Below are positions 1 to 64,000 of a stretch of 64,000 bases of DNA, one piece after another; the first letter of the stretch is position 1; every line of letters begins with the position of its first letter. The position numbers were made by a program, and so were the translations under genes. The notes beneath the pieces are model-generated. The model was not told where the DNA came from and ran no database searches. It worked only from the letters and a program-made list of their open reading frames with translations. The DNA is from Sphyrna mokarran. Taxonomy: Eukaryota. The stretch lies in NCBI GenBank assembly GCA_024679065.1, contig JAGIQG010000040.1, positions 8,866,001 to 8,930,000 of the forward strand. The letters run 5' to 3'.

Positions 1-166
1 CTTCGTGTCTAAAGGACTGGAGTGTAGGGATGTAGATGTTATGCTGCAATTGTGCAAAATCCTGGTTGGACCCCATCTAGTGTACTGTGTGCAGATATGG
101 CCACCACAACTTTGGAAACATTTTGGCACTAGGAGGAGTTGAACACAAGTTCACAAGAATTTTAAG

Positions 167-793
167 AAGGCATATGGAGTCTTAGCTTTTATTGGCAGGG
201 GGATTGAATTTAGGAGCCGCAGCATCATGTTGCAACTGTACAAAACTCTAGTGCGGCCGCACTTGGAGTATTGTGTGCAGTTCTGGTCCCCCCATTATAA
301 GAAAGATGTGGAGGCATTGGAGAGGGTACAGAGGAGGTTTTCCAGGATGTTGCCTGGTATGGAGGGCAGGTCTTATGAGGAGAGGCTGAGGGATTTGAGG
401 TTGTTTTCGTTAGAAAGGAGGAAGCTAAGAGGGGACCTGATCGAAACATATAAGATGATTAGAGGTTTAGATAGGTTGGACAGTGATAGCCTTTTTCCTA
501 GGATGGAGAAAGCTAGCACGAGGGGACACAACTTTAAATTAAGGGGTATGAGTTATAGGACGGATATCAGAGGTAGGTTCTTTACTCAAAGAGTGATTAG
601 GGAATGGAATGCCCTTCCTGCAGCTGTCGTAGATGCGCCAAGTTTGGTGGCGTTTAAGAGGTTAATTGATAAGTATATGGAAGAGAAGGGAATGGTTTAG
701 TTTTGGAGGGGCATTGCTTTTTATTTTGGTCGGCACAACATCGAAGGCCGAAGGGCCTGTTCTGTGCTGTAATGTTCTATGTTCTATGTTCTA
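167..793 (+). mobile_element. Young CR1-clade LINE, 5'-truncated 3' fragment, nested in an older CR1 fragment (1-166 and ~795-1160)
   Basis: ORF 227-700 is a CR1 ORF2 C-terminus ([20 protein letters not shown]...TRGH...FFTQRV..WN.LP). 3' tail ggccgaagggcctgttctgtgctg...(ttctatg)n. Confidence 0.95.
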
Positions 794-2699
794 ATTATAC
801 CTTATTTTCAGGAGAAATTGGGAGTTTTGTCTTTCAAATTCGAAAAATGAGGGGTGCTCTGACAGAAATCTAGAAAATCTTTACGGGGTAGGACAGGGCG
901 GATAAAGATTATTTTTCAAAATATTAAGGCTGTAGCATAAAAGAGCATTATTTAAAGAAAGGACAAAGCTGTTCTGGAGATTTGATCGAAAGCATTTCTA
1001 CACACAGAGAGTGATGGACTTTTGGAGCTCTCTCTCTCATAGGCGATTGGGTGTTGGTTCAATTATCAGATTTATGTCTGAGATCTTCTTTTACTGAACA
1101 GGGATATCAAGGAATATGGGCCAAGGGTGGGCACATAGAGTTTGGCTCAGATCAGACCACACACAAACAGTCACTCAAGGTTGGAATCGAACCCGTTTCC
1201 CTGTGACTGTGAGGCAACAATACTAATTATATCTGTCAGTGATAGGCACAATGTTTTTTTTTATTCTTCTCTCATGTGAGTCTGATTACTATTTGTAACA
1301 GGAATATTTCACATATCAGTTCTTTTCGTTTTAACTTGTCTAATTGAAGATAATTGGATCATCGATCAATTTAACATTCAGTGGAATACCAGCCTATACA
1401 CAAATACTTTATTTATTGTGACATCAGAACTTCCAAAGCAGATTCTTAAATAGAATATATTTATTTATTTAATTAAATAACATCTGGCGTAATGTATGTT
1501 AAAAAAGGTTTCTATTAATTTTGAATCAACCCATGATAGTCTGAAAATAAACCATTGTTTTGTGTTGAAACTGATCAATAAGTGACGATTTATCTGGTTT
1601 TGCTGTCATGAACATTTCATTCTAAACAGTGAAGTGTTTATGTAAATCAATAGAGAAATAGAAATCTCAGATTAGATTGTTGACTGACAAAAACGCAACA
1701 AATATTTCCCCACCGACACAGCACAGAAATAGAGACAGCCCTCATGCAAATCAATTAACGGATTCCAGAAATGATAGTTATTTCTATATTATTCATTCAT
1801 CAATTATATGAAGAAAAAAATCATGACAATATCTATGCACAGAATTAGGACAAAAATCGCTCTGATCCCGAAATATAATAACACGGCAAATGGCTTCGTG
1901 GAAATTTCCTGTGTTTCATCTCTCTCTCTCTGTCTTTCTCCTGTCCAGTTCTGTTGTTTGTCCCTTCACGATAGTTCATCGTCTTCACTCCACTACCTGA
2001 ATTCAATTCAATGTTGTTCAATGTATTCTCTCAGCTAGAGTTAAAAGGAATGCAATGTAAAGAATTAGAATCCACGAGGGAGATTTACTCAAAAAAAAGA
2101 TATCTTGAGGATTCGAGGATCTTAGGATATTTTATACATTTTACTCTATATGTAATCTGTGTTATACCTCGTAACAAGGATTCGATGTGGCCTATCAAAA
2201 AAAAAATCCCTTATTTATCCCTGCCCTTTCGCTGTTTGACTGGAGAGTGTGGAGGAATTTTTACTCTGCATCTAAACTGACGTGCCTGCCCTTTGAATGT
2301 TTAATCCATACCTAGTCTCTGCTGTATCTGAACTAGTATATTTTATGGGACTGTCTGAAGAGTCCTTCCCTCCACTGAATACCAATTCAAACTTGTCTCC
2401 CAAATCTCTGAAGGGAAAATGCAGAAGTGGTTTTACCTAAGAGATATTTCCTGGCCTGTATGCCTTCATTGTGTTTGACCAGACTCCACATGGGGTTTTG
2501 CTCTGCTTCAAGACAGTCGAGAAGCAGAGTGAATGTTTTCCAGGAATGTTTGATTTTGATAATGAGAGGCAGATTCACTTTGTATCTAACTCATGCAATC
2601 CCTGCCTTGGGATTGCTATATTTGGCAATGCAGGGGGTATTTTACCCCATGTTACTCCTGTCCTGTGAATCTTTGATGAGGCTGTAGGCCTTTTCTCCA

Positions 2700-3050
2700 A
2701 ATTTCATGGGGACTAAACCGGTCTCTTTATTAGACAGTAATTTTACCCCGTGTCAGCTGCTATTATATAAGGTAATGCCTTCGTTTATGTTGCACTAGAC
2801 CCTATCTCTACACATATAAAACGAGATACTTCCTGTGATTATACTAATTTAGACCCTGTCCCTGTTTATATTATATATCAACATGTTTCAGTTTATATCA
2901 AACTAGATGCTGTATCCGTTCATATCAATTTAGCCTGTATCTGTTTTATTAAACTAAATGGAGTCTTATTTCTGCACTTGACCCTATCCACGTTTATATT
3001 TCATTGGACATGGTCTCTGTTTTTACTGCACTGGACAATGTCAGTACTGA
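2700..3050. repeat. Degenerate ~27-30 bp minisatellite (actagaccctgtctctgtttatat-like)
   Basis: Recurring tagaccct/gtttatat motifs; resembles the reverse complement of the 4.5-4.9 kb repeat. Confidence 0.5.
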
Positions 3051-3467
3051 AGAAAGTGTTTGCGGGGATATTATTCTCTGCATCCTCCTAAACATGGAAC
3101 GCCATGAGGTCTTGGGCACCTAGAAAAGAAACAGTGCTATCTGAAATCCACTTCTGCTAACTACATTGAAAATGGATACCAAGACCTGTATATCATGCAC
3201 TGTCAACACAGAACAAAGGATAAAGAAAGTTACAGCAGAGGAACAGGCTCTTCAACCCTGCACTGACCAAATACTGTCGATCCAATTTCCCCGTTTCAGA
3301 ATCTTGCCAAATGCCAGTGTTTCTAATCAAATATATTATCTCTTTTTCTCGTAGAACCGCGGGGTAATGCAGGCATAGTCCAATCAGAGGCACAGTTAAG
3401 TGCAGGAATAACACTGACACAGTCTAATGAAATGGGTACAGCGTCAGGATCAAATATTACACAACCA

Positions 3468-4281
3468 GAAAGAACAAAGAACAAAGAACAAAACAGCACA
3501 GGAAACAGGCCTTTCGGCCCAACGAACCCGTGCCGCCACCTCGATGTTCCCACTTCTACCCGCTATCCCTGTCCATGTTTATAGATCTATGGATTAAAAA
3601 CCAAATTTGAGACAATTTAGGGAGAATTTGTTTAGCTAATTACCCTAACAGCACATCTTTGGGATGTGGGAGGAAACCGGAGCCCCCGGAGAAAACTCAC
3701 GCAAGCACGGGGAGAATGCACAAACTCCCACAGACACAGGCCCAAATCTATGTATCTGCACAGCACAGCGATAGTCACTGAGCTGTCGTGTTGCCCATCA
3801 GATGGTCCAGGTCAAGCATACACTAACGATGTGAAGCAGTAGGATACTCTCAAAAGGTCCAAGAGCAGTCCTCTCACAACCCATCGCGTGCATGCCCCTC
3901 GTTAGACAACAAGGTGGACCAAAGCACCTGTAGGATAAAAACAAGTACATCAATATCATCATCTATTTACAGACTTCCCAGGGACTCCCAAAGCTCATGA
4001 TCCCTATTTTAAATCAGTTTTTTTATACCCCTCCATTCCCATTCTGTTCATGTGCCCATCTAAGTATTTCTTAAATAACTCCAGAGTACCTGCCCCCACC
4101 ACTTTACTTGGCAGTGCATTCCATACCCCCACCACCCTCTGTGCGAAAAAACTCCCTTAGCATCCAAATTGTACCTTACCCCACTCACCCTAAGCCCGTG
4201 ACCCCTCGTGCTATTCGAGTCCATCCTAGGAAAAAGCTTAGCCCTGTTTACTCTATCTATCCCCTTCAAAATCCTGTACAC
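3468..4281 (-). mobile_element. CR1-clade LINE 3' end with a V-SINE-like segment inside its 3' UTR
   Basis: ORF2 end at 4060-4281 (TRGHGLR). V-domain-like ggagtttgtgcattctccccgtg...ctccggtttcctcccaca at ~3665-3735. (ttctttg)n tail. Same layout at 60793-61432. Confidence 0.8.
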
Positions 4282-4479
4282 TGTACCTAGTGCAATATAA
4301 ACTGACAGTATTAACAGGGGCGGACTCTATTTTAACATAATTGGGGCTCTAGTCAAACAAAATTGAAGTGGCTTAGCCCCGAGTGTCACGTGGGGACGGT
4401 GAAAGGTCAAAGCTGATATTTTCAGTAACACCCACATACCATGCAAGAAATATTTCAAATATTTATGACGATGTCAGGA

Positions 4480-4870
4480 GAACTGAGACTGTGCCTTGTG
4501 CAGTTTTACTGGATATAATGGTTGGAAGATATAAAATGAAACAGAGCCCAGTAATGAATGATACTGGACCTAGACTTCTTTAGACTGAGACAGAGAGAAG
4601 TTCATTAGTAATAATTACTAATACAGGACAGAAAGAGATATAAACTGAGACAAAGCCCAGTGTATTTGCAATGACAACTAATACAGGACAAAAACAGATA
4701 TAACTGAGACAAAGCCAAGTGTATTTGCAATGATTACTGGTATAGAACCTAGACTGATGTATACCTCTTGGACCATTTGAGAGTATCCTACTGCTTCACA
4801 TCGTTATTCAGTTTATTTGTAATAATTACTGATATAGGACCTAAACTGATACACACTGAGATACAGACAA
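4480..4870 (+). repeat. ~60 bp degenerate tandem repeat
   Basis: Units such as gatataaactgagacaaagcccagtgtatttgcaatgacaactaatacaggaca recur at about 4638 and 4698, with more diverged copies on both sides. Confidence 0.75.
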
Positions 4871-6210
4871 TGCAGCAATTTAAAGGTATTGCAAAATGCA
4901 CTGATAACTGAAAAGTGGCACAGTCTTAAATAGACAAATACACGAACTGATATAGCGTTAATGTAAACAGGATTTAGTTTATCAAAATGTAATGAACTAT
5001 TAGCATAATAACTGTCACATCTATAATGTATGAAGGCAGTTGGCCCAATTTAGTTTACAGTGGGAAATGTTCTGAGGCAGTAATAATTGAGACAACGCCT
5101 CTTGTCAAATAAGTAGATATATGGTCAGTGCAGCTATAATTTAGAAATTATAAAACAAGCAGGGCCTGTGCCTCATATATAAACATGCAATATTGAGCCG
5201 AGTATGAGAAAAACTTAGATATGACCTCCAAATGTGATCCAAGCACAGTATGATGTAATACAGACAGAGTCAGAGGAGAGTTTAATATAGGCAGCCATTG
5301 AAACCATAATTATTTTATTCCCACAATAAGAACACATTTTAAATCGTAATGATTCTAATCAGATATTTTCTTTAATGCCCTGTTCATTGTGTGAGTAAAT
5401 AGTATTGGAAAACAATAAACTGACCAGATGCTGTTTCATTTATATAACTTTCGAGTAAACGCCATTCCAATAATTAAAACCTGTTTGTGAACAATTTTAC
5501 AAAGTGCGAAAGAGAGAGATGTTGATGGTCACAATCTCCCAATCTAATGAGATCAGTGTAATGGCAAATTATTTTTTAAAAATTCATAAAACTGCCTTGA
5601 ACAACGGGGACTGCTGAAATATAATGAAACTTTTACACCTCATTTAAGCGACAGCGTTTCTTATACGTGATTAGCACTGTATTATTTTACAGTGAATTCG
5701 ATTATTTAACAAACTCTATCATAGTCGCCAATGAGTGGATAATTGATCAGTTCATAACCTGGTTGAATTGAAGGTAAAACACTTATTCTTGTGATCATGT
5801 TTAATGTGCCAAAAAGCCCTGATATCCTGTGTTCCCAATATCAGTGAATGTTACACAGCCGGTGGCCAATATAATGAGCTGTAATGCGTTAGATGCTGAA
5901 GGAGAACATTACTGATCGCCTTGTGCGTTCCAATTCATTACATTCTCTGTCAATTTCGCAGTCAATTTCATGTTTCTCTGTCAGCTCACTATTTAATTGT
6001 CAAACAGTCTTGCTTGTTTCACTCTTAATTTACACAGAGCTGTCTTACGCTCAGAGACGTTTCGAGAAATGTCAGCAGACACTATATAATGCGAAGAAAT
6101 TCGTGTTATCTTCAAACCCAAAATGTACAATGATAGCCATCCACACTGTAAGTAGAATGTCTTTGTTCATCCGCCACATTTAGTTACAGAAATCGATAAC
6201 AATTCCTCTT

Positions 6211-6385
6211 ATCATAGAATCCGTACAGTGCAGAAAGAGATCATTTGACCCATCGAGCCTGCAGCGATAGCAATCCCACGCAGGTCCTAAGCTATCCCAG
6301 TAACCCCACATAACTGCTAAGTCTCCTGACATTAAGGGACAATTTGTCATGGCCAATCAACCTAATCACCAAATGTTTGGACTGA
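6211..6385 (-). mobile_element. SINE 3' fragment (HE1/V-SINE-like with CR1-type tail)
   Basis: atcatagaatccgtacagtgcag...ttaagggacaatttgtcatggccaatcaacctaa; similar copies at 13660-13865 and 63020-63215. Confidence 0.65.
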
Positions 6386-6714
6386 TAAATTATGCTTCAT
6401 TATTGTTATGTGATAGAATTATTGCAAAATAGACTGACGGTCCATTTAGTTTCTGAAAGTGTAATTCCAACATTTTTAGATTTGATTTCTGCTTACGGGA
6501 GTGATAAGAAAAAAACCATATTTACAATGCAGTTAGTCTTTTTAAAATAAAGAAATGACAAATTGAAATATCATGATGAGAAATAGTGGAGACATTACAA
6601 TGAATTGATTCAGCCAAACAAACATCTCGATAAAGATAAAATGTCAATTTTGATATTAACCTATTGTAAATCTCGGAGTCCATTCTGTTGGGGGTGTGGA
6701 AGGTGGGATGTGGA

Positions 6715-6788
6715 TCCAGGCGCCGCCTCCAGCAGGGAATCAACAGGCGGCGCCTGGAAAGCCGCCCCCTTCTGCCGGGAATTTAAAT
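6715..6788 (+). promoter_or_regulatory. Putative VH promoter: GC-rich 14-bp inverted repeat plus TTTAAAT TATA-like box; no octamer
   Basis: tccaggcgccgcct (6715-6728) and aggcggcgcctgga (6745-6758); tttaaat at 6782-6788, ~95 bp upstream of the leader ATG. Confidence 0.55.
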
Positions 6789-6878
6789 GCCGCTCACGGG
6801 GACCGGAATCCAATAGTCCGGGAGCTGGTTTGTTCACTGAGTTCCTGACACAACCATTTCCCCCAAATCACCAGAAAA

Positions 6879-6917
6879 ATGAGGTTTCTCTTAGTTTGTT
6901 GTTGACTTTCTTATCGG
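6879..6917 (+). pseudogene. IGHV: IgH VH leader exon, frameshifted
   Basis: ATG at 6879, donor gtgagt at 6918. The exon is 39 nt instead of the usual 46. The ATG frame stops at TGA 6903-6905, and SLSLLLTFLSG lies in another frame. Confidence 0.85.
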
Positions 6918-7047
6918 GTGAGTAATATTTTATTGTCTCAATCTCTCACTGTCACTGTCTCCCTGTTCGTCTATCGCTGAAATGTTTCAGAAACAGCAAT
7001 CATTTCATCAGGATTAATCCTCCGGCTTTTTGATATATTTTTTACAG

Positions 7048-7352
7048 GTGTCCAGTCGGAGATTGTATTGACCCAGCCAGAGGCAGAGACCGCGCGTCCC
7101 GGAGAATCCCTGAAGCTGACCTGTAAAACCAGCGGCTTCGATCTTGGCAGCGCTTACATGAACTGGATCCGGCAGGTTCCCGGACAGGACCTGGAGTGGC
7201 TGCTGCAGTACTATAGTTCATCCAGCAACGGCTACGCCCCTGCAATTAAGGATCGATTTACTGCGTCCAAAGACACTTCAAACAACATCTTCTCTTTGGA
7301 GATGACGAGCCTGAAGACCGAAGACACCGCCATCTATTACTGTGCAAGACAC
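7048..7352 (+). CDS. IGHV: Unrearranged IgM VH exon (open frame)
   Basis: Acceptor tttacag at 7041-7047. Translates [25 protein letters not shown]...[12 protein letters not shown]...[10 protein letters not shown]. Confidence 0.97.
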
Positions 7353-7391
7353 CACAGCGAGAGGATCCAGGGCTGGACCCGAACAAGAACA
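7353..7391 (+). other. VH 23-RSS
   Basis: Heptamer cacagcg 7353-7359, 23-nt spacer, nonamer acaagaaca 7383-7391. Confidence 0.92.
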
Positions 7392-7735
7392 ACTCGAGAG
7401 GGAATTCAGCAACTTCCAACATAACCTGAAGGTAAATATCTGTTTTAAATGTAATATTAACGACAGTGGTCAGAACCAAACCATAATTTTTTTTTTAAAT
7501 ACGCAGAAAGCATTTAACTGTACAATTCAACAAACTTACCGATATTAATGGGAAGAGCTTTTCCCTGAGTTGAGATTTATTGTAGTTTCATCAAGTACAG
7601 CGCTGGATACATTAACCCTTTTAACTTTTCTGTTACATTGTGTTATACGAATAGTTGCCTACATTTTAAATTAGAACAAAACTAATGGTCCATTTGAAAT
7701 GAATATTGAGCGACAGTACTGAACAGAGTGAGTGC

Positions 7736-7819
7736 AGTTTTTGTCCGGGCCTGTGTCACTGTGATACCACACTGAAGGAATCACAATGCTTAGCAAAGCC
7801 ACATCCTCATACAAAAACC
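7736..7819 (+). other. DH1 segment (coding 7764-7781, ataccacactgaaggaat) with 5' 12-RSS and 3' 22/23-RSS
   Basis: agtttttgt-12-cactgtg [D] cacaatg-22-acaaaaacc. Confidence 0.92.
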
Positions 7820-8124
7820 TCAGAACGATTTTGCTTAAATTTATGATCAATGCCATTGCCGAAAGCCAAACTAACGAGAGTTCAACAAAATAATAGGTAG
7901 AAGCAGCGTTGTGTTTTTAAGATATAAAATACTTCAACTTTATTGTTATTGATTTACATGCTGAATGTGCACAGAGTGTAAAAGTTTCTAACCCCCTTTA
8001 TCAATACAATGACTGTTAAAAAGAAATGAAATATCTCACTGACCTAGTCTTAATGAGGTGGAAACAGGCTTTTGAAATACCAGTGAAATTAATTATCTGC
8101 ATTTTACAGTTAACAGTCTGCCTC

Positions 8125-8192
8125 AGTATTTGTCATGCTGTGTCTCACTGTAATAACAGGATGGCACAACAGTTACTGTCAATACAAAAATC
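8125..8192 (+). other. DH2 segment (coding 8153-8164, ataacaggatgg) with 12/12 RSS; 5' heptamer mutated
   Basis: agtatttgt-12-cactgtA [D] cacaaca-12-acaaaaatc. Confidence 0.88.
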
Positions 8193-8513
8193 CCTCAGCA
8201 CTGACTGACTGAAGCTGGATCAGTGTCACTTTTAAATTCCAAGTAGAATCACAGTACAGTATTAGTTATGTCCAGCACTGACCGCATGACAAGAATGAAA
8301 ATGGAAAATCTTGATAATTACTCAATTAGCAGTTGGTGTTTTCAACACGTTCATGTGTTATTCTGTGAAATATAAAACATTAGTGTCATTCATGAATGCA
8401 AATGGTGTCCAGGAATAGAATTATAATTTAATGAACATTAATTGACTTTGCTTTTCTTTTGGTTTGTGGATATTTAAAAGAATGATGGTTTTGTATCTAT
8501 TTTTTTCAGGGAT

Positions 8514-8552
8514 GGTTATTGTATGATACAGCCCAGGGAATGTGAGACTGTG
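8514..8552 (-). other. JH 23-RSS
   Basis: ggttattgt 8514-8522, 23-nt spacer, gactgtg 8546-8552. Confidence 0.9.
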
Positions 8553-8600
8553 ACTACTACGACTACTGGGGGCAAGGCACCATGGTGACGGTGACTACAG
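8553..8600 (+). CDS. IGHJ: JH segment
   Basis: YYDYWGQGTMVTVTT with WGxG motif; donor gtaaga at 8601. Confidence 0.96.
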
Positions 8601-8889
8601 GTAAGAAACGTGCACTTATTGAGTTTATATGCGCCTTTGCTTTATATATTTGTCCATACTAATAATCCATTTAGTAACATAAATATGGGTTTGGTGGATT
8701 TTTGATTGAGAATTTTTCAATGTTTCTTGTGATTCTGCCTCAAAGAGGTTTTAGAATTCCGCTGTTTCTTGACAATAGGTGCTGCTGAGGGATTCAATTC
8801 CAAGTTGATGTGATTTTGTGTTTATCTGTTGAGGTTATTGTGTGGCTGGGTTACCTTAAAAGCCGAACGTCAGTTAAACAATTCAGCGT

Positions 8890-10740
8890 TTCGACAATGT
8901 TTAATCTTGGTGACACCTAGTGGCTGCGAGTTGTACTATCTATACACAAATGTTTGAAATCTAACACAATATTTTTTAAAACGTCCTAAAGTTTCTAAAT
9001 TTATCTAGTGAAAATGTTCCACTCACACAATGCTGGTGCTGCTATCCAGTATTTTCTGGTTATTGTAAACATTAATTACTTTGGTGATCGACGAATTGGC
9101 TGGAATTTATATGAAGCATTTCTGTCAATGTTACTTTTGATTCTTTTGGAAGTGTTTGTAGAATTGTGCTGCTTCTGCATGAAATGGTGTTCAGTATTTC
9201 AGTGATGCGTTTTATTTTTCTGGTGAGGAGATTATGTATTTGGGTGACTTTAAATATGTAAAATTTGTGAATTAATTTGTTTCTGCATTGTTCGAACTTA
9301 GTGAGGCTGAGCCGTTACACGTTTTGTGATTGAACACGAACATTCTGTGGTTTGCAACTGCAGACAGAAATAAAGCAGGCTTTATTGTATGTGTATTTTT
9401 AAATTTTTTAGTGATAACGCCTTACGCCACTCGTTCAGAACATTGTTTGTCACTTCATTCACGATTTGAGGTACCTGCAATGTTTAATCTCGGTGGCATT
9501 TGATGGCTGGAACTTTTACCATCCAAATGTTTAAATATGTTTGAAATATGACCCAATAGGAATAAAATGTAATAAAGTTTCAATTTGTTGGGTATATTCC
9601 ACCTCCTCGCAGTGTCATTGCGATTATTCCAGATTTTTGTTTAGTTTAATAATTGGTTTAGAGCTGGTTTGCTAGATTCGATATTGAGATTTTTTGCAAT
9701 GTTACATTTGATTCTGTTGAATGGATAATTGAGCTGCTTATCCGTGAAACTGATTCATTCCCTCATTGATGTATTTTGTTATGTTTCTGCTGAGGAGATT
9801 ACGTGGTGCAGTCACTGACTATGTTTAAAATTTGTGAAATGGTTTGGCTTTGTGGCATTATTTCTGCGTTGTTTAAATAGTGTTTTAACGGTGCCGTTGA
9901 AAGCTTAAATGTTTTCTGGTTGAACACAAACAATCTTTGAATTTGAAAATCTTTGTAGGGAGAAAACAAGCATGTTTGAAAAAAAAAACTAAAACATATC
10001 GCAGCATTTTTATAAATTTTAACTAACACTCGCAAATTCAAGTAAATCATGACTTCCAACGCTCATTCGAACAGTAAGTCTTTGCTGCAATCACAAACTT
10101 CTCAGGAACAAGTTTTATATTAAAAATATTATAAATCAAACTATTATTAATCAGTAATATAACTCCAGATTCACCTAAGATTATTTTATGTTAATAATTT
10201 TACAACAATTCCTTTTAAATGTTTTGTTGTGCTTTTCGCACAATTAACATGAGAGGAAAATTTTCAAAACTAAAAATATTTTGTGACAATTTCAGAAGCT
10301 ATTTCAATGACAACATGATGTTTTCACAGCCGCGCTGAGTTGAATAAGATACTTTACATTAATCGTTACATCCCAGATTAAATTTGCATTCACTAGAATA
10401 CGAGTTTTGCAGAATAAGACGTTACTTTTTAGCAATTTTTTGGCAGTTGCAACCAGGTTATTCCTTCCAAGTATTCTTTCCTCGTTTAAATTAGATATCG
10501 AGATAATTAATTACTAATTTCATCTCAAAATTTGTGAAATGGTTTGGCGCTTTTCAATTGTTTTTGCATTGTTTCAACTCAGTGATACTGAGCGTTTCTG
10601 CCTAACTGGAAATAAAAATGCGTTTGAATATTCTTGTAGGGTTAAAACGAAAAAGATTTCGGGGAAAAAATAAAATAAAATATATGTTAGGGCATTTTAT
10701 TCATGTTAACTGATGCTGACATATTAAAATACATCATAAA
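8890..10740 (+). repeat. Old ~580 bp tandem duplication at the 5' end of the JH-Cmu intron (two copies plus a partial third)
   Basis: caatgtttaatct(t/c)ggtg at ~8895 and ~9478; tgaggagatta at ~9224 and ~9791; aaaatttgtgaa at ~9260, ~9827 and ~10527. Confidence 0.75.
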
Positions 10741-12022
10741 TTACAATTCACTGTATCTTTGTTAGGGACATTACACTAACTATCCTGAATCTCTTATATT
10801 TTATGTATTCATTTTCTGAAAAGAAAAGATTTTTGCCCAGTTTTCGGGATTTGAATCAGACAGGGAGAAATAGTTAAAAGCAAAGTTAGTTTTAAAATGA
10901 ACATCAGATTAATTTATTTTTTTTAATTTTTTTTGTTTTTGCAATTTGACCTTTGATCAATTAGAATGGAACAGTTTGGCAGAGTGAACAGAGTTTTCTG
11001 ATAGATGGAATTCGCTGACACTCAAGCAAAATTGCTGGCATGATTGTTTTTGAGTTGTAGTAAATTGTCAGCATAAATGGCTAGAGATTGATACATAAAT
11101 GCTTAAAATTCAAAAATATTAATTTATATAAAATATCATAAAAGTAACATATTAGTTCTGCACTTGATATCATGTCTCCCATTACTGCTGAACTCAGGAT
11201 AGAATTAGAGAAAGAATAAATGACAGAATAGAAGAATTGAGTCTATCTGAAGTTTATGTTAAATTCTTATTACATATAATTTTGAAGAAAAGCTCTGGGC
11301 TTATATTCTGTACCATGTTTTAGTATTACACAGGATTTGAGTCAATTATTTTATTTGTATTTGCACTGTTTAATTCAGATTTTCTTTAATTAACCAACGT
11401 GTTTAATATTTAAACTATATGCATGCTCTAAATTACTATATCTAGGAAGCAGTATTATTGATTTTAGAGTGCCAGACAGTTACAGTCTATACAAACACAG
11501 TAGTATGCATTTTTAACATCTTATAGGTTACAAGAAGACAGTGTAGAAAAAGTGAAATATTGCAATGTGAACAGATTTGAGTAAATGAATGACAGAGGTC
11601 TGAATGTTTCCATTCAATAATGTATAATTATTGTTTAACTTTGTTTAAGATTTAATTATAATCTAATTATTTAACAATGTTGGGGGCAGAAGCGCGTTTG
11701 AATGATTAAAGACTCATTTTATTACAGAGTTCAAATCAACTGGCAATTAACAGTAACTTAAAATATGATATTGGTGCTGATTAATTGAAAACAAAAGACC
11801 ATGGATATTGTACTGCCGTGCAAAATGCAATCCTCATAGAGGGTATTTAATTGTATCAAAATGAATTCAGAAACAAAACATTGCTTTATTCAGCTGTACT
11901 TAGTTCTTTGTCTTGTGATTTGTCTTGATGATTTTGTTAATTACATTTAATTAAGAAATTAGATTGAAAATCATTGCCTGATTCGATGTAAAAATTTATT
12001 GGTTTGTTTACTTCTTACAGTA

Positions 12023-12092
12023 TCACTGCATCTCTGTGCGGGACATTGAACTGTTACTGTGTCACTGTATCTCTGTGCGGGACATTGAACTG
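12023..12092 (+). repeat. Two-copy direct repeat, 39 bp period
   Basis: tcactg(c/t)atctctgtgcgggacattgaactgt occurs twice. Confidence 0.85.
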
Positions 12093-14419
12093 TCCTGAAT
12101 CTGTTGTTTTTGATTGCTCATTTTCAGCGAAATTACATTTTACATAGTTTTTGAGAAATGAGACAGATACATAATTAAAAATGGGAAAGAGTTCTGAAAT
12201 GAAGACCAGTTTAATTTAAAGTAGGTCATTGATGTTCTGTTGTTGTAATTTGACCATTATCAATTGGAATCCAACAGTTTGAATGAAATTAACAGATGGA
12301 ACAGCTCAACCTGCTGGGAACTCGGCTGATGCACCCTTTGTGTCTATTCTGTTCCTGTGCGCGTGCTCACTGTGTTGGAATCAGGAATTTGTCTGGCTGG
12401 TTGTAACTTTTCTGGTTCCTTCTCCTGCATTTCAGGGAGTGAGATATATTTATTCAATACACCTGTATCTGTGCGAAATATGATAGTTTCACTTGATGTT
12501 TGACTCGGCGTCTCAGAAATGGGATCCCTAAAGCGTATTGTGACCATCAGAGAGAGCAAAACATCAGGCTGTAGAGGAAGAATTGGGTCATCTTTAAGCA
12601 GTGATGTACCAGCCTTGTGAATGTTCGATGAGCAAATGCAAGGTGAGATGTATTATATCGTCCTCCGTACTGCAGCAGTCCCTGATCTGTTTAGTCACAT
12701 TCATCTTATTTTTAATCTTTAGAAGAGATTTTAGCGTCATTTGCTCAGCTAGAATTTGTATTATTCCCTAATTGTTCCTTCGCAAAGTGTTGATATGAAA
12801 CACCCTTGAATGACTGCAGTCCAAATGCTGCAGGCATCCACCTTGTTGTTAGGAGGAAGTTCCAGGATTTTGACCCAGCGACTATGAATGAACTTAGATA
12901 TTGTTTCAAGTCAGGATGGTGTGTGCTTTGGAGAGAGCTTGCACGTGATAGCGTTCATATGTGGTTGCTGCCTTTGCTCTGTTGGGATGTAAAGGGAGCG
13001 GGTTTGGGCAGTATTTCTATGGAGTCTTGGTGAATTGCTGCAGTGCATGTTGCATATAATACACATTGCTGGTACTGCTGGCGAGTGATGGAAGGAGTGA
13101 ATCGGTGAATGAGGAGGCAGGTAATCTTGTGGATGGCTTTGCCCTGGATTGTGTCAAATTTCGTGAGATTTTACGGGTTTCACTCATTGAGGAAAAAGGA
13201 AATCATTCAATTTTGACTGACTTGTGAAAGATTTAATTGTTTTTCCAACCCTTGGCCCGCAGTCCGTATTGTGCTCACTTGTCACTCCCACTTACTGTGT
13301 GAGTGAATATTTGTGGAGTGAGTGTTCTTTACTGGACTGAATCAGCCAGATAGAAAATTATATAAATCATGCACTTTCACACACATAAATACACAGATAC
13401 ATGCACTCATATTCTCTCACACATGCACACATATGTACGCATACTTACTTTCTTTTTCATTCCATATCTCTCACAACATTCTCCTTCTTTCACAGTCTGT
13501 ATACACTCTCTCAAATACAGATACATACATACTCTCGCTCTCTTAGTCAGTCTTTCAGACCTCCGTATACAAAACACTCACATGCACACACCCCCAAACA
13601 CGTTCTCTCTTACACGCAGACACACGCACACACACACACACATGGTCGCACAGTCTCTTCATAGAATAGAATCATAGGATCCTACAATGCAGACGGAGAC
13701 CATTCAGCCCATCGAGCCTGCATTGACAGCAATCTCACCAAAGCCGATTCTCCATAACCATTCGGAGGGACTTTAACTAGTCCCTCCGAAACTAAGGGGC
13801 AATTTAGCACGGCCAATCCACTGAACCTGAACATTTTTGGACTCTGGAAGGAACCAGGAGCATTTGAATGAGAGTGGAATCGAGGAACCTGAGTAAAACT
13901 TAAGTAAATAAGTTCCGGTGGGAAAATCTTCTCTCATTGGAGGCATATATAGCACAAAGCAAGATGGTAATGGTTGTTGGAGGTCAAACATCTAAGTTGA
14001 GATATCACTGCAGGAGTTCGGCAAGGGACTGTTCTGGAACCAACAATCTTTTACTCTTCATCAATGACACATTTCATCCAACATGAGGTCAGAAGTAGGA
14101 ATTTCCATGCGTTGTGCTGGACAGAAAGACACAATAAATAAGAAGAGATCTGGCTGGGACTAAATCCGCCTGGCTCCCCAATAATGGTGTAAACTTAGTG
14201 TTTGATTCCTGTGTGACACTAGTTTTGCTGTACGTTTCCCTTCCAGCTCCCTCAGTCTGTCTATTTGTTCACTGATCCGTGTTTCTTAAAGAAAGGCACC
14301 GACATTAAAGCAGCTGCCCGGTGATCTACACTGATTCCTGACTTTACACAGCCCTGTTACTGAAAGCTGATCAATGTAGAGAATCGGGAAAAGATCGATG
14401 GAGAGGAAGAGGAGGAGGT

Positions 14420-16060
14420 GGCTCACTGACTTTTTCACCCTCACCCACAGTTACTCACTCATCCTCAATCTCTCGTCCTCACTCAAAGAACTTTCCTCAT
14501 TTACGCTCACTTGTACACGACAACTTCCCTCACTCATCCTCACACACTCAGTCATTGACAATCACTCGCTCATATAGAACATAGAACATAGAACACTACA
14601 GCACAGAACAGGCCCTTCGGCCTTCGATGTTGCGCCGACCAATATAAAAAGCAATGACCCTCCAAACTAAACCATTCCCTTCTCTTCCATACACTTATCA
14701 ACTAACCTCTTAAACGCCACCAAACTTGGCGCATCCACAACTGCTGCAGGCAGGGCATTCCACTCCCGAACCACCCTTTGGTTCATTCGCTCACTCACTC
14801 TCATCCATCCTCACTCACTCACACACCCTCATTCAACTTCACTCATTCAACATCAATCACACACCCTGATTCACTCATCCTCCCACCCTCACTTACTCAC
14901 ACATTTGCTCACTCACCTCCATTCACTCACTCTCATACAGTCAGTCACTCACACACATTCACTCATTCACATTCACTCACCCTCACACTCTCTCACTCAC
15001 TCGCCCTCATTCAATCACTGTCACTCAGCCACCCACGCTCACACACCATCACTCATTCAACCTCACTCACTAAATCTCATTCACTGACTTACAGCCTCAG
15101 TCAGTCACCAACATTCTCACACACCTTCATTCACTCATCACACTAACCCACCCTCACTCACCCAGTCTCACTCACTCACTCTCATTCTTCCTCACTCACT
15201 CACCCCATTCACTCACCCTTATTCACTCACCCCACTGACCCACCCTCAATCATCCAGACTCACTCACTCTCACTCACCTCACTCACTCACCCTATTCACT
15301 CAATCTCACTCAATTAACCACCCTCCCTAATCCAGTCTCAATCACTCTCACTCTCTGATCGCACTTCCCCCTCACTCATCCAGTTTCACTAACTCACACT
15401 CACTCACCTACCCACACTCACTTAGCCAGACACATCCCCACAAATTGTGACTCTCAATGACTCTCTCTTTCCATCACATACATCTCATGACACATACAAA
15501 CTCACTCAGACTCACGCACTTACATTCACTCACACACCCTCACATACTCACCATCACTCGGCATCACGCACCTTAACTCACAGATCCTCAATCACTCATC
15601 CTCATTTAAACCCCTTCACTCACTCACTCTCACCCAACCACTCATCCGCATTCATTCTCCCTCACACACTGTCACACACCACCTTCAATACACTCCCTGA
15701 CTCAGTCACTCTCTCACCCTCATTCACTCACTCGCACTCTCCTATCTGCACTAACCTTCACGGATCCTCACTCACTCACACTGTTTGTTTCATTCTCGCT
15801 CACCGACTCTCACTCACCCACCTTCACTCACACATTCAGCCACCTTCACTTACCCATCCTCTCTCACACACCCTCATTTACTCACGCTCTCTCACTATCA
15901 CCCACACTTACTCACCCACAGTCACTCATCCTCGCTCAATGAACTTCACTCACTCACGTCATTTATCCATCTTCCATCACTCACACACTATCACTCATCC
16001 ACTCTCACTCATTCAATCGCTCATCTTCATGCACTCACATTCGCTCACTCACACTCACTG
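14420..16060. repeat. (TCAC/CTCA)n low-complexity tract
   Basis: Almost G-free + strand, giving spurious His/Ser/Thr ORFs; mirrored at ~60430-62450. Confidence 0.9.
14575..14777 (-). mobile_element. Young CR1 3' fragment, left arm only
   Basis: (atagaac)n tail plus the young-family 3' end; empty site at ~62300. Confidence 0.92.
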
Positions 16061-16134
16061 AATCTGTGTGGGGAGGTCTACAACGAAAGAGAAGAAAGGT
16101 CCCAAGTGGCATTTTGGTGTTTAAATTTGGGAGC

Positions 16135-16610
16135 TGCCCTGGGAGTGCAGAGAGCTGGAGGGAATCGGTGGAGGCTTGGGGTCAGGAAAATGGCAAAGAG
16201 TCAGGGGAGAACAGGAGGCGTGGGAAAGGGAAGAGAGCAGTGGGTGGACGGGGGGAGGATAGAGAGCCAGGGGAAACAGCAGGAATCCGGGGGAAGTGCA
16301 GAGAAAAGGGCACACAGCCGGGGAACAGGATGGAAAACTGTGGAAAAGGGCAGAGAGGGAGGAGAAAGGGCAAGAAGCAAACGGAAAGGGCAGAGAGACC
16401 ACTGAAAGTGGAGAGAACCAGGAGAAAGGGGAAGGAGGCATGAGAAAGGTCAGGGAGGGAGGAGAAAGGCCAGAGAGCCGAGGGACAGGAAAGAGAGCCC
16501 AGGGGAAAGGACTGGAGAGCCAGGGGGAAAGGGCTGGAGAGCCAGTGGGAAGGGCAAAGAGTCGGTCAAAATGGGCAGAGAGCGAGTGATGGATGGGCGG
16601 AGTGAAGGAG
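16135..16610 (+). repeat. Purine/G-rich low-complexity tract
   Basis: GA-rich sense strand; mirrored at ~59905-60365. Confidence 0.8.
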
Positions 16611-17033
16611 GTTTAAAATAGAGTAGGCACCACAATCAGCTCCTCTGTAATCTCAGTGAATGGTGGAGGGGACTTCAGGTCCCGAATGGCTAACTCCTGT
16701 TGTTAATGTGTGATCCTTCAATTAGTCAATATTGCATTTATTTGAATCTTTAATCACATTTAGAGTTTCCTGATCATTCAGTACGTATTCATCCCGGAGT
16801 TATTTTGGAAGCAAAGTCAATAATGTTCGTTTTGTGGACTGAGATGCATTGAATTGGAGGGAGGAAGGAGCATCAATCAGTTTGAACACAGGCAATTTCC
16901 AAAACTAGTGTGGAGATGCCGGTGTTAAGTTGGTGTGAACACTGTAAGGAGTCTAGTAACACGAGGTTAAAGTCCAACAGATTTATTTGGAATCACAAGT
17001 TTTCGGAGCTCTCTCATCAGGTGAGTGGATGAT

Positions 17034-17276
17034 AGAACATAGAACATAGAACATTACAGCACAGAACAGGCCCTTCGGCCTTCGATGTTGTGCCGACCAA
17101 AATAAAAAGCAATGCCCCTCCAAACTAAACCATTCCCTTCTCTTCCATATACTTTTCAATTAACCTCTTAAACGCCACCAAACTTGGCGCATCTACAACA
17201 GCTGCAGGCAGGGCATTCCACTCCCTAATCACTCTTTGAGTAAAGAACCTACCTCTGATATCCGTCCTATAACTCA
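17034..17276 (-). mobile_element. Young CR1 3' fragment, left arm only
   Basis: (atagaac)n tail; empty site at ~59490. Confidence 0.92.
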
Positions 17277-17796
17277 AAGACAACTTCTTCATCACAAAGT
17301 GTTGTGGTTTGGAAAATGAATAGTTGCTTCAATAATGCAGAACACCTTTGCTCTCATTTGTTAATCCACTGAGTGACGTGTCATTTTGAGACTATCAGAA
17401 TGCCTTTTTTTTCTTCCGAATTTGATAGAGGTGGAGACAGGGATATAAGTTTCTACAGAGATGACGATTCTCAAATGATAGAAGTAACATTATCTCAAAG
17501 ATGGATGGAGGATTTAATCGGGAAATATTCGGAAAAAATCATAATTCTAATTCATGTTCGAGATAGAAGCATAGAAAATAGAAACTGGAGAAGGCCATTC
17601 GGCCCTTTGAGCCTACTCCGCCATTCACTTCGGTCAGAGCTCATCAATATTCTGATCATATCTACTACCCATATCCCTTCATCCCTTTAACACCAAGAGC
17701 TATATCTAATACAGAAACCTATTTGTTACAACATGTTTGTTGACTAAATAAACACAAATAAGAGTCTAACTTATTCAATTGGTTATCGTTTCCCAG

Positions 17797-18094
17797 TGAC
17801 ACCGTCTCCACTCACTCTCTACAGCCTGCTCTCCTCCGGTCAACAACAAAATTCTGACGACTCCATCACCTACGGATGTTTGGCGATGGATTACTCTCCA
17901 GATGTCTCTAAACTGACCTGGAAGAAAGATGGGCAGCAGATCACCAGTGGGTTTGAGACGTACCCATCAGTGAGAAACACGAAGGGAACCTACACCCTGA
18001 GCAGCCAGTTAACCATCAGCGACTCATCGGGAGCATGTCCCAAAATTGACTGAGGTTCAACATAGTAACTCGGTCAAGAGCGTTGAAATGCCAT
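17797..18094 (+). pseudogene. IGHM: Cmu1 exon, left copy; 2-nt deletion removes the second domain Cys and creates TGA at 18051-18053
   Basis: TPSPLTLYSLLSSG...TYGCLAMDYSP...LTWKK...YTLSSQL...KID*. 298 nt versus 300 nt in the right copy (gac tgt gag). Confidence 0.93.
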
Positions 18095-18302
18095 GTAAGT
18101 GTTGTGCAGCTTGTGTAAAAGAGAAACTCTGAGATTAACATATAGGGTTTGGTTAGAACTCATTTAATTGATGTGCATTATCTGGCCCTCTGGATTGGTA
18201 CAATTAGTGTCTATTGAATACAAATGAGTTACTAATGAAGACAATAGTTTTACTGATCTACCTCTTCTACAGGAAATGACAAATATGATTTTTCCCCTGA
18301 AG

Positions 18303-18614
18303 GTCAGCCTGATATCCATCCAACTGTTATCCTCACCGTGAGTTCCAGTGGAGAAATTTCAAGCCGCAAATTAGTAACCATCGCCTGTTCAATCATCGAT
18401 TTCCAGCCAAAGCCAATGACAGTGAAATGGCTGAAGAATGGACAACTCATGGATTCAGGAATTGTCACCTCTCCCGCCTGTGAAATGAACGGGAATTTCT
18501 CGGCCAGCAGTCGGCTGACAGTCTCCACTCGGGATTGGTTCAGCAAAGCGGTTTATACCTGCCAGGTCACTCATCAAGGATTCACCCAGAGTCAGAACAT
18601 CAGCGCATCTCAGT
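18303..18614 (+). CDS. IGHM: Cmu2 exon, left copy (intact)
   Basis: Acceptor cccctgaag; [22 protein letters not shown]...YTCQVTH; donor gtaaga at 18615. Confidence 0.93.
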
Positions 18615-19529
18615 GTAAGAGACTCAAACAGAGGACGAAATATATCATTCCAAAGTTAATCGGAATTAGGGATCTATTTTATATTTTTTACAAAACTTAG
18701 AACAACTTCTAAGTTATTGACATGTAGTTTGCTGCATTAGGACAATCCCTCGTTCAGCATTTCACCAGAAACGCAATTTCTTGTTATTCCTTCATGAGAT
18801 GTGCATTTACTTTCCAAACCTGAGGGCGCTTAAGTGTCAACCACTTTGCTGTGAATCTGTACTCACATGCATGCCAGGCCAGGTGAAAACAGGAGGTTTA
18901 TTTTGCGAAGGAGCATTGTGAACTAGGAGGGGTTTGACAGCAATAGTTTCATGATAATCATTTCCACTTTTAATTACAGATTTTTTATAAAAATCAAATT
19001 TCATATTCGCAATGATGAGATTCCAATCTGTGCCCCCAGATTCTTGCCCAAGGTGACAAGTTCACTGACAACAGCATATGCCACTGCCTCCCCTTGAAAG
19101 AGAGCTCCTTTCCAGTTTGAAGTAATATAGTGAGCGAGGTGGCCTTGATGTCAGCTTTTTGCACAGACAGCTAGTAAAATTTGGAGAGACAGTCGGTATC
19201 GGACTGTTTCATAGGTCGCAGCATAGGAGTAAAATATTGGAAAGTGCATCCATCCTATTTATAAGCCAACGGTCAGTGCTTTTTCCCTGAGTTCAAGATT
19301 GTGTATTTGTTTGGGAATTCTGCAATGCTGATTCATGGAAATGGTACCGCTGCTACAGTACTTAATACAGGGAATAATTTCATAGAGTAAGTTGGTTATC
19401 TATTCGCCATGGAAGGTGAAAGATGATAGTTAGAGACTGATATATTGAAAGCGACTTCGTCTTCTTCAGGCTGAAGACTGTTGTCCTGCAGAAGGGGAAC
19501 TCGAGTTCATTTTCATTTTTCATTCACAG

Positions 19530-19838
19530 ATCCTTCCCAGTGTCATGGTACCACAGTGACGATACAGCCACCACCAACAGAACAGGTCTTGCTGGAGGCG
19601 ACCGTGACTTTAACCTGCATCATTTCTAATTCTCCTTATGGAGTTAATGTGTCCTGGATCCAAGACAGGAAGTATGTGAAATCAGAGAATGCCGAAATTC
19701 CAGGAGCGGATCCTGACAGCGTAATCAGCAAATTAAACACTTCGACACAAGACTGGCTGAGCACGGTTGTGTTTGAGTGCGTGGTGAGCCATCGGGATCT
19801 GCCGACTCCTTTAAGAACATCTATCCACAAGGAAACAG
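19530..19838 (+). CDS. IGHM: Cmu3 exon, left copy (intact)
   Basis: Acceptor ttcacag; EATVTLTC...VSW...[14 protein letters not shown]; donor gtgagc. Confidence 0.94.
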
Positions 19839-19864
19839 GTGAGCTGAGAGATTGAAACAATAAA

Positions 19865-20590
19865 TGTAGGGTCAACGGCAGCGTTCTGAGGAATGTGGAG
19901 GAACAGAGAGGTCTTGGGTTTCACATCCACAGATTCTGAATTTTGCCACTCAAATGAATAGAGCCGTGAAGAAGGCTTATAGTGTGTTAGTGTTTATTAA
20001 CAGGGAGTTTGAGTTTAACAGCTGTGGGGTTATGCTGCAACTATATCGGAACCACAATTGGAATATTGTGCGCAGTTCTGGTCACCTCACTACAAGAAGG
20101 ACGTGGAAGCATTAGAGAGCGTACAGAGGAGATTTCCCAGGATGCTGTCTGGTTTGGAGGGTATGTCTTATGAGGTAACGTTGAGGGACCTGGGGCATTT
20201 CTCTTTAGAGTGGAGGAGGATGAGAACGGGCTTAATAGAGGTTTATAAGATGATGAGAGGGATTGATAGAGTGGACGTGCAGAGACTGTTTCCTTGGGTG
20301 GATGTAGCTGATACAAGAGGCCATAACTATAAGGTTCATGGTGGAAGATACAGGAGGGATGTCCGAGGTAGATTCTTCACTCAGAATGTGGTTGGGATGT
20401 GGAATAGACTGCCTGCTGTGATAGTGGAGTCGGATATTTCGGGAAATTTCAAGCGGTTATTGGATGGGCTCTTGGAGCACAATAGAATGCTAGGGATTGG
20501 GATAGCTTGATCTTGGAATTGGACATAGCTCTGTACAGCATTGAGGGCCGAAGGGCCTGTATTCTGCTGGACTGTTCTATGTTTCTATGT
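19865..20590 (+). mobile_element. Older CR1 3' fragment shared by both arms
   Basis: ORF 20058-20510 is CR1 ORF2-like; counterpart at ~56185-56905. Confidence 0.9.
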
Positions 20591-20959
20591 AATTGCATCA
20601 CCGTGTCTATCTCTAGTGGAGTGTACTAGTCAATATTTAGTATTCAGTGCATTAATGGTCTGCCCTGAACTAAAAGATTCTGGGCCGATCGATATTATAC
20701 GTGGAAGATTGATGTGTTGATGAATGAAAAAGTGAACTGAAGGCGATGTTATTGGGTTTAGATCAAAGAAGAAGCGAGGAGCCTGATGTGGAGCATAAAA
20801 AAAAAACAGAAAACCAAAAAGAAAAGTAGATCATTTGGACCGAATGACCTGATTCTGTGCTGTAAACTTTCTGAAACTTTCCAGTCCGCCCCTCCGAGTT
20901 GTTTGAGAAAATAATTGTGTCCACCTCTGCTCCAAGCTGGAAGTCAAAAATGGAAACGC

Positions 20960-22385
20960 TTAAAATGGAAACGCTGTTTAAAAAAGGTAGCCGACAAAAG
21001 GCAGAGAATTATAAGCCCGTTAATTTAACGTCTGTAGTCGGAAAAATGCTTGAATCCGTCATCAAAGAAGAAATAGAGAGACACCTAGAAAAGAACGTTT
21101 GAACAAGCAGACGCAGCAAGGTGTTTAAAGAATTTATTGGATTTTCTATGAGGATGTGACTAGTGCGGTAGATAGAAGGGAATCGGTGGATGTGGTGTTT
21201 TTAGATTTCCAGAAGGCCTTTGATAAGTTGCCTCACAAAAGGTTGCTGAAAAAAGTTGGGGTGCAAGGAGTTGGGGTAAGGTATTAGCGTGAATAGTGGA
21301 TTGGTTGTCTAATAGGAAGCAGAGAGTAAGACTCAATGGCTACAATTCTGGTTGGCAGCTGGTGACTAGTGGAGTGCCCCAGGGATTGGTGCTGGGGCCT
21401 CAACAGTTTACCATATACGTAGATGATCTGGAGGAAGGCTCTGAGTGAAGGTCACGAAATTTGATGATGACACGAAGATGAGTGGACAAGTAAATTGTGT
21501 GGAGAGTGTGGAAAGTCTGCAGAGAGATCTGGATGGATTGAGTGAGTGGGCGAGCATCTGGCAGATGGAGTATAATGTTAACAAGTGTGAGGTTATCCAC
21601 TTTGGTAGAAATAATAGTAGGAGGGATCATTACTTAAATGGTGAAAAGCTGCAGCATGCTCCGGTGCAGAGGGACTTGGGGATCCTTGTGCATGAATCGC
21701 AAAAACCCAGTCTGCAGGTGCAGCAGGTGATCAAGAAGGCGAATGGAATGTTGGCCTTTATAGGTAGGGGGATAGAATGCAAAAACAGGGAGGTCTTGTT
21801 GCAACTGTACAGGGCATTGGTGAGGCCGCAGATAGAGTATTGTGTGCAGTTTTGGTCGCCACATTTGAGGAAGGATATATTGGCCTCGAAGGGAGTGCAG
21901 AGAAGGTTCAGTAGGCTGATACCAGAGATGAGGCGTTTAGCCTATGAGGAGCGATTGAGTAGACTAAGTTTGTACTCGTTGGGGTTTAGAAGGTTGAGTC
22001 GGGATCTTATAGAGACATATAAGATAATGGAAGAGATGGATAAGGTAGATTTAGAGAAATTCTTCCCGCTTAGAAACGATAGCAGAACTAGAGGGCACAG
22101 CCTCAAAATAAGGGGAGAGGGCGATTTAGATTGGAGTTGAGGAGGAACATCTTCACTCAAAAGATGGTCAATCTTTGGAATCCTCTGCCCGTTGAAATGG
22201 TGGAGGCTACCTCGCTGAATATATTTAAGTCACGGGTAGATACGTTTCTGACAGACAGGGGAATTAAGGGGAGAAAGCGGGAAAGTGGAACTGATCCACT
22301 TCAGATCAGTCATGATCTTATTGAATGGCAGGGCAGGCTCGAGGGTCGAGATGACCTACTCCTGCTCCTATTTCTTATGTTCTAA
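20960..22385 (+). mobile_element. Older CR1 RT fragment shared by both arms
   Basis: NYKPVNLTSVVGK and KFDDDTK (FADD-like) motifs; internally deleted counterpart at ~55036-55805. Confidence 0.9.
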
Positions 22386-22482
22386 AATTGAAATTGCAGC
22401 ATGTTTTCCTGATATCTAACTTGCGGTTTCATTGTCTCCAGAATTCTCCAGTTTATTGACATTTATTGTACATTTTCTGCAG

Positions 22483-22874
22483 ATCCAAATCCACGGGAAC
22501 CGTTCGTCTCTGTCCTCCTGCCCTCCGCAGAAGCTATCTCCGCTCAGAGTTTCGTCTCCCTCAGCTGCTTAGTAAGAGGTTTCTCCCCCCGAGAGATTTT
22601 CGTCAAGTGGACCGTCAACGACAAGCCGGTGAATCCTGGGAACTACAGGAACACCGAGGTGATTGCAGAGAATGGCAATAACTCCTTCTTCATGTACAGC
22701 CTGTTATCCATTGCAGCAGTGGAATGGTCCAGTGGCGCTTCTTACTCCTGTGTGGTGGGACATGAAGCCATCCCCTTGAAGATCATCAACAGAACAGTTG
22801 ACAAATCCAGCGGTAAACACAGTTTTGTGAATATTTCCCTTGCACTGATGGACACTGTTAATTCATGTCAATGA
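22483..22874 (+). CDS. IGHM: Cmu4 exon plus secretory tailpiece, left copy (intact)
   Basis: [19 protein letters not shown]...[11 protein letters not shown]...[27 protein letters not shown] sequon and penultimate Cys present; internal membrane-form donor G|gtaaac after 22812. Confidence 0.96.
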
Positions 22875-22901
22875 GAATCACTCGCTTACATTAAAGACTT
22901 C

Positions 22902-22907
22902 AATAAA
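22902..22907 (+). terminator. Polyadenylation signal of secretory mu mRNA
   Basis: aataaa 28 nt after the stop codon; conserved in the right copy (~54510-54516). Confidence 0.75.
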
Positions 22908-23711
22908 AAAAAACGTTTCCTCTAATTATAAATGAAATACCAAATTGTTTAATTGATTGCTTTTCATTTTTACATCCATTATAAATTTTTAGTTTGAGTC
23001 AGATATTTTCAGGTCTTGGACCCAAATCTTGCTGAACCTGTGCGCCCTGCTCAGATACACCCAGATACAAAACAAATTAAACACATCATTACAGGATTCA
23101 GGAAAATATCTTCACAGTCTTTCATCCCACTGAGGAGAGATATGACAATTTCAACAATTCTGACAAACATACCATTTAGATCTCGGTGTTCCTGTTTCTC
23201 TCATTGTCCATCACTTTCTCCATTGATGACAGCTTTCAGCTGCTGCAGCACACCCACTGGGAACTGAAGTGAGTGTCACACAGAAACATGGAGCAACAAT
23301 CCCCCCATCAGAGAGAGGGAGAGTGAAATTGTCAACATACCGGATTCCTACTCAGCCAACAAGGAGAGGGGAGGCGCGACAGCTAACCCATGTACCACCA
23401 CTTCCTCAATGAAACGAGGAAGAATGTCAGTATTTAATCCACTCCACCTTCACCTCCTGGGTGGTTAGAACCATCAGAGACATTGCATTTCCGGATAGAC
23501 ACAAGTAAACTCTGAGCTCACTCTCCTCCCTCTCCCCAAATAGCGTGTTTGGAAGGGAACGACTCTCTACTATAAGGACCCAGTTCCCAACAGTACAAGT
23601 TAATTTCCGGTTTACTTGCTACAGATTTTGAAGTATCATTTCCATTATCAAAGTATCCTTGAAGTATATAAGACACACACACACACACACATACGCACAC
23701 ACATATAATAT

Positions 23712-24992
23712 ATAGAACATTACAGCGCAGTACAGGCCCTTCGGCCCTCGATGTTGCGCCGGCCAGTGGACCCTCTAACCTAAACTATTCCAATATTATC
23801 CGTATGCCTATCCACCGACCATTTGAATGCCCCCAAAGTAGGCGAGTCCACAACTGCTGCAGGCAGGGCATTCCACGCCCTCACCACCCTCTGTGTAAAG
23901 AACCTGCCTCTGACATCCGTCCTATAACCACCACCTCTTAATTTAAAGTTATGTCCCCTCGTGTTGGTCATCACCATCCGAGGAAAAAGGCTCTCACTAT
24001 CCACCCTATCCAGTCCTTTGATCATCTTATACGCCTCAATTAGGTCACCGCCTAACCTTCTTCTCTCTAATGAAAATAACCTCAGGTCCCTCAGCCTTTC
24101 CTTATAAGGCCTTCCCACCATACCAGGCAACATCCTGTTAAACTTCCTCTGCACCCTTTCCAATGCTTCCACATCTTTCTTATAATGCGGCGACCAGAAC
24201 TGTATGCAATACTCCAAGTGCAGCCGCACCAGAGTTCTGTGCAGTTGTAACATAACCTCACGGCTCCTAAATTCAATCCCTCTACCAATAAAAGCTAACT
24301 CACCGTACGTCTTCTTAACAACTTTATCAACCTGGGTGCCAACTTTCAAAGAGCTATGTACTTGTACCCCAAGATCCCTGTGCTCGACAACACTCATCCT
24401 ATTTCTGGATGAGTACATGGGATCCAATGGAATTGGGGGTTATAGATAGGTCTATGGCTGGGTAGGTTTTGATGTGTTCGGCACAACTTGTGGGCTGAAG
24501 GGCCTGTTTGTGCTGTAGTGTTCTATGTTCTATGTTCTATTAAGGGTCCCTCCATTAGCTCTATGTTTCATACGCCTGTTATTCCTACCAAAGTGAATCA
24601 CCTCACACTTATCCGTATTGAATTACATTTGCCACCTCACCGCCCAGCTCTGCAACCTATCTATGTTCCTCTGCAAACTGTAACATCCATGCTCGCTGTC
24701 TACAACTCCCCCCACTTTGATATCGTCAGCAAATTTACTAATCCAACCCTCTACACCCTCATCTAGGTCATTTATAAAAATGACAAACAGCAATGGCCCC
24801 AAAACAGATCCCTGAGGTACACCACTTGTAACTGCACTCCAGGTTGAATATTTCCCATCAACCACCACCCTCTGTCTTCTATCAGCTCGCCAATTCCTAA
24901 TCCAAACTACTAAATCACCTTCAATCCCATGCTTCTGCACTTTCTGCAGTAGCCTACCAAGGGGAACCTTATCAAACGAACCTTATCAAACG
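23712..24992 (-). mobile_element. CR1 RT/3' fragment, left arm only, with a nested + strand CR1 3' end (~24396-24540)
   Basis: ORFs 23780-24427 and 24623-24940 ([15 protein letters not shown]). Inserted in a (CA)n/(TA)n microsatellite that is uninterrupted at ~52520-52570. Confidence 0.92.
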
Positions 24993-25006
24993 CACACATA
25001 TGTGTG

Positions 25007-25056
<50 letters not shown>

Positions 25057-25379
25057 AAAATATTTCAACACTCTTGTTCCTGCTAATCATGTGCTGATAT
25101 TGATTTCCCGTAATACAAATTTAAACACACGACTGAATCCTCCCCGGATTTCACTATTCTGTTACTGAGGTTTCTGAGATGCACCAAAGAATTATTTCAT
25201 TCACTCTCTTGATATCGCCGTGCCCATTGCATAGAATAAACGTAAACAGCAAACTCTGAAAAATATGCTCCATTAGTCGGATTGTTTGGATCACGTTCAG
25301 TTAATAATTGCCGGTGAAACTTGGAGCAACAGTTAGAAAATAGACATACTGATAACACTGCACAAAACTCTCACAATTA

Positions 25380-26240
25380 GAAATACAGGTGTAGGCGTAC
25401 ACATACACACAAACACGAATATATCAACTCGCGCTTGTATAAACTGATACTAAAACAACAACAAACGTTGATAATCAAATACAAACAAAACACGGACACA
25501 TATACACATAAAACATAGAAGTTTGTACACTTACGTGAGAAGGTACACAAACCCAAACACTAACATAGACATGCATAGATACAATCCAGACACATGCATG
25601 AGACCCATATAAATGCATAAACACGCACGCGCGCACACACACACACACACACACATATCAAATAAGTTCCTCAAACATATATATTCATTAATTTATAGCA
25701 GACGTTCACGCTGACAGGAATCTTGATGTAGAGATACACAATGTTATACACATTAACAGACATATATGGAAATGCATATAAACAAATCAGCAGACTGCAC
25801 ATAGATGAATTGACAGCAAAACATTTGCACACGAACATGTAGACACAATCATTAACACGCTCATACAGAAGAGAACACCTTAGCACACATCATTACATGT
25901 CGAAACACAAACATATGTCAAGATATCGTTATAAAGAACTATCAACACGTATATACATTCATACATGTTAACAGGTACACACACAGACACATGGGGAAAC
26001 GGACACACACAGAAAGGGAAACAAACATTAATAGAATGACAGAAATTACAACATAGTAATAGATAGAAACACATGTGCACCCATTAAAAGTGGTATTAAC
26101 ACATGTATATAGAATTAACACAACAATAGTCATACATACATAATGACAGAAAAAAAAATATACACGGATGTAGACACACAACTAAACAAATCAACAAACA
26201 CAGGCAAATGAACGCGTGCATTAACGCTCTTGTACATATA
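25380..26240. repeat. AC-rich low-complexity tract
   Basis: Degenerate (AC)n/(ACAT)n; mirrored at ~51240-52080. Confidence 0.75.
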
Positions 26241-26875
26241 TTAACTCAGAGCCAAAGATGAGTGCAGACCACGAGATGCTGAAGCACACTCACATAAATG
26301 CAAAATCGTAAATACAAATGGTAGGTAAATGATGAAAGTAAAATTTAAACATGAATTTTAATGGCCATATTTACCAACATCTCGCCCAATGTACATTGCA
26401 CCAAAAACAAGTTGAGAAACTAAATTAAGCTAGTGATCTACTAACCATTTCCACCATAAATAAGAAAAGAATCGGAAATTATATCCTAGCTCTTAGACAG
26501 CAACATTCACAGTTTACAGATCAGTAACCATCTGTGAAAACAATCATTGATCAGTGAACGTTCCCCCATATCAGTCTCAACATTCTTCAATAAGAGTTAG
26601 TGCCAAATTGATCAAAAATGAACGGTTAGGCAAGAAAACGTCTTAGGGCTTCCTGATATGGATTGTCCATGGAATGTACATAAAAATCAACTGTGAAAAT
26701 AGTTATGGACATCGGTTATTGAGTGTCCTGAATTTGGCAGTAGATAGACATTAAAACTTATACAGAGAATAAATTAACAGTTTATGAGGGAGAACAGCGA
26801 ACAGAAAAAAGTAGCAATAAGATTCCCTGGATAAATAAAGTAATCTAATTTCAATTTCTGGTCTCCGCCTCCTAG

Positions 26876-27003
26876 ACCCCACCGACCGCATCTGGATTGA
26901 AGACAATGAGGATGATAACAGCAACATCTGGACAACTGCTTCTACATTCATCGTCCTGTTCTTCCTGAGCATTTTCTATAGCACTGCCGTCACTCTGGTG
27001 AAG
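26876..27003 (+). CDS. IGHM: IgM TM1 exon, left copy
   Basis: (D)[42 protein letters not shown] with CART motif; ag/gt boundaries. Confidence 0.96.
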
Positions 27004-27144
27004 GTGAGATGATTCAATTCGGTCACATTTCAAACTGGCAGAACGCATTTGAAAAAATCTCTCAATGTTTCACTGATTAAAAACTCTTAACATTAATGAA
27101 CCGCATCATAAACACCTGCTTCATTATTGTATCGTTATTTTCAG

Positions 27145-27153
27145 ATCAAATGA
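27145..27153 (+). CDS. IGHM: IgM TM2 exon (IK*), left copy
   Basis: ttttcag|ATC AAA TGA, giving a KIK cytoplasmic tail; conserved in the right copy. Confidence 0.9.
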   Translation: MK

Positions 27154-28654
27154 TGGGTTAAATTTTGGACGATGCCGATTTTCCTCAGCGAATTATCAAG
27201 ATCTCTGTATGGTTCATTCACAACATCTCCTCTTGGTGACTCAATCAGTAAATGTCTAACGGTTTATCATTCTGAATTTGAAACTGAAGCAATCTTAAAC
27301 CTTATTTCAGTTTTCAGTGTGAAATATAGGAGCCATTTTTTGTTATAAATGTAATTGTGATTAATAGTTTTCCCGTAGTTTAAATTTCATGTCTAAATAA
27401 GAAACTGTTCTAATTAGTTATTCATATTTGTTAATTCCTCATTTTATGAATGTCCTGCTTTCACTTTCTGGTATATGGAACATATGTATAAATATTGACG
27501 GATTCCCAGTATATGTGTTCTGTTCTCAATGTGAAGCTCGATGGCTATGTTAACTTTCGTGACTTTAAAAATAATTTTGCTGTAAAATTTTCTCTGAATT
27601 TTTAAAATAAATATTGAATAAAACTTTAACCATCTCTGGCTAGGTTTAATTCTGTTCTCCAAACCCATCACCTCCACTCCATTTTCCCTATTACACTGTT
27701 CCCCCCCCCGCCTTTCCCAGGCAGATTTTTTCCCCCAGTCATGTGTGGGATGTGGTTGAACTCAGGCCGTTTAGTCACTGCACCATCAAGTGACCCGTCC
27801 GTGTAAAGACACCTTCATCTCTGCCTTTAGAAGATAAAATCCAGACATAGAATGAGTGAAGAATGAGGAGACCTCGGTGATTTTACTCATAAACTGGTCT
27901 GTCACTGACCGAGTTGCAGGTAATTCTAAACAGCAAAGGTTCTGCTTCATCAGCGGCCGATGCAGGATCGTGTTTGGCAGGAAATAGTTTCCTTTATCCT
28001 GCCTCTTAAAAACACTACCAGAGTCGCTACAGTGTGGGTTAACAGAGTAAGATTCTTTGTATATCGTCCGATGAAATACTTACAAGGCAGGCATACCACA
28101 CGCTAGATGGACAATACAAACAGAACAGAGGTGCAAACCATGAGGTGAAACCAAGAGATTGAGGCGTATTTCACATTAGCACATAATATATTACACATTT
28201 CCAAATTATAGCGAGTGTTATGGGATAATTTGAGGTGACCAACACTATTTTGAACTTCAGACAATATAAAACTCACGAGGCAGGTATCTCTGTATAAAGA
28301 CGTAATATTTATTTAAAACAAAGACACAACAAACAGCTGCTCGGAGATGACAGAAAAAGGTTAGGTGGCTCTGGGATACAGCGACAGGAACTTTCCAATG
28401 AATCTGACGTGTACAATCAATAACAGATCAATTATAGATGTTCTTACCGATCATTCCCGCCTCATATTAGTTTAAAAAATCAATTACGTTCTGTAAACAT
28501 ACAGCAATAATAATTCCTGATAAGTTGCTCAGCCAATGGCATTTCACAACACAACACAACACAGCATAATGATAACTCCTTCATCCATTTAAATCGGAGG
28601 CTGACTCCTCTGTAATCTGTATCTGAGAGAATCAGAAAGGTAAAACAGAGTGAT

Positions 28655-29335
28655 TCAGTCACAGAGTTCTACTGCATGGAAGCAGGCCCTTCGGCCCAAC
28701 ATATCTATGTCACCCTTTTTAAACTAGTGAAATGTTCCCTATTGCCCGCGTTTGGCGCATATCGTCGATAACCATCTTATTCGTGTAACTGTCATAGCGT
28801 TTTTTTTAAGACAAAATTATACTCGTCTGTACCACTACCTCTGGCAGCTTGTTCCAGAGATTCACGAATCTTTGTGTGAAAAAAATATACCTGTGGACTC
28901 TTTCATAACTCTGCCTTCTCACGTTAAACCTATACCCTCTAGATTTAGACACCAATGCAGTTGGGAAATGATACGCACTGTCTAACTGACCTATGCCCCA
29001 TATTACTTTATAGATCTCTATAAGATAGTCAATCAGCCTCCGGCACTCTGAAAAAAAAAAGCCTATCTAACCACTTCTTATAACTCAAACAATCAAACAA
29101 CCAGGAGCATATTTGCAAATCTTTTCTGCATTCTTTCTTATTTAATAATATCTTTCCTATAATAAAGTGCCCAGAACTGTACACAGTATTCCAATGTCTA
29201 GTACAACGCCTGCAGTCAATGTCCTCACCAATGAAACTGAGCATGTCGAATACCTTCTTCATCATCATGTCCACCTATAACTCCACTTGTAATGAGCTCT
29301 GACCTTGTATCCCTGGATCTCGATATTTTATAATT
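28655..29335 (-). mobile_element. Old degenerate CR1 3' fragment
   Basis: aggcccttcggcccaac tail and decayed ORF2 similarity. Confidence 0.75.
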
Positions 29336-30682
29336 TTCCTAAACGTCCTACTATTTTGGTGCTTTAGTGATTCGTGTTCAGCCCTTGCAGGTTCACAGGC
29401 TGGTTTCGATATATGAACAAATAATGTTTTTGATAAGCAACGCTGAATTGCTTCCTGGTCGAAAGCAATTCTGTCAGCATCAGTGGAGTGAAAATTTGAG
29501 GTTTTGCTTCCGAACTGGAGATGTCACATGGGCAACAGGCTGAGAACAAACACAGATAGTGAAAGGCAGTGATAGGATGCAAAGCTCTGACGATGTTGAC
29601 GGTGATTCAAGGTAAAAAAAAAACTGCGCGGTAACAGGTCAGATTTAACCGTGTACACTGACAGAAATGTCACTCATTTCTGGATGAAATTCTCGGGCTA
29701 AATGTCAAGAAAACTTCTCACTCTATTAAATATTAAATTATTTGACTTCATTCAGAAAGCAGTAATTGTGAGATTAACAAAGCGGGAGAGAAGAAAGCTC
29801 AGTTTGAACTGTGATACTGCTGGAGGAATGCAGAACTGAAGTTCACCCGGGAAAGCAGCAATGTTTAAAGTTAATGGGAAGCAATCACGCTGTTCTTGTC
29901 CATCATTCACTGTGTCAGATAATCCACCCTGTTTTGCTCGTTTTCACAAACTTTCTCTTGTATTTTCTCCACTGTGTGATTCCTGTCTTAAATGCCAAAA
30001 AAACCTCATCAGCTCAATTAATCTTTCGTGCGAAACAAGAACAATTCTGAAATCAGAATCATTTGGGAATGTTTCCACCAGGTTTTCAAATCGGGAGCTT
30101 GCACAAGAGGCCAACGTGATAATCACTACATTTCAGAAACAAGGCAATGCATGAATGCAGATTCGGCTAACTGGTGGAACATCTAAACTCGTTTCAAGAC
30201 CGCCAGTTACTCGTTTTGCATGGTTTCTGCAGGTTCTTCCAATCAAAATGAATAATGGTACATTCTATCGCATTCAATTCTAGTCATCACATGTTGGCCA
30301 AATGTGCTCATAACGTTTAATGTAACTTAAGTGAAAACCTGACAGTGGGATGGGGGGTGGGATTTGATCCCATTCCTCCACAAATATCGCTATCCTAAAC
30401 TTAGTCTCCCCATCAACGACATCAGCAGGGGTTATTGCAATAGGAACTGGCATTGGCTTTGAACAGGATCAAGGCAGTTGAATTAAATCACATTTCCCAT
30501 TGAGTCTCCTCCGCCATTTAAAATCAAGACGGATCCCCAGCTCAACAATCACCTCATTTCAGGAACCAATTCAGTGAAAATTAATTCCATCTAAACAGGG
30601 AGAGAATAGAAGGAACGAAAACAAAAGAGAGAAATAGATAATTGGACTGAAAGAGGAAAGACCAAGGCAGATGTGCAAAGAG

Positions 30683-31093
30683 AACATAGAACATAGAACA
30701 TTACAGCACAGAACAGGCCCTTCGGTCTTCGATGTTGCGCCGACCAATATAAAAAGCAATGCCCCTCCAAACTAAACCATTCCCTTCTCTTCCATATACT
30801 TATCAACTAACCTCTTAAACGCCACCAAACTTGGCGCCTCTACAACTGCTGCAGGCAGGGCATTCCACTCCCGAACCACCCTTTGGGTAAAGAACCTACC
30901 TCTGATATCGTCCTATAACTATCACCCCTTAATTTAAAGCTGTGTCCCCTCGTGCTAGCTTTCTCCATCCTAGGAAAAAGGCTATCACTGTCCACCCTAT
31001 CTAAACTTCTAATCATCTTATATGTTTCGATAAGGTCCCCTCTTAGCCGCCTCCTTTCTAACGAAAACAACCTCAAATCCCTCAGCCTCTCTT
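30683..31093 (-). mobile_element. Young CR1 3' fragment
   Basis: ERLRDLRLFSLERRRLRGDLIETYK; (atagaac)n tail. Confidence 0.93.
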
Positions 31094-31479
31094 CAGAAGG
31101 AAACAAATATAGAGGCAGAGTGGGGTAGTCAATGAACGGAACAGATACAGTTCACCATTCCTTAGGTTTTCAAGAAGGGAAAAACAAACAAACTTGGAAG
31201 CATTAGAAAGAGTAAGTATTACAGCCCTAAAAAAATAGTCTGGCAATTGATGCAGAAGAATTGAATTTTAGAACTTGCCGTAACCTTTGCTATGCTATTC
31301 CTCAGCTATAGCACTGGCACCTAACTGCCAATGATACAATTTGCCCAAGATTGCCCACTTTACAAAAACCAGTTCAAATCTAACACCACCAATAACCATC
31401 AGCCTACTCTTGATCACTAGTAATGTCATGGAAGAGGCAATAAGCAATAGTATCAATGGGTACCCCAATGCAAACTGGG

Positions 31480-32045
31480 GGAACATCACCCGATCTCCCG
31501 ATTCGGTACTTACTGCGTTCCGGACTGAACAATGCGTTCAACAACTTCAGAGCATCTCTTTTCCTCCATTTTCACCCCATTTCTTGTTATTTTGCTTCAT
31601 TTCATACATCTTATTTATTCATTTTTTTACTATTATATATTTTCATAACTTCCATTTCACATTGGTTATTTAAAATCTCGCTTTCTATCTTGTTGCCCCC
31701 CTCTCCCTCCACCCCACTCGGACCTTCTCTTACACTTTCTTTGTCCTGCCTTTTACACATTCTGATCTCCTAACAGACAACCATCAACACATTTCTTATC
31801 CACGCTCACTACTATTTAAATTCCGCTTGTTTTTGTATTTATATGTGAGTCTTCGCCACCAATCCAACAAGTATCCCTCACCATTACAGTATAAATAAAT
31901 GCCTTTGTCTTCAGCTCTGATGAAGTGTCATCCGGACTTTGAACGTTAGCTCTATTCTTCCTTCACCAATGCTTTCAGGTCTTTTGAGGTTTTCCAGCAC
32001 GTTAAGTTCTTCTTTCAGATTCCAGAATTTGCAGTAAATTTGTTC
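31480..32045 (+). mobile_element. Penelope-like element remnant
   Basis: Decayed ORF end SGLNNAFNNFR, a pyrimidine-rich tract, then ctgatgaagtgtcatccggactttgaacgttagc. Family assignment is from memory of Penelope-like termini. Confidence 0.55.
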
Positions 32046-32161
32046 ATATTTAGAAGCATTTCTTCTAATCCGCAGACAGAGTTGCCGCTGGTATATATAA
32101 AGAAATGCTGAAATAGAAACAAACGCCAGTAACATAGATTAGATTCAAAAATCTTGAAGGC

Positions 32162-32227
32162 ACCCTTGGTGTCCATTGGTTAGGATTCGGCGCATTCACC
32201 GCAGCGGTTGGATTCCCGGGCAGGGAA
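32162..32227 (+). pseudogene. tRNA-Glu(TTC)-derived pseudogene
   Basis: tggttaggattcggcgcattcaccgcagcgg...gattcccgggcagggaa matches vertebrate tRNA-Glu but lacks part of the variable/T stem. Confidence 0.8.
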
Positions 32228-32299
32228 TGAAGATTTCTTGTAGCACATGATTTATGTGGAGTTGGTGTTGTTTCCTGATCGAAAACATGAGTGATATTG

Positions 32300-33225
32300 G
32301 TGCCAGACTTGAGGTTGTGTGTTATGAGGAGCGACTGGATAAACCGGGACTTTTCTGGAGCGCAGGAGGGTGAGTGGTGATGTTGTAGAGGTCTACAAAA
32401 TGACTCTCAAAAGTGTAACGGCGGGACAGCTGACAAGTCATGGGAAGGCAGAATGAACGGCAGGATGTTTGGATGTACGGAAGAATATAGAGTCCTTGTG
32501 GTCCATATCCAAAGATCCGTGAAAGCAGCGGGTCAGATGAAGTGATAAGAGTTCACATGGTGTACTTGCCTTTATTAGCAGAGGTATTGATGAAAAGTGA
32601 TAGAATTGTGATAGCTGGAGCCGTATAAAATTCCCATTATGCCACGGTTAGTGTACCATGTGCAGGTTCATTAGGATGGTAATGGTGCCGAACCACTTTA
32701 ACAAGGAGAATAAGTTCGAATCACTACACATTCGAGGGTTCGGTTCACTACACATGCAGATGTGGTTCTATTGGAAAGGATATTAAGGGCATTCAACAGG
32801 GTTCTGCCTGGGCTGAAATTTGCGGCAATGAAAAGAAGCTGGATAGGCTGGCGTTATTTTCCTTAAAGTTGAGAAGAATGAGAGGGGCCGCACTGATTTG
32901 TACCAAAATATGAGGGAGATGCCAGATGAGAATAACCATTACCCTTAATAAAGGTATCAATAAGCAGGGGCATGGATCTAAGGATAGGAGCATGATATTG
33001 ACTGGGGATTTACGGAAAAAAAGAACAAAACAAAAACTCGTTAACCTAGAAAATGGTGAGAATTGAGAACTCACTGCCAGAAAGTACGACAGGAGAAAGA
33101 ACCCTCATACTTAAGAAGCATTTAGATGAACACTTGAAACCTCGGAGCATGCAAGGAAGCGAATCAACTATTGCAAAATGGAATGTGATTAGATAGGGGT
33201 TATTTGGCCGAAGGGCCTCTTTCAA
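32300..33225 (+). mobile_element. Old degenerate CR1 fragments
   Basis: Decayed ORF2-like sequence ending in ttggccgaagggcctct; partly mirrored at ~47800-48445. Confidence 0.65.
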
Positions 33226-33442
33226 TGTTGGAAGTCCCCATCACTACATTATCTCTTCCAGGAAGTTAGCAACTGTGGTAACTCAGCATTCATTCAAAGC
33301 AATAACAGTGGTTGTGAGCACTGTATTATGGGCCTTACATCTCCTAAGTTCTGTATCTAAAGCCAAATAGTGTCTGATTCTAGAGAGACAGAATGCACAT
33401 TGGTCTAAGTTCGTGAAACCCAAGCACGTGCTCATGTGTGTT

Positions 33443-34332
33443 TTACCCAGTGACCTTGGTGAAGGGCCACAGCAGAACCTTCTTCAGGTCCTCTCGGAAT
33501 TTGGCCTGAGAGACTACGTAGATGAAGACGTTGTTGCAGGAACTGACTAGCTGAAGCAAGTTTGCTGTTTCCTGAAAGATGTACCGGGGGTCTTTGAAAT
33601 CCAGACTGGTGCGGTAACCCTCACCTGTAATCAGAACATAGAGGAAGTGTATGACAAAGGTGACCCAGAGGAGGAGGAAGCTGAGGGCGATGGCGAAAAG
33701 CAGGATGATGGACCTCTTGCGGTTGGCCATCTCTGGGTCCCCGTGACTCTCCGTGCCCCGGAGTCTCCTGCGAGCTCTGCTGGCCGCTAAGATGTGTTTT
33801 ACGGTCAGAGCGTTAAGAAGCAGGATGAGGAGGAACGGGAGAAACGGAGTTAAGATGCTATCCAGCCAGTCAAATGCCTGCCAGGCGGGCACTGTGTAAT
33901 AACTGGACTTAAAAGCACAGAACCAGGGCACCCCGTCCAGGATGTACAAAGGCTGGTAAGCGAAGTAGAAAGGGACATTCCTGACACAGCTCAGGGTGCA
34001 GACTATTCCTATAACCAGCAATGCTGTTTTCTCGGTACAGTATCTGGTCTTCAGCCTCTGGCAGCAGATGGCCACAAAACGGTCGATGGTGAAAGCCACT
34101 GTCAACCAGACAGATGAATCCCGTGTAAAATAGACCAGCAGATTGCTGAATGTACATGCAGGGGTGGTTGACAGGACGCTGTTCTGAAAGTAGATGCGGC
34201 CAATCCGGTTGAGGATTACGGCAGTGATGATGACAAGGAAATCAGTCAATGCTATCGCAATAAGATAGTAGGTGATGCATCGTGACAGTCCGCACCGTCC
34301 TCGGGATAAGATTATGATCGTCACCAAGTTGG
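33443..34332 (-). CDS. GPR139/GPR142-like class A GPCR, copy A, exon 2 (intact)
   Basis: Acceptor ctcacag; ANLVTIIILSRG..., IALTD, TPAC, SVWLTVAFTIDRFVAIC, WFC, LTPFLPF, NNVFIY, FREDL. With exon 1 the CDS is 960 nt (319 aa). Confidence 0.92.
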
Positions 34333-35460
34333 CTGTGAGATAGAAAGAGAGAGAGAGAGGTGTTACTGAGATGGCTGTAAACACCAACTGCTGCGCTAAC
34401 CAAACAGTTACTGAGAACAACCTCATCCTTCAGTTGCCAACTCCAGTCTCCAGTGATTGGAAAGTCTTGGCAATTAAGTTATTTTGAATTAGGGCAATCA
34501 GTCCAAATTGCAACTCTGCTCTCTGATCACTGAATTGATCCGCTCAGATAACTATCAAATTTCAGATTTCCGAAAATTTGTTGTCATTATTCTTATTGCT
34601 ACTAATCGCATCCATCCATCAGCCTATTAACCCCCATTCATTTCTGTTTTTATAATCTCGCCCTTCAAATTTTAAACTCCTCCAACATCTCACCTTTTTA
34701 GATTTTGTTAACATGCTACAACTATCTGAGATCACACCATATCTCTGATGTGGACTTCAATGCCCCTGATTTTCAGTGTTCCTTTACCTGCCGAGACCCT
34801 AATCTCTGGAACTCCTTCTTTCAAAGACTACACTTTCCCTTTGTGCTTCAGAACGATGCTCAGAAAAATAAATTCATTGAACAATTCTAAGTCATTTTGT
34901 CTGTCAGTAAAAGTTGATTGGTTGAAGCCTTGTGAAGTATCCCCATTCTACTTATCCGAGTGTCCGAAGAAACAAACGCCTCATCGCCTTCTCAAATGAA
35001 AGCTGGAGATGGACAAGACATTTTCTTGCCATATCTACATGCATACAGTTAGTGATTAAAATATAATTATCTGACATTTACCAGACTTACTAACACAAGA
35101 TAAAATGCAAATGCATAACCCCCACATATTTTCAAAAATTTCCATAATTAATTCTTAAAACTTCAGTAACAACGTGGAAGCCCAGTGCTCAGAACTAATC
35201 AATGATTACGAACTGCTGGTGGTCGCAGCATAGATTCATGTATCCACTGATGTTCTACGTCTAATTGAATTACTAGATTGCAATAGCTCATTTTCTGAGA
35301 TTGTGCATACCAGTGGATGAAATACAGATCACTTTACTGAAAACATTGGATCACGCTTTACTACATTCAAGTAAAACCAAATGTTCATCAATAAAAGGTT
35401 AATGTTTATGCAACGCAATATATTTCAAGTCATGAGAACTATTTGGGATCTTTCACCTAC

Positions 35461-35530
35461 CGGGAACACCAATAGCAGCGAGAATGGGATAAGAAATGGC
35501 GAAGAAGATACCTTTCGCTGGTCCATGCAT
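35461..35530 (-). CDS. GPR139-like GPCR copy A, exon 1
   Basis: MHGPAKGIFFAISYPILAAIGVP, phase-1 donor gtaggt; completes the TM1 GVP-AN motif; conserved in copy B. Confidence 0.88.
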
Positions 35531-35712
35531 CCTCTCCTAGAAAGTGAAATGAAGTTTAAACCTGAGTTTCGCGGTGGTTTCATTGTGCCCCACATTTATT
35601 CTGAGTGAGCGTCTCCAGAGGAATAATTAAGTTACAACCTGCACCTTAGTTACAGGTCGGTGAACAAACAGATTCGCTCATTGTTTTGTACCTCCACATT
35701 GCACCATTGGCA

Positions 35713-37520
35713 AACATAGAAACAAAGAACATTACAGCACAGCACAGGCCTTTCGGCTCTCAATGTTGTGCCGAGCTATGTCAAATCCCAAGAGCAAGCT
35801 ATCCCCTTCCTATAATTGTGGAGTGCTTCATGTGCCTATCTAATAACCACTTAAAAGTTCCTAAAGTATCCGACTGCAAGATCGCAGCAGACAGTCTAAT
35901 CCATACCCAATCATCCTCTGAGTAAAGAATTTACCTCAGACATCCCTCCTATATCTCCCACCATGAACCTTATATTTATGCACCCTAGTAACAGCTACAT
36001 CCACTGGAGGAAATATTCTCTGCACGTCCACTCTTTCAATTCCTCTCATCATCTTATAAACTTTATTAAGTCGCCTCTCATCCTCCTCCACTCCAAAGAG
36101 AAAAGCCCCAGCTCCCTCAACCTTTCCTCATAAGACCTACCCTCCAAACCAGGCAACATCCTGGTAAATCTCCTCTGCACTTTCTCCAATGCTTCCACAT
36201 CCTTCTTATAGCGAGGCAACCAGAACTGAACACAATATTCCAGATGAGGTCTCACCAACGTCCGGCATATTTGCAGCATAACCCCACAGCTCTTAAACTC
36301 AAACTCCTGATAATAAAGCTAGCACACTATAAACTTTCTTCACTGCTCTATACAATTGAGTGACAACATTCAGAGATCTCTAGATATGAACCCCAAGGTC
36401 TCTCTTTTCCTATACATTCCTCAGAACCCTGCCGTTGACCTTGTAATCTGCATTCCAGTTTGTCCTTCCAAAATGAATCCCCTCTCACTTATCAGATTAA
36501 AACTCCATCTGCAACGTACCAGCACAGCTCTGCATCCTATCGATATCTCTTTGCAGCCTGCGAGAGCCCTCACGTCATCCACAATTCCAACGATCTTGGT
36601 GTCATCAGCAAATTTACTAGCCCACTCTTCAATCCCTTCTTCCAAGTCATTGAAAAAAATCCCAGAAAACCAGAGGACCCAGCACTGACCCCTGTGGAAC
36701 ACCGCTGGTAACTGGCCTCCAGTTTGAAAATTTGCCCTCCATTACAACCCTCGGTCTTGTTTGATACTGCCAATTATTTATTCAATTCGCCAATTTTCCT
36801 TCTATCTAACACCTCCATATCTTTTTCATGAACCTACCATGAGGAAGCTTATCAAACATCTTACTAAAATCAATGTATACAATATCAATAAATCTAGCTT
36901 TGTCCACACACTTAGTTACCTTCTCAAATAATTCAATCAAATTTGTGAGACAGAACTTACCCCTCACAAAACTGTGCTGACTATCCCGGATTAAACTGAA
37001 TCTTTCAAAATGGTCATGAATCCTATCTCTCAGGACCCTTTCCATTATCCTACTGACCACTGAAGTAAGACTAACTGGCCTATAATTACGATGGACATTC
37101 CTATTTCCTTTCTTGAAAAGGGGAATAACATTTGCCACTCTCCAATTCTCTGGTACTATCCGTATGGACAGTGTGGACCAAAGATCAAAACTAAAGTCTC
37201 TGCAGTCTCATCTCTTGCCTCCCAAAGTATCCTAAGGTGTATTCCACCTGGTCTGGGGGACTTATCGACCCTCAGGCTTTTGAAAATTGCTAATACATCT
37301 TCGCTCAGAACATTTACCTTCTGGATCCTATCATCCTGTATCACGCACTTATCTTCAAAAACATGGCCCCTCTCCTTAGTGAACACTGAAGAATAGTATT
37401 CATTCAACGCCTCACCTATCTCTTCTGACTCCATGCACAATTTCCCACTATTATCCTTGACTGGCCCTAACCTCATCCTGGTCATTCTTTTATTTCTTAC
37501 ACAAGAGTGAAAAGCCTTGG
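35713..37520 (-). mobile_element. Decayed CR1 ORF2 fragment at the inner end of the left arm
   Basis: RT motifs NYRPVSLTSVV and KFADDTK with stops and frameshifts; counterpart at 43335-45452. Confidence 0.93.
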
Positions 37521-37573
37521 CTTTTATTCGAACCACCAAGGACTTCTTTATGGCTCGTACCACCAAGGCACCC

Positions 37574-37646
37574 TGCCAAAACCCGGGTTCGAACCACGGA
37601 CCTTTAGATCTTCAGTCTAACGCTCTCCCAACTGAGCTATTTCGGC
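37574..37646 (-). tRNA. tRNA-Phe(GAA), three deviations from the canonical vertebrate sequence as I recall it
   Basis: GCCGAAATAGCTCAGTTGGGAGAGCGTTAGACTGAAGATCTAAAGGTCCGTGGTTCGAACCCGGGTTTTGGCA, 73 nt. Confidence 0.88.
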
Positions 37647-37834
37647 TGCCTGGTGAGCTGAAGCTTCCATCTCCCAAATATATAAGAGAGCAATGATATC
37701 TGCCTATTCAATAATGCATCATTTTCATCTTTCTTCGAATAACTGCAACCAAATATCTCAGAAATAAAAGCAAATTGCTGCGGATGGGAAAAGAGAAAAA
37801 GGTGCAAAATCTCACACTATCTGAGAGCACCTGT

Positions 37835-40800
37835 AAGGAGTGAAAAGGCGGATATTTCCAGTCCTGATGACCCTTTATGAAAGCTCATTGTACATTTGTA
37901 CTCAATATTCGTTTCAATATTTAGTATCAGTGTATTATTTAGCACATATGTCTTCATTATGAATTGAATATCTTTGAAATTGAGCATCAGTGAATTGAAA
38001 ACATAACTGACCAACAGAACGAACCCAATCAACGGGTAATACAGACTGCAATTCTGAGATTGAATATCGTCAGCCTTTAAACGAAGTCAACTCCATTTAA
38101 ATGGAGGAAAATCAAGAATTATCTGTTAGTACCCCTTGAGCCTTTTTTATTATGGATGTGAAACATTCAGGCGCATAAATTCCGGCCCGTTACAGGAATA
38201 TCCAAAAGACTCGCGCAGAGTCTCGACTCCCTCGTCTGTCTCAATGTCTTTTCCTGTTTCTTAGTGATAAAAAGCGATTTAAAAAAAGATTCTTCTTTGA
38301 AATGTGCACCATTTCCCCAAGTTCACTTACAGTATCACATGTATCTGTCTGTTTGAGCACACACTACTATCAGATATTTCAGATGGTGATTAACCATATC
38401 AGTCTGCACCTATAAACCCATTAAAGTCTGTTGTAGACTGAACGAGATGCGAATATGTGCTCGGTGTCAAAATCCAACTTTCCTGTCTGTGCGTCAAAAA
38501 ATGCGTACCTCATTTCGCAGAAAGCATTTGAGGGTGAAGTCAGGGCAATGATAACATGTCTTTAAGGATCATGGCAAGTCTCACAAGGACTGGCAGCATC
38601 TAGAAGGAGTGAAAGGAGCTGACGTTTCGAGTCGAGATGACATTTTGTCAAAGCTCATTGTACAATTGTGCACAGTATTTGTTTCAATATTCAGTATCAA
38701 TGTATTATTGAACACATATGTCTTCATTACCAAATGGCTTATGTCTCGAATTGAACATCACTAAATTGCAAACATAACTGGCCAAAAAAATGAATCGAGT
38801 CACCGGGTAATACAGATCGCAACTTTAAAATTTAGCAGTCAGTTTTTTTTAAAAATCAACTAGATCAAACTGCAAGTGATTTAAGAATTATCTGTTGGTG
38901 ACCTTTGAGGCTTTTTTGTTATGGGCGTGAAACATTGAGGCACACAAATTTCTTTATAGGAAAATCAAGTAGGTCCGCGCTGAGTATCGATTACCTCATC
39001 TTCAAATGCTTCAGTCGGAGGAGAGAAGGAGGTAGAAGGGGGGAGGAATGGCATTATTAGTCAAAGACTGTATCACAGTGACAGAAAAGAAGTTTGATGA
39101 GGACTCGTCTGTTGAGGTAGTATGGGCTGAGATTAGAAACAGGAGAGGAAAGGTCACCCTGTTGGGAGTCTTTTATACACCTCCTAAAAGTTCTAGAGAG
39201 GTAGAGGAAAGGATTGCAAAGTCAATCCTGGACAGGAGTGAAAGTAATAGGGTAATTGTTATGGGGGACTTTAACTTTACTAATATTGATTGGAATAGCT
39301 ATAGCTCTAGCTCGTTAGAAGGGCCAGTTTTCATACAAAGTGTGCAGGAAGGTTTTTTGACTCAGTATGTAGATTGGCCAACTAGAGGTGAGGCTACATT
39401 GGATTTGGTGCTGGGCAATGAGCCAGACCAGGTGTTAGGCTTGGAAGTTGGTGAACATTTTGGTGATAGTGACCACAATTCGGTTACGTTCACCTTAGTG
39501 ATATATAGGGATAGGCATGAAGCTGGGGGTAGTAGTTATAGCAGGGGGAAGGGTAATTATGAGGCCACAAGGAGAGAATTAGGGTGCGTAGATTGGACTA
39601 GGAAACTACAGGGAATGGGAACATCTGCAATGTGGAGCTTATTCAAGGAGCAGCTGCTGCGAGTCCTTGATAAGTATGTCCCTGTCAGGCAAGGAGGAAA
39701 TGGTCGAATACGGGAACCTTGGTGTACGAAAAAAGTTGATTCGCTGGTTAAAAGGAAAAAGGAGGCTTATGTCAGGATGAGGCTTGAAGGCTCGGATAGT
39801 GCAATAGATAGCTATAGATTAGCCAGGAGGGAGCTAAAGAGTGAGTTGAGGAGAGCTAAGAGGGGACATGAGAAGACTTTGGCTGATAGGATTAAGGAGA
39901 ATCCTAAAGCTTTCTTTAGATATGTTAAGAGTAGAAGATTGGTTAGGGCAAGATTCGGGCCAGTCATGGACAGCAGTGGGACGTTGTGCGTGGAGCCTGA
40001 GGAGATTGGAGAGGCACTGAATAAATAGTTCTCTTCGGTATTCACGCAGGGGGATGTAAATGTAGTTGTGGTACAGGGTTGCAAACTGGAAAGTATTGAA
40101 GTAGACAGGGAGGATATGCTAGATATTCTTGAAGGTTTAAAGTTGGATAAGTCCCCTGGGCCGGACGGGATTTACCGTAGGATTCTCTGGGAGGCAAGAG
40201 AGGTGATTGCAGAGCCTCTGGCTCTGATCTTCAGGTCGTCATTGTTTACGGGTATGGTTCCGGAAGATTGGAGGATAGCGAATGTGGTCCCATTGTTCAA
40301 GAAGGGGAAGAGAGACCTTTCAGGGAATTATAGGCCAGTGAGTCTTACTTCTGTTGTGGGCAAAGTATTGGAGAGAATTTTTAGGGATAGGATTTATAGT
40401 TATTTAGAGAGAAATGAATTGATTGGGGATAGTCAGCATGGTTGTGTGAAGGGTAGGTCGTGCCTTACTAACCTTATTGAGTTTTTTGAAAAAGTGACCA
40501 AAGAGGAGGATGGGGGTAAGGCGGTTGAGGTGGTATATATGGACTTTAGTAAGGCGTTCGATAAGGTGTCCCATGGAAGGCTTCTGCAGAAAATGCAGAT
40601 GTACGGGGTAGAGTGTGATTTAGCTAATTGGATTAGGAATTGGCTAGCAGATAGAAGACAGAGGGTGGTGGTTGATGGTAGATATTCATCGTGGAGTTCG
40701 GTTACAAGTGGTGTACCTCATTGGGTCTGTTTTGGGGCCCCTGCTGTTTGTAATTTTTATAAATGATCTGGATGAGGGTATTGAAGGATGGATTAGTAAG

Positions 40801-42030
40801 TTTGCAGGTGATACTAAAGTCGGTGGAGTGGTAGATAGTGAAGAGGGGTGTTATAGTTTGCAGAGAGACTTGGACAAGTTGCAGAGCTGGGCCGAGAGGT
40901 GGCAAATGGAGTTTAATGTGGAAAAGTGTGAGGTAATGCACTTTGGCAGGAATAATAAATGTGCAGAGTATAGGGCTAATGGTAGGATTCTTAATAGTGT
41001 TGATGAACAGAGGGATCTTGGTGTATTTGTGCATAGATCCCTGAAAGTAGGCAGTCAAGTCGAGAAGGTTGTTAAGAAGGCATATGGAGTCTTAGCTTTT
41101 ATTGGTAGGGGGATTGAATTTCGGAGCCGCAACGTCATGTTGCAACTTTACAAAACTCTAGTGCGGCCGCACTTGGAGTATTGTGTGCAGTTCTGGTCCC
41201 CACATTATAAGAAAGATGTGGAGGCATTGGAGAGGGTACAGAGGAGGTTTACCAGGATGTTGCCTGGTATGGAGGGCAGGTCTTATGAGGAGAGGCTGAG
41301 GGATTTGAGGTTGTTTTCGTTAGAAAGGAGGCGGCTAAGAGGAGACCTTATTGAAACATATAAGATGATTAGAGGTTTAGATAGGGTGGACAGTGATAAC
41401 CTTTTTCCTAGGATGGAGAAAGCTAGCATGAGGGGACACAGCTTTAAATTAAGGGGTGATAGTTATAGGACGGATATCAGAGGTAGGTTCTTTATCCAGA
41501 GGGTGGTTAGGGAGTGGAATGCACTGCCTGCGGCAGTTGTAGATGCGCCAAGTTTGGTGGCGTTTAAGAGGTTAGTTGATAAGTTTATGGAAGAGAAGGA
41601 AATGGTTTAGTTTGGAGGGTCATTGCTTTTTCTTAATTGGTCGGCGCAACATCGAAGGCCGAAGGGCCTGTTCTGCGCTGTAATGTTCTATGTTCTATCT
41701 GTCAGATTGGTTTTTCCTGTTTCTTAGTGCTGGAAAACGATTTAGAAAAGATTCTTCTTTGAAATGTACGTCATTTCCTCTAGTTCACTTACAGTATCAC
41801 TTGTATCTGTCTTTTTGAGCACACACTACTATCAGATATTTCAGATGTTGATTAACCATATTAGTCTGCACCCATAAACCCATTAAATTCTGTTGTAGAC
41901 TGAACGAGATGTGAATATGTTCTCGGTGTCAAAATCCTGTTTCTGTTAGTGCATCAAATAAAAAGTGTTCCTTATTTCACAGAAATCATTTGAGGGTGAA
42001 GTCAGAGAAAAGATAATATGCCTTTAATAT
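37835..42030 (+). repeat. ~750 bp direct duplication (37835-38565 versus 38604-39000 plus 41697-42030); second copy split by a CR1
   Basis: aaagctcattgtaca and tttcctgtttcttagtg...gattcttctttgaaatgt...agggtgaagtcag present in both copies. Confidence 0.85.
39001..41696 (+). mobile_element. Young CR1 LINE, 2.7 kb, 5'-truncated: partial AP endonuclease plus RT; one stop (40026-40028) and one frameshift (~40720)
   Basis: MGDFNF, LDLVL, SDHN endonuclease motifs; [30 protein letters not shown]; (ttctatg)n tail. Confidence 0.97.
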
Positions 42031-42096
42031 CGAGGTTCGGAAAACGTTGAGCAACTAACAGCTTTCTCCTTACTCGACATGGGAAAGCCTAATGAA

Positions 42097-42169
42097 TATT
42101 TCTGCCTGGTTTCGAACCAGGGACCTTTTGCGTGTTAGGTAAACGTGATAACCACTACACTACAGAAAC
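42097..42169 (-). tRNA. tRNA-Val(AAC), CpG-decayed, probably a pseudogene
   Basis: GTTTCTGTAGTGTAGTGGTTATCACGTTTACCTAACACGCAAAAGGTCCCTGGTTCGAAACCAGGCAGAAATA; anticodon and acceptor stem mismatches. Confidence 0.8.
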
Positions 42170-42467
42170 AGCTTGATGTATGTTGCAGCAAATCTGCCTG
42201 TCTGTAATGTTCAACTCCGCTGTTTTGCTGCAGGTTCCGATGGTTAGACTGAGAGCCCATGTCGCTTAATTCAGGAAGATAACCGTTACTTTCCATCTGA
42301 TTGCAGCTTTATCCAGAACATCAAAATTTAAAAGTGTTCGTCTCTCAAATATCTAAGGGAGCAATGATTTCTGCCCATTCATTAATGGATCATTCTGATC
42401 TTACTCTGAATAATCTCAATCAATTGTACTCAGTAATAAAAGCAAACTACTGCATATACTAGAAATA

Positions 42468-42529
42468 GTTTTGAATCAGGAAACTTTCGCGTGTTGGATG
42501 AAAGTGATAAAGACTACATTATAGAAAGA
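42468..42529 (-). pseudogene. More degraded tRNA-Val copy in a ~360 bp tandem unit
   Basis: gttttgaatcaggaaactttcgcgtgttggatgaaagtgataaagactacattatagaaa; the flank repeats 42170-42400. Confidence 0.65.
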
Positions 42530-42750
42530 GCTGGAAGCAAGAAACAGCAACCCTGCCTACCTGAATTGTTCAACTACGCTGTGTTGCTGCAGGTTCCAAC
42601 GGTTAGAGCCCATGTCACTTAATTCAGGAACATAATCTTTACTTTCAATCTGATTGTACAACTTATCTTGAACATCAAAATTTAAAAACATTCTTCTGGC
42701 AAATATCGAAGGGAGAAATGATTATTGCCCGTTCAGTAATGCGGCATTTT

Positions 42751-43185
42751 CATCAGTGTACTCACACTAGGGAGAGACCGTTCATCTACCCTCAGTGTGG
42801 GAAGGGATTCACTCAGTCCCTAATCTGCTGACACACCAACAGATTCACACTGAAAACAGACTATTCATCTGCTCTGAATGTGGAAAGGGATTTGTGCAAC
42901 CATCCAACCTGCTGATAAACAAGTGCGTTCACACTGGGGAAAAGCCATTCACCTACCCTGAGTGTGGAAAGGGATTTATTCGATATCACATGTGCTGATA
43001 TACCAGTGAGTTCACACCAATGAGAGATCATTTTCCTGCTCCGAATGTGGGAAGGGATTTATTAATTCATCTTCTCTGCAGACAAAATACCGAATTTACA
43101 CCGTGGAGAAATCTTTCACATGCTCCACATGTGCAAAGTGTTTTGTTCGATCATAAAGCCTGCTGGTACACCAGCGAGTTCACAG
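42751..43185 (+). pseudogene. Tandem C2H2 (Kruppel-type) zinc-finger pseudogene fragment, about 5 fingers
   Basis: HQQIHTENRLFICSECGKGF...HTGEKPFTYPECGKGF with frameshifts and lost Cys/His ligands. Confidence 0.88.
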
Positions 43186-43334
43186 ATCACTGCACTGCTC
43201 TGATTGTGCGGCTGTTTATCGGATTCAGGACTGAACTTTGCTCATTACCCCATTGGTGAAATATTGATGATGCTGCTGCTAAGAGGCTGGAGTTGATAGA
43301 ACTTGCATTTATATAGCAACTTTCACAACCTCAG

Positions 43335-45452
43335 GTGAGAGCAGAAACTGTCAGGTATGGGCACAAACGAAAAGTGCAACTCTTTCAAGGGACAAACACT
43401 GCGTGCCCTTGATAGGTATGTCCCTGGCAGGCAGGGAGGAAATGGCCAAGTGAGGGAACCATGGTTCACAAAGGAGATTGAATGTCTTGACAAGAGGAAA
43501 AGAATAAGTGTACGCAAGGATGAAAAAAAAAGGTTCCGTTGGGTCAATTGTGTGTTACAATGTAGCTAGGAATGAGTTAAAGAAAGGACTGAGGAGAGAT
43601 AGGAGAGTGCATGAGAAATACTTAGCAGGTTGGATTAAAGAAAACCCCAAGGCTTTTTACTCTTATGTAAGAAATAAAAGAATGACCAGGGTGAGGTTAG
43701 GGCCAGTCAAAGATAGTAGTGGGAACTTGTGCATGGAGTCAGAAGAGATAGTTGAGGCGTTGAATGAATACTATTCTTCAGTGTTCACTAAGTAAAGAAG
43801 CCATGTTTTTGAGGATGTGTGTGTCATACAGGAAGATAGGATCCAGGAGGTAGATGTTCAGAGGGAAGATGTATTAGCAATTTTGAAAAGCCCGAGGGTC
43901 ATAAGTCCCCTGGATCAGATGGGATACATCTTAGGATACTTTGGGAGGCAAGGAATGAGATTGCAGAGACTTTAGCTTTGATCTTTGGTCCTCACTGTCC
44001 ACAGGGATAGTACCAGAGGACTGGAGAGTGGCAAGTGTTTTTCCTGTTTTCAAGAAAGGAAATAAGAATGTCCCTCGTAATTATAGGCCAGTTAGTCTTA
44101 CTTCAGCAGTCGGTAAGTTAATGGAAAGAGTCCTGAGAGATAGAATTTATGACCATATGGAAAGATTCACTTCAATGCAGGACAGTCAGCACGGTTTCAT
44201 GAGGAATAAGTCCTGTCTCACAAATTTGATTGAATTCCTTAAGGAGGTAAATAAGTGTGTGGACGAGGGTAGAGCTGTTGATGTTGTACACATGGATTTT
44301 AGTAAGACGTTTGATAAGTTTCCTCGTGGTAGGCTCGTGAAGAAGATACGGAGCTGTTAGATAGAAGAAACTTTGGTCAATTGAACAAGTAACTGGTTGT
44401 AACGTAGAAGACAGAGGGTGGTGGTGGAGGGAAAGTTTTCAAACTGGAGGCCAGTTACTAGCAGTGTACCACAGGGGTCAGTGCAGGGTCCTCTGTTTTT
44501 CTGGGATTTTTATCAATGACTTGGAAGAAGGGGCTCAAGGGTGGGTTAGTAAATTTGCTGACGAAACCAAGATTCGTGGAGTTATGGATGAGGTGGATGG
44601 CTCTTGCAGGCTGCAAAGAGACATTGATAGGCTGCAGAGCTGGGCTGAAAAGTGGTAGATGGAGTTTAAACCTGATAAGTGTGAGGTGATTCATTTTCGT
44701 AGGACAAACTCGAATGCAGATTACAGGGTCAACGGCAGGGTTCTAAGGAATGTGGAGGAACAGAGAGATCTTGGGAATCATATCTACAGATCACTGAAGG
44801 TTGCCACTCAAGTGAATAGAGTTGTGAAGAAGGCTAACAGTGTGTTAGCTTCATTAACAGGGGGTTTGAGTTTAAGAGCCATGCAGTTATGCTGCAAATA
44901 TACCGGACGTTGGTGAGACCACATTTGGTGTATTGTGTTCAGCTCTGGTGACCTCATTAAAAGAAGAATGTAGAAACATTGGAGAGAGTGCAGCGGAGAT
45001 TTACCAGGATGTTGCGTGGTTTGGAGAGTAGGTCTTTGAGGAAAGGTTGAGGGAACTGGGGCTTTTCTCTTTGGACTGGAGGAGGCGACTTACTGGAGGT
45101 TTATAAGATGATGAGAGGAATTCGTAAAGTGGACGTGCAGAGAATATTTCTTCGCTTCGATGTAGCGTGTTACTAGGGTGCATAAATAAAAGGTTCAAAT
45201 ATGGTGGGAGTTATAGGAGGGATGTCCAAGGTAAATTCTTTACTCATAGAATGATTGGAATGTGGAATAGGCTGCCTGCTATGATCCTGCAGTTGGACAC
45301 TTCAGGAACTTTCAAGCGGTTATTGGATAGGCACATGGAGCACTCCAGAATTATAAGGAGGAAATAGCTTGACCTTGCGATTGGACATAGCTCGGCACAA
45401 CATCGAGAGCCGAAAGGCCTGTAGTGTGCTATAATGTTCTTTGTTTCTATGT
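43335..45452 (+). mobile_element. Decayed CR1 ORF2 fragment at the inner end of the right arm
   Basis: IKENPKAFY, NYRPVSLTS and KFADETK motifs; several stops. Confidence 0.93.
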
Positions 45453-45635
45453 TTGCCAATGGTGCAATTTCGAGGTTCCAAACAATGAGTGAATCTGTTT
45501 GTTCACCAGCCTGTAACTAAGGTGCAGGTTCCAACTTAATTATTCCTCTGGAGACGCTCACTCAGAATAAATGTGGAACACAATGAAACCACCGCCATGC
45601 TTAGGTTTGAACTTCATTTCACTTTCTGGGAGAGG

Positions 45636-45705
45636 ATGCATGGACCAGCGAAAGGTGTCTTCTTCGCCATTTCTTATCCCATTCTCGCTGCCATTGGTGT
45701 TCCTG
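45636..45705 (+). CDS. GPR139-like GPCR copy B, exon 1
   Basis: MHGPAKGVFFAISYPILAAIGVP, donor gtcggt. Confidence 0.85.
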
Positions 45706-46709
45706 GTCGGTGAAAAATCCTAAATCATTCGCATGACTTGAACTGTATGGCATTGCATAAACTTTAACATTTTGTTGTTGAATATTCAGGTTTATTCGAA
45801 TGTAGCAAAATGCCTTGCAATGTTTTCAGTATTGAGGAGAATAAAGTCTATAATGTGGCCCGTATTTCATTCACTAGTATGCACAGTCTCAGAAAAATGA
45901 GTTATTGCAATCTAATAATTCAATTAGATGCATTGACATAGAGCTTACATTCAGTGGTTAAATGAAACGATGTTGCGACCTCCAATATATCTTGTCCATC
46001 TCCAGCTTTCATTTGAAAAGGGCTTGAGGCGTTTGTTTCTTCAGACAGCCGGATCAGGAGAATGGGGACACTTCACAAGTCTAACAAATCAACTTTATAC
46101 TGACGACAAAAATCACTTAGAATTGTTCAACAAATTTATTTTCTGAGGATCGTCCTGAAGCACAAGGGAAAGTTTAGTCTTTGAAAGAAGGGGTTCCCGA
46201 GGTTCGGGTCTCGGCAGGTAAAGGCAAATTGAAAATCAGGGGCATTGAAGTCCACACTCGGAGATACAGTGTGATCTCAGATTGCTGTAGCATGTTATCA
46301 AAACCTGGAAAGGCAAAAAGTTGGAGGTGTTTAAAATTTGAAGAAGGAGATTATAAAAACAGAGACGCTGCCTGAAAGAGGGCTGCTGGGGCTGATGGAT
46401 GGATGGGATTAGTATGAAGAAGAACAGTGACAGCAAATTTTCCTGTAGTATCTGAAATTTGATTATTATTTGAGGGGATCAACTCAGTGACAAGAGCGCA
46501 GAGATAAAATTTGGACTGCTTGCCCCTAATTGAAAATAACTTTAATACAGTTTTGAATGTAGTGCCATTCCCAAGATTTTACAATCAATGGAGACTGGAG
46601 TTGGAAAAGTGAAGGATGGGGTCGTTGTCAGTAACTGATTGGATAGAGCAGCAGTTGGTGTTTACAGTCCTCTCAGTAACACCTCTCTCTATCTCTTTCT
46701 ATCCCACAG

Positions 46710-47626
46710 CCAACTTGGTGACCATCGTAATCTTATCCCGAGGACGGTGCGAACTGTCACGGTGCATCACCTACTATCTTATCGTGATAGCATTGAGTGA
46801 TTTCCTTGTCATCATCACTGCCATAATCCTCAACCGGATTGGCCGCATCTACTTTCAGAACAGCGTCCTGTCAACCACCCCAGCATGTACATTCAGCAAT
46901 CTGCTGGTCTATTTTACACGGGATTCATCTGTCTGGTTGACAGTGGCTTTCAGCATCGACCGTTTTGTGGCCATCTGCTGCCAGAGGCTGAAGACCAGAT
47001 ACTGTACCGAGAAAACAGTATTGCTGGTTATAGGAATAGTCTGCATCCTGAGCTGTGTCAGGAATGTCCCTTTCTACTTCGCTTACCAGCTCTTGTACAC
47101 CATGGATGGGGTGCCATGGTTCCGTGTTTTTAAGTTCAACTATTACACACTGCCGGCCTGGCAGGCCTATGACTGGCTGGATAACATCTTAACTCCGTTT
47201 CTCCCGTTCCTCCTCATCCTGCTTCTTAACGCTCTGACCGTAAAATACATCTTAGTGGCCAGCAGAGCTCGCAGGAGACTCCGGGGCACGGAGAGTCACG
47301 GGGACCCAGAGATGGCCAACCGCAAGAGGTCCATCATCCTGCTCTTCGCCATCGCCCTCAGCTTCCTCCTCCTCTGGGTCACCTATATCATATACTTTCT
47401 CTATGTTTGGATTACAGGTGTGGGCTACCGCACCAGCTTGGATTTCAAAGACCCCCGGTACATCTTTCAAGAAACAGCAAACTTGCTTCAGCTAGTCAGT
47501 TCCTGCAACAACGTCTTCATCTACGCAGTAATTCCGAGAGGACCTGAAGAAGGTTCTGCTATGGCCTTTCACCAAGCTCACTGGCTAAAACACACATCAA
47601 TACGTGCTTGGCTTTCATCAACTTAG
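46710..47626 (+). pseudogene. GPR139-like GPCR copy B, exon 2; ECL2 Cys>Arg and 11-nt deletion after TM7 (probable pseudogene or altered receptor)
   Basis: WFR at 47117-47125 versus WFC in copy A. ctctcaggcca is missing at 47529/47530, so helix 8 is replaced by IPRGPEEGSAMAF...SST*. Confidence 0.82.
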
Positions 47627-50334
47627 ACCAATGTGTATTCCGTCTCTCTGGAATCAGACACTATTGGGCTTTAGATACAGGACTTAAAAGATGTAAGGCC
47701 CATAACACAGTGCTCACATCCCCGTTATTGTTCTAAATGCTGAGTTACGACAGTTGCGAACTTCCTGAAAGAGATAATGTAGTGATAGAGACTTCCAGCA
47801 TTGAAAGAGGCCCTTCGGCAATGTAACACCTATTTTATCGCATCCCATTTTGCAACAGCTGATTCGCTTCCTTGCATCCTATGTTTCAAGTGTTGATCCA
47901 AATGCTTCTTAAATGTGAGGGTTCTTTCTCCTGCCATATTTTCAGGCAGTGAGTTCTCAATTACCACCACTTTCTAGATTAACGAGTTTTTGTTTTGTTT
48001 GCTTTTTCTGCAAATCCCCTGAAAATATATCATTTTCCTATCCTTAGATCTATGCTCCTGGTTATTGACACCTCTACTAAGGAGAATGGTTATTTTCATC
48101 TGGTTTATCTATATCCCTCGTAGTTTGGAACAATCAGTGAAGTTCCTCTCATCCTTCTCCAAATTAAGGAAAGTAACCCCAGCCTATCCAGCCTCATTTC
48201 ATCGCCGCGAACTTCAGTCCTGGTAGCATCCTTAATATTCTTTCTAATACAGCAACAAATGTATGTGCAGTGAACCGAATCCTCGAATGTGTAATGAATT
48301 GAAGCTATTCTCCTCACTAAAGTAGTTCAGCACCGGTATCATCCTAACGAATCTGCACATGGTACACTAACCGTGGCATAATGGGAGTTTTATACAGCTC
48401 CAGCGGTTGCTTTTCATCAATGCTTCGGCTACTAAAGGCAAGTACGTTGGTTAGATAGATTGTTTTTTTTTTCTGGAGTGCAGGCGGCTAAGTAGTTATA
48501 TTAGAGAGGTCTATAAAGTAATATCGGGCACGTATCAGTTAGATAATACATATCATTTCCCACTGCACTGGTGTCTAAATCTAGACGGCATAGGTTTAAA
48601 GTGAGAAGGGAAAGATATAAGAGAGTGCAAAGGGACATTTTTTTTTCAGACAAAAGGTCGTGAATGTCTGGGACAAGATGCCAGAGCTAGTGGTACAGGC
48701 AGGTATAATTTTGTCTTTAAAAAAAACCCTATGGAAGTTACATGAGTAAGATGGTTATCGAGAGATATGGGCCTAACGCGGGCAATAGGGACCTTTTTAC
48801 TATTTTAAAATACGACATAGATATGTTGCGCCGAAGGACCTGCTTCTATGCTGTAAAACTCTGAGACTGAATGACGCTGTTTCATCTTTCTGATTCTCCG
48901 AGATACAGATTACAGATGAGTCAGCCTCCGATTTAAATGGATGAAGGAGATATCATGACGGTGGGTTATAAAATGCTGAGCAACTTATCAGGAATTATTA
49001 TTGCTCTATGTTTACTGAACGTAATTGTTTTTGAACTAATATGAGGGGGGAATGATCTATAAGAAAATCTGTAATTGATTTGTTAGTGATTTTCCACGTT
49101 AGATTCATTGGAAAGGAGCTGCCGCTGTATCCCAGGGATTCTTAACCCTTTTTGTCAACTCCGAACAGCTGCTTGTTGTGTTTCGGTTTTAAATAAATGT
49201 TCCATCCTTACAAAGAGATATCTGCCTCTTGAGTTTTACATTCTCTGTAGTTAAAAGACAGTATTGGTCACCTCAAATTATCCCATAACACTAGACATAA
49301 TTTGGACATTTGTAATCTATTGTATATTTATATGAAATACACCTCAATCTCTTGGTTTCACCTCATGGTTTTCGCCTCTGTTCTGTATGTATTCTGTGTC
49401 TAGCGTGCGGTATGCCTGCCTTGTAAGTATTTCATCGGACGATTTATAGAGACATTCACACTGTTAAGCCACACTGTAGCGACTCTGATAGTGTTTTTAA
49501 GAGGCATGATAAAGGAAACTATTTCCTGCCAAACACCATCCTGCATAGGCCGCTGATGAAGCGGAACCTTTGCTGTTTAGAATTACCTGAAACTCGGTCA
49601 GTTTCAGACCAGTTTATGAGTGAAATTACCGCGGTCTCCTCATTCTTCACTCATTCTGTCTCTGGATTTTATTTTTAAAAAGGCAGAGATGAAGGTGTTT
49701 TACACAGATTGGCCACTGGGTGACTGAATCAACCACATCCCGCCCATGACTGGGGGAACATGCCTGTCTGGGAAAGGGGGAGAAAACCCTATAATATGGG
49801 AAATGGAGTGGAGGTGATGGGTTTGAAGAACAAAATTAAGCCAAGCCAGAGATGGTTAAAGTTTTATTCAATATTTATTTTAAAAATTCAGAGAACATTT
49901 TACAGCAAAATTATTTTTTAAAGTCACGAAAGTGAACATAGCGATCGAGCTTGACGTTGAGAACAGAACACATGCAGAGGGAATCCATCAATATTTATAC
50001 CTATGTTCCATACACCAGAAAGAGAAAACAGGGCGTTCGTAGAATGAGGCATTAGGAAATGTGAATAAGGAATTAGAACAGTTTCTTACTTAGACATGAA
50101 ATTTAATTTACGGGAAAACTATTAATCACAATAATTACATTTATAACAAAAATATGTCATATATTTCACACGAAAAATTGAAATAAGGTCTACGATTGCT
50201 TCAGTTTCAGATTCAGAATAATAAACTGTATGAATTTTACTGATAAAGTCACCAAGAGGAGACATTATACATGAACCATACAGAGATCTTGCTAGTCAGC
50301 TGAGGCAAATCTGCAGCGTCCAAAGTTTAACCCA

Positions 50335-50343
50335 TCATTTGAT
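50335..50343 (-). CDS. IGHM: IgM TM2 exon (IK*), right copy
   Basis: ttacag|ATC AAA TGA on the - strand. Confidence 0.9.
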   Translation of the reverse strand: MK

Positions 50344-50481
50344 CTGTAAAATAATAATACGTAATGAAGCAGATGTTTGTGATGCGGGACATTAATGTTA
50401 CAGTTTTTAATCAGTGAAACATTGAGAGATTTTTAAATCCGTTCAGCCAGTTTCAAATGTGACCGAATTGAATAATCTCAC

Positions 50482-50609
50482 CTTCACCAGAGTGACTGCA
50501 GTGCTATAGAAAATGCTCAGGAAGAACAGGACGATGAATGTAGAAGCCGTTGTCCAGATGTTGTTGTTCTCAGCCTCATTGTCTTCAATCCAGATGTGGT
50601 CAGTGGGGT
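50482..50609 (-). CDS. IGHM: IgM TM1 exon, right copy
   Basis: (D)[42 protein letters not shown], 128 nt as in the left copy. Confidence 0.96.
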
Positions 50610-52517
50610 CTAAGAGGCGGAGACCAGAAATTGAAATTAGATTACTTTATTTATCTAGGGAATCTTATTGTTTTTTTTCTGTTCCTTGTTCTCCTTCATA
50701 AGCTGTTAATTTATTCTCTGTGTAAGTTTCAATGTCTATCTACTACTAAATTCAGGACACTCAAAAACTGATCTCCGTAACTATTTTCACAGTTTATCTT
50801 TACGTACATTCCTTGGACAGTCCATGTCAGGAAGCACTAAGATGTTTTCTTGACTATCCGTTCATTTTTGATCAATTTAGCACGAACCCTTTTTGAAGAA
50901 TGTTATGGCTGATATGGAGGAACATTCACTGATCAATGATTGTTTTCACAGATGGTTACTGATCTGTAAACTGTGAATGTTGCTGTTTAACAACTGGGAT
51001 ATAATTTCTCATCGTTTCTTATTTATGGTGGCAATAATTAGTAGATCACTAGCTTAATTTAGTTCCTCAACTTGTTTTTGGTCAAAAGTACATTGGGCGA
51101 GTTGTCGGTAGATATGCCCATTAAAATTCATGTTTAAATTTTACTTTCATATTTACCTACCATTTTTGTTAAGATTTTGCATTTATGTGCATGTGCTTGA
51201 GCATCTCGTGGTCTGCATTGATATTTGGCTCTGAGTTAATATATGTACAAGAGCGCTAATGTACACATTCATTTGCCTGTGTTTGTTGATTTGTGTAGTT
51301 GTGTGTCTGCATCTCTGTGCATATTTTTTTTCTTCTGTCATTATGTATGTATGATTATTACTGTGTTAATTTTATGTATAGGTGTTAATACTACTCTTAA
51401 TGGGTGCACACGTGTTTTTATCTATTACTATGTTGTAATTTCTGTCATTCTATTACTGCTTGTTTCCCTTTCTGTGTGTATCTGTTTCCCCATGTGTCTG
51501 TGTGTGTTCCTGTTAACATGTATGTATCTATATACGTGTTGACAGTTCTTTATAACGATATCTTGACATATGTTTGTGTTTCGACATGTAATAATGTGTG
51601 CTATGGTGTTCTGTTCTATATGAGCATGTTAATGTTTGTGTCTATATGTTTTGCTGTCAATTCATCTATGTGCAGTCTTCTTATTTGATTTTTTTTGCAT
51701 TTCCATATATGTCTGTTAATGTGTATAACATTGTGTATCTCTATATCCATATTCCTGTCAGCGTGAAAGTGTGTTATAAATAATTGAATATATATATTTC
51801 AGCAACTTATTTGATTTTTTATGTGTATGTGTGTGTGTTTATGTATTTATGTGGGTTGCATGCATGTGCCTGTATTGTGTCTATACATGTCTGTGTTTGT
51901 GTTTGGTCTGTGTACCGATTCACCTAAGTATATGAACTTGTGTGTTTTATGTGTATATGTGTGTGTGTTTGTATGTATTTGATTATGAACGTTTGTTCTT
52001 TTTTAGTGCCAGTTTGTATAAGCACGAGTCGATATATTCGTGTGTGTATGCATACGCCTACAAATGTATTTCTAATTGTGACAGTTTTGTGTAGTATTGT
52101 CAGTGTGTTTATTTTTTAACTGTTGCTTCAAGTTTCACGGACAATCATTAATCCTACGTGATCCAAGCAATCCGAGTGATGGAGTATATTTTAGAGTTTT
52201 GCTCTTTAAATTTATTTTATGTGTTGGACATAATGATATCAGTGTGTCTATATAATCGTTAACTGAATGTGATCCAAACAATCCGAGTAATGGAGCATAT
52301 TTTCGGAGTTTGCTGTTTAAATGTGAAGGGCACGGTGATGTGAAGAGAGCGACTGAAATAATTCATTGATGCATCTCAGAAACCTCAGTAACAGAACAGT
52401 GAAATCCGGGTAGGATTGAAATATGTGTTTAAATTTGTATTATGGGAAATCGATGTCAGCACATGGCTAACAGGAACAAGAGTGTTGAAACATTTTTGAA
52501 TTATGTTGCATATGTAT

Positions 52518-52573
<56 letters not shown>

Positions 52574-53123
52574 ATACTTGAAGGATACTTTGGTCATGAA
52601 AGTGATTCTTCAAAATCTATGGCAAGTAAACCGGAAACTAATTTGTACTGTTGGCAACTGGGTCCTTACAGTAAAGAGTCATTGCCTTCCAAACACGCTA
52701 CGTGGAGAGAGGGAGGAGAGTGAGCTCAGTGTTTACCTCTCTCTATCCGGTAATGCAATGTCTTTGATGGTTCTAACCACTCAGGAGGTGAAGGTAGAGT
52801 GGATTAAATAATGACATTCTTCCTCATTTCATTGAGGAAGTGGTGGGACATGGGTTAGCTATTGCCCCCCCCTCTCTTTGTTGGGTGAGTAGGAAGCCAG
52901 TATGTTAACAATTGCTCCTCCCTCTCTCTGATGGGGGGATAGTTGCTCCATGTTTCTGTGTGACACTCACTTCAGTGGGTGTGGTGCAGCAGCTGAAAGC
53001 TGTCATCAATGGATAAAGGAATGAACAATGAGAGAAACAGGAACACCGAAATCTAAATGTTATGTTTGTCAGAATTGTTGAAATTATCATATCTCTCTTC
53101 AGTGGGAGGAAAGACTATGAAGA

Positions 53124-54306
53124 CGGCGGTTGATGTAGTATATATGGACTTTAGTAAGGCTTTTGATAAGGTGGCCCATGGAAGACTTCTACAGAAAATG
53201 CAGATGTGTGGAATAGAGGGTGATTTAGCTAATTGGATTAGAAATTGGCTGGCAGATAGAAGACAGAGGGTGGTGGTTGATGGGAGATATTCATCGTGGA
53301 GTTCGGTGACGAGTGGTGTGCCTCAGGGGTCTGTTTTGGGGCCCCTGCTGTTTGTAATTTTATAAATGATCTGGATGAGGGTATTGAGGGATGGATCAGT
53401 AAATTTGCAGATGATACTAAAGTTGGTGGTGTGGTAGATAGTGAAGAGGGGTGTTTTAGTTTACAGAGTGACTTGGACAAGTTGCAGAGCTGGGCCGAGA
53501 GGTGGCAAATGGAGTTTAATGTGGAAAAGTGTGAGGTAATGCACTTTGGCAGGAACAATAAATGTGTAGAGTATAGGGCTAATGGTAGGGCTCTTAATAG
53601 TGTTGAGGAACAGAAGGATCTTGGTGTATGTGTCAATAGATCCCTGAAAGTAGGCAGTCAAGTGGATGAAGTTGTTAAGAAGGCTTATGGAGTCTTAGCT
53701 TTTATTGGTAGGGGGATTGAATTTAGGAGCCGCAGCATCATGTTGCAGCTGTACAAAACTCTAGTGCGGCCGCACTTGGAGTATTGTGTGCAGTTCTGGT
53801 CGCCACATTATAAGAAAGATGTGGAGGCATTGGAGAGGGTACAGAGGAGGTTTACTAGGATGTTGCCTGGTATGGAGGGCAGGTCCTATGAAGAGAGGTT
53901 GAAGGATTTGAGGTTGTTTTCGTTAGAAAGGAGGCGGCTAAGAGGGGATCTTATTGAAGCATATAAGATGATTAGAGGTTTAGATAGGGTGGACAGTGAT
54001 AGCCTTTTTCCTAGGATGGAGAAAGCTAGCACGAGGGGACACAGCTTTAAATTAAGGGGTATGAGTTATAGGACGGATATCAGAGGTAGGTTCTTTACTC
54101 AAAGAGTGATTAGGGAGTGGAATGCCCTGCCTGCAGCTGTTGTAGATGCGCCAAGTTTGGTGGCGTTTAAGAGGTTAGTTGATAAGTATATGGATGAGAA
54201 GGGAATGGTTTAGTTAGGAGGGGCATTGCTTTTTATTTTGGTCGGCACAACATCGAAGGCCGAAGGGCCTGTTCTGTGCTGTATTGTTCTATGTTCTATG
54301 TTCTAT
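53124..54306 (+). mobile_element. Young CR1 RT/3' fragment, right arm only
   Basis: [20 protein letters not shown], (ttctatg)n tail; flanked by aaga/aaga; empty site at ~23108. Confidence 0.95.
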
Positions 54307-54543
54307 TAAGATATTTTCCTGAATCCTGTAATGATGTGTTTAATTTGTTTTGTATCTGGGTGTATCTGAGCAGAGCGCACAGGTTCAGCAAGATTTAGTT
54401 CCGAGGCATGAAAATATCTGACTCAAACTAAAAATTTATAACGGAAGTAAAAATGAAAAGCAACCAATTAAATAATTGGGTATTTCATTTGTCATTAGAG
54501 GAAAAGATTTTTTATTGAAGTATTTAATGTAAGCGAGTGATTC

Positions 54544-54935
54544 TCATTGACAGGAATTAACAGTGTCCATCAGTGCAAGGGAAATGTTCACAAAACTTGG
54601 TTTACCGCTGGATTTGTCAACTGTTCTGTTGATGATCTTCAAGGGGATGGCTTCATGTCCCACCACACAGGAGTAAGAAGCGCCGCTGGACCATTCCTCT
54701 GCTGCAATGGATAACAGGCTGTACATGAAGAAGGAGTTATTGCCGTTCTCCGCCACCACCGCGGTGTTCCTGTAGTTCCTGGGATTCACCGGCTTGTCGT
54801 TGACGGTCCACTTGACAAAGATCTCTCGGGGGGAGAAACCTCTCACTAAGCAGCTGAGGGAGACGAATCTCTGAGCGGAGACTTCTTCTGCCGAGGGCAG
54901 GAGGACAGAGACCAACGGTTCCCGTGGATTTGGAT
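54544..54935 (-). CDS. IGHM: Cmu4 exon plus secretory tailpiece, right copy (intact)
   Basis: ...[24 protein letters not shown], 392 nt as in the left copy. Confidence 0.96.
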
Positions 54936-56936
54936 CTGCAGAAAATGTACAATAAATGTCAATAAACTGGACAATTCTGGAGACAATGAAACCGCTAGTT
55001 AGATATCAGGGAAATATGCTGCAATTTCAATTTTAGAACATAAGAACACAAGAAATAGGAGCAGGAGTAGGCCATCTAGACCCCCAAGCCTGCCCCGCCA
55101 TTCAATAAGATCATGGCTGATCTGAAGTGGTTCAGTTCCACTTACTCACTTTCTCCCCTTAACTCTTACTTCCCCTGAATATCATAAACGTATCTACCCG
55201 TGACTTAAATATAATTAGCGAGGAAGCTTCCACCACTTCAACAGGCAGAAAATTTCCGGAGACTCACCAGCCTTTGAGTGAAGAAGTTCCTCCTCAACTC
55301 TGATCTAACCCCCCTTATTTTGAGGCTGTGCCCTCTAATTCTGCTCTCCTCTCTACCTCTCCCCCATCCATCCCCTTCATTATCTTATATGTCTCTATAA
55401 GATCCGCCCCCCCCGCGCAACCTTCTAAATTCCAATCAGTACAAACCTAGCGTGCTCAATCTCTCCTCACAGGCTAACCCCCTCATCTCCGGTATCAGCC
55501 TAGCGAACCTTCTCTGCATTTCCTCCAAGGCCAATATATCCTTCCACAAATGCGGCGACCAAAACAGCAAACAGCCTCCACAGCACCAGCTACAATTGCA
55601 ATAAGACCTCTCTACTTTTATATTCTATCCCCCTCGCTATAAAGGCCAACATCCCATTCGCCTTTTTGTTGATCAAACCGTTCTTTTCTACGTGCCTCGC
55701 TATTTCTTCTTTAATGACGGATTCGAGCATTTTGCTGACTGCAAAACTTTAACCTAACCGGCCTATATTTCCCTGCCTTTTGACTGCTACCTTTTTTTAA
55801 ACAGCGTTTACATTTTAAACATTTCTATTTTTGACTTCCACTTGGAGGATAGGTGGATACAATTATTTTCTCAAATAACTCGGGGGGGGGACTGGAAAGT
55901 TTCAGAAAGTTTACAGCACAGAATCAGGCCATTCGGCCCAACTGATCTACTCTTCTTTTTTGGTTTTCTGGTTTTTATGCTCCACATCAGGCTCCGCGCT
56001 TCTTCTTTGATCTATACTCAATAATATCGCCTTCAGTTCACATTTCATTCGTCAACACGTCAAACGTCCCCGTAAAAATATCAATTGGCCCAGAAACTTT
56101 TAGTTCAGGGGAGACCATTAATGCATTGAATACTAAACATTGACCAGTACATTTCCACTGGGGATAGACACAGTGATGCAATTACATAGAAACATAGAAC
56201 AATACAGCACAGTACAGGCCCTTTGGCCTTCAGTGTTGTGCCAAGCTATGCTCAATCCCAAGATCAAACTATCCCACTCCCTATCATCCTGGAGTGCCCA
56301 ATGTGCCTATCCAATAACCGCTTGAAAGTTCCTAAAGTGTCCGACTCTATTATCACAGCAAGCAGTGCATTCCACACCCCAACCACTCTCTGAGTGAAGA
56401 ATCTACCTCGGACATCCCTCCTACATCTTCCACCATGAACCTTACAGTTATGCCCCCTAATAACAGCTACATCCACCCAAGGAAATAGTCTCTGCACGTC
56501 CACTCTATTAATTCCTCTCATCATCTTATAAACCTCTATTAAATTCGTCTCTCATCTTCCTCCACTCTAAAGAGAAAAGCCGCAGCTCCCTCAATCTTTC
56601 CTCATAAGACCTACCCTCCAAACCAGGCAGCATCCTGGGAAATCTCCTCTGCACTCTCTCGAATCCTTCCACATCCTTCTTATAGTGAGGTTACCAGAAG
56701 TGAACACAATATTCCAAATGTGGTCTCACCAAGTTCCGATATAGTTGCAGCGTAACCCCTCAGCTCTCAAACTCAAACTCCCTGTTCATAAACGCTAACA
56801 CACTATAAGCCTTCTTCACGGCTCTATTCACTTGAGTGGCAACCTTCAGAATCTGGGGATATGAATCCCAAGATCTCTCTGTTCCTCAGAACGCTGTCGT
56901 TGACCCTACATTTATTGTCTCAATCTCTCAGCTCAC

Positions 56937-57245
56937 CTGTTTCCTTGTGGATAGATGTTCTTAAAGGAGTCGGCAGATCCTGATGGCTCACCACGCACTC
57001 AAACACAACCGCGCTCAGCCAGGCTTGTGTAGAGGTGTTTAATTTGCTCATCACGCTGTCAGGATCTGCTCCTGGAATTTCGGCAATCTCTGATTTCACA
57101 TAATTCTTGTCTTGGATCCATGACACGTTAACTCCATAAGGAGCATTAGAAATGATGCAGGTTAAAGTCACAGTCGCCTCCAGTAAGACCTGCTCTGTTG
57201 GTGGTGGCTGTATCGTCACTGCGGCATCATGGCACTGGGAAGGAT
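56937..57245 (-). CDS. IGHM: Cmu3 exon, right copy (intact)
   Basis: 309 nt, both domain Cys and the Trp present, ag/gt boundaries. Confidence 0.94.
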
Positions 57246-58151
57246 CTGTGAATGAAGAATGAAAACGAACTCGAGTTCCCCTTCAGCAGGACAACAGCTT
57301 AAGCCTGAAGAAGACGAAGTCGCCTTCAATATATCAGTCTCTAACTATCATCTTTCACCTTCCATGGCGAATAGATAACCAACTTGCTCTATGAAATTAT
57401 TCCCTGTATTGAATACTGTGGCATCGGTACCATTTCCATGAATCAGCATTGCAGAATTCCCAAATAAATAAACAATCTTGAACTCAGGGATAAAGCACTA
57501 ATCGTTAGCTTATAAATAGGGTGGATGCATTTTCCAATATTTTACCCCTATGCTGTGACCTATGAAACAGTCCGATACCGACTGTCTCTTCAAATCTTAC
57601 CAGCTGTCTGTGGAAAATGCTGACATCAAGGCCATCTCGCACACTATATTACTGCAAACTGGAAGGGAGCTCTCTTTCAATGGGAGGCAATGGCATATAC
57701 TGTTGTCAGTGAACTTGTAACCTAGGGCAAGACTCTGGGGGTGCAGATTGGAATCTCATCATTGCAAATATGAAATTTGAATTTTATAAAATATCTGTAA
57801 TTAAAAGTGGAAATGGTTATCATGAAGCTATTGCTGTCAAATCCCTCCTAGTTCACGATGCTCCTTAGAAAATGTACCTGCTGTTTTTATCTGGCCTGGC
57901 ATGCATGTGACTCCAGATTTACAGCAAAGTGGTTGACACTTTAGTCAGGTTTGGGAAATAAATGCACATCTGATGAAGGAATAACAAGAAGTTGCGTTTC
58001 GGATGAAATTCTGAACGAGGGATTGTCCTAATGCAACAAACTGCATGACAATAACTTAGAAGTTGTTCTATGTTTTGTACCAACTGTAATAGATCCCTAA
58101 TTCCGATTAACATTGGAATGATATATTTCGTCCTCTGTTTGAGTCGCTTAC

Positions 58152-58455
58152 ACTGAGATGCGCTGATGTTCTGACTCTGGGTGAATCCTTGATGAGTAAC
58201 CTGGCAGGTATAGACCGCTTTCGTGAACCATTCCCCAGAGGACACTGTCAGCCGACTGCTGGCCGAGAAATTCCCGTTCGCTTCACAGGCGGGAGAGGTG
58301 ACAACTCCTGAATCCATGGGTTGTCCATTCTTCAGCCACTTCACTGTCATTGGCTTTGGCTGGAAATCGATGATTGATGGTTGTTAATTTGCTGCTCGAG
58401 ATTTCTTCACTGGAACTCACGGTGAGGATAACAGTTGGATGGATATCAGGCTGAC
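58152..58455 (-). pseudogene. IGHM: Cmu2 exon, right copy; 8-nt deletion removes the first domain Cys and shifts the frame
   Basis: accatc[gcctgttc]aatcatcgat deleted at ~58375; 304 nt versus 312 nt; the shifted frame stops within the exon. Confidence 0.92.
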
Positions 58456-58662
58456 CTTCAGGGGAAAAACATATTTGTCATTTCCAGCAGAAGATGTAGA
58501 TCAATAAAACTATTGTCTTCATTAGTAACTCATTTGTAGTCAATAGGCGCTAATTGGACCAATCCTCAGGGCCGGATTATGCACATCAATTAAACGAGTT
58601 ATAACCAAAACCTATATCTTAACCTCAGTGTTTCTCTTTTACACAAGCTGCACAACACTTAC

Positions 58663-58962
58663 ATAGCATTTCAACGCTCTTGACCGAGTTGATATGTCGA
58701 ACCTCACAGTCAATTTTGGGACATGCTCCCGATGAGTCGCTGATGGTTAACTGACTGCTCAGGGTGTAGGTTCCCTTCGTGTTTCTCACTGACGGGTAAG
58801 TCTTAAACCCAGTGGTGATCTGCTGCCCATCTTTCTTCCAGGTCAGTTTAGAGACATCTGGAGAGTAATCCATCGACAAACATCCGTAGGTGATGCAGTC
58901 GTCAGAATTTTGTTGTTGACAGGAGGAGACCAGGCTGTAGAGAGTGGGCGGAGACGGTGTCA
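58663..58962 (-). CDS. IGHM: Cmu1 exon, right copy (intact)
   Basis: [17 protein letters not shown]...[11 protein letters not shown]...KIDCEVRH...VEML, 300 nt, ag/gt boundaries. Confidence 0.94.
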
Positions 58963-60792
58963 CTGGGAAACGATAACCAATTGAATAAGTTAGACTCTCA
59001 TTAGTGTTTATTTAGTCAACAAACATGTTGCAACGAATAGGTTTCTATATTAGATATAGCACTTGGTGTTAAAGTAATGAATGGATATGGGTAGTAGATA
59101 GGATCAGGATATTGATGAACTCTGACCGAAGTGAATGGCAGAGTAGGCTTAAAGGGCCGAATGGCCTACTCCAGCTTCTATTTCCTATGCTTCTATCTCG
59201 AACATTGATTAGAATTGTGATTTTGTTCCGAGTATTTCCCGATTAAATCTTCCATCCATCTTTGAGATAATGTTACTTCTATCATTTGAGAATCGTCATC
59301 TCTGTAGAAACTTATATCCCTGTCTCCACCTCTATCAAATTCAGAAGAAAAAAAAAAGACATTCTTATAGTCTCAAAATGACATGTCACTCAGTGGATTA
59401 ACAAACAAGAGCAAAGATTTTCTGCATTATTGAAGCAACTATTCATTTTCCAAACCACAACACTTTGTGATGAAGAAGTTGTCTCTTCATTCATACCATC
59501 CATTCACCCGATGACAGAGCTCCAAAAGCTTGTGATTCCAAATAAATCTGTTAGACTTTAACCTAGTGTTGGGAGACTCCTTACAGTGTCCACACCAACC
59601 TAACACCGGCATCTCCACACCAGTTTTGGAAATTGCCTGTGTTCATACTGATTGATGCTCCTTCCTCCCTCCAATTCACTGCATCTCAGTCCACTAAACG
59701 AACATTAGTTACTTTGCTTCCAAAATACCTTCGGATTGAATACTTACTGAATGATCAGGTAACTCTAAATGTGATTACAGATTCAAATAAATGCAACATT
59801 GAAGGATCATACACTAATAGCAAGAGTTGGCCATTTGGGCCCTGAAGTCTCCTCCATCATTCACTGAGATTACATATATGCTGATTGTGGTGCTTGCTCT
59901 ATTTTGAACCCCCTCACCCCGCCCATCCATCACTCGCTCTCTGCCCATTTTGCCCGACCCTTTGCCCTTCCCACTAGTTCACTGACTGTTACCCCTGTCT
60001 CTCCAGCCCTTTCTCCTGGGCTCTCTGCCTTGTCCCTCGGCTCTCTGGCCTTTCTCCTGCCTCCCTGCCCTTTCTTGTGCCTTCTTCCCCTTTCTCCTGG
60101 TTCTCTCCACTTTCAGTGGTGTGTCTGCCCTTTTCCCTTGCTTCTTACCCTTTCTCCTCTCTCTCCGCTCTTTTCCACCTTGTTCCCCGGCTGTGTGCCC
60201 TTTTCTCTGCACTTCCCCCAGATCTCTATTGTTTCCCCTGGCTCTCTGTCCTCCCCCCACCCACCCTTTGCTCCCTGCCTTTTCCCACGCCTCCTGTTCT
60301 CCCTTGACTCTTTGCCCCGAGCCCTCAGCGATTCCCTCCAGCTCTCTGTACTTTCAGGGCATCTCCCAAATTTAAACACCAAAATGCCACTTGAGACCTT
60401 TCTTCTCTTTCGTTGCACACAGATTCGGTGAGTGTGAGTGAGCGAATGTGAGTGCGTGAGGGTGAGCGATTGAATGAATGAGAGTGGATGAGTGATGCTG
60501 TGTGAGTGATGGAAAGTAGGTAAATGAGGTGAGTGAGTGAAGTTCATTGAGCGAGGATGAGTGATTGAGGGTGAGTAAGTGTGGGTGATGGTGAGACAGC
60601 ACGAGTAAATGAGGGTGTGAGAGACAGGATGGGTGAGTGAAGGTGGCTGAATGTGTGAGTGAAGGTGGGCGAGAGAGAGTCGGTGAGCGAGATTGAAACA
60701 AACAGTGTGAGTGAGTGAGGATGCGTGAAGGTTAGTGCAGATAGGTGATTGCGAGTGAGTGAATGAAGGTGAGAGAGTGACTGAGTCAGAGT

Positions 60793-61432
60793 ACAAGAAC
60801 AAAGAAAAACACAGCACGGGAAACAGGCCCTTCAGCCCAGCGAGCCCGCGCCGCCGTCCTAACGTCTTAATGACATATAGAGACCAATATAGGGACAATT
60901 TGTTACCCAATCAGCCTAAGAGCACATTTTTGTGATGTGGGAGGAAACCGGAGCATCCGGAGAAAACCCACGCAACCACGGGGAGAATGTGCAAACTCCC
61001 GCAGACACAGGCCCAAATCCATGTGTCTGCACAGCAACAGCGATAGTCTCTGAGGTGTCATGTTGCCCATCTGATGGTCCAGTTTAAGCATACGCTAACG
61101 ACATGAAGCACTAGGCCACTCCTGAAGTAACATCCAAGAGCAGCCCTCGCACGACCTGCCGAATGCATGCACCTTGTTGGTCAACAAGATGGACCGAATA
61201 GCCTGTGGAAACAAATAAAGTATTTAAACAGTCCTCCTATATCCCTCTATCTGCAGACCGCTCATGTGGCTGTCCAAGAGACCCTTAAACAACCCTAGCG
61301 TGCCTGCTCCCACCACCTTACTCGGTAGTGCATTCCACACCCCCACTACCCTTTGTGTGAAAAAATGCCCTCTAATATTCGTCTTATACATAGTGCCCCT
61401 CACCCTAAGGCCCTCGTTCTATCCGATTCTAA
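60793..61432 (-). mobile_element. CR1 3' end with embedded V-SINE-like segment, right arm only, 5-bp target duplication
   Basis: agagt at 60788-60792 and 61433-61437; empty site at ~15695; colinear with 3468-4210. Confidence 0.85.
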
Positions 61433-64000
61433 AGAGTGTGTATTGAAGGTGGTGTGTGACACTGTGTGAGGGAGAATGAATGCGGATGAGTGGTTGTGTG
61501 AGAGTGAGTGAGTGAAGGTGTTTGAGAGAGGATGAGTGATTGAGGATCTGTGAGTTAGGGTACGTGATGTTGAGTGATGGTGAGTATGTGAGGGTATGTG
61601 AGTGAATGTAAGTGCGTGAGTCTGAGTGAGTTTGAATGGGTCATGAGATGTAAGTGAGGGAGGGAGGGGTCATTGAGGGTCACAATGTGTGGGGGTGTGT
61701 CTGGCTGAGTGAGTGTGGGTAGGTGAGTGAGTGAGAGTGGCAATGATTGAGACTAGATGAGGGAGGGTGGGTAATTGAGTGAGGTTGGGTGAATGGGGTG
61801 AGTGATTGAAGTGAGTGAGACTGGATGAGTGAGGGTGCGTCAGTGAGGTGAGTGAATGAGGATGATTGAATGGCGTGAGTGAGTGAGGATGAATGAGAGT
61901 GACTGAGTGAGACTGGGTGAGTGAGGGTGGGTTAGTGTGATGAGTGAATGAAGGTGAGTGTGAATGTTGGTGACTGACTGAGGTTCTAAGTCAGTGAATG
62001 AGATTTAGTGAGTGAGGTTGAATGAGTGATGGTGTGTGAGTGTGGGTGGCTGAGTGACAGTGATTGATTGAGGGCGAGTGAGTGAGAGAGTGTGAGGGGG
62101 AGTGAATGTGAATGAGTGATTGTGTGAGTGAGTGACTGGATGAGAGTGAGTGAATGGAGGTGAATGAGCAAATGTGTGAGTAAGTGAGGGTGGGAGGATA
62201 AGTGAATCAGGTTGTGTGATTGATGTTGAACGAGTGAAGTTGAATGAGGGTGTGTGAGTGAGTGAGGTTAAGTGAGTGAGGATGAATGAGAGTGAGTGAC
62301 CAAATATGAGTGAATGATTGTCACTGAGTGAGTGTGTGAGGATGAGTGAGGGAAATTGTCGTGTGTAAGTGAGGATTAGTAAGGGAAGTTCTTTGAGTGA
62401 GGATGAGAGATTGAGGATGAGTAACTGTGGGTGAGGGTGAGAGAGTCAGTGAGCTACTTCCTCCTCTTTCTCTCCATCGATCTTTTCCCGATTCTCTACA
62501 TTGATCAGCTTTCAGTAACAGGGCTGTGTAAAGTCAGGAATCAGTGTAGATCACCGGGCATCTGCTTTAATGTCAGTGCCTTTCTTTAAGAAACACGGAT
62601 CAGTGAACAAATAGACAGACTGAGGGAGCTGGAAGGGAAGCTTACAGCAAAACTAGTGTCACACAGGAATCAAACACCAAGTCTACTCCATTATTGGGGA
62701 GCCAGACGGACTTTGTCCCAGCCAGATCTCTTCATATTTATTGCGTCTTTCTGTCCAGTGCAACGCATGGAAATTCCTACTTCTGATCTCATGTTGGATG
62801 AAATGTGTCATTGATGAAGCAATAAAAGATTGTAGGTTCCAGAACAGTCCCCTGCCAAACTCCTTCAATGATATCTCAACTTAGACGTTTAACCTCCAAC
62901 AACCATTACCATCTTGCCTTGTGCTATATATGCCTCCAATGAGAGAAGATTTTCCCGCCAGAACTTATTTGCTTAAGTTTTACTCAGGTTCCTCGATCTC
63001 ACTCTCATTCAAATGCTCCTGGTTCCTTCCACAGTCCACAAATGTTCAGGTTCAGTGGATTGGCCATGCTAAATTGCCCCTTAGTTTCAGAGGGACTAGT
63101 TAGAGTAAATATATTGGTTATGGGGAATGGGCTTTTGTGAGATTGTTGTCAATGCAGACTCGATGAGCTGAATGGCCTCCATCTGCATTGTAGGATCCTG
63201 TGATTCTATTCTATGAAGTCAACGACATTTACTCTGGCGTATGTGAATGGAAAGTGTGTAAGAAGGTGTTTATGTGTGTGTGTGTGTCTGTCTGTGTTTC
63301 TGTGTGTGATACAGAAAGATGGTGAATGTGTGCATGTGGGGTACAACATGCCTATTGGAAAGCAAGATAATATGTTCATGAGTGTGTGAAAGTATGCATG
63401 GGATTGTGTGTGAGTGAGAAAGGTGTGTGGAATGTGTACAATGTGTTTGAGTTGTAAGAGTGAGTGAGAATGCATGTGCGAGTTTGGGCTTATGTGACAG
63501 ACTGGCTGTGTGGAAGAGTGTGTGTTCGAGAGTGCGCATGGGTCTAAGTTTGTGAAGAGTGTTTGTGAGCGAGCTAGTACGTGAGAGCAAAAAATGTGCG
63601 AGATAGTGTGTGCAAGAGAGAAATATATGCGTACGTGTGAAATAGAGAGAATGAGAGAGATGCATGTGCAAGAGGAATTGTGAGAGAGTGTGTGTGAATA
63701 AGTGTGAGACAACAGATTGTGACAGAGTGTGGGAGAGAGAATGTGTGTGCGAGAGCGCGAGACCGTGCTTGTGTGTGTGTGTGTGTGTGTGTGTGCATGT
63801 GTCTGCGTGTAAGAGAGAACGTGTTTGGGGGTATGTGCATGTGAGTGTTTTGTGTACGAAGGTCTGAAAGACTGACTAAGAGAGCGAGAGTATGTATGTA
63901 TCTGTATTTGAGAGAGTGTATACAGACTGTGAAAGAAAGAGAATGTTGTGAGAAATATAGAATGAAAAAGAAAGTAAGTGTGCGTACATATGTGTGCATG

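Follow-up and report, generated by a model that had tools for sequence, protein, structure and literature searches.

The window, a 64,000-nt stretch of DNA from Sphyrna mokarran, contains two diverged, tail-to-tail copies of an IgM constant region (Cmu) accompanied by a GPR139-like receptor gene, and both IgM copies are frameshifted. On the sequence evidence, a single, old inverted duplication in the germline probably gave rise to them, with the right arm as the probable template. An earlier note on this DNA had described positions 13422-37520 as a mirror of 64000-43647 around a 6 kb spacer, and self-BLAST bore this out with a colinear minus-strand chain running from 13422/64000 to 37520/43647, which leaves a spacer of 6,126 bp (Table 1). 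As also claimed there, Cmu1-4, the secretory tail, TM1, TM2, the CR1 relics and both exons of the receptor gene are present twice, the constant part of an IgM minicluster being complete in each arm. The TM2 stops of the two arms lie 23,182 bp apart. The reverse homology is colinear across non-coding DNA and common insertions, as in an inverted segmental duplication.

Long syntenic pieces of the arms were 83-96% identical by self-BLAST, far above chance, with E = 0.0 for those that measure 0.6-3.9 kb. The left arm measures 24.1 kb and the right arm 20.35 kb, truncated by the window end. Global alignment gave 88.4% identity over 18,312 aligned columns (about 12% different), a figure that includes about 1.3 kb of two independent CR1s forced together, which were excluded from later counts. 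Recounting confirmed 7 mismatches between the arms in the 128 nt of TM1, and private insertions, CR1s included, were found in each arm by self-BLAST and global alignment. An assembly fold-back, as had been argued, or a doubled haplotype is therefore excluded: the arms have diverged, and private insertions are present on both sides.

Table 1. Features of the window, in order of position (positions are those of the whole window)
Feature	Position	Strand	Remarks
VH leader exon, left	6879..6917	+	7 nt short relative to Triakis leaders; reads MRFLLVCC-stop
VH exon, left	7048..7352	+	open; 23-RSS follows at 7353
D1, left	7764..7781	+	12-RSS 5', 22-RSS 3'
D2, left	8153..8164	+	5' heptamer TACAGTG; invariant CAC lost (CAC to TAC)
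JH, left	8553..8600	+	23-RSS, GT donor
Left arm	13422..37520	+	from J-C intron as far as CR1-C; window end, not biology, sets outer limit
Left-private sequence	14575-14781, 17032-17276, 23698-24985, 29074-32559, 35021-35213		self-BLAST, alignment
Left Cmu1	17797..18094	+	2-nt deletion after 18050 at second Cys, leading to stop; SSC to SSG change
Left Cmu2	18303..18614	+	open
Left Cmu3	19530..19838	+	open
Shared CR1 relic A	19870..20590	+	Cmu3-Cmu4 intron; right copy 56184-56900
Shared CR1 relic B	20966..22383	+	right copy about 55040-55840, internal deletion
Left-only sequence	21108-21731		right-side deletion within shared CR1
Left Cmu4 and secretory tail	22483..22874	+	open
Left TM1, TM2	26876..27153	+	TM1 26876-27003, TM2 27145-27153
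Left GPR139-like receptor gene	33443..35530	-	two exons, intact, 319 aa
Shared CR1 relic C, left copy	35713..37520	-	cut at inner junction; tRNA-Phe lies about 50 bp away
Spacer	37521..43646	.	6,126 bp; holds two tRNA genes (flanks duplicated), long CR1, zinc-finger debris, 5' continuation of right CR1-C
tRNA-Phe(GAA)	37574..37646	-	left spacer edge
Long young CR1	39036..41698	+	endonuclease and RT domains; within duplicated spacer unit
tRNA-Val(AAC)	42096..42170	-	
Shared CR1 relic C, right copy	43354..45453	+	extends about 290 bp into spacer
Right arm, likely parental	43647..64000	-	continues past window end
Right GPR139-like gene	45636..47629	+	11-nt deletion near 47530; frameshift, C-terminal tail replaced
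Right TM1, TM2	50335..50609	-	TM1 50609-50482
Right-private sequence	53125-54307, 60793-61437, 63222-63768		self-BLAST, alignment
Right Cmu4 and secretory tail	54544..54935	-	open
Right Cmu3	56937..57245	-	open
Right Cmu2	58152..58455	-	8-nt deletion near 58378; first Cys gone, frame shifts to stop; splice sites intact
Right Cmu1	58663..58962	-	open

The earlier description of two IgM clusters stands for the Cmu and TM exons; within the window, V-D-D-J segments occur only on the left (6879-8600), and a full-length mu chain can be made from neither copy. The left copy fits the elasmobranch IgM minicluster, with one V, two D and one J within about 2 kb and RSSs of the 23/12/23/12/12/23 type. It resembles known miniclusters in having V-D1-D2-J within 1.7 kb, a single Cmu1-4 gene, a secretory tail and TM1/TM2, and the Cmu sequences of the window are 85-87% identical to Triakis scyllium IgM (BAJ20180/1). 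The J-Cmu1 distance is 9.2 kb, in contrast to 6.3-6.8 kb in passages of PMC2435157. Because the left leader is 7 nt short, its ATG is out of frame, and this frameshift together with that of Cmu1 leaves no open frame from leader to tail. On the right, the frameshift in Cmu2, the only IgM lesion seen on that arm within the window, interrupts the frame through the Cmu region. Loss of the right Cmu2 splice acceptor was also considered and rejected, since the true acceptor lies further downstream and is intact.

The CR1 relics gave clues to the origin of the pair. We compared them with four sequencing runs (X1 to X4; best share 0.25) whose sequences depart from each arm at numerous positions, behave as relatives and come as short contigs. 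The IgM contigs of X1, X2 and X4 skip relic A and those of X1, X3 and X4 skip relic B, three of the four related-animal runs in each case, which indicates that these relics are derived. The copies of CR1 A and C were 87% identical within pairs, only slightly above the 82-86% across pairs. CR1-C extends into the spacer on the right only, which makes the right arm the likely parent, an argument that is void if the left CR1-C was shortened by later deletion. Within the window, the spacer resembles the arms only through CR1 repeats and so is present once between them, as in a fold-back inverted duplication. Under the favoured reading, a break within CR1-C beside tRNA-Phe, or a switch of template there, would have led to the copying of at least 20 kb in reverse, probably the whole V-D-D-J-Cmu-TM unit with its 3' flank, and would have left the 6-kb tRNA/zinc-finger stretch single. 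Microhomology was not visible at the junction, where local alignment ends at 37520/43647 and 15% decay would hide short inverted homology.

We also considered whether the adjacency is a mis-join of two real, distant paralogues, with some frameshifts perhaps being consensus errors. The runs found were relatives in short contigs, and the 2-nt deletion of left Cmu1 sits within a TGTG run, both of which leave room for such an error. However, the window has no gaps or Ns, and an old CR1 reads through the right junction. The spacer unit at 37807-38565 recurs colinearly on the other side of the long young CR1, which shows that the spacer holds together across the largest of its repeats. The lesions are multi-base and not homopolymer slips: the coding indels measure 7, 2, 8 and 11 nt, and none of the three indels across seven paired exon regions is of 1 nt. 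A mis-join is very unlikely. The 2-nt deletion was absent from the relatives' runs among the 12 indel rows listed of 147.

Against Triakis and Mustelus sequences, phylogenetic trees placed the two arms as sisters, both for Cmu (100/98, 10 rows) and for the receptor (96/90, 32 rows), a status measured against other species only. This grouping bears on a different origin, in which the arms would be members of a larger IgM and receptor subfamily, brought close and opposed by a later inversion or deletion. Neutral divergence of about 15% leaves much time for such a history; six close receptor copies exist in Mustelus (one 90% cluster, on six contigs), and on great white chr27 seven of the eight pairs of adjacent IgM models are opposed (passages of PMC12227049). 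Against these points stand the sister position of the arms among other species' sequences in both trees, and the homology itself, which reaches to within 6 kb and ends in a shared CR1, only one copy of which runs on past that point. We regard this origin as unlikely and a direct inverted duplication as the better reading. The relatives' runs differ from the left arm at 1,703 sites; at the 40 best supported of these, the right arm agrees with the left at 17 and with the relatives at 23, a count that we take as favouring the duplication. Letters of the window type occur in run X1 at some of the sites that the arms share. Together with the Mustelus copies, the letters in X1 indicate a family larger than this pair, an observation that counts against direct copying.

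Divergence between the arms is uneven. It was about 15% in the shared CR1s and the flanks, and the K2P distance was 0.09 in the introns from J-C to Cmu3, compared with 0.155 in CR1-B, CR1-C and the 3' flank, a difference beyond what one event free of conversion and constraint would leave. A change point near 20.4 kb was above all 200 block shuffles. A clean positional step was rejected as the whole story, since K2P in the Cmu4-TM1 intron, beyond the step, was low (about 0.10), as was synonymous divergence in the distal receptor gene (0.085). These data do not separate constraint from conversion as the cause. A palindrome kept by ongoing conversion has near-identical arms. That situation was ruled against by the 88% identity and the absence of long identical tracts; the longest identical run, 92 bp, compares with an expected 85 (P = 0.27), and no recent conversion tracts were found between the arms. 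Arm-to-arm conversion or inversion today, which the earlier note had allowed for, was therefore not supported: with 9-15% divergence, many indels and an identical run of chance length, the arms seem by now too different for either to be frequent.

The dN/dS ratio between left and right was 0.38 for Cmu and TM1 (45 non-synonymous and 35 synonymous changes), which points to earlier purifying selection, and 0.51 for the receptor. Polarised against Triakis over 415 columns, 19 amino-acid changes were left-derived, 12 right-derived and 6 ambiguous. Both copies would probably have been under purifying selection for a time, after which each would have died in its own way, with more damage on the left. 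The open right exons (Cmu1, Cmu3, Cmu4, tail and TM) are closer to Triakis than their left counterparts (86.5% vs 84.7%), and with Cmu2 holding the only IgM lesion seen on the right one may ask whether this copy is alive, making a three-domain IgM by skipping the frameshifted exon, convergent with nurse-shark IgM1gj (AAK07642). Such skipping would keep the frame, since all C exons are in the same phase, and IgM1gj likewise lacks a usable Cmu2 (passages of PMC5192425). In the right copy, however, the Cmu2 exon is still present with both splice sites kept, and it shows no extra decay, with right-derived changes at 3 of 103 positions compared with 5 of 102 for Cmu3. The right copy groups with the left copy and Triakis IgM (99/99) and its Cmu2 does not group with IgM1gj, which belongs to a different clade, and any right V-D-J lies beyond the window. 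A living right copy is most improbable.

The proposal that the locus captures one step of cluster multiplication thus held in part. The three CR1 relics at identical sites and the sister arms are best read as an inverted duplication that took in an IgM cluster and its 3' flank. The step is not a fresh one, because both IgM copies and the right receptor gene are frameshifted, and the locus is instead a record of birth and death. With about 12% difference and broken reading frames in both copies, the pair is likely an old, ordinary product of copying and decay and not a working switch. The literature search found no shark substitution rates, so the age of the pair is relative only. Metagenome scans found no shark IgM contigs: one gave 0 matches and another 132 pattern matches, none of them confirmed.

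Known systems place this pair within birth-and-death evolution of elasmobranch IgH miniclusters. According to passages of PMC2435157, nurse shark IgM comprises groups G1-G5 and pseudogene groups, with neighbours at least 120 kb apart; pseudogene clusters are thus known there, whereas here both copies are broken and the spacing, 23 kb, is far smaller. In great white, passages of PMC12227049 give 171 kb as the smallest of eight IgM-IgM gaps and at least 685 kb for tail-to-tail gaps; for IgW, a tail-to-tail pair separated by 90 kb is listed in a stingray. Opposed neighbours of the same isotype, several marked pseudo, occur in those arrays as they do here, in a table of gene models that carries no arm homology or breakpoint analysis. 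Passages of PMC8692893 and PMC7677710 give cluster counts and hold no orientation data. Opposed neighbouring IgM genes are therefore already in published coordinates, and a distance of 23 kb is unusually close. No report of an inverted or tail-to-tail shark IgM pair was found by title or abstract start, a search that lay outside subscription papers and nurse-shark BAC-map manuscripts. Fold-back inverted duplications share the inverted copy, the non-inverted copy and the single spacer, but the cases in PMC3907307 are human rearrangements of recent origin that show microhomology and come with a terminal deletion or translocation, whereas here the junction has decayed.

The multiplication of shark IgH clusters and their wide spacing bear on one-antibody-per-cell control among many autonomous loci. 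For this question the locus offers a worked case of a duplication unit with a non-immune neighbour, a probable parent and a probable breakpoint, and shared CR1 markers could order clusters genome-wide. Its functional weight is limited because both copies are broken; its use lies in documenting birth and death among IgH genes, and it reveals no new mechanism. A broader interpretation seems doubtful to us, namely that the IgM-multiplying unit is a cluster plus GPR139-like gene copied by inversion, with a preserved birth and readable breakpoint in the tightest IgM pair found on record (23 kb), that the twofold lower divergence of native introns relative to CR1 relics and flanks reflects past conversion among clusters, and that the lesions are complementary (leader and Cmu1 on the left, Cmu2 on the right), so that the right copy could still be used. 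If true, it would be usable by Cmu2 skipping or by an inversion joining right V-D-J-Cmu1 to left Cmu2-TM.

The receptor is of the rhodopsin-class 7TM type (7tm_1, PF00001, E = 7e-20). It gave 1,789 matches at E <= 1e-30, the best being 89% identical (Mustelus XP_078059210), and the family assignment rests on the 'probable GPR139'-like label of close elasmobranch homologues. No link between GPR139 and shark IgM was found in the literature by title or abstract start, and the term GPR139 was absent from the 25 papers listed. The gene shares the 7tm_1 domain and two exons with the shark family of that label, and differs in that here it lies 3-6 kb from the TM2 of an IgM gene and was duplicated together with it.

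We consider it likely that the locus arose by a genuine inverted duplication, of old date, that took in an IgM cluster together with its receptor neighbour, a GPR139-like two-exon gene (GPCR), and that both IgM copies are now broken. The tail-to-tail mirror claimed in the earlier note was confirmed as a colinear self-BLAST chain, from 13422 paired with 64000 through to 37520 paired with 43647, and its outer limit is the window end. Every Cmu, tail, TM and GPCR exon was found in two copies, one per arm, and the left and right TM1 indeed differ at 7 of 128 nt. By global alignment the arms are 88.4% identical over 18,312 columns, about 1.3 kb of which pairs two independent CR1s and was excluded from subsequent counts. 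Houndsharks and catsharks supply the closest homologues (89% to Mustelus for the GPCR, 93% to Triakis for Cmu4), which makes a carcharhiniform shark the likely source of the sequence.

Three old CR1 relics (CR1-A, -B and -C) lie at identical sites in the two arms. When contigs of related animals from four sequencing runs (X1-X4) were compared over 17300-23100, IgM contigs without CR1-A were found in X1, X2 and X4, and those without CR1-B in X1, X3 and X4; since IgM copies of related animals skip both, these two relics are derived. Of 1,703 sites at which the runs and the left arm disagree, the best-supported 40 were scored: the right arm agrees with the left arm at 17 and with the relatives at 23. 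The arms were sisters in the trees of Cmu (10 rows, 100/98) and GPCR (32 rows, 96/90), both of which set them against other species only. It is also conceivable, though rather unlikely in our judgement, that the arms are subfamily members juxtaposed later: X1 holds window-type letters at part of the shared sites, and Mustelus has six close GPCR copies on six contigs, which makes a larger IgM and GPCR subfamily plausible.

Divergence between the duplicated arms, as K2P computed away from gaps, was 0.091 in the zone that begins in the J-C intron and ends shortly after CR1-A (5,324 sites), 0.103 in the 3' UTR and Cmu4-TM1 intron (1,490 sites), and 0.155 over CR1-B, CR1-C and the 3' flank (5,602 sites), the first and last zones differing at P = 2e-19. 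Repeat-derived sequence at 13660-14110 showed 35 differences in 450 positions, against 414 in 3,114 for the three CR1 relics (P = 0.0006). The low divergence of the native IgM introns, this repeat-derived stretch included, may reflect constraint, regional rate or older inter-cluster conversion. Present-day arm-to-arm conversion, for which the earlier note left room, is not supported: no sign of recent conversion was seen between the arms, whose longest identical run is 92 bp versus 85 expected (P = 0.27). Homologous recombination is efficient only over perfect tracts longer than these, so frequent inversion between arms so diverged, which the note likewise allowed for, is unlikely. CR1 copies, most of them 92-98% alike, were added to each arm after the duplication. 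Because the terminal branches of the Cmu tree (0.063 and 0.041) are about as long as the stem to the Triakis node (0.059), the split would date to about half the age of that node in this uncalibrated gene tree. The dN/dS values, 0.38 for Cmu plus TM1 and 0.51 for GPCR, indicate purifying selection on the copies for part of the time since.

The spacer contains tRNA-Phe, tRNA-Val, units of duplicated tRNA flank, zinc-finger debris, and a CR1 of 2.7 kb that carries endonuclease and RT domains. One unit recurs colinearly across this CR1, which makes the spacer coherent across the largest repeat in it, and a mis-join of the assembly is very improbable. Right CR1-C runs on to 43354, whereas left CR1-C ends at 37520, about 50 bp off tRNA-Phe. 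Because CR1-C continues on the right and stops on the left, the simplest reading takes the right arm with the spacer as the ancestral state and places the new junction on the left. A later left-side deletion would give the same pattern. The layout of the locus resembles that of the fold-back duplications in PMC3907307, whose spacer is single-copy. No microhomology survives at the junction of the arms. The long CR1 is young; its open stretches measure 330, 245 and 320 aa, and it shares 92-95% identity with five shorter window copies. The tRNA region reads as a small array made by local duplication; frameshifted zinc-finger debris adjoins right CR1-C.

Coordinates of cluster parts, repeats and spacer features
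Feature	Position	Counterpart
Tandem pair of 59 bp	4617-4733	
Left VH leader	begins 6879	
Left VH	ends 7352	
Left JH	8553-8600	
Old direct duplication, left J-Cmu intron (66-71%)	8895-9279	9478-9846
Old direct duplication, left J-Cmu intron (66-71%)	10748-10978	12062-12281
Degenerate (CTCA)n array, J-Cmu intron	14790-16060	62450-60420 (mirror)
Purine- and G-rich tract, J-Cmu intron	16100-16620	60350-59950 (mirror)
Left-arm-only stretch	29074-32559	
Putative tRNA array	37574-42754	
tRNA-Phe/tRNA-Val upstream flank segment in common	37670-37781	42341-42453, 42700-42754
Spacer unit and its repeat	37807-38565	38576-39001 + 41698-42027
Long CR1	39036-41698	
Segment and its decayed copy	42109-42400	42468-42754
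C2H2 zinc-finger exon debris	42760-43200	

The left cluster has the full set of parts (leader, V, D1, D2, J, Cmu1-4, tail, TM1 and TM2), and no chain is predicted to come from it. Its leader agrees with Triakis at MR and SLSLLLTFLSG; 2 nt replace three Triakis codons, so the ATG meets a stop after 8 codons. The 5' heptamer of D2 is TACAGTG. In Cmu1, 2 nt are missing at the second Cys, and the SSC motif of this exon, whose Cys we take to be the light-chain-binding one, has become SSG. In right Cmu2 an 8-nt deletion removes the first Cys and a stop follows, with splice sites intact at both ends. None of the three indels across seven paired exon regions is of 1 nt, which argues for the coding lesions being real mutations. 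A live right copy that skips Cmu2 is the least probable reading. The right copy is not nurse-shark IgM1gj, a form that lacks Cmu2 in its product: its own Cmu2 exon is still present, and by sequence it falls among canonical IgM. The last base of Cmu2 (18614 and its right-arm counterpart) is T in both arms and G in most X1, X3 and X4 contig depth, a change at the splice donor common to both arms. In the J-Cmu intron, the (CTCA)n array has strong C skew and is followed by the purine- and G-rich tract; AGCT density in these tracts is 2.3 per kb versus a window mean of 2.9, and a classical switch region was rejected.

Shark IgH consists of miniclusters, pseudogene groups included, which in nurse shark lie at least 120 kb apart (PMC2435157 and PMC5192425), compared with 23 kb here. 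Great white chr27 has nine IgM models (Table S1 of PMC12227049), and that table gives opposite orientation in 7 of 8 neighbouring IgM pairs, a smallest gap of 171 kb, again against 23 kb, and strand switches in stingray IgNAR and IgW arrays; opposed clusters are thus already known. Our search, which much nurse-shark work lay beyond, found no account of arm homology, of a breakpoint, of clusters spaced 23 kb apart or of a GPR139-like gene duplicated along with IgM.

The left GPCR is intact (two exons, 319 aa); in the right one an 11-nt deletion replaces the C-terminus. Between TM2 and GPCR the left arm has 3.5 kb that the right arm lacks; a young CR1 lies within this stretch, which is either a left insertion or a right deletion. 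Mustelus GPCR models P0001, P0161 and P0163-P0165 begin with sequence matching the translated intron end of the window, and their starts are probably mis-called; P0162 and P0002 carry the exon-1 peptide present in the window. Record P0126, labelled Aeromonas veronii, has 93% identity to shark Cmu4 and is probably host contamination within a bacterial record.

Follow-up and report, generated by a model that had tools for sequence, protein, structure and literature searches.

The window, a 64,000-nucleotide stretch of Sphyrna mokarran DNA, holds one large inverted duplication, each arm of which carries a G-protein-coupled receptor (GPCR) gene beside an IgM gene. Receptor copy A is the sole intact gene of the four, because the left IgM, the right IgM and receptor copy B are all frameshifted (Table 1). 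We hold with fair confidence that copy A is an intact class A receptor from a large orphan family of sharks and rays, that it was duplicated with IgM probably as a passenger, and that it is probably a chemical sensor under its own promoter, with a ligand other than that of GPR139. The window as a whole most likely records ordinary birth-and-death in a region where IgH, TCR, zinc-finger, tRNA and GPCR genes are mixed.

The duplication itself is ordinary turnover. The point worth pursuing is a large receptor family, unstudied and misleadingly named in databases, that is apparently threaded through the IgH/TCR-alpha/delta region that is central to models of the origin of adaptive immunity. If the family is lymphoid, an unknown immune receptor family has been found; if it is sensory, it is an independent parallel to the olfactory receptors at the mammalian TCR locus.

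Table 1. Features of the window, with positions counted from its first letter.
Feature	Position	Strand	Remarks
Left arm of inverted duplication	13422..37520	+	outer end not reached; inner end within shared LINE upstream of GPCR
Right arm of inverted duplication	43647..64000	-	continues past window end
Unduplicated spacer (6.1-kb centre)	37521..43646	.	tRNAs, LINE, zinc-finger relic
tRNA-Phe	37574-37646		in unduplicated spacer
LINE	about 39.0-41.7 kb		in unduplicated spacer
tRNA-Val	42096-42170		in unduplicated spacer
Decayed C2H2 zinc-finger exon	about 42,760-43,190		in unduplicated spacer
3.5-kb block, left arm only	29074..32561	.	from arm comparison
Left IgM V-D-D-J	6879..8601	+	ahead of left arm's constant exons
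Left IgM leader	6879-6917	+	39-nt exon, out of frame, stop at codon 9
Left IgM VH exon	from 7048	+	23-bp RSS at 7353
Left IgM D1	between RSSs at 7763 and 7782	+	
Left IgM D2	near 8153-8164	+	degenerate signals, by eye; not called by RSS scan
Left IgM JH	from 8553	+	
Left IgM constant region	17797..27153	+	
Left C-mu1	17797-18094	+	2-nt deletion at second Cys
Left C-mu2	18303-18614	+	
Left C-mu3	19530-19838	+	
Left C-mu4 and secretory tail	from 22483	+	
Left TM1	26876-27003	+	
Left TM2	27145-27153	+	
Right IgM constant region	50335..58962	-	V-D-J would lie beyond window end
Right C-mu1	58962-58663	-	
Right C-mu2	58455-58152	-	8-nt deletion, frameshift
Right C-mu3	57245-56937	-	
Right C-mu4 and tail	from 54935	-	
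Right TM1	50609-50482	-	
Right TM2	50343-50335	-	
GPCR copy A exon 1	35461..35530	-	70 nt; short N-terminus and first part of TM1
GPCR copy A exon 2	33443..34332	-	rest of 7TM domain to stop TAA; open frame
GPCR copy B exon 1	45636..45705	+	
GPCR copy B exon 2	46710..47588	+	pseudogene
Putative promoter motif, copy A	35612..35630	-	82-100 nt upstream of ATG
Putative promoter motif, copy B	45536..45554	+	identical to copy A

Layout of the duplication

Comparison of the window with itself aligns the two arms in 11 collinear blocks at 83-96% identity, far above chance, and LINE insertions private to one arm break up the alignment. The original prediction that receptor and IgM were duplicated together at this locus is upheld, with the C-mu and TM exons and the receptor all lying inside the duplicated blocks. 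The duplicated unit is at least 24 kb long, as its outer ends run off the window. The spacer between the arms carries tRNAs and a zinc-finger relic, as a mixed region would. By eye, one more stretch near 32.2 kb resembled a tRNA, but neither ARAGORN nor Rfam called it. Neither further V segments nor a third receptor copy were found within the window.

In each arm the receptor and IgM stand tail to tail, the receptor being transcribed towards IgM, and the two C-mu sets are likewise tail to tail, 23 kb apart. A two-exon seven-transmembrane gene had been described in each arm, ending 6.3 kb (left) or 2.7 kb (right) from TM2, and this agrees with our distances to TM2 of 6,289 bp on the left, measured from the receptor stop, and 2,746 bp on the right, measured from the position in copy B that corresponds to that stop. 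The 3.5-kb block confined to the left arm explains the difference. One contig from another shark (run X3, record 20) passes the matching point of the right arm without this block, and continues 68 letters beyond. The 2.7-kb spacing is therefore likely to be the older configuration.

In non-coding sequence the arms differ by 8-10% near C-mu, by 12% near TM and by 13-15% near the receptor. The higher value on the receptor side may mean that the arms are not simple sisters, or that the IgM side has been homogenised. Such a gradient may come from conversion among IgM clusters, or from arms that derive from different members of a larger family.

The left copy has the complete layout of an elasmobranch IgM minicluster, i.e. 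V-D-D-J, four C-mu exons, a secretory tail and TM1/TM2, and the right copy is represented within the window by its constant region alone. Exon by exon, the left copy is 72-95% identical to IgM of Triakis scyllium. For the C-mu exons of the two arms the range is 75-95%, which suggests a houndshark-like species. The IgM beside copy A is broken twice, by frameshifts in the leader and in C-mu1, as the earlier reading of a multiply broken gene implied. That reading did not extend to the right IgM, which is broken once, by the loss of 8 nt in C-mu2. A functional IgM gene would have an open leader and open constant exons, and neither copy has both.

A receptor family of sharks and rays

Copy A proves to be as first described: it is fully open, codes for 319 amino acids with a very short N-terminus, and has its exon junction at GVP/AN inside TM1, across a GT/AG intron of 1,128 nt. 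Over residues 1-24, exon 1 and the N-terminus of a relative from a catshark agree at 21 of 24 residues. Copy A is a class A (rhodopsin-like) GPCR. Exon 2 matches Pfam 7tm_1 (E 7.7e-21, 75.2 bits against a cut-off of 30.5), and its predicted structure (pLDDT 84.7) has the fold of a class A peptide receptor, with a TM-score of about 0.7 to class A receptors. The class A hallmarks D107-R108-F109, C83 and C162, the last two being the TM3-ECL2 cysteines, are all in place. Copy B, whose damage also went beyond the earlier account, has an 11-nt deletion near 47,530 that puts the sequence beyond TM7 out of frame, and no longer has the conserved cysteine of ECL2. Contigs of two other sharks (runs X9, X12) have 11 extra letters at the deletion site.

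A protein search with copy A recovered 930 relatives among 3,988 candidates at E 1e-10 or better, which bears out the claim that sharks have many GPR139-like paralogues. The best 120 of the 930 are 52-90% identical to copy A, and all of these that have a species name come from sharks or rays. Among representatives at 50% identity there were 106 matches at 1e-30 or better. The nearest non-shark proteins among the 10 matches inspected belong to a salamander (35%), a coelacanth (31%) and a teleost (30%), each automatically named GPR139. Most of the 120 listed relatives are likewise auto-named 'probable GPR139', and a match in the ESM Atlas has the same automatic family name. Shark and ray proteins with the full form of this name, 'probable G-protein coupled receptor 139', e.g. 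XP_078056651 of Mustelus asterias and XP_038644636 of Scyliorhinus canicula, are 83-90% identical to copy A, and share its very short N-terminus, TM1 junction and pocket signature.

A tree was built from 129 rows, comprising copy A, 12 cluster members and 116 of the 120 listed relatives, with copy B and four species-less matches omitted. Copy A is nested in it with strong support among shark and ray paralogues. It forms a 7-row clade with six Mustelus asterias proteins encoded on six different contigs (SH-aLRT 98), and this clade is sister to four catshark proteins in an 11-row clade (SH-aLRT 99).

Our literature searches found no study of the shark GPR139-like family, and no printed account of its apparent residence in the antigen-receptor region. 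By description, the nearest named concepts are GPR210A/B, which are unnamed vertebrate relatives of GPR139/142 (Rinne et al. 2019, PMC6504862), and the 'Orphan 139-like' receptor of a table row in PMC5207463. These comprise few genes, from bony vertebrates, and the parts of the two sources drawn on here describe no shark expansion.

Genomic neighbourhood, regulation and selection

The elasmobranch antigen receptor complex (AgRC) unites IgM, IgW, IgNAR, TCR-alpha/delta and UrIg2, and its IgM miniclusters, many of them pseudogenes, are spread over megabases (Flajnik et al. 2025, PMC12227049). The window resembles the AgRC in its IgM miniclusters and pseudogenes, but departs from that account in the adjoining GPCR and in the short distance between its C-mu sets. 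The main text of the AgRC paper describes the region without receptor genes, with no occurrence of GPR, GPCR or 'G protein', and its Table S1 contains only antigen-receptor-type genes and psmb5.

Do relatives of copy A lie in this region in other sharks? As a rule RefSeq accession numbers run in genome order, and the placements given here are based on accession proximity and scaffold lengths rather than coordinates. In the great white, UrIg2 is XP_041031358 and the receptors XP_041031385/387, 79% identical to copy A, are on a 20.36-Mb record; the gene list for chromosome 27 given in the AgRC paper reaches 17.1 Mb. In the epaulette shark a receptor is on a scaffold of 5,136,515 bp, and the genes of the TCR scaffold extend to 5,118,634; nine more receptor proteins (XP_0606773xx-0606780xx) have numbers around that of UrIg2 (XP_060677870). 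The small-spotted catshark has a receptor on a 4,928,731-bp scaffold, and its IgM/TCR/UrIg2 scaffold has genes to 4,783,337. In the cloudy catshark, receptors XP_072357335-417 share a 330,819,199-bp record with 'Ig heavy chain Mem5-like' XP_072357606, a model of Ig-heavy/TCR-delta type. Protein searches with C-mu4 (34 matches among 168 candidates) and with VH (15 among 159) yielded hardly any chromosome-level RefSeq proteins, and of their matches the one from the cloudy catshark alone was usable for co-placement.

Judged by these numbers and lengths, the AgRC scaffolds of four sharks appear to carry close relatives of copy A, and the link between receptor and antigen-receptor genes thus seems older than the present duplication. 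There are exceptions. In the cloudy catshark XP_072363712/725 are far off in number, the close relative 725 being separated by about 6,000 accessions from the Ig model, and other family members are on other large chromosomes. Members of the family are probably dispersed over the antigen-receptor region of sharks, and copy A is for this reason likely to have been a passenger. The neighbourhood of IgM and receptor would then go back to a long-standing mixture, on one chromosome, of IgH, TCR, zinc-finger, tRNA and receptor genes rather than form a functional unit.

A comparable mixture is found in mammals, where olfactory receptor genes lie among the TRAV segments of the TRA/D locus (PMC2275272). 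In both cases a multi-copy GPCR family is mixed into an antigen-receptor locus, although the shark genes contain introns, are not olfactory receptors, and lie beside IgH constant exons rather than V segments. By this comparison, the shark case is likely to be independent of the mammalian one.

Could IgM and this receptor subtype instead form a repeated cassette, amplified often in ground sharks (houndsharks and catsharks) through proximity and without shared regulation? We regard this as possible, though at a rather low probability. The 2.7-kb tail-to-tail spacing, apparently the older configuration, speaks for it, as do the six Mustelus orthologues, which are near-identical and come from six contigs, five of these shorter than 1.5 Mb. 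Sequence like the spacer between receptor and TM2 is also present along its full length in other-shark contigs, with 29-30 of 30 bins covered in each of four runs. Among the contigs of seven runs aligned to the right arm, however, no listed contig bridges receptor and TM2, and the spacer contains repeats. It is the combination of a spacer that is covered but never bridged that leaves room for a repeated cassette. In the nurse shark, IgM miniloci are reported to be separated by 120 kb or more, and no such gene is named in the passages of that study used here (PMC2435157). Against such distances the 23-kb tail-to-tail pair is unusual in its spacing, and both of its genes are dead.

The close tail-to-tail arrangement and the spacer-like sequence in other sharks run against the reading of copy A as a passenger, and fit an old repeated cassette too; such a cassette is nevertheless compatible with that reading, as a sub-case of it. 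Summed depth, which is no measure of copy number, was 248-384 over the receptor intron and 484-897 over the TM2 3' flank in run X1, and 25-56 and 954-1,995, respectively, in run X5.

The original prediction had also proposed that the two genes share B-cell regulation. A fuller version of this idea makes the receptor a gene of lymphocytes that shares a 3' enhancer or an EBF-driven programme with IgM, and whose use in guiding or tuning B cells would keep the linkage. An identical 19-nt motif upstream of both receptor copies, on the far side from IgM, has a TAATTA core followed by a site with one mismatch; by consensus we take these to be homeodomain-like and O/E(EBF)-like, with a putative function. 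EBF-family factors act in olfactory neurons. In the bamboo shark, ebf1a is a marker of B cells (PMC11372145). The motif could thus belong to either setting and does not decide the tissue, although its O/E-like half could be read by EBF1, a point against a mere passenger. A scan with consensus sequences for octamer, EICE, NF-kB and strict EBF sites found none in the two spacers and two receptor promoters; the same scan found one octamer and one EICE in the J-C intron.

The portions of the bamboo-shark single-cell supplements used here (PMC11372145) have no 'receptor 139' row, yet do have other 'probable G-protein coupled receptor' rows as well as IgNAR. This absence is weak evidence, since the markers were mostly detected in at least a quarter of cells, a level that low-level GPCRs can miss, and some rows have no description. 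Of the 20 sequencing runs listed as carrying matching sequence, none is an RNA run, which speaks neither for nor against expression. In the catshark, the odorant receptors or1 and or4 are spleen-specific (PMC11979771), which sets a precedent for chemosensory-type receptors in shark immune tissue. This precedent, the tight convergent arrangement, the shared motif and the probable AgRC residence in four sharks all favour co-regulation. We nonetheless consider it unlikely, given that copy A is intact beside a dead IgM, that copy B died, and that neither the motif scan nor the bamboo-shark markers point to B cells. It is quite unlikely that these receptors make up a third, non-rearranging repertoire, in which orphan GPCRs are amplified with IgH miniclusters as a cassette, switched on in the B lineage by an EBF-like promoter, and provide a chemosensory code tied to the antibody locus.

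When the two arms are compared pairwise, dN/dS comes to 0.50 in the receptor (bootstrap 0.29-0.89; dS 0.087; 314 codons) and to 0.46 in the IgM constant exons (0.29-0.73; dS 0.104; 471 codons), both with kappa 2. Over kappa values of 1-4 the estimates range over 0.44-0.56 and 0.39-0.52, respectively. The two receptor copies differ at 28 amino acids, 26 of which could be polarised, with 10 derived in A, 16 derived in B and 2 ambiguous. These counts do not differ (p 0.33). The kinds of change do: residues rare among the 120 relatives (<2%) account for none of the 10 derived in A and for 7 of the 16 derived in B (Fisher p 0.023). This contrast makes it likely that copy A was kept by purifying selection, as its residues indicate, and weighs against neutral evolution, which had been the alternative. 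The rare changes in B include the loss of the ECL2 cysteine.

That the duplication was kept for a second receptor copy, with IgM as the passenger, was raised in the original prediction and now appears very unlikely. Copy A alone is intact and its changes are conservative, but dN/dS is as low for IgM as for the receptor, and the death of copy B means that the duplication brought no gain in working receptors. With the same partial constraint on both gene pairs and a dead second receptor, there is no sign that the duplication was owed to the receptor. To return to the birth-and-death reading, both gene pairs would have been under selection for part of the time after the duplication, at a dN/dS of about 0.5 each, and the left IgM, the right IgM and receptor B would then have died independently.

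Relation to GPR139 and predicted ligand

'GPR139-like' is an automatic database name and not a statement of orthology. The best PDB sequence match of copy A is human GPR139 (E 7.8e-9), at an identity of about 23%, from a count by eye that gave 65 identical positions in 280 residues. Foldseek gives 20%, and its fold search with the copy A model did not single out GPR139, which ranked 44th. Zebrafish GPR139, by comparison, is 70% identical to the human protein (PMC7318219). Unlike GPR139, which is highly conserved, the family of copy A is multi-copy and turns over fast.

The residues lead to the same view; positions in copy A were numbered by our own count from R3.50, P5.50 and W6.48. R6.51 is stated to be confined to GPR139 and GPR142, where docking places it in contact with Trp/Phe (PMC8807744). 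Copy A has F249 at 6.51; Tyr occupies this position in 96 of the 120 relatives, and Arg is not among its six commonest residues. The acidic TM3 residues of GPR139 are also replaced in copy A (E3.29 by N, E3.32 by V). Activation of GPR139 requires F3.33, H5.43, W6.48 and N7.38 (PMC5430874). Copy A keeps W246 (6.48) and N281, the equivalent of N271, has Tyr at 3.33, and has D/S at 5.42-5.43 with no His.

Copy A thus has several traits of GPR139/GPR142, namely the class A seven-helix architecture, two exons, W6.48, N7.38 and an aromatic residue at 3.33. By residues and identity, this is a small-ligand receptor of GPR139 type in architecture that stands outside GPR139/GPR142. That it is a true orthologue of either, sensing Trp/Phe, is hardly tenable: the best PDB match, the two activation residues kept and the shared exon number are outweighed by the low identity and the missing R6.51 and TM3 acids. 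The same missing residues argue against the suggested aromatic amino-acid sensing.

The family has a polar set of its own, with R3.36 in 103, D3.37 in 104, D5.42 in 97 and E7.35 in 118 of the 120 relatives. We predict a seven-helix receptor with almost no N-terminus and a pocket formed by R3.36, D3.37, D5.42, E7.35 and Y/F6.51. Its ligand would be either a short peptide or a small molecule, polar or zwitterionic. Signalling would probably be through G proteins, as DRF is kept at 3.49-3.51.

Spacing, divergence and ends of the arms

The IgM constant regions of the two inverted arms lie tail to tail, with just 23 kb between them (27,153 and 50,335). This is far closer than the spacing of at least 120 kb that is given for nurse-shark IgM miniloci (PMC2435157). 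Non-coding divergence between the arms (17.3–37.5 kb versus 43.6–59.5 kb) rises from 8–10% around C-mu to 13–15% around the receptor. This gradient may have arisen because IgM clusters underwent conversion with one another, or because the two arms differ in origin. Each arm terminates within an older LINE that is common to both. In the unduplicated centre the tRNA-Val has a decayed tandem copy (78%), and the LINE found there is flanked by direct repeats of 330–430 bp.

The left J–C intron

The J–C intron of the left IgM gene is 9.2 kb long, compared with 6.3–6.8 kb in nurse shark (PMC2435157). It hosts two internal direct repeats, a single octamer and a long CACT-rich simple repeat, the last of these common to both arms.

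Features of the centre and of the left J–C intron (window positions)
Feature	Positions	Content
Unduplicated centre	37,521–43,646	tRNA-Phe, tRNA-Val, C2H2 zinc-finger relic, LINE
tRNA-Val and tandem copy	42,109–42,400 / 42,468–42,754	
Left J–C intron	8,601–17,797	
Internal direct repeat 1	8,895–9,279 / 9,478–9,846	
Internal direct repeat 2	10,748–10,978 / 12,062–12,281	
Octamer (n=1)	10,382	
Simple repeat	~14.8–16.1 kb	CACT-rich

Receptor termini and gene models

Both receptor copies, the open left-arm copy A and the frameshifted copy B, have in common with the six Mustelus orthologues a C-terminus (33,443–33,460 in copy A) that is four residues shorter than that of their catshark relatives. 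This is a subfamily marker, of use for mapping. At the other end of the gene, the copy A intron carries an open frame directly upstream of exon 2 (34,333–34,429), and four of the six Mustelus RefSeq models begin in this intronic frame instead of at exon 1; therefore, many database N-termini of this GPCR family are probably mis-predicted.

A tRNA-like stretch seen by eye at ~32,165–32,235, within the left-only 3.5-kb block, received no call from ARAGORN or Rfam. Separately, one protein that shares 95% identity with shark C-mu4 is recorded as Aeromonas veronii on a 742-bp contig, which is likely to be host contamination of a bacterial assembly.
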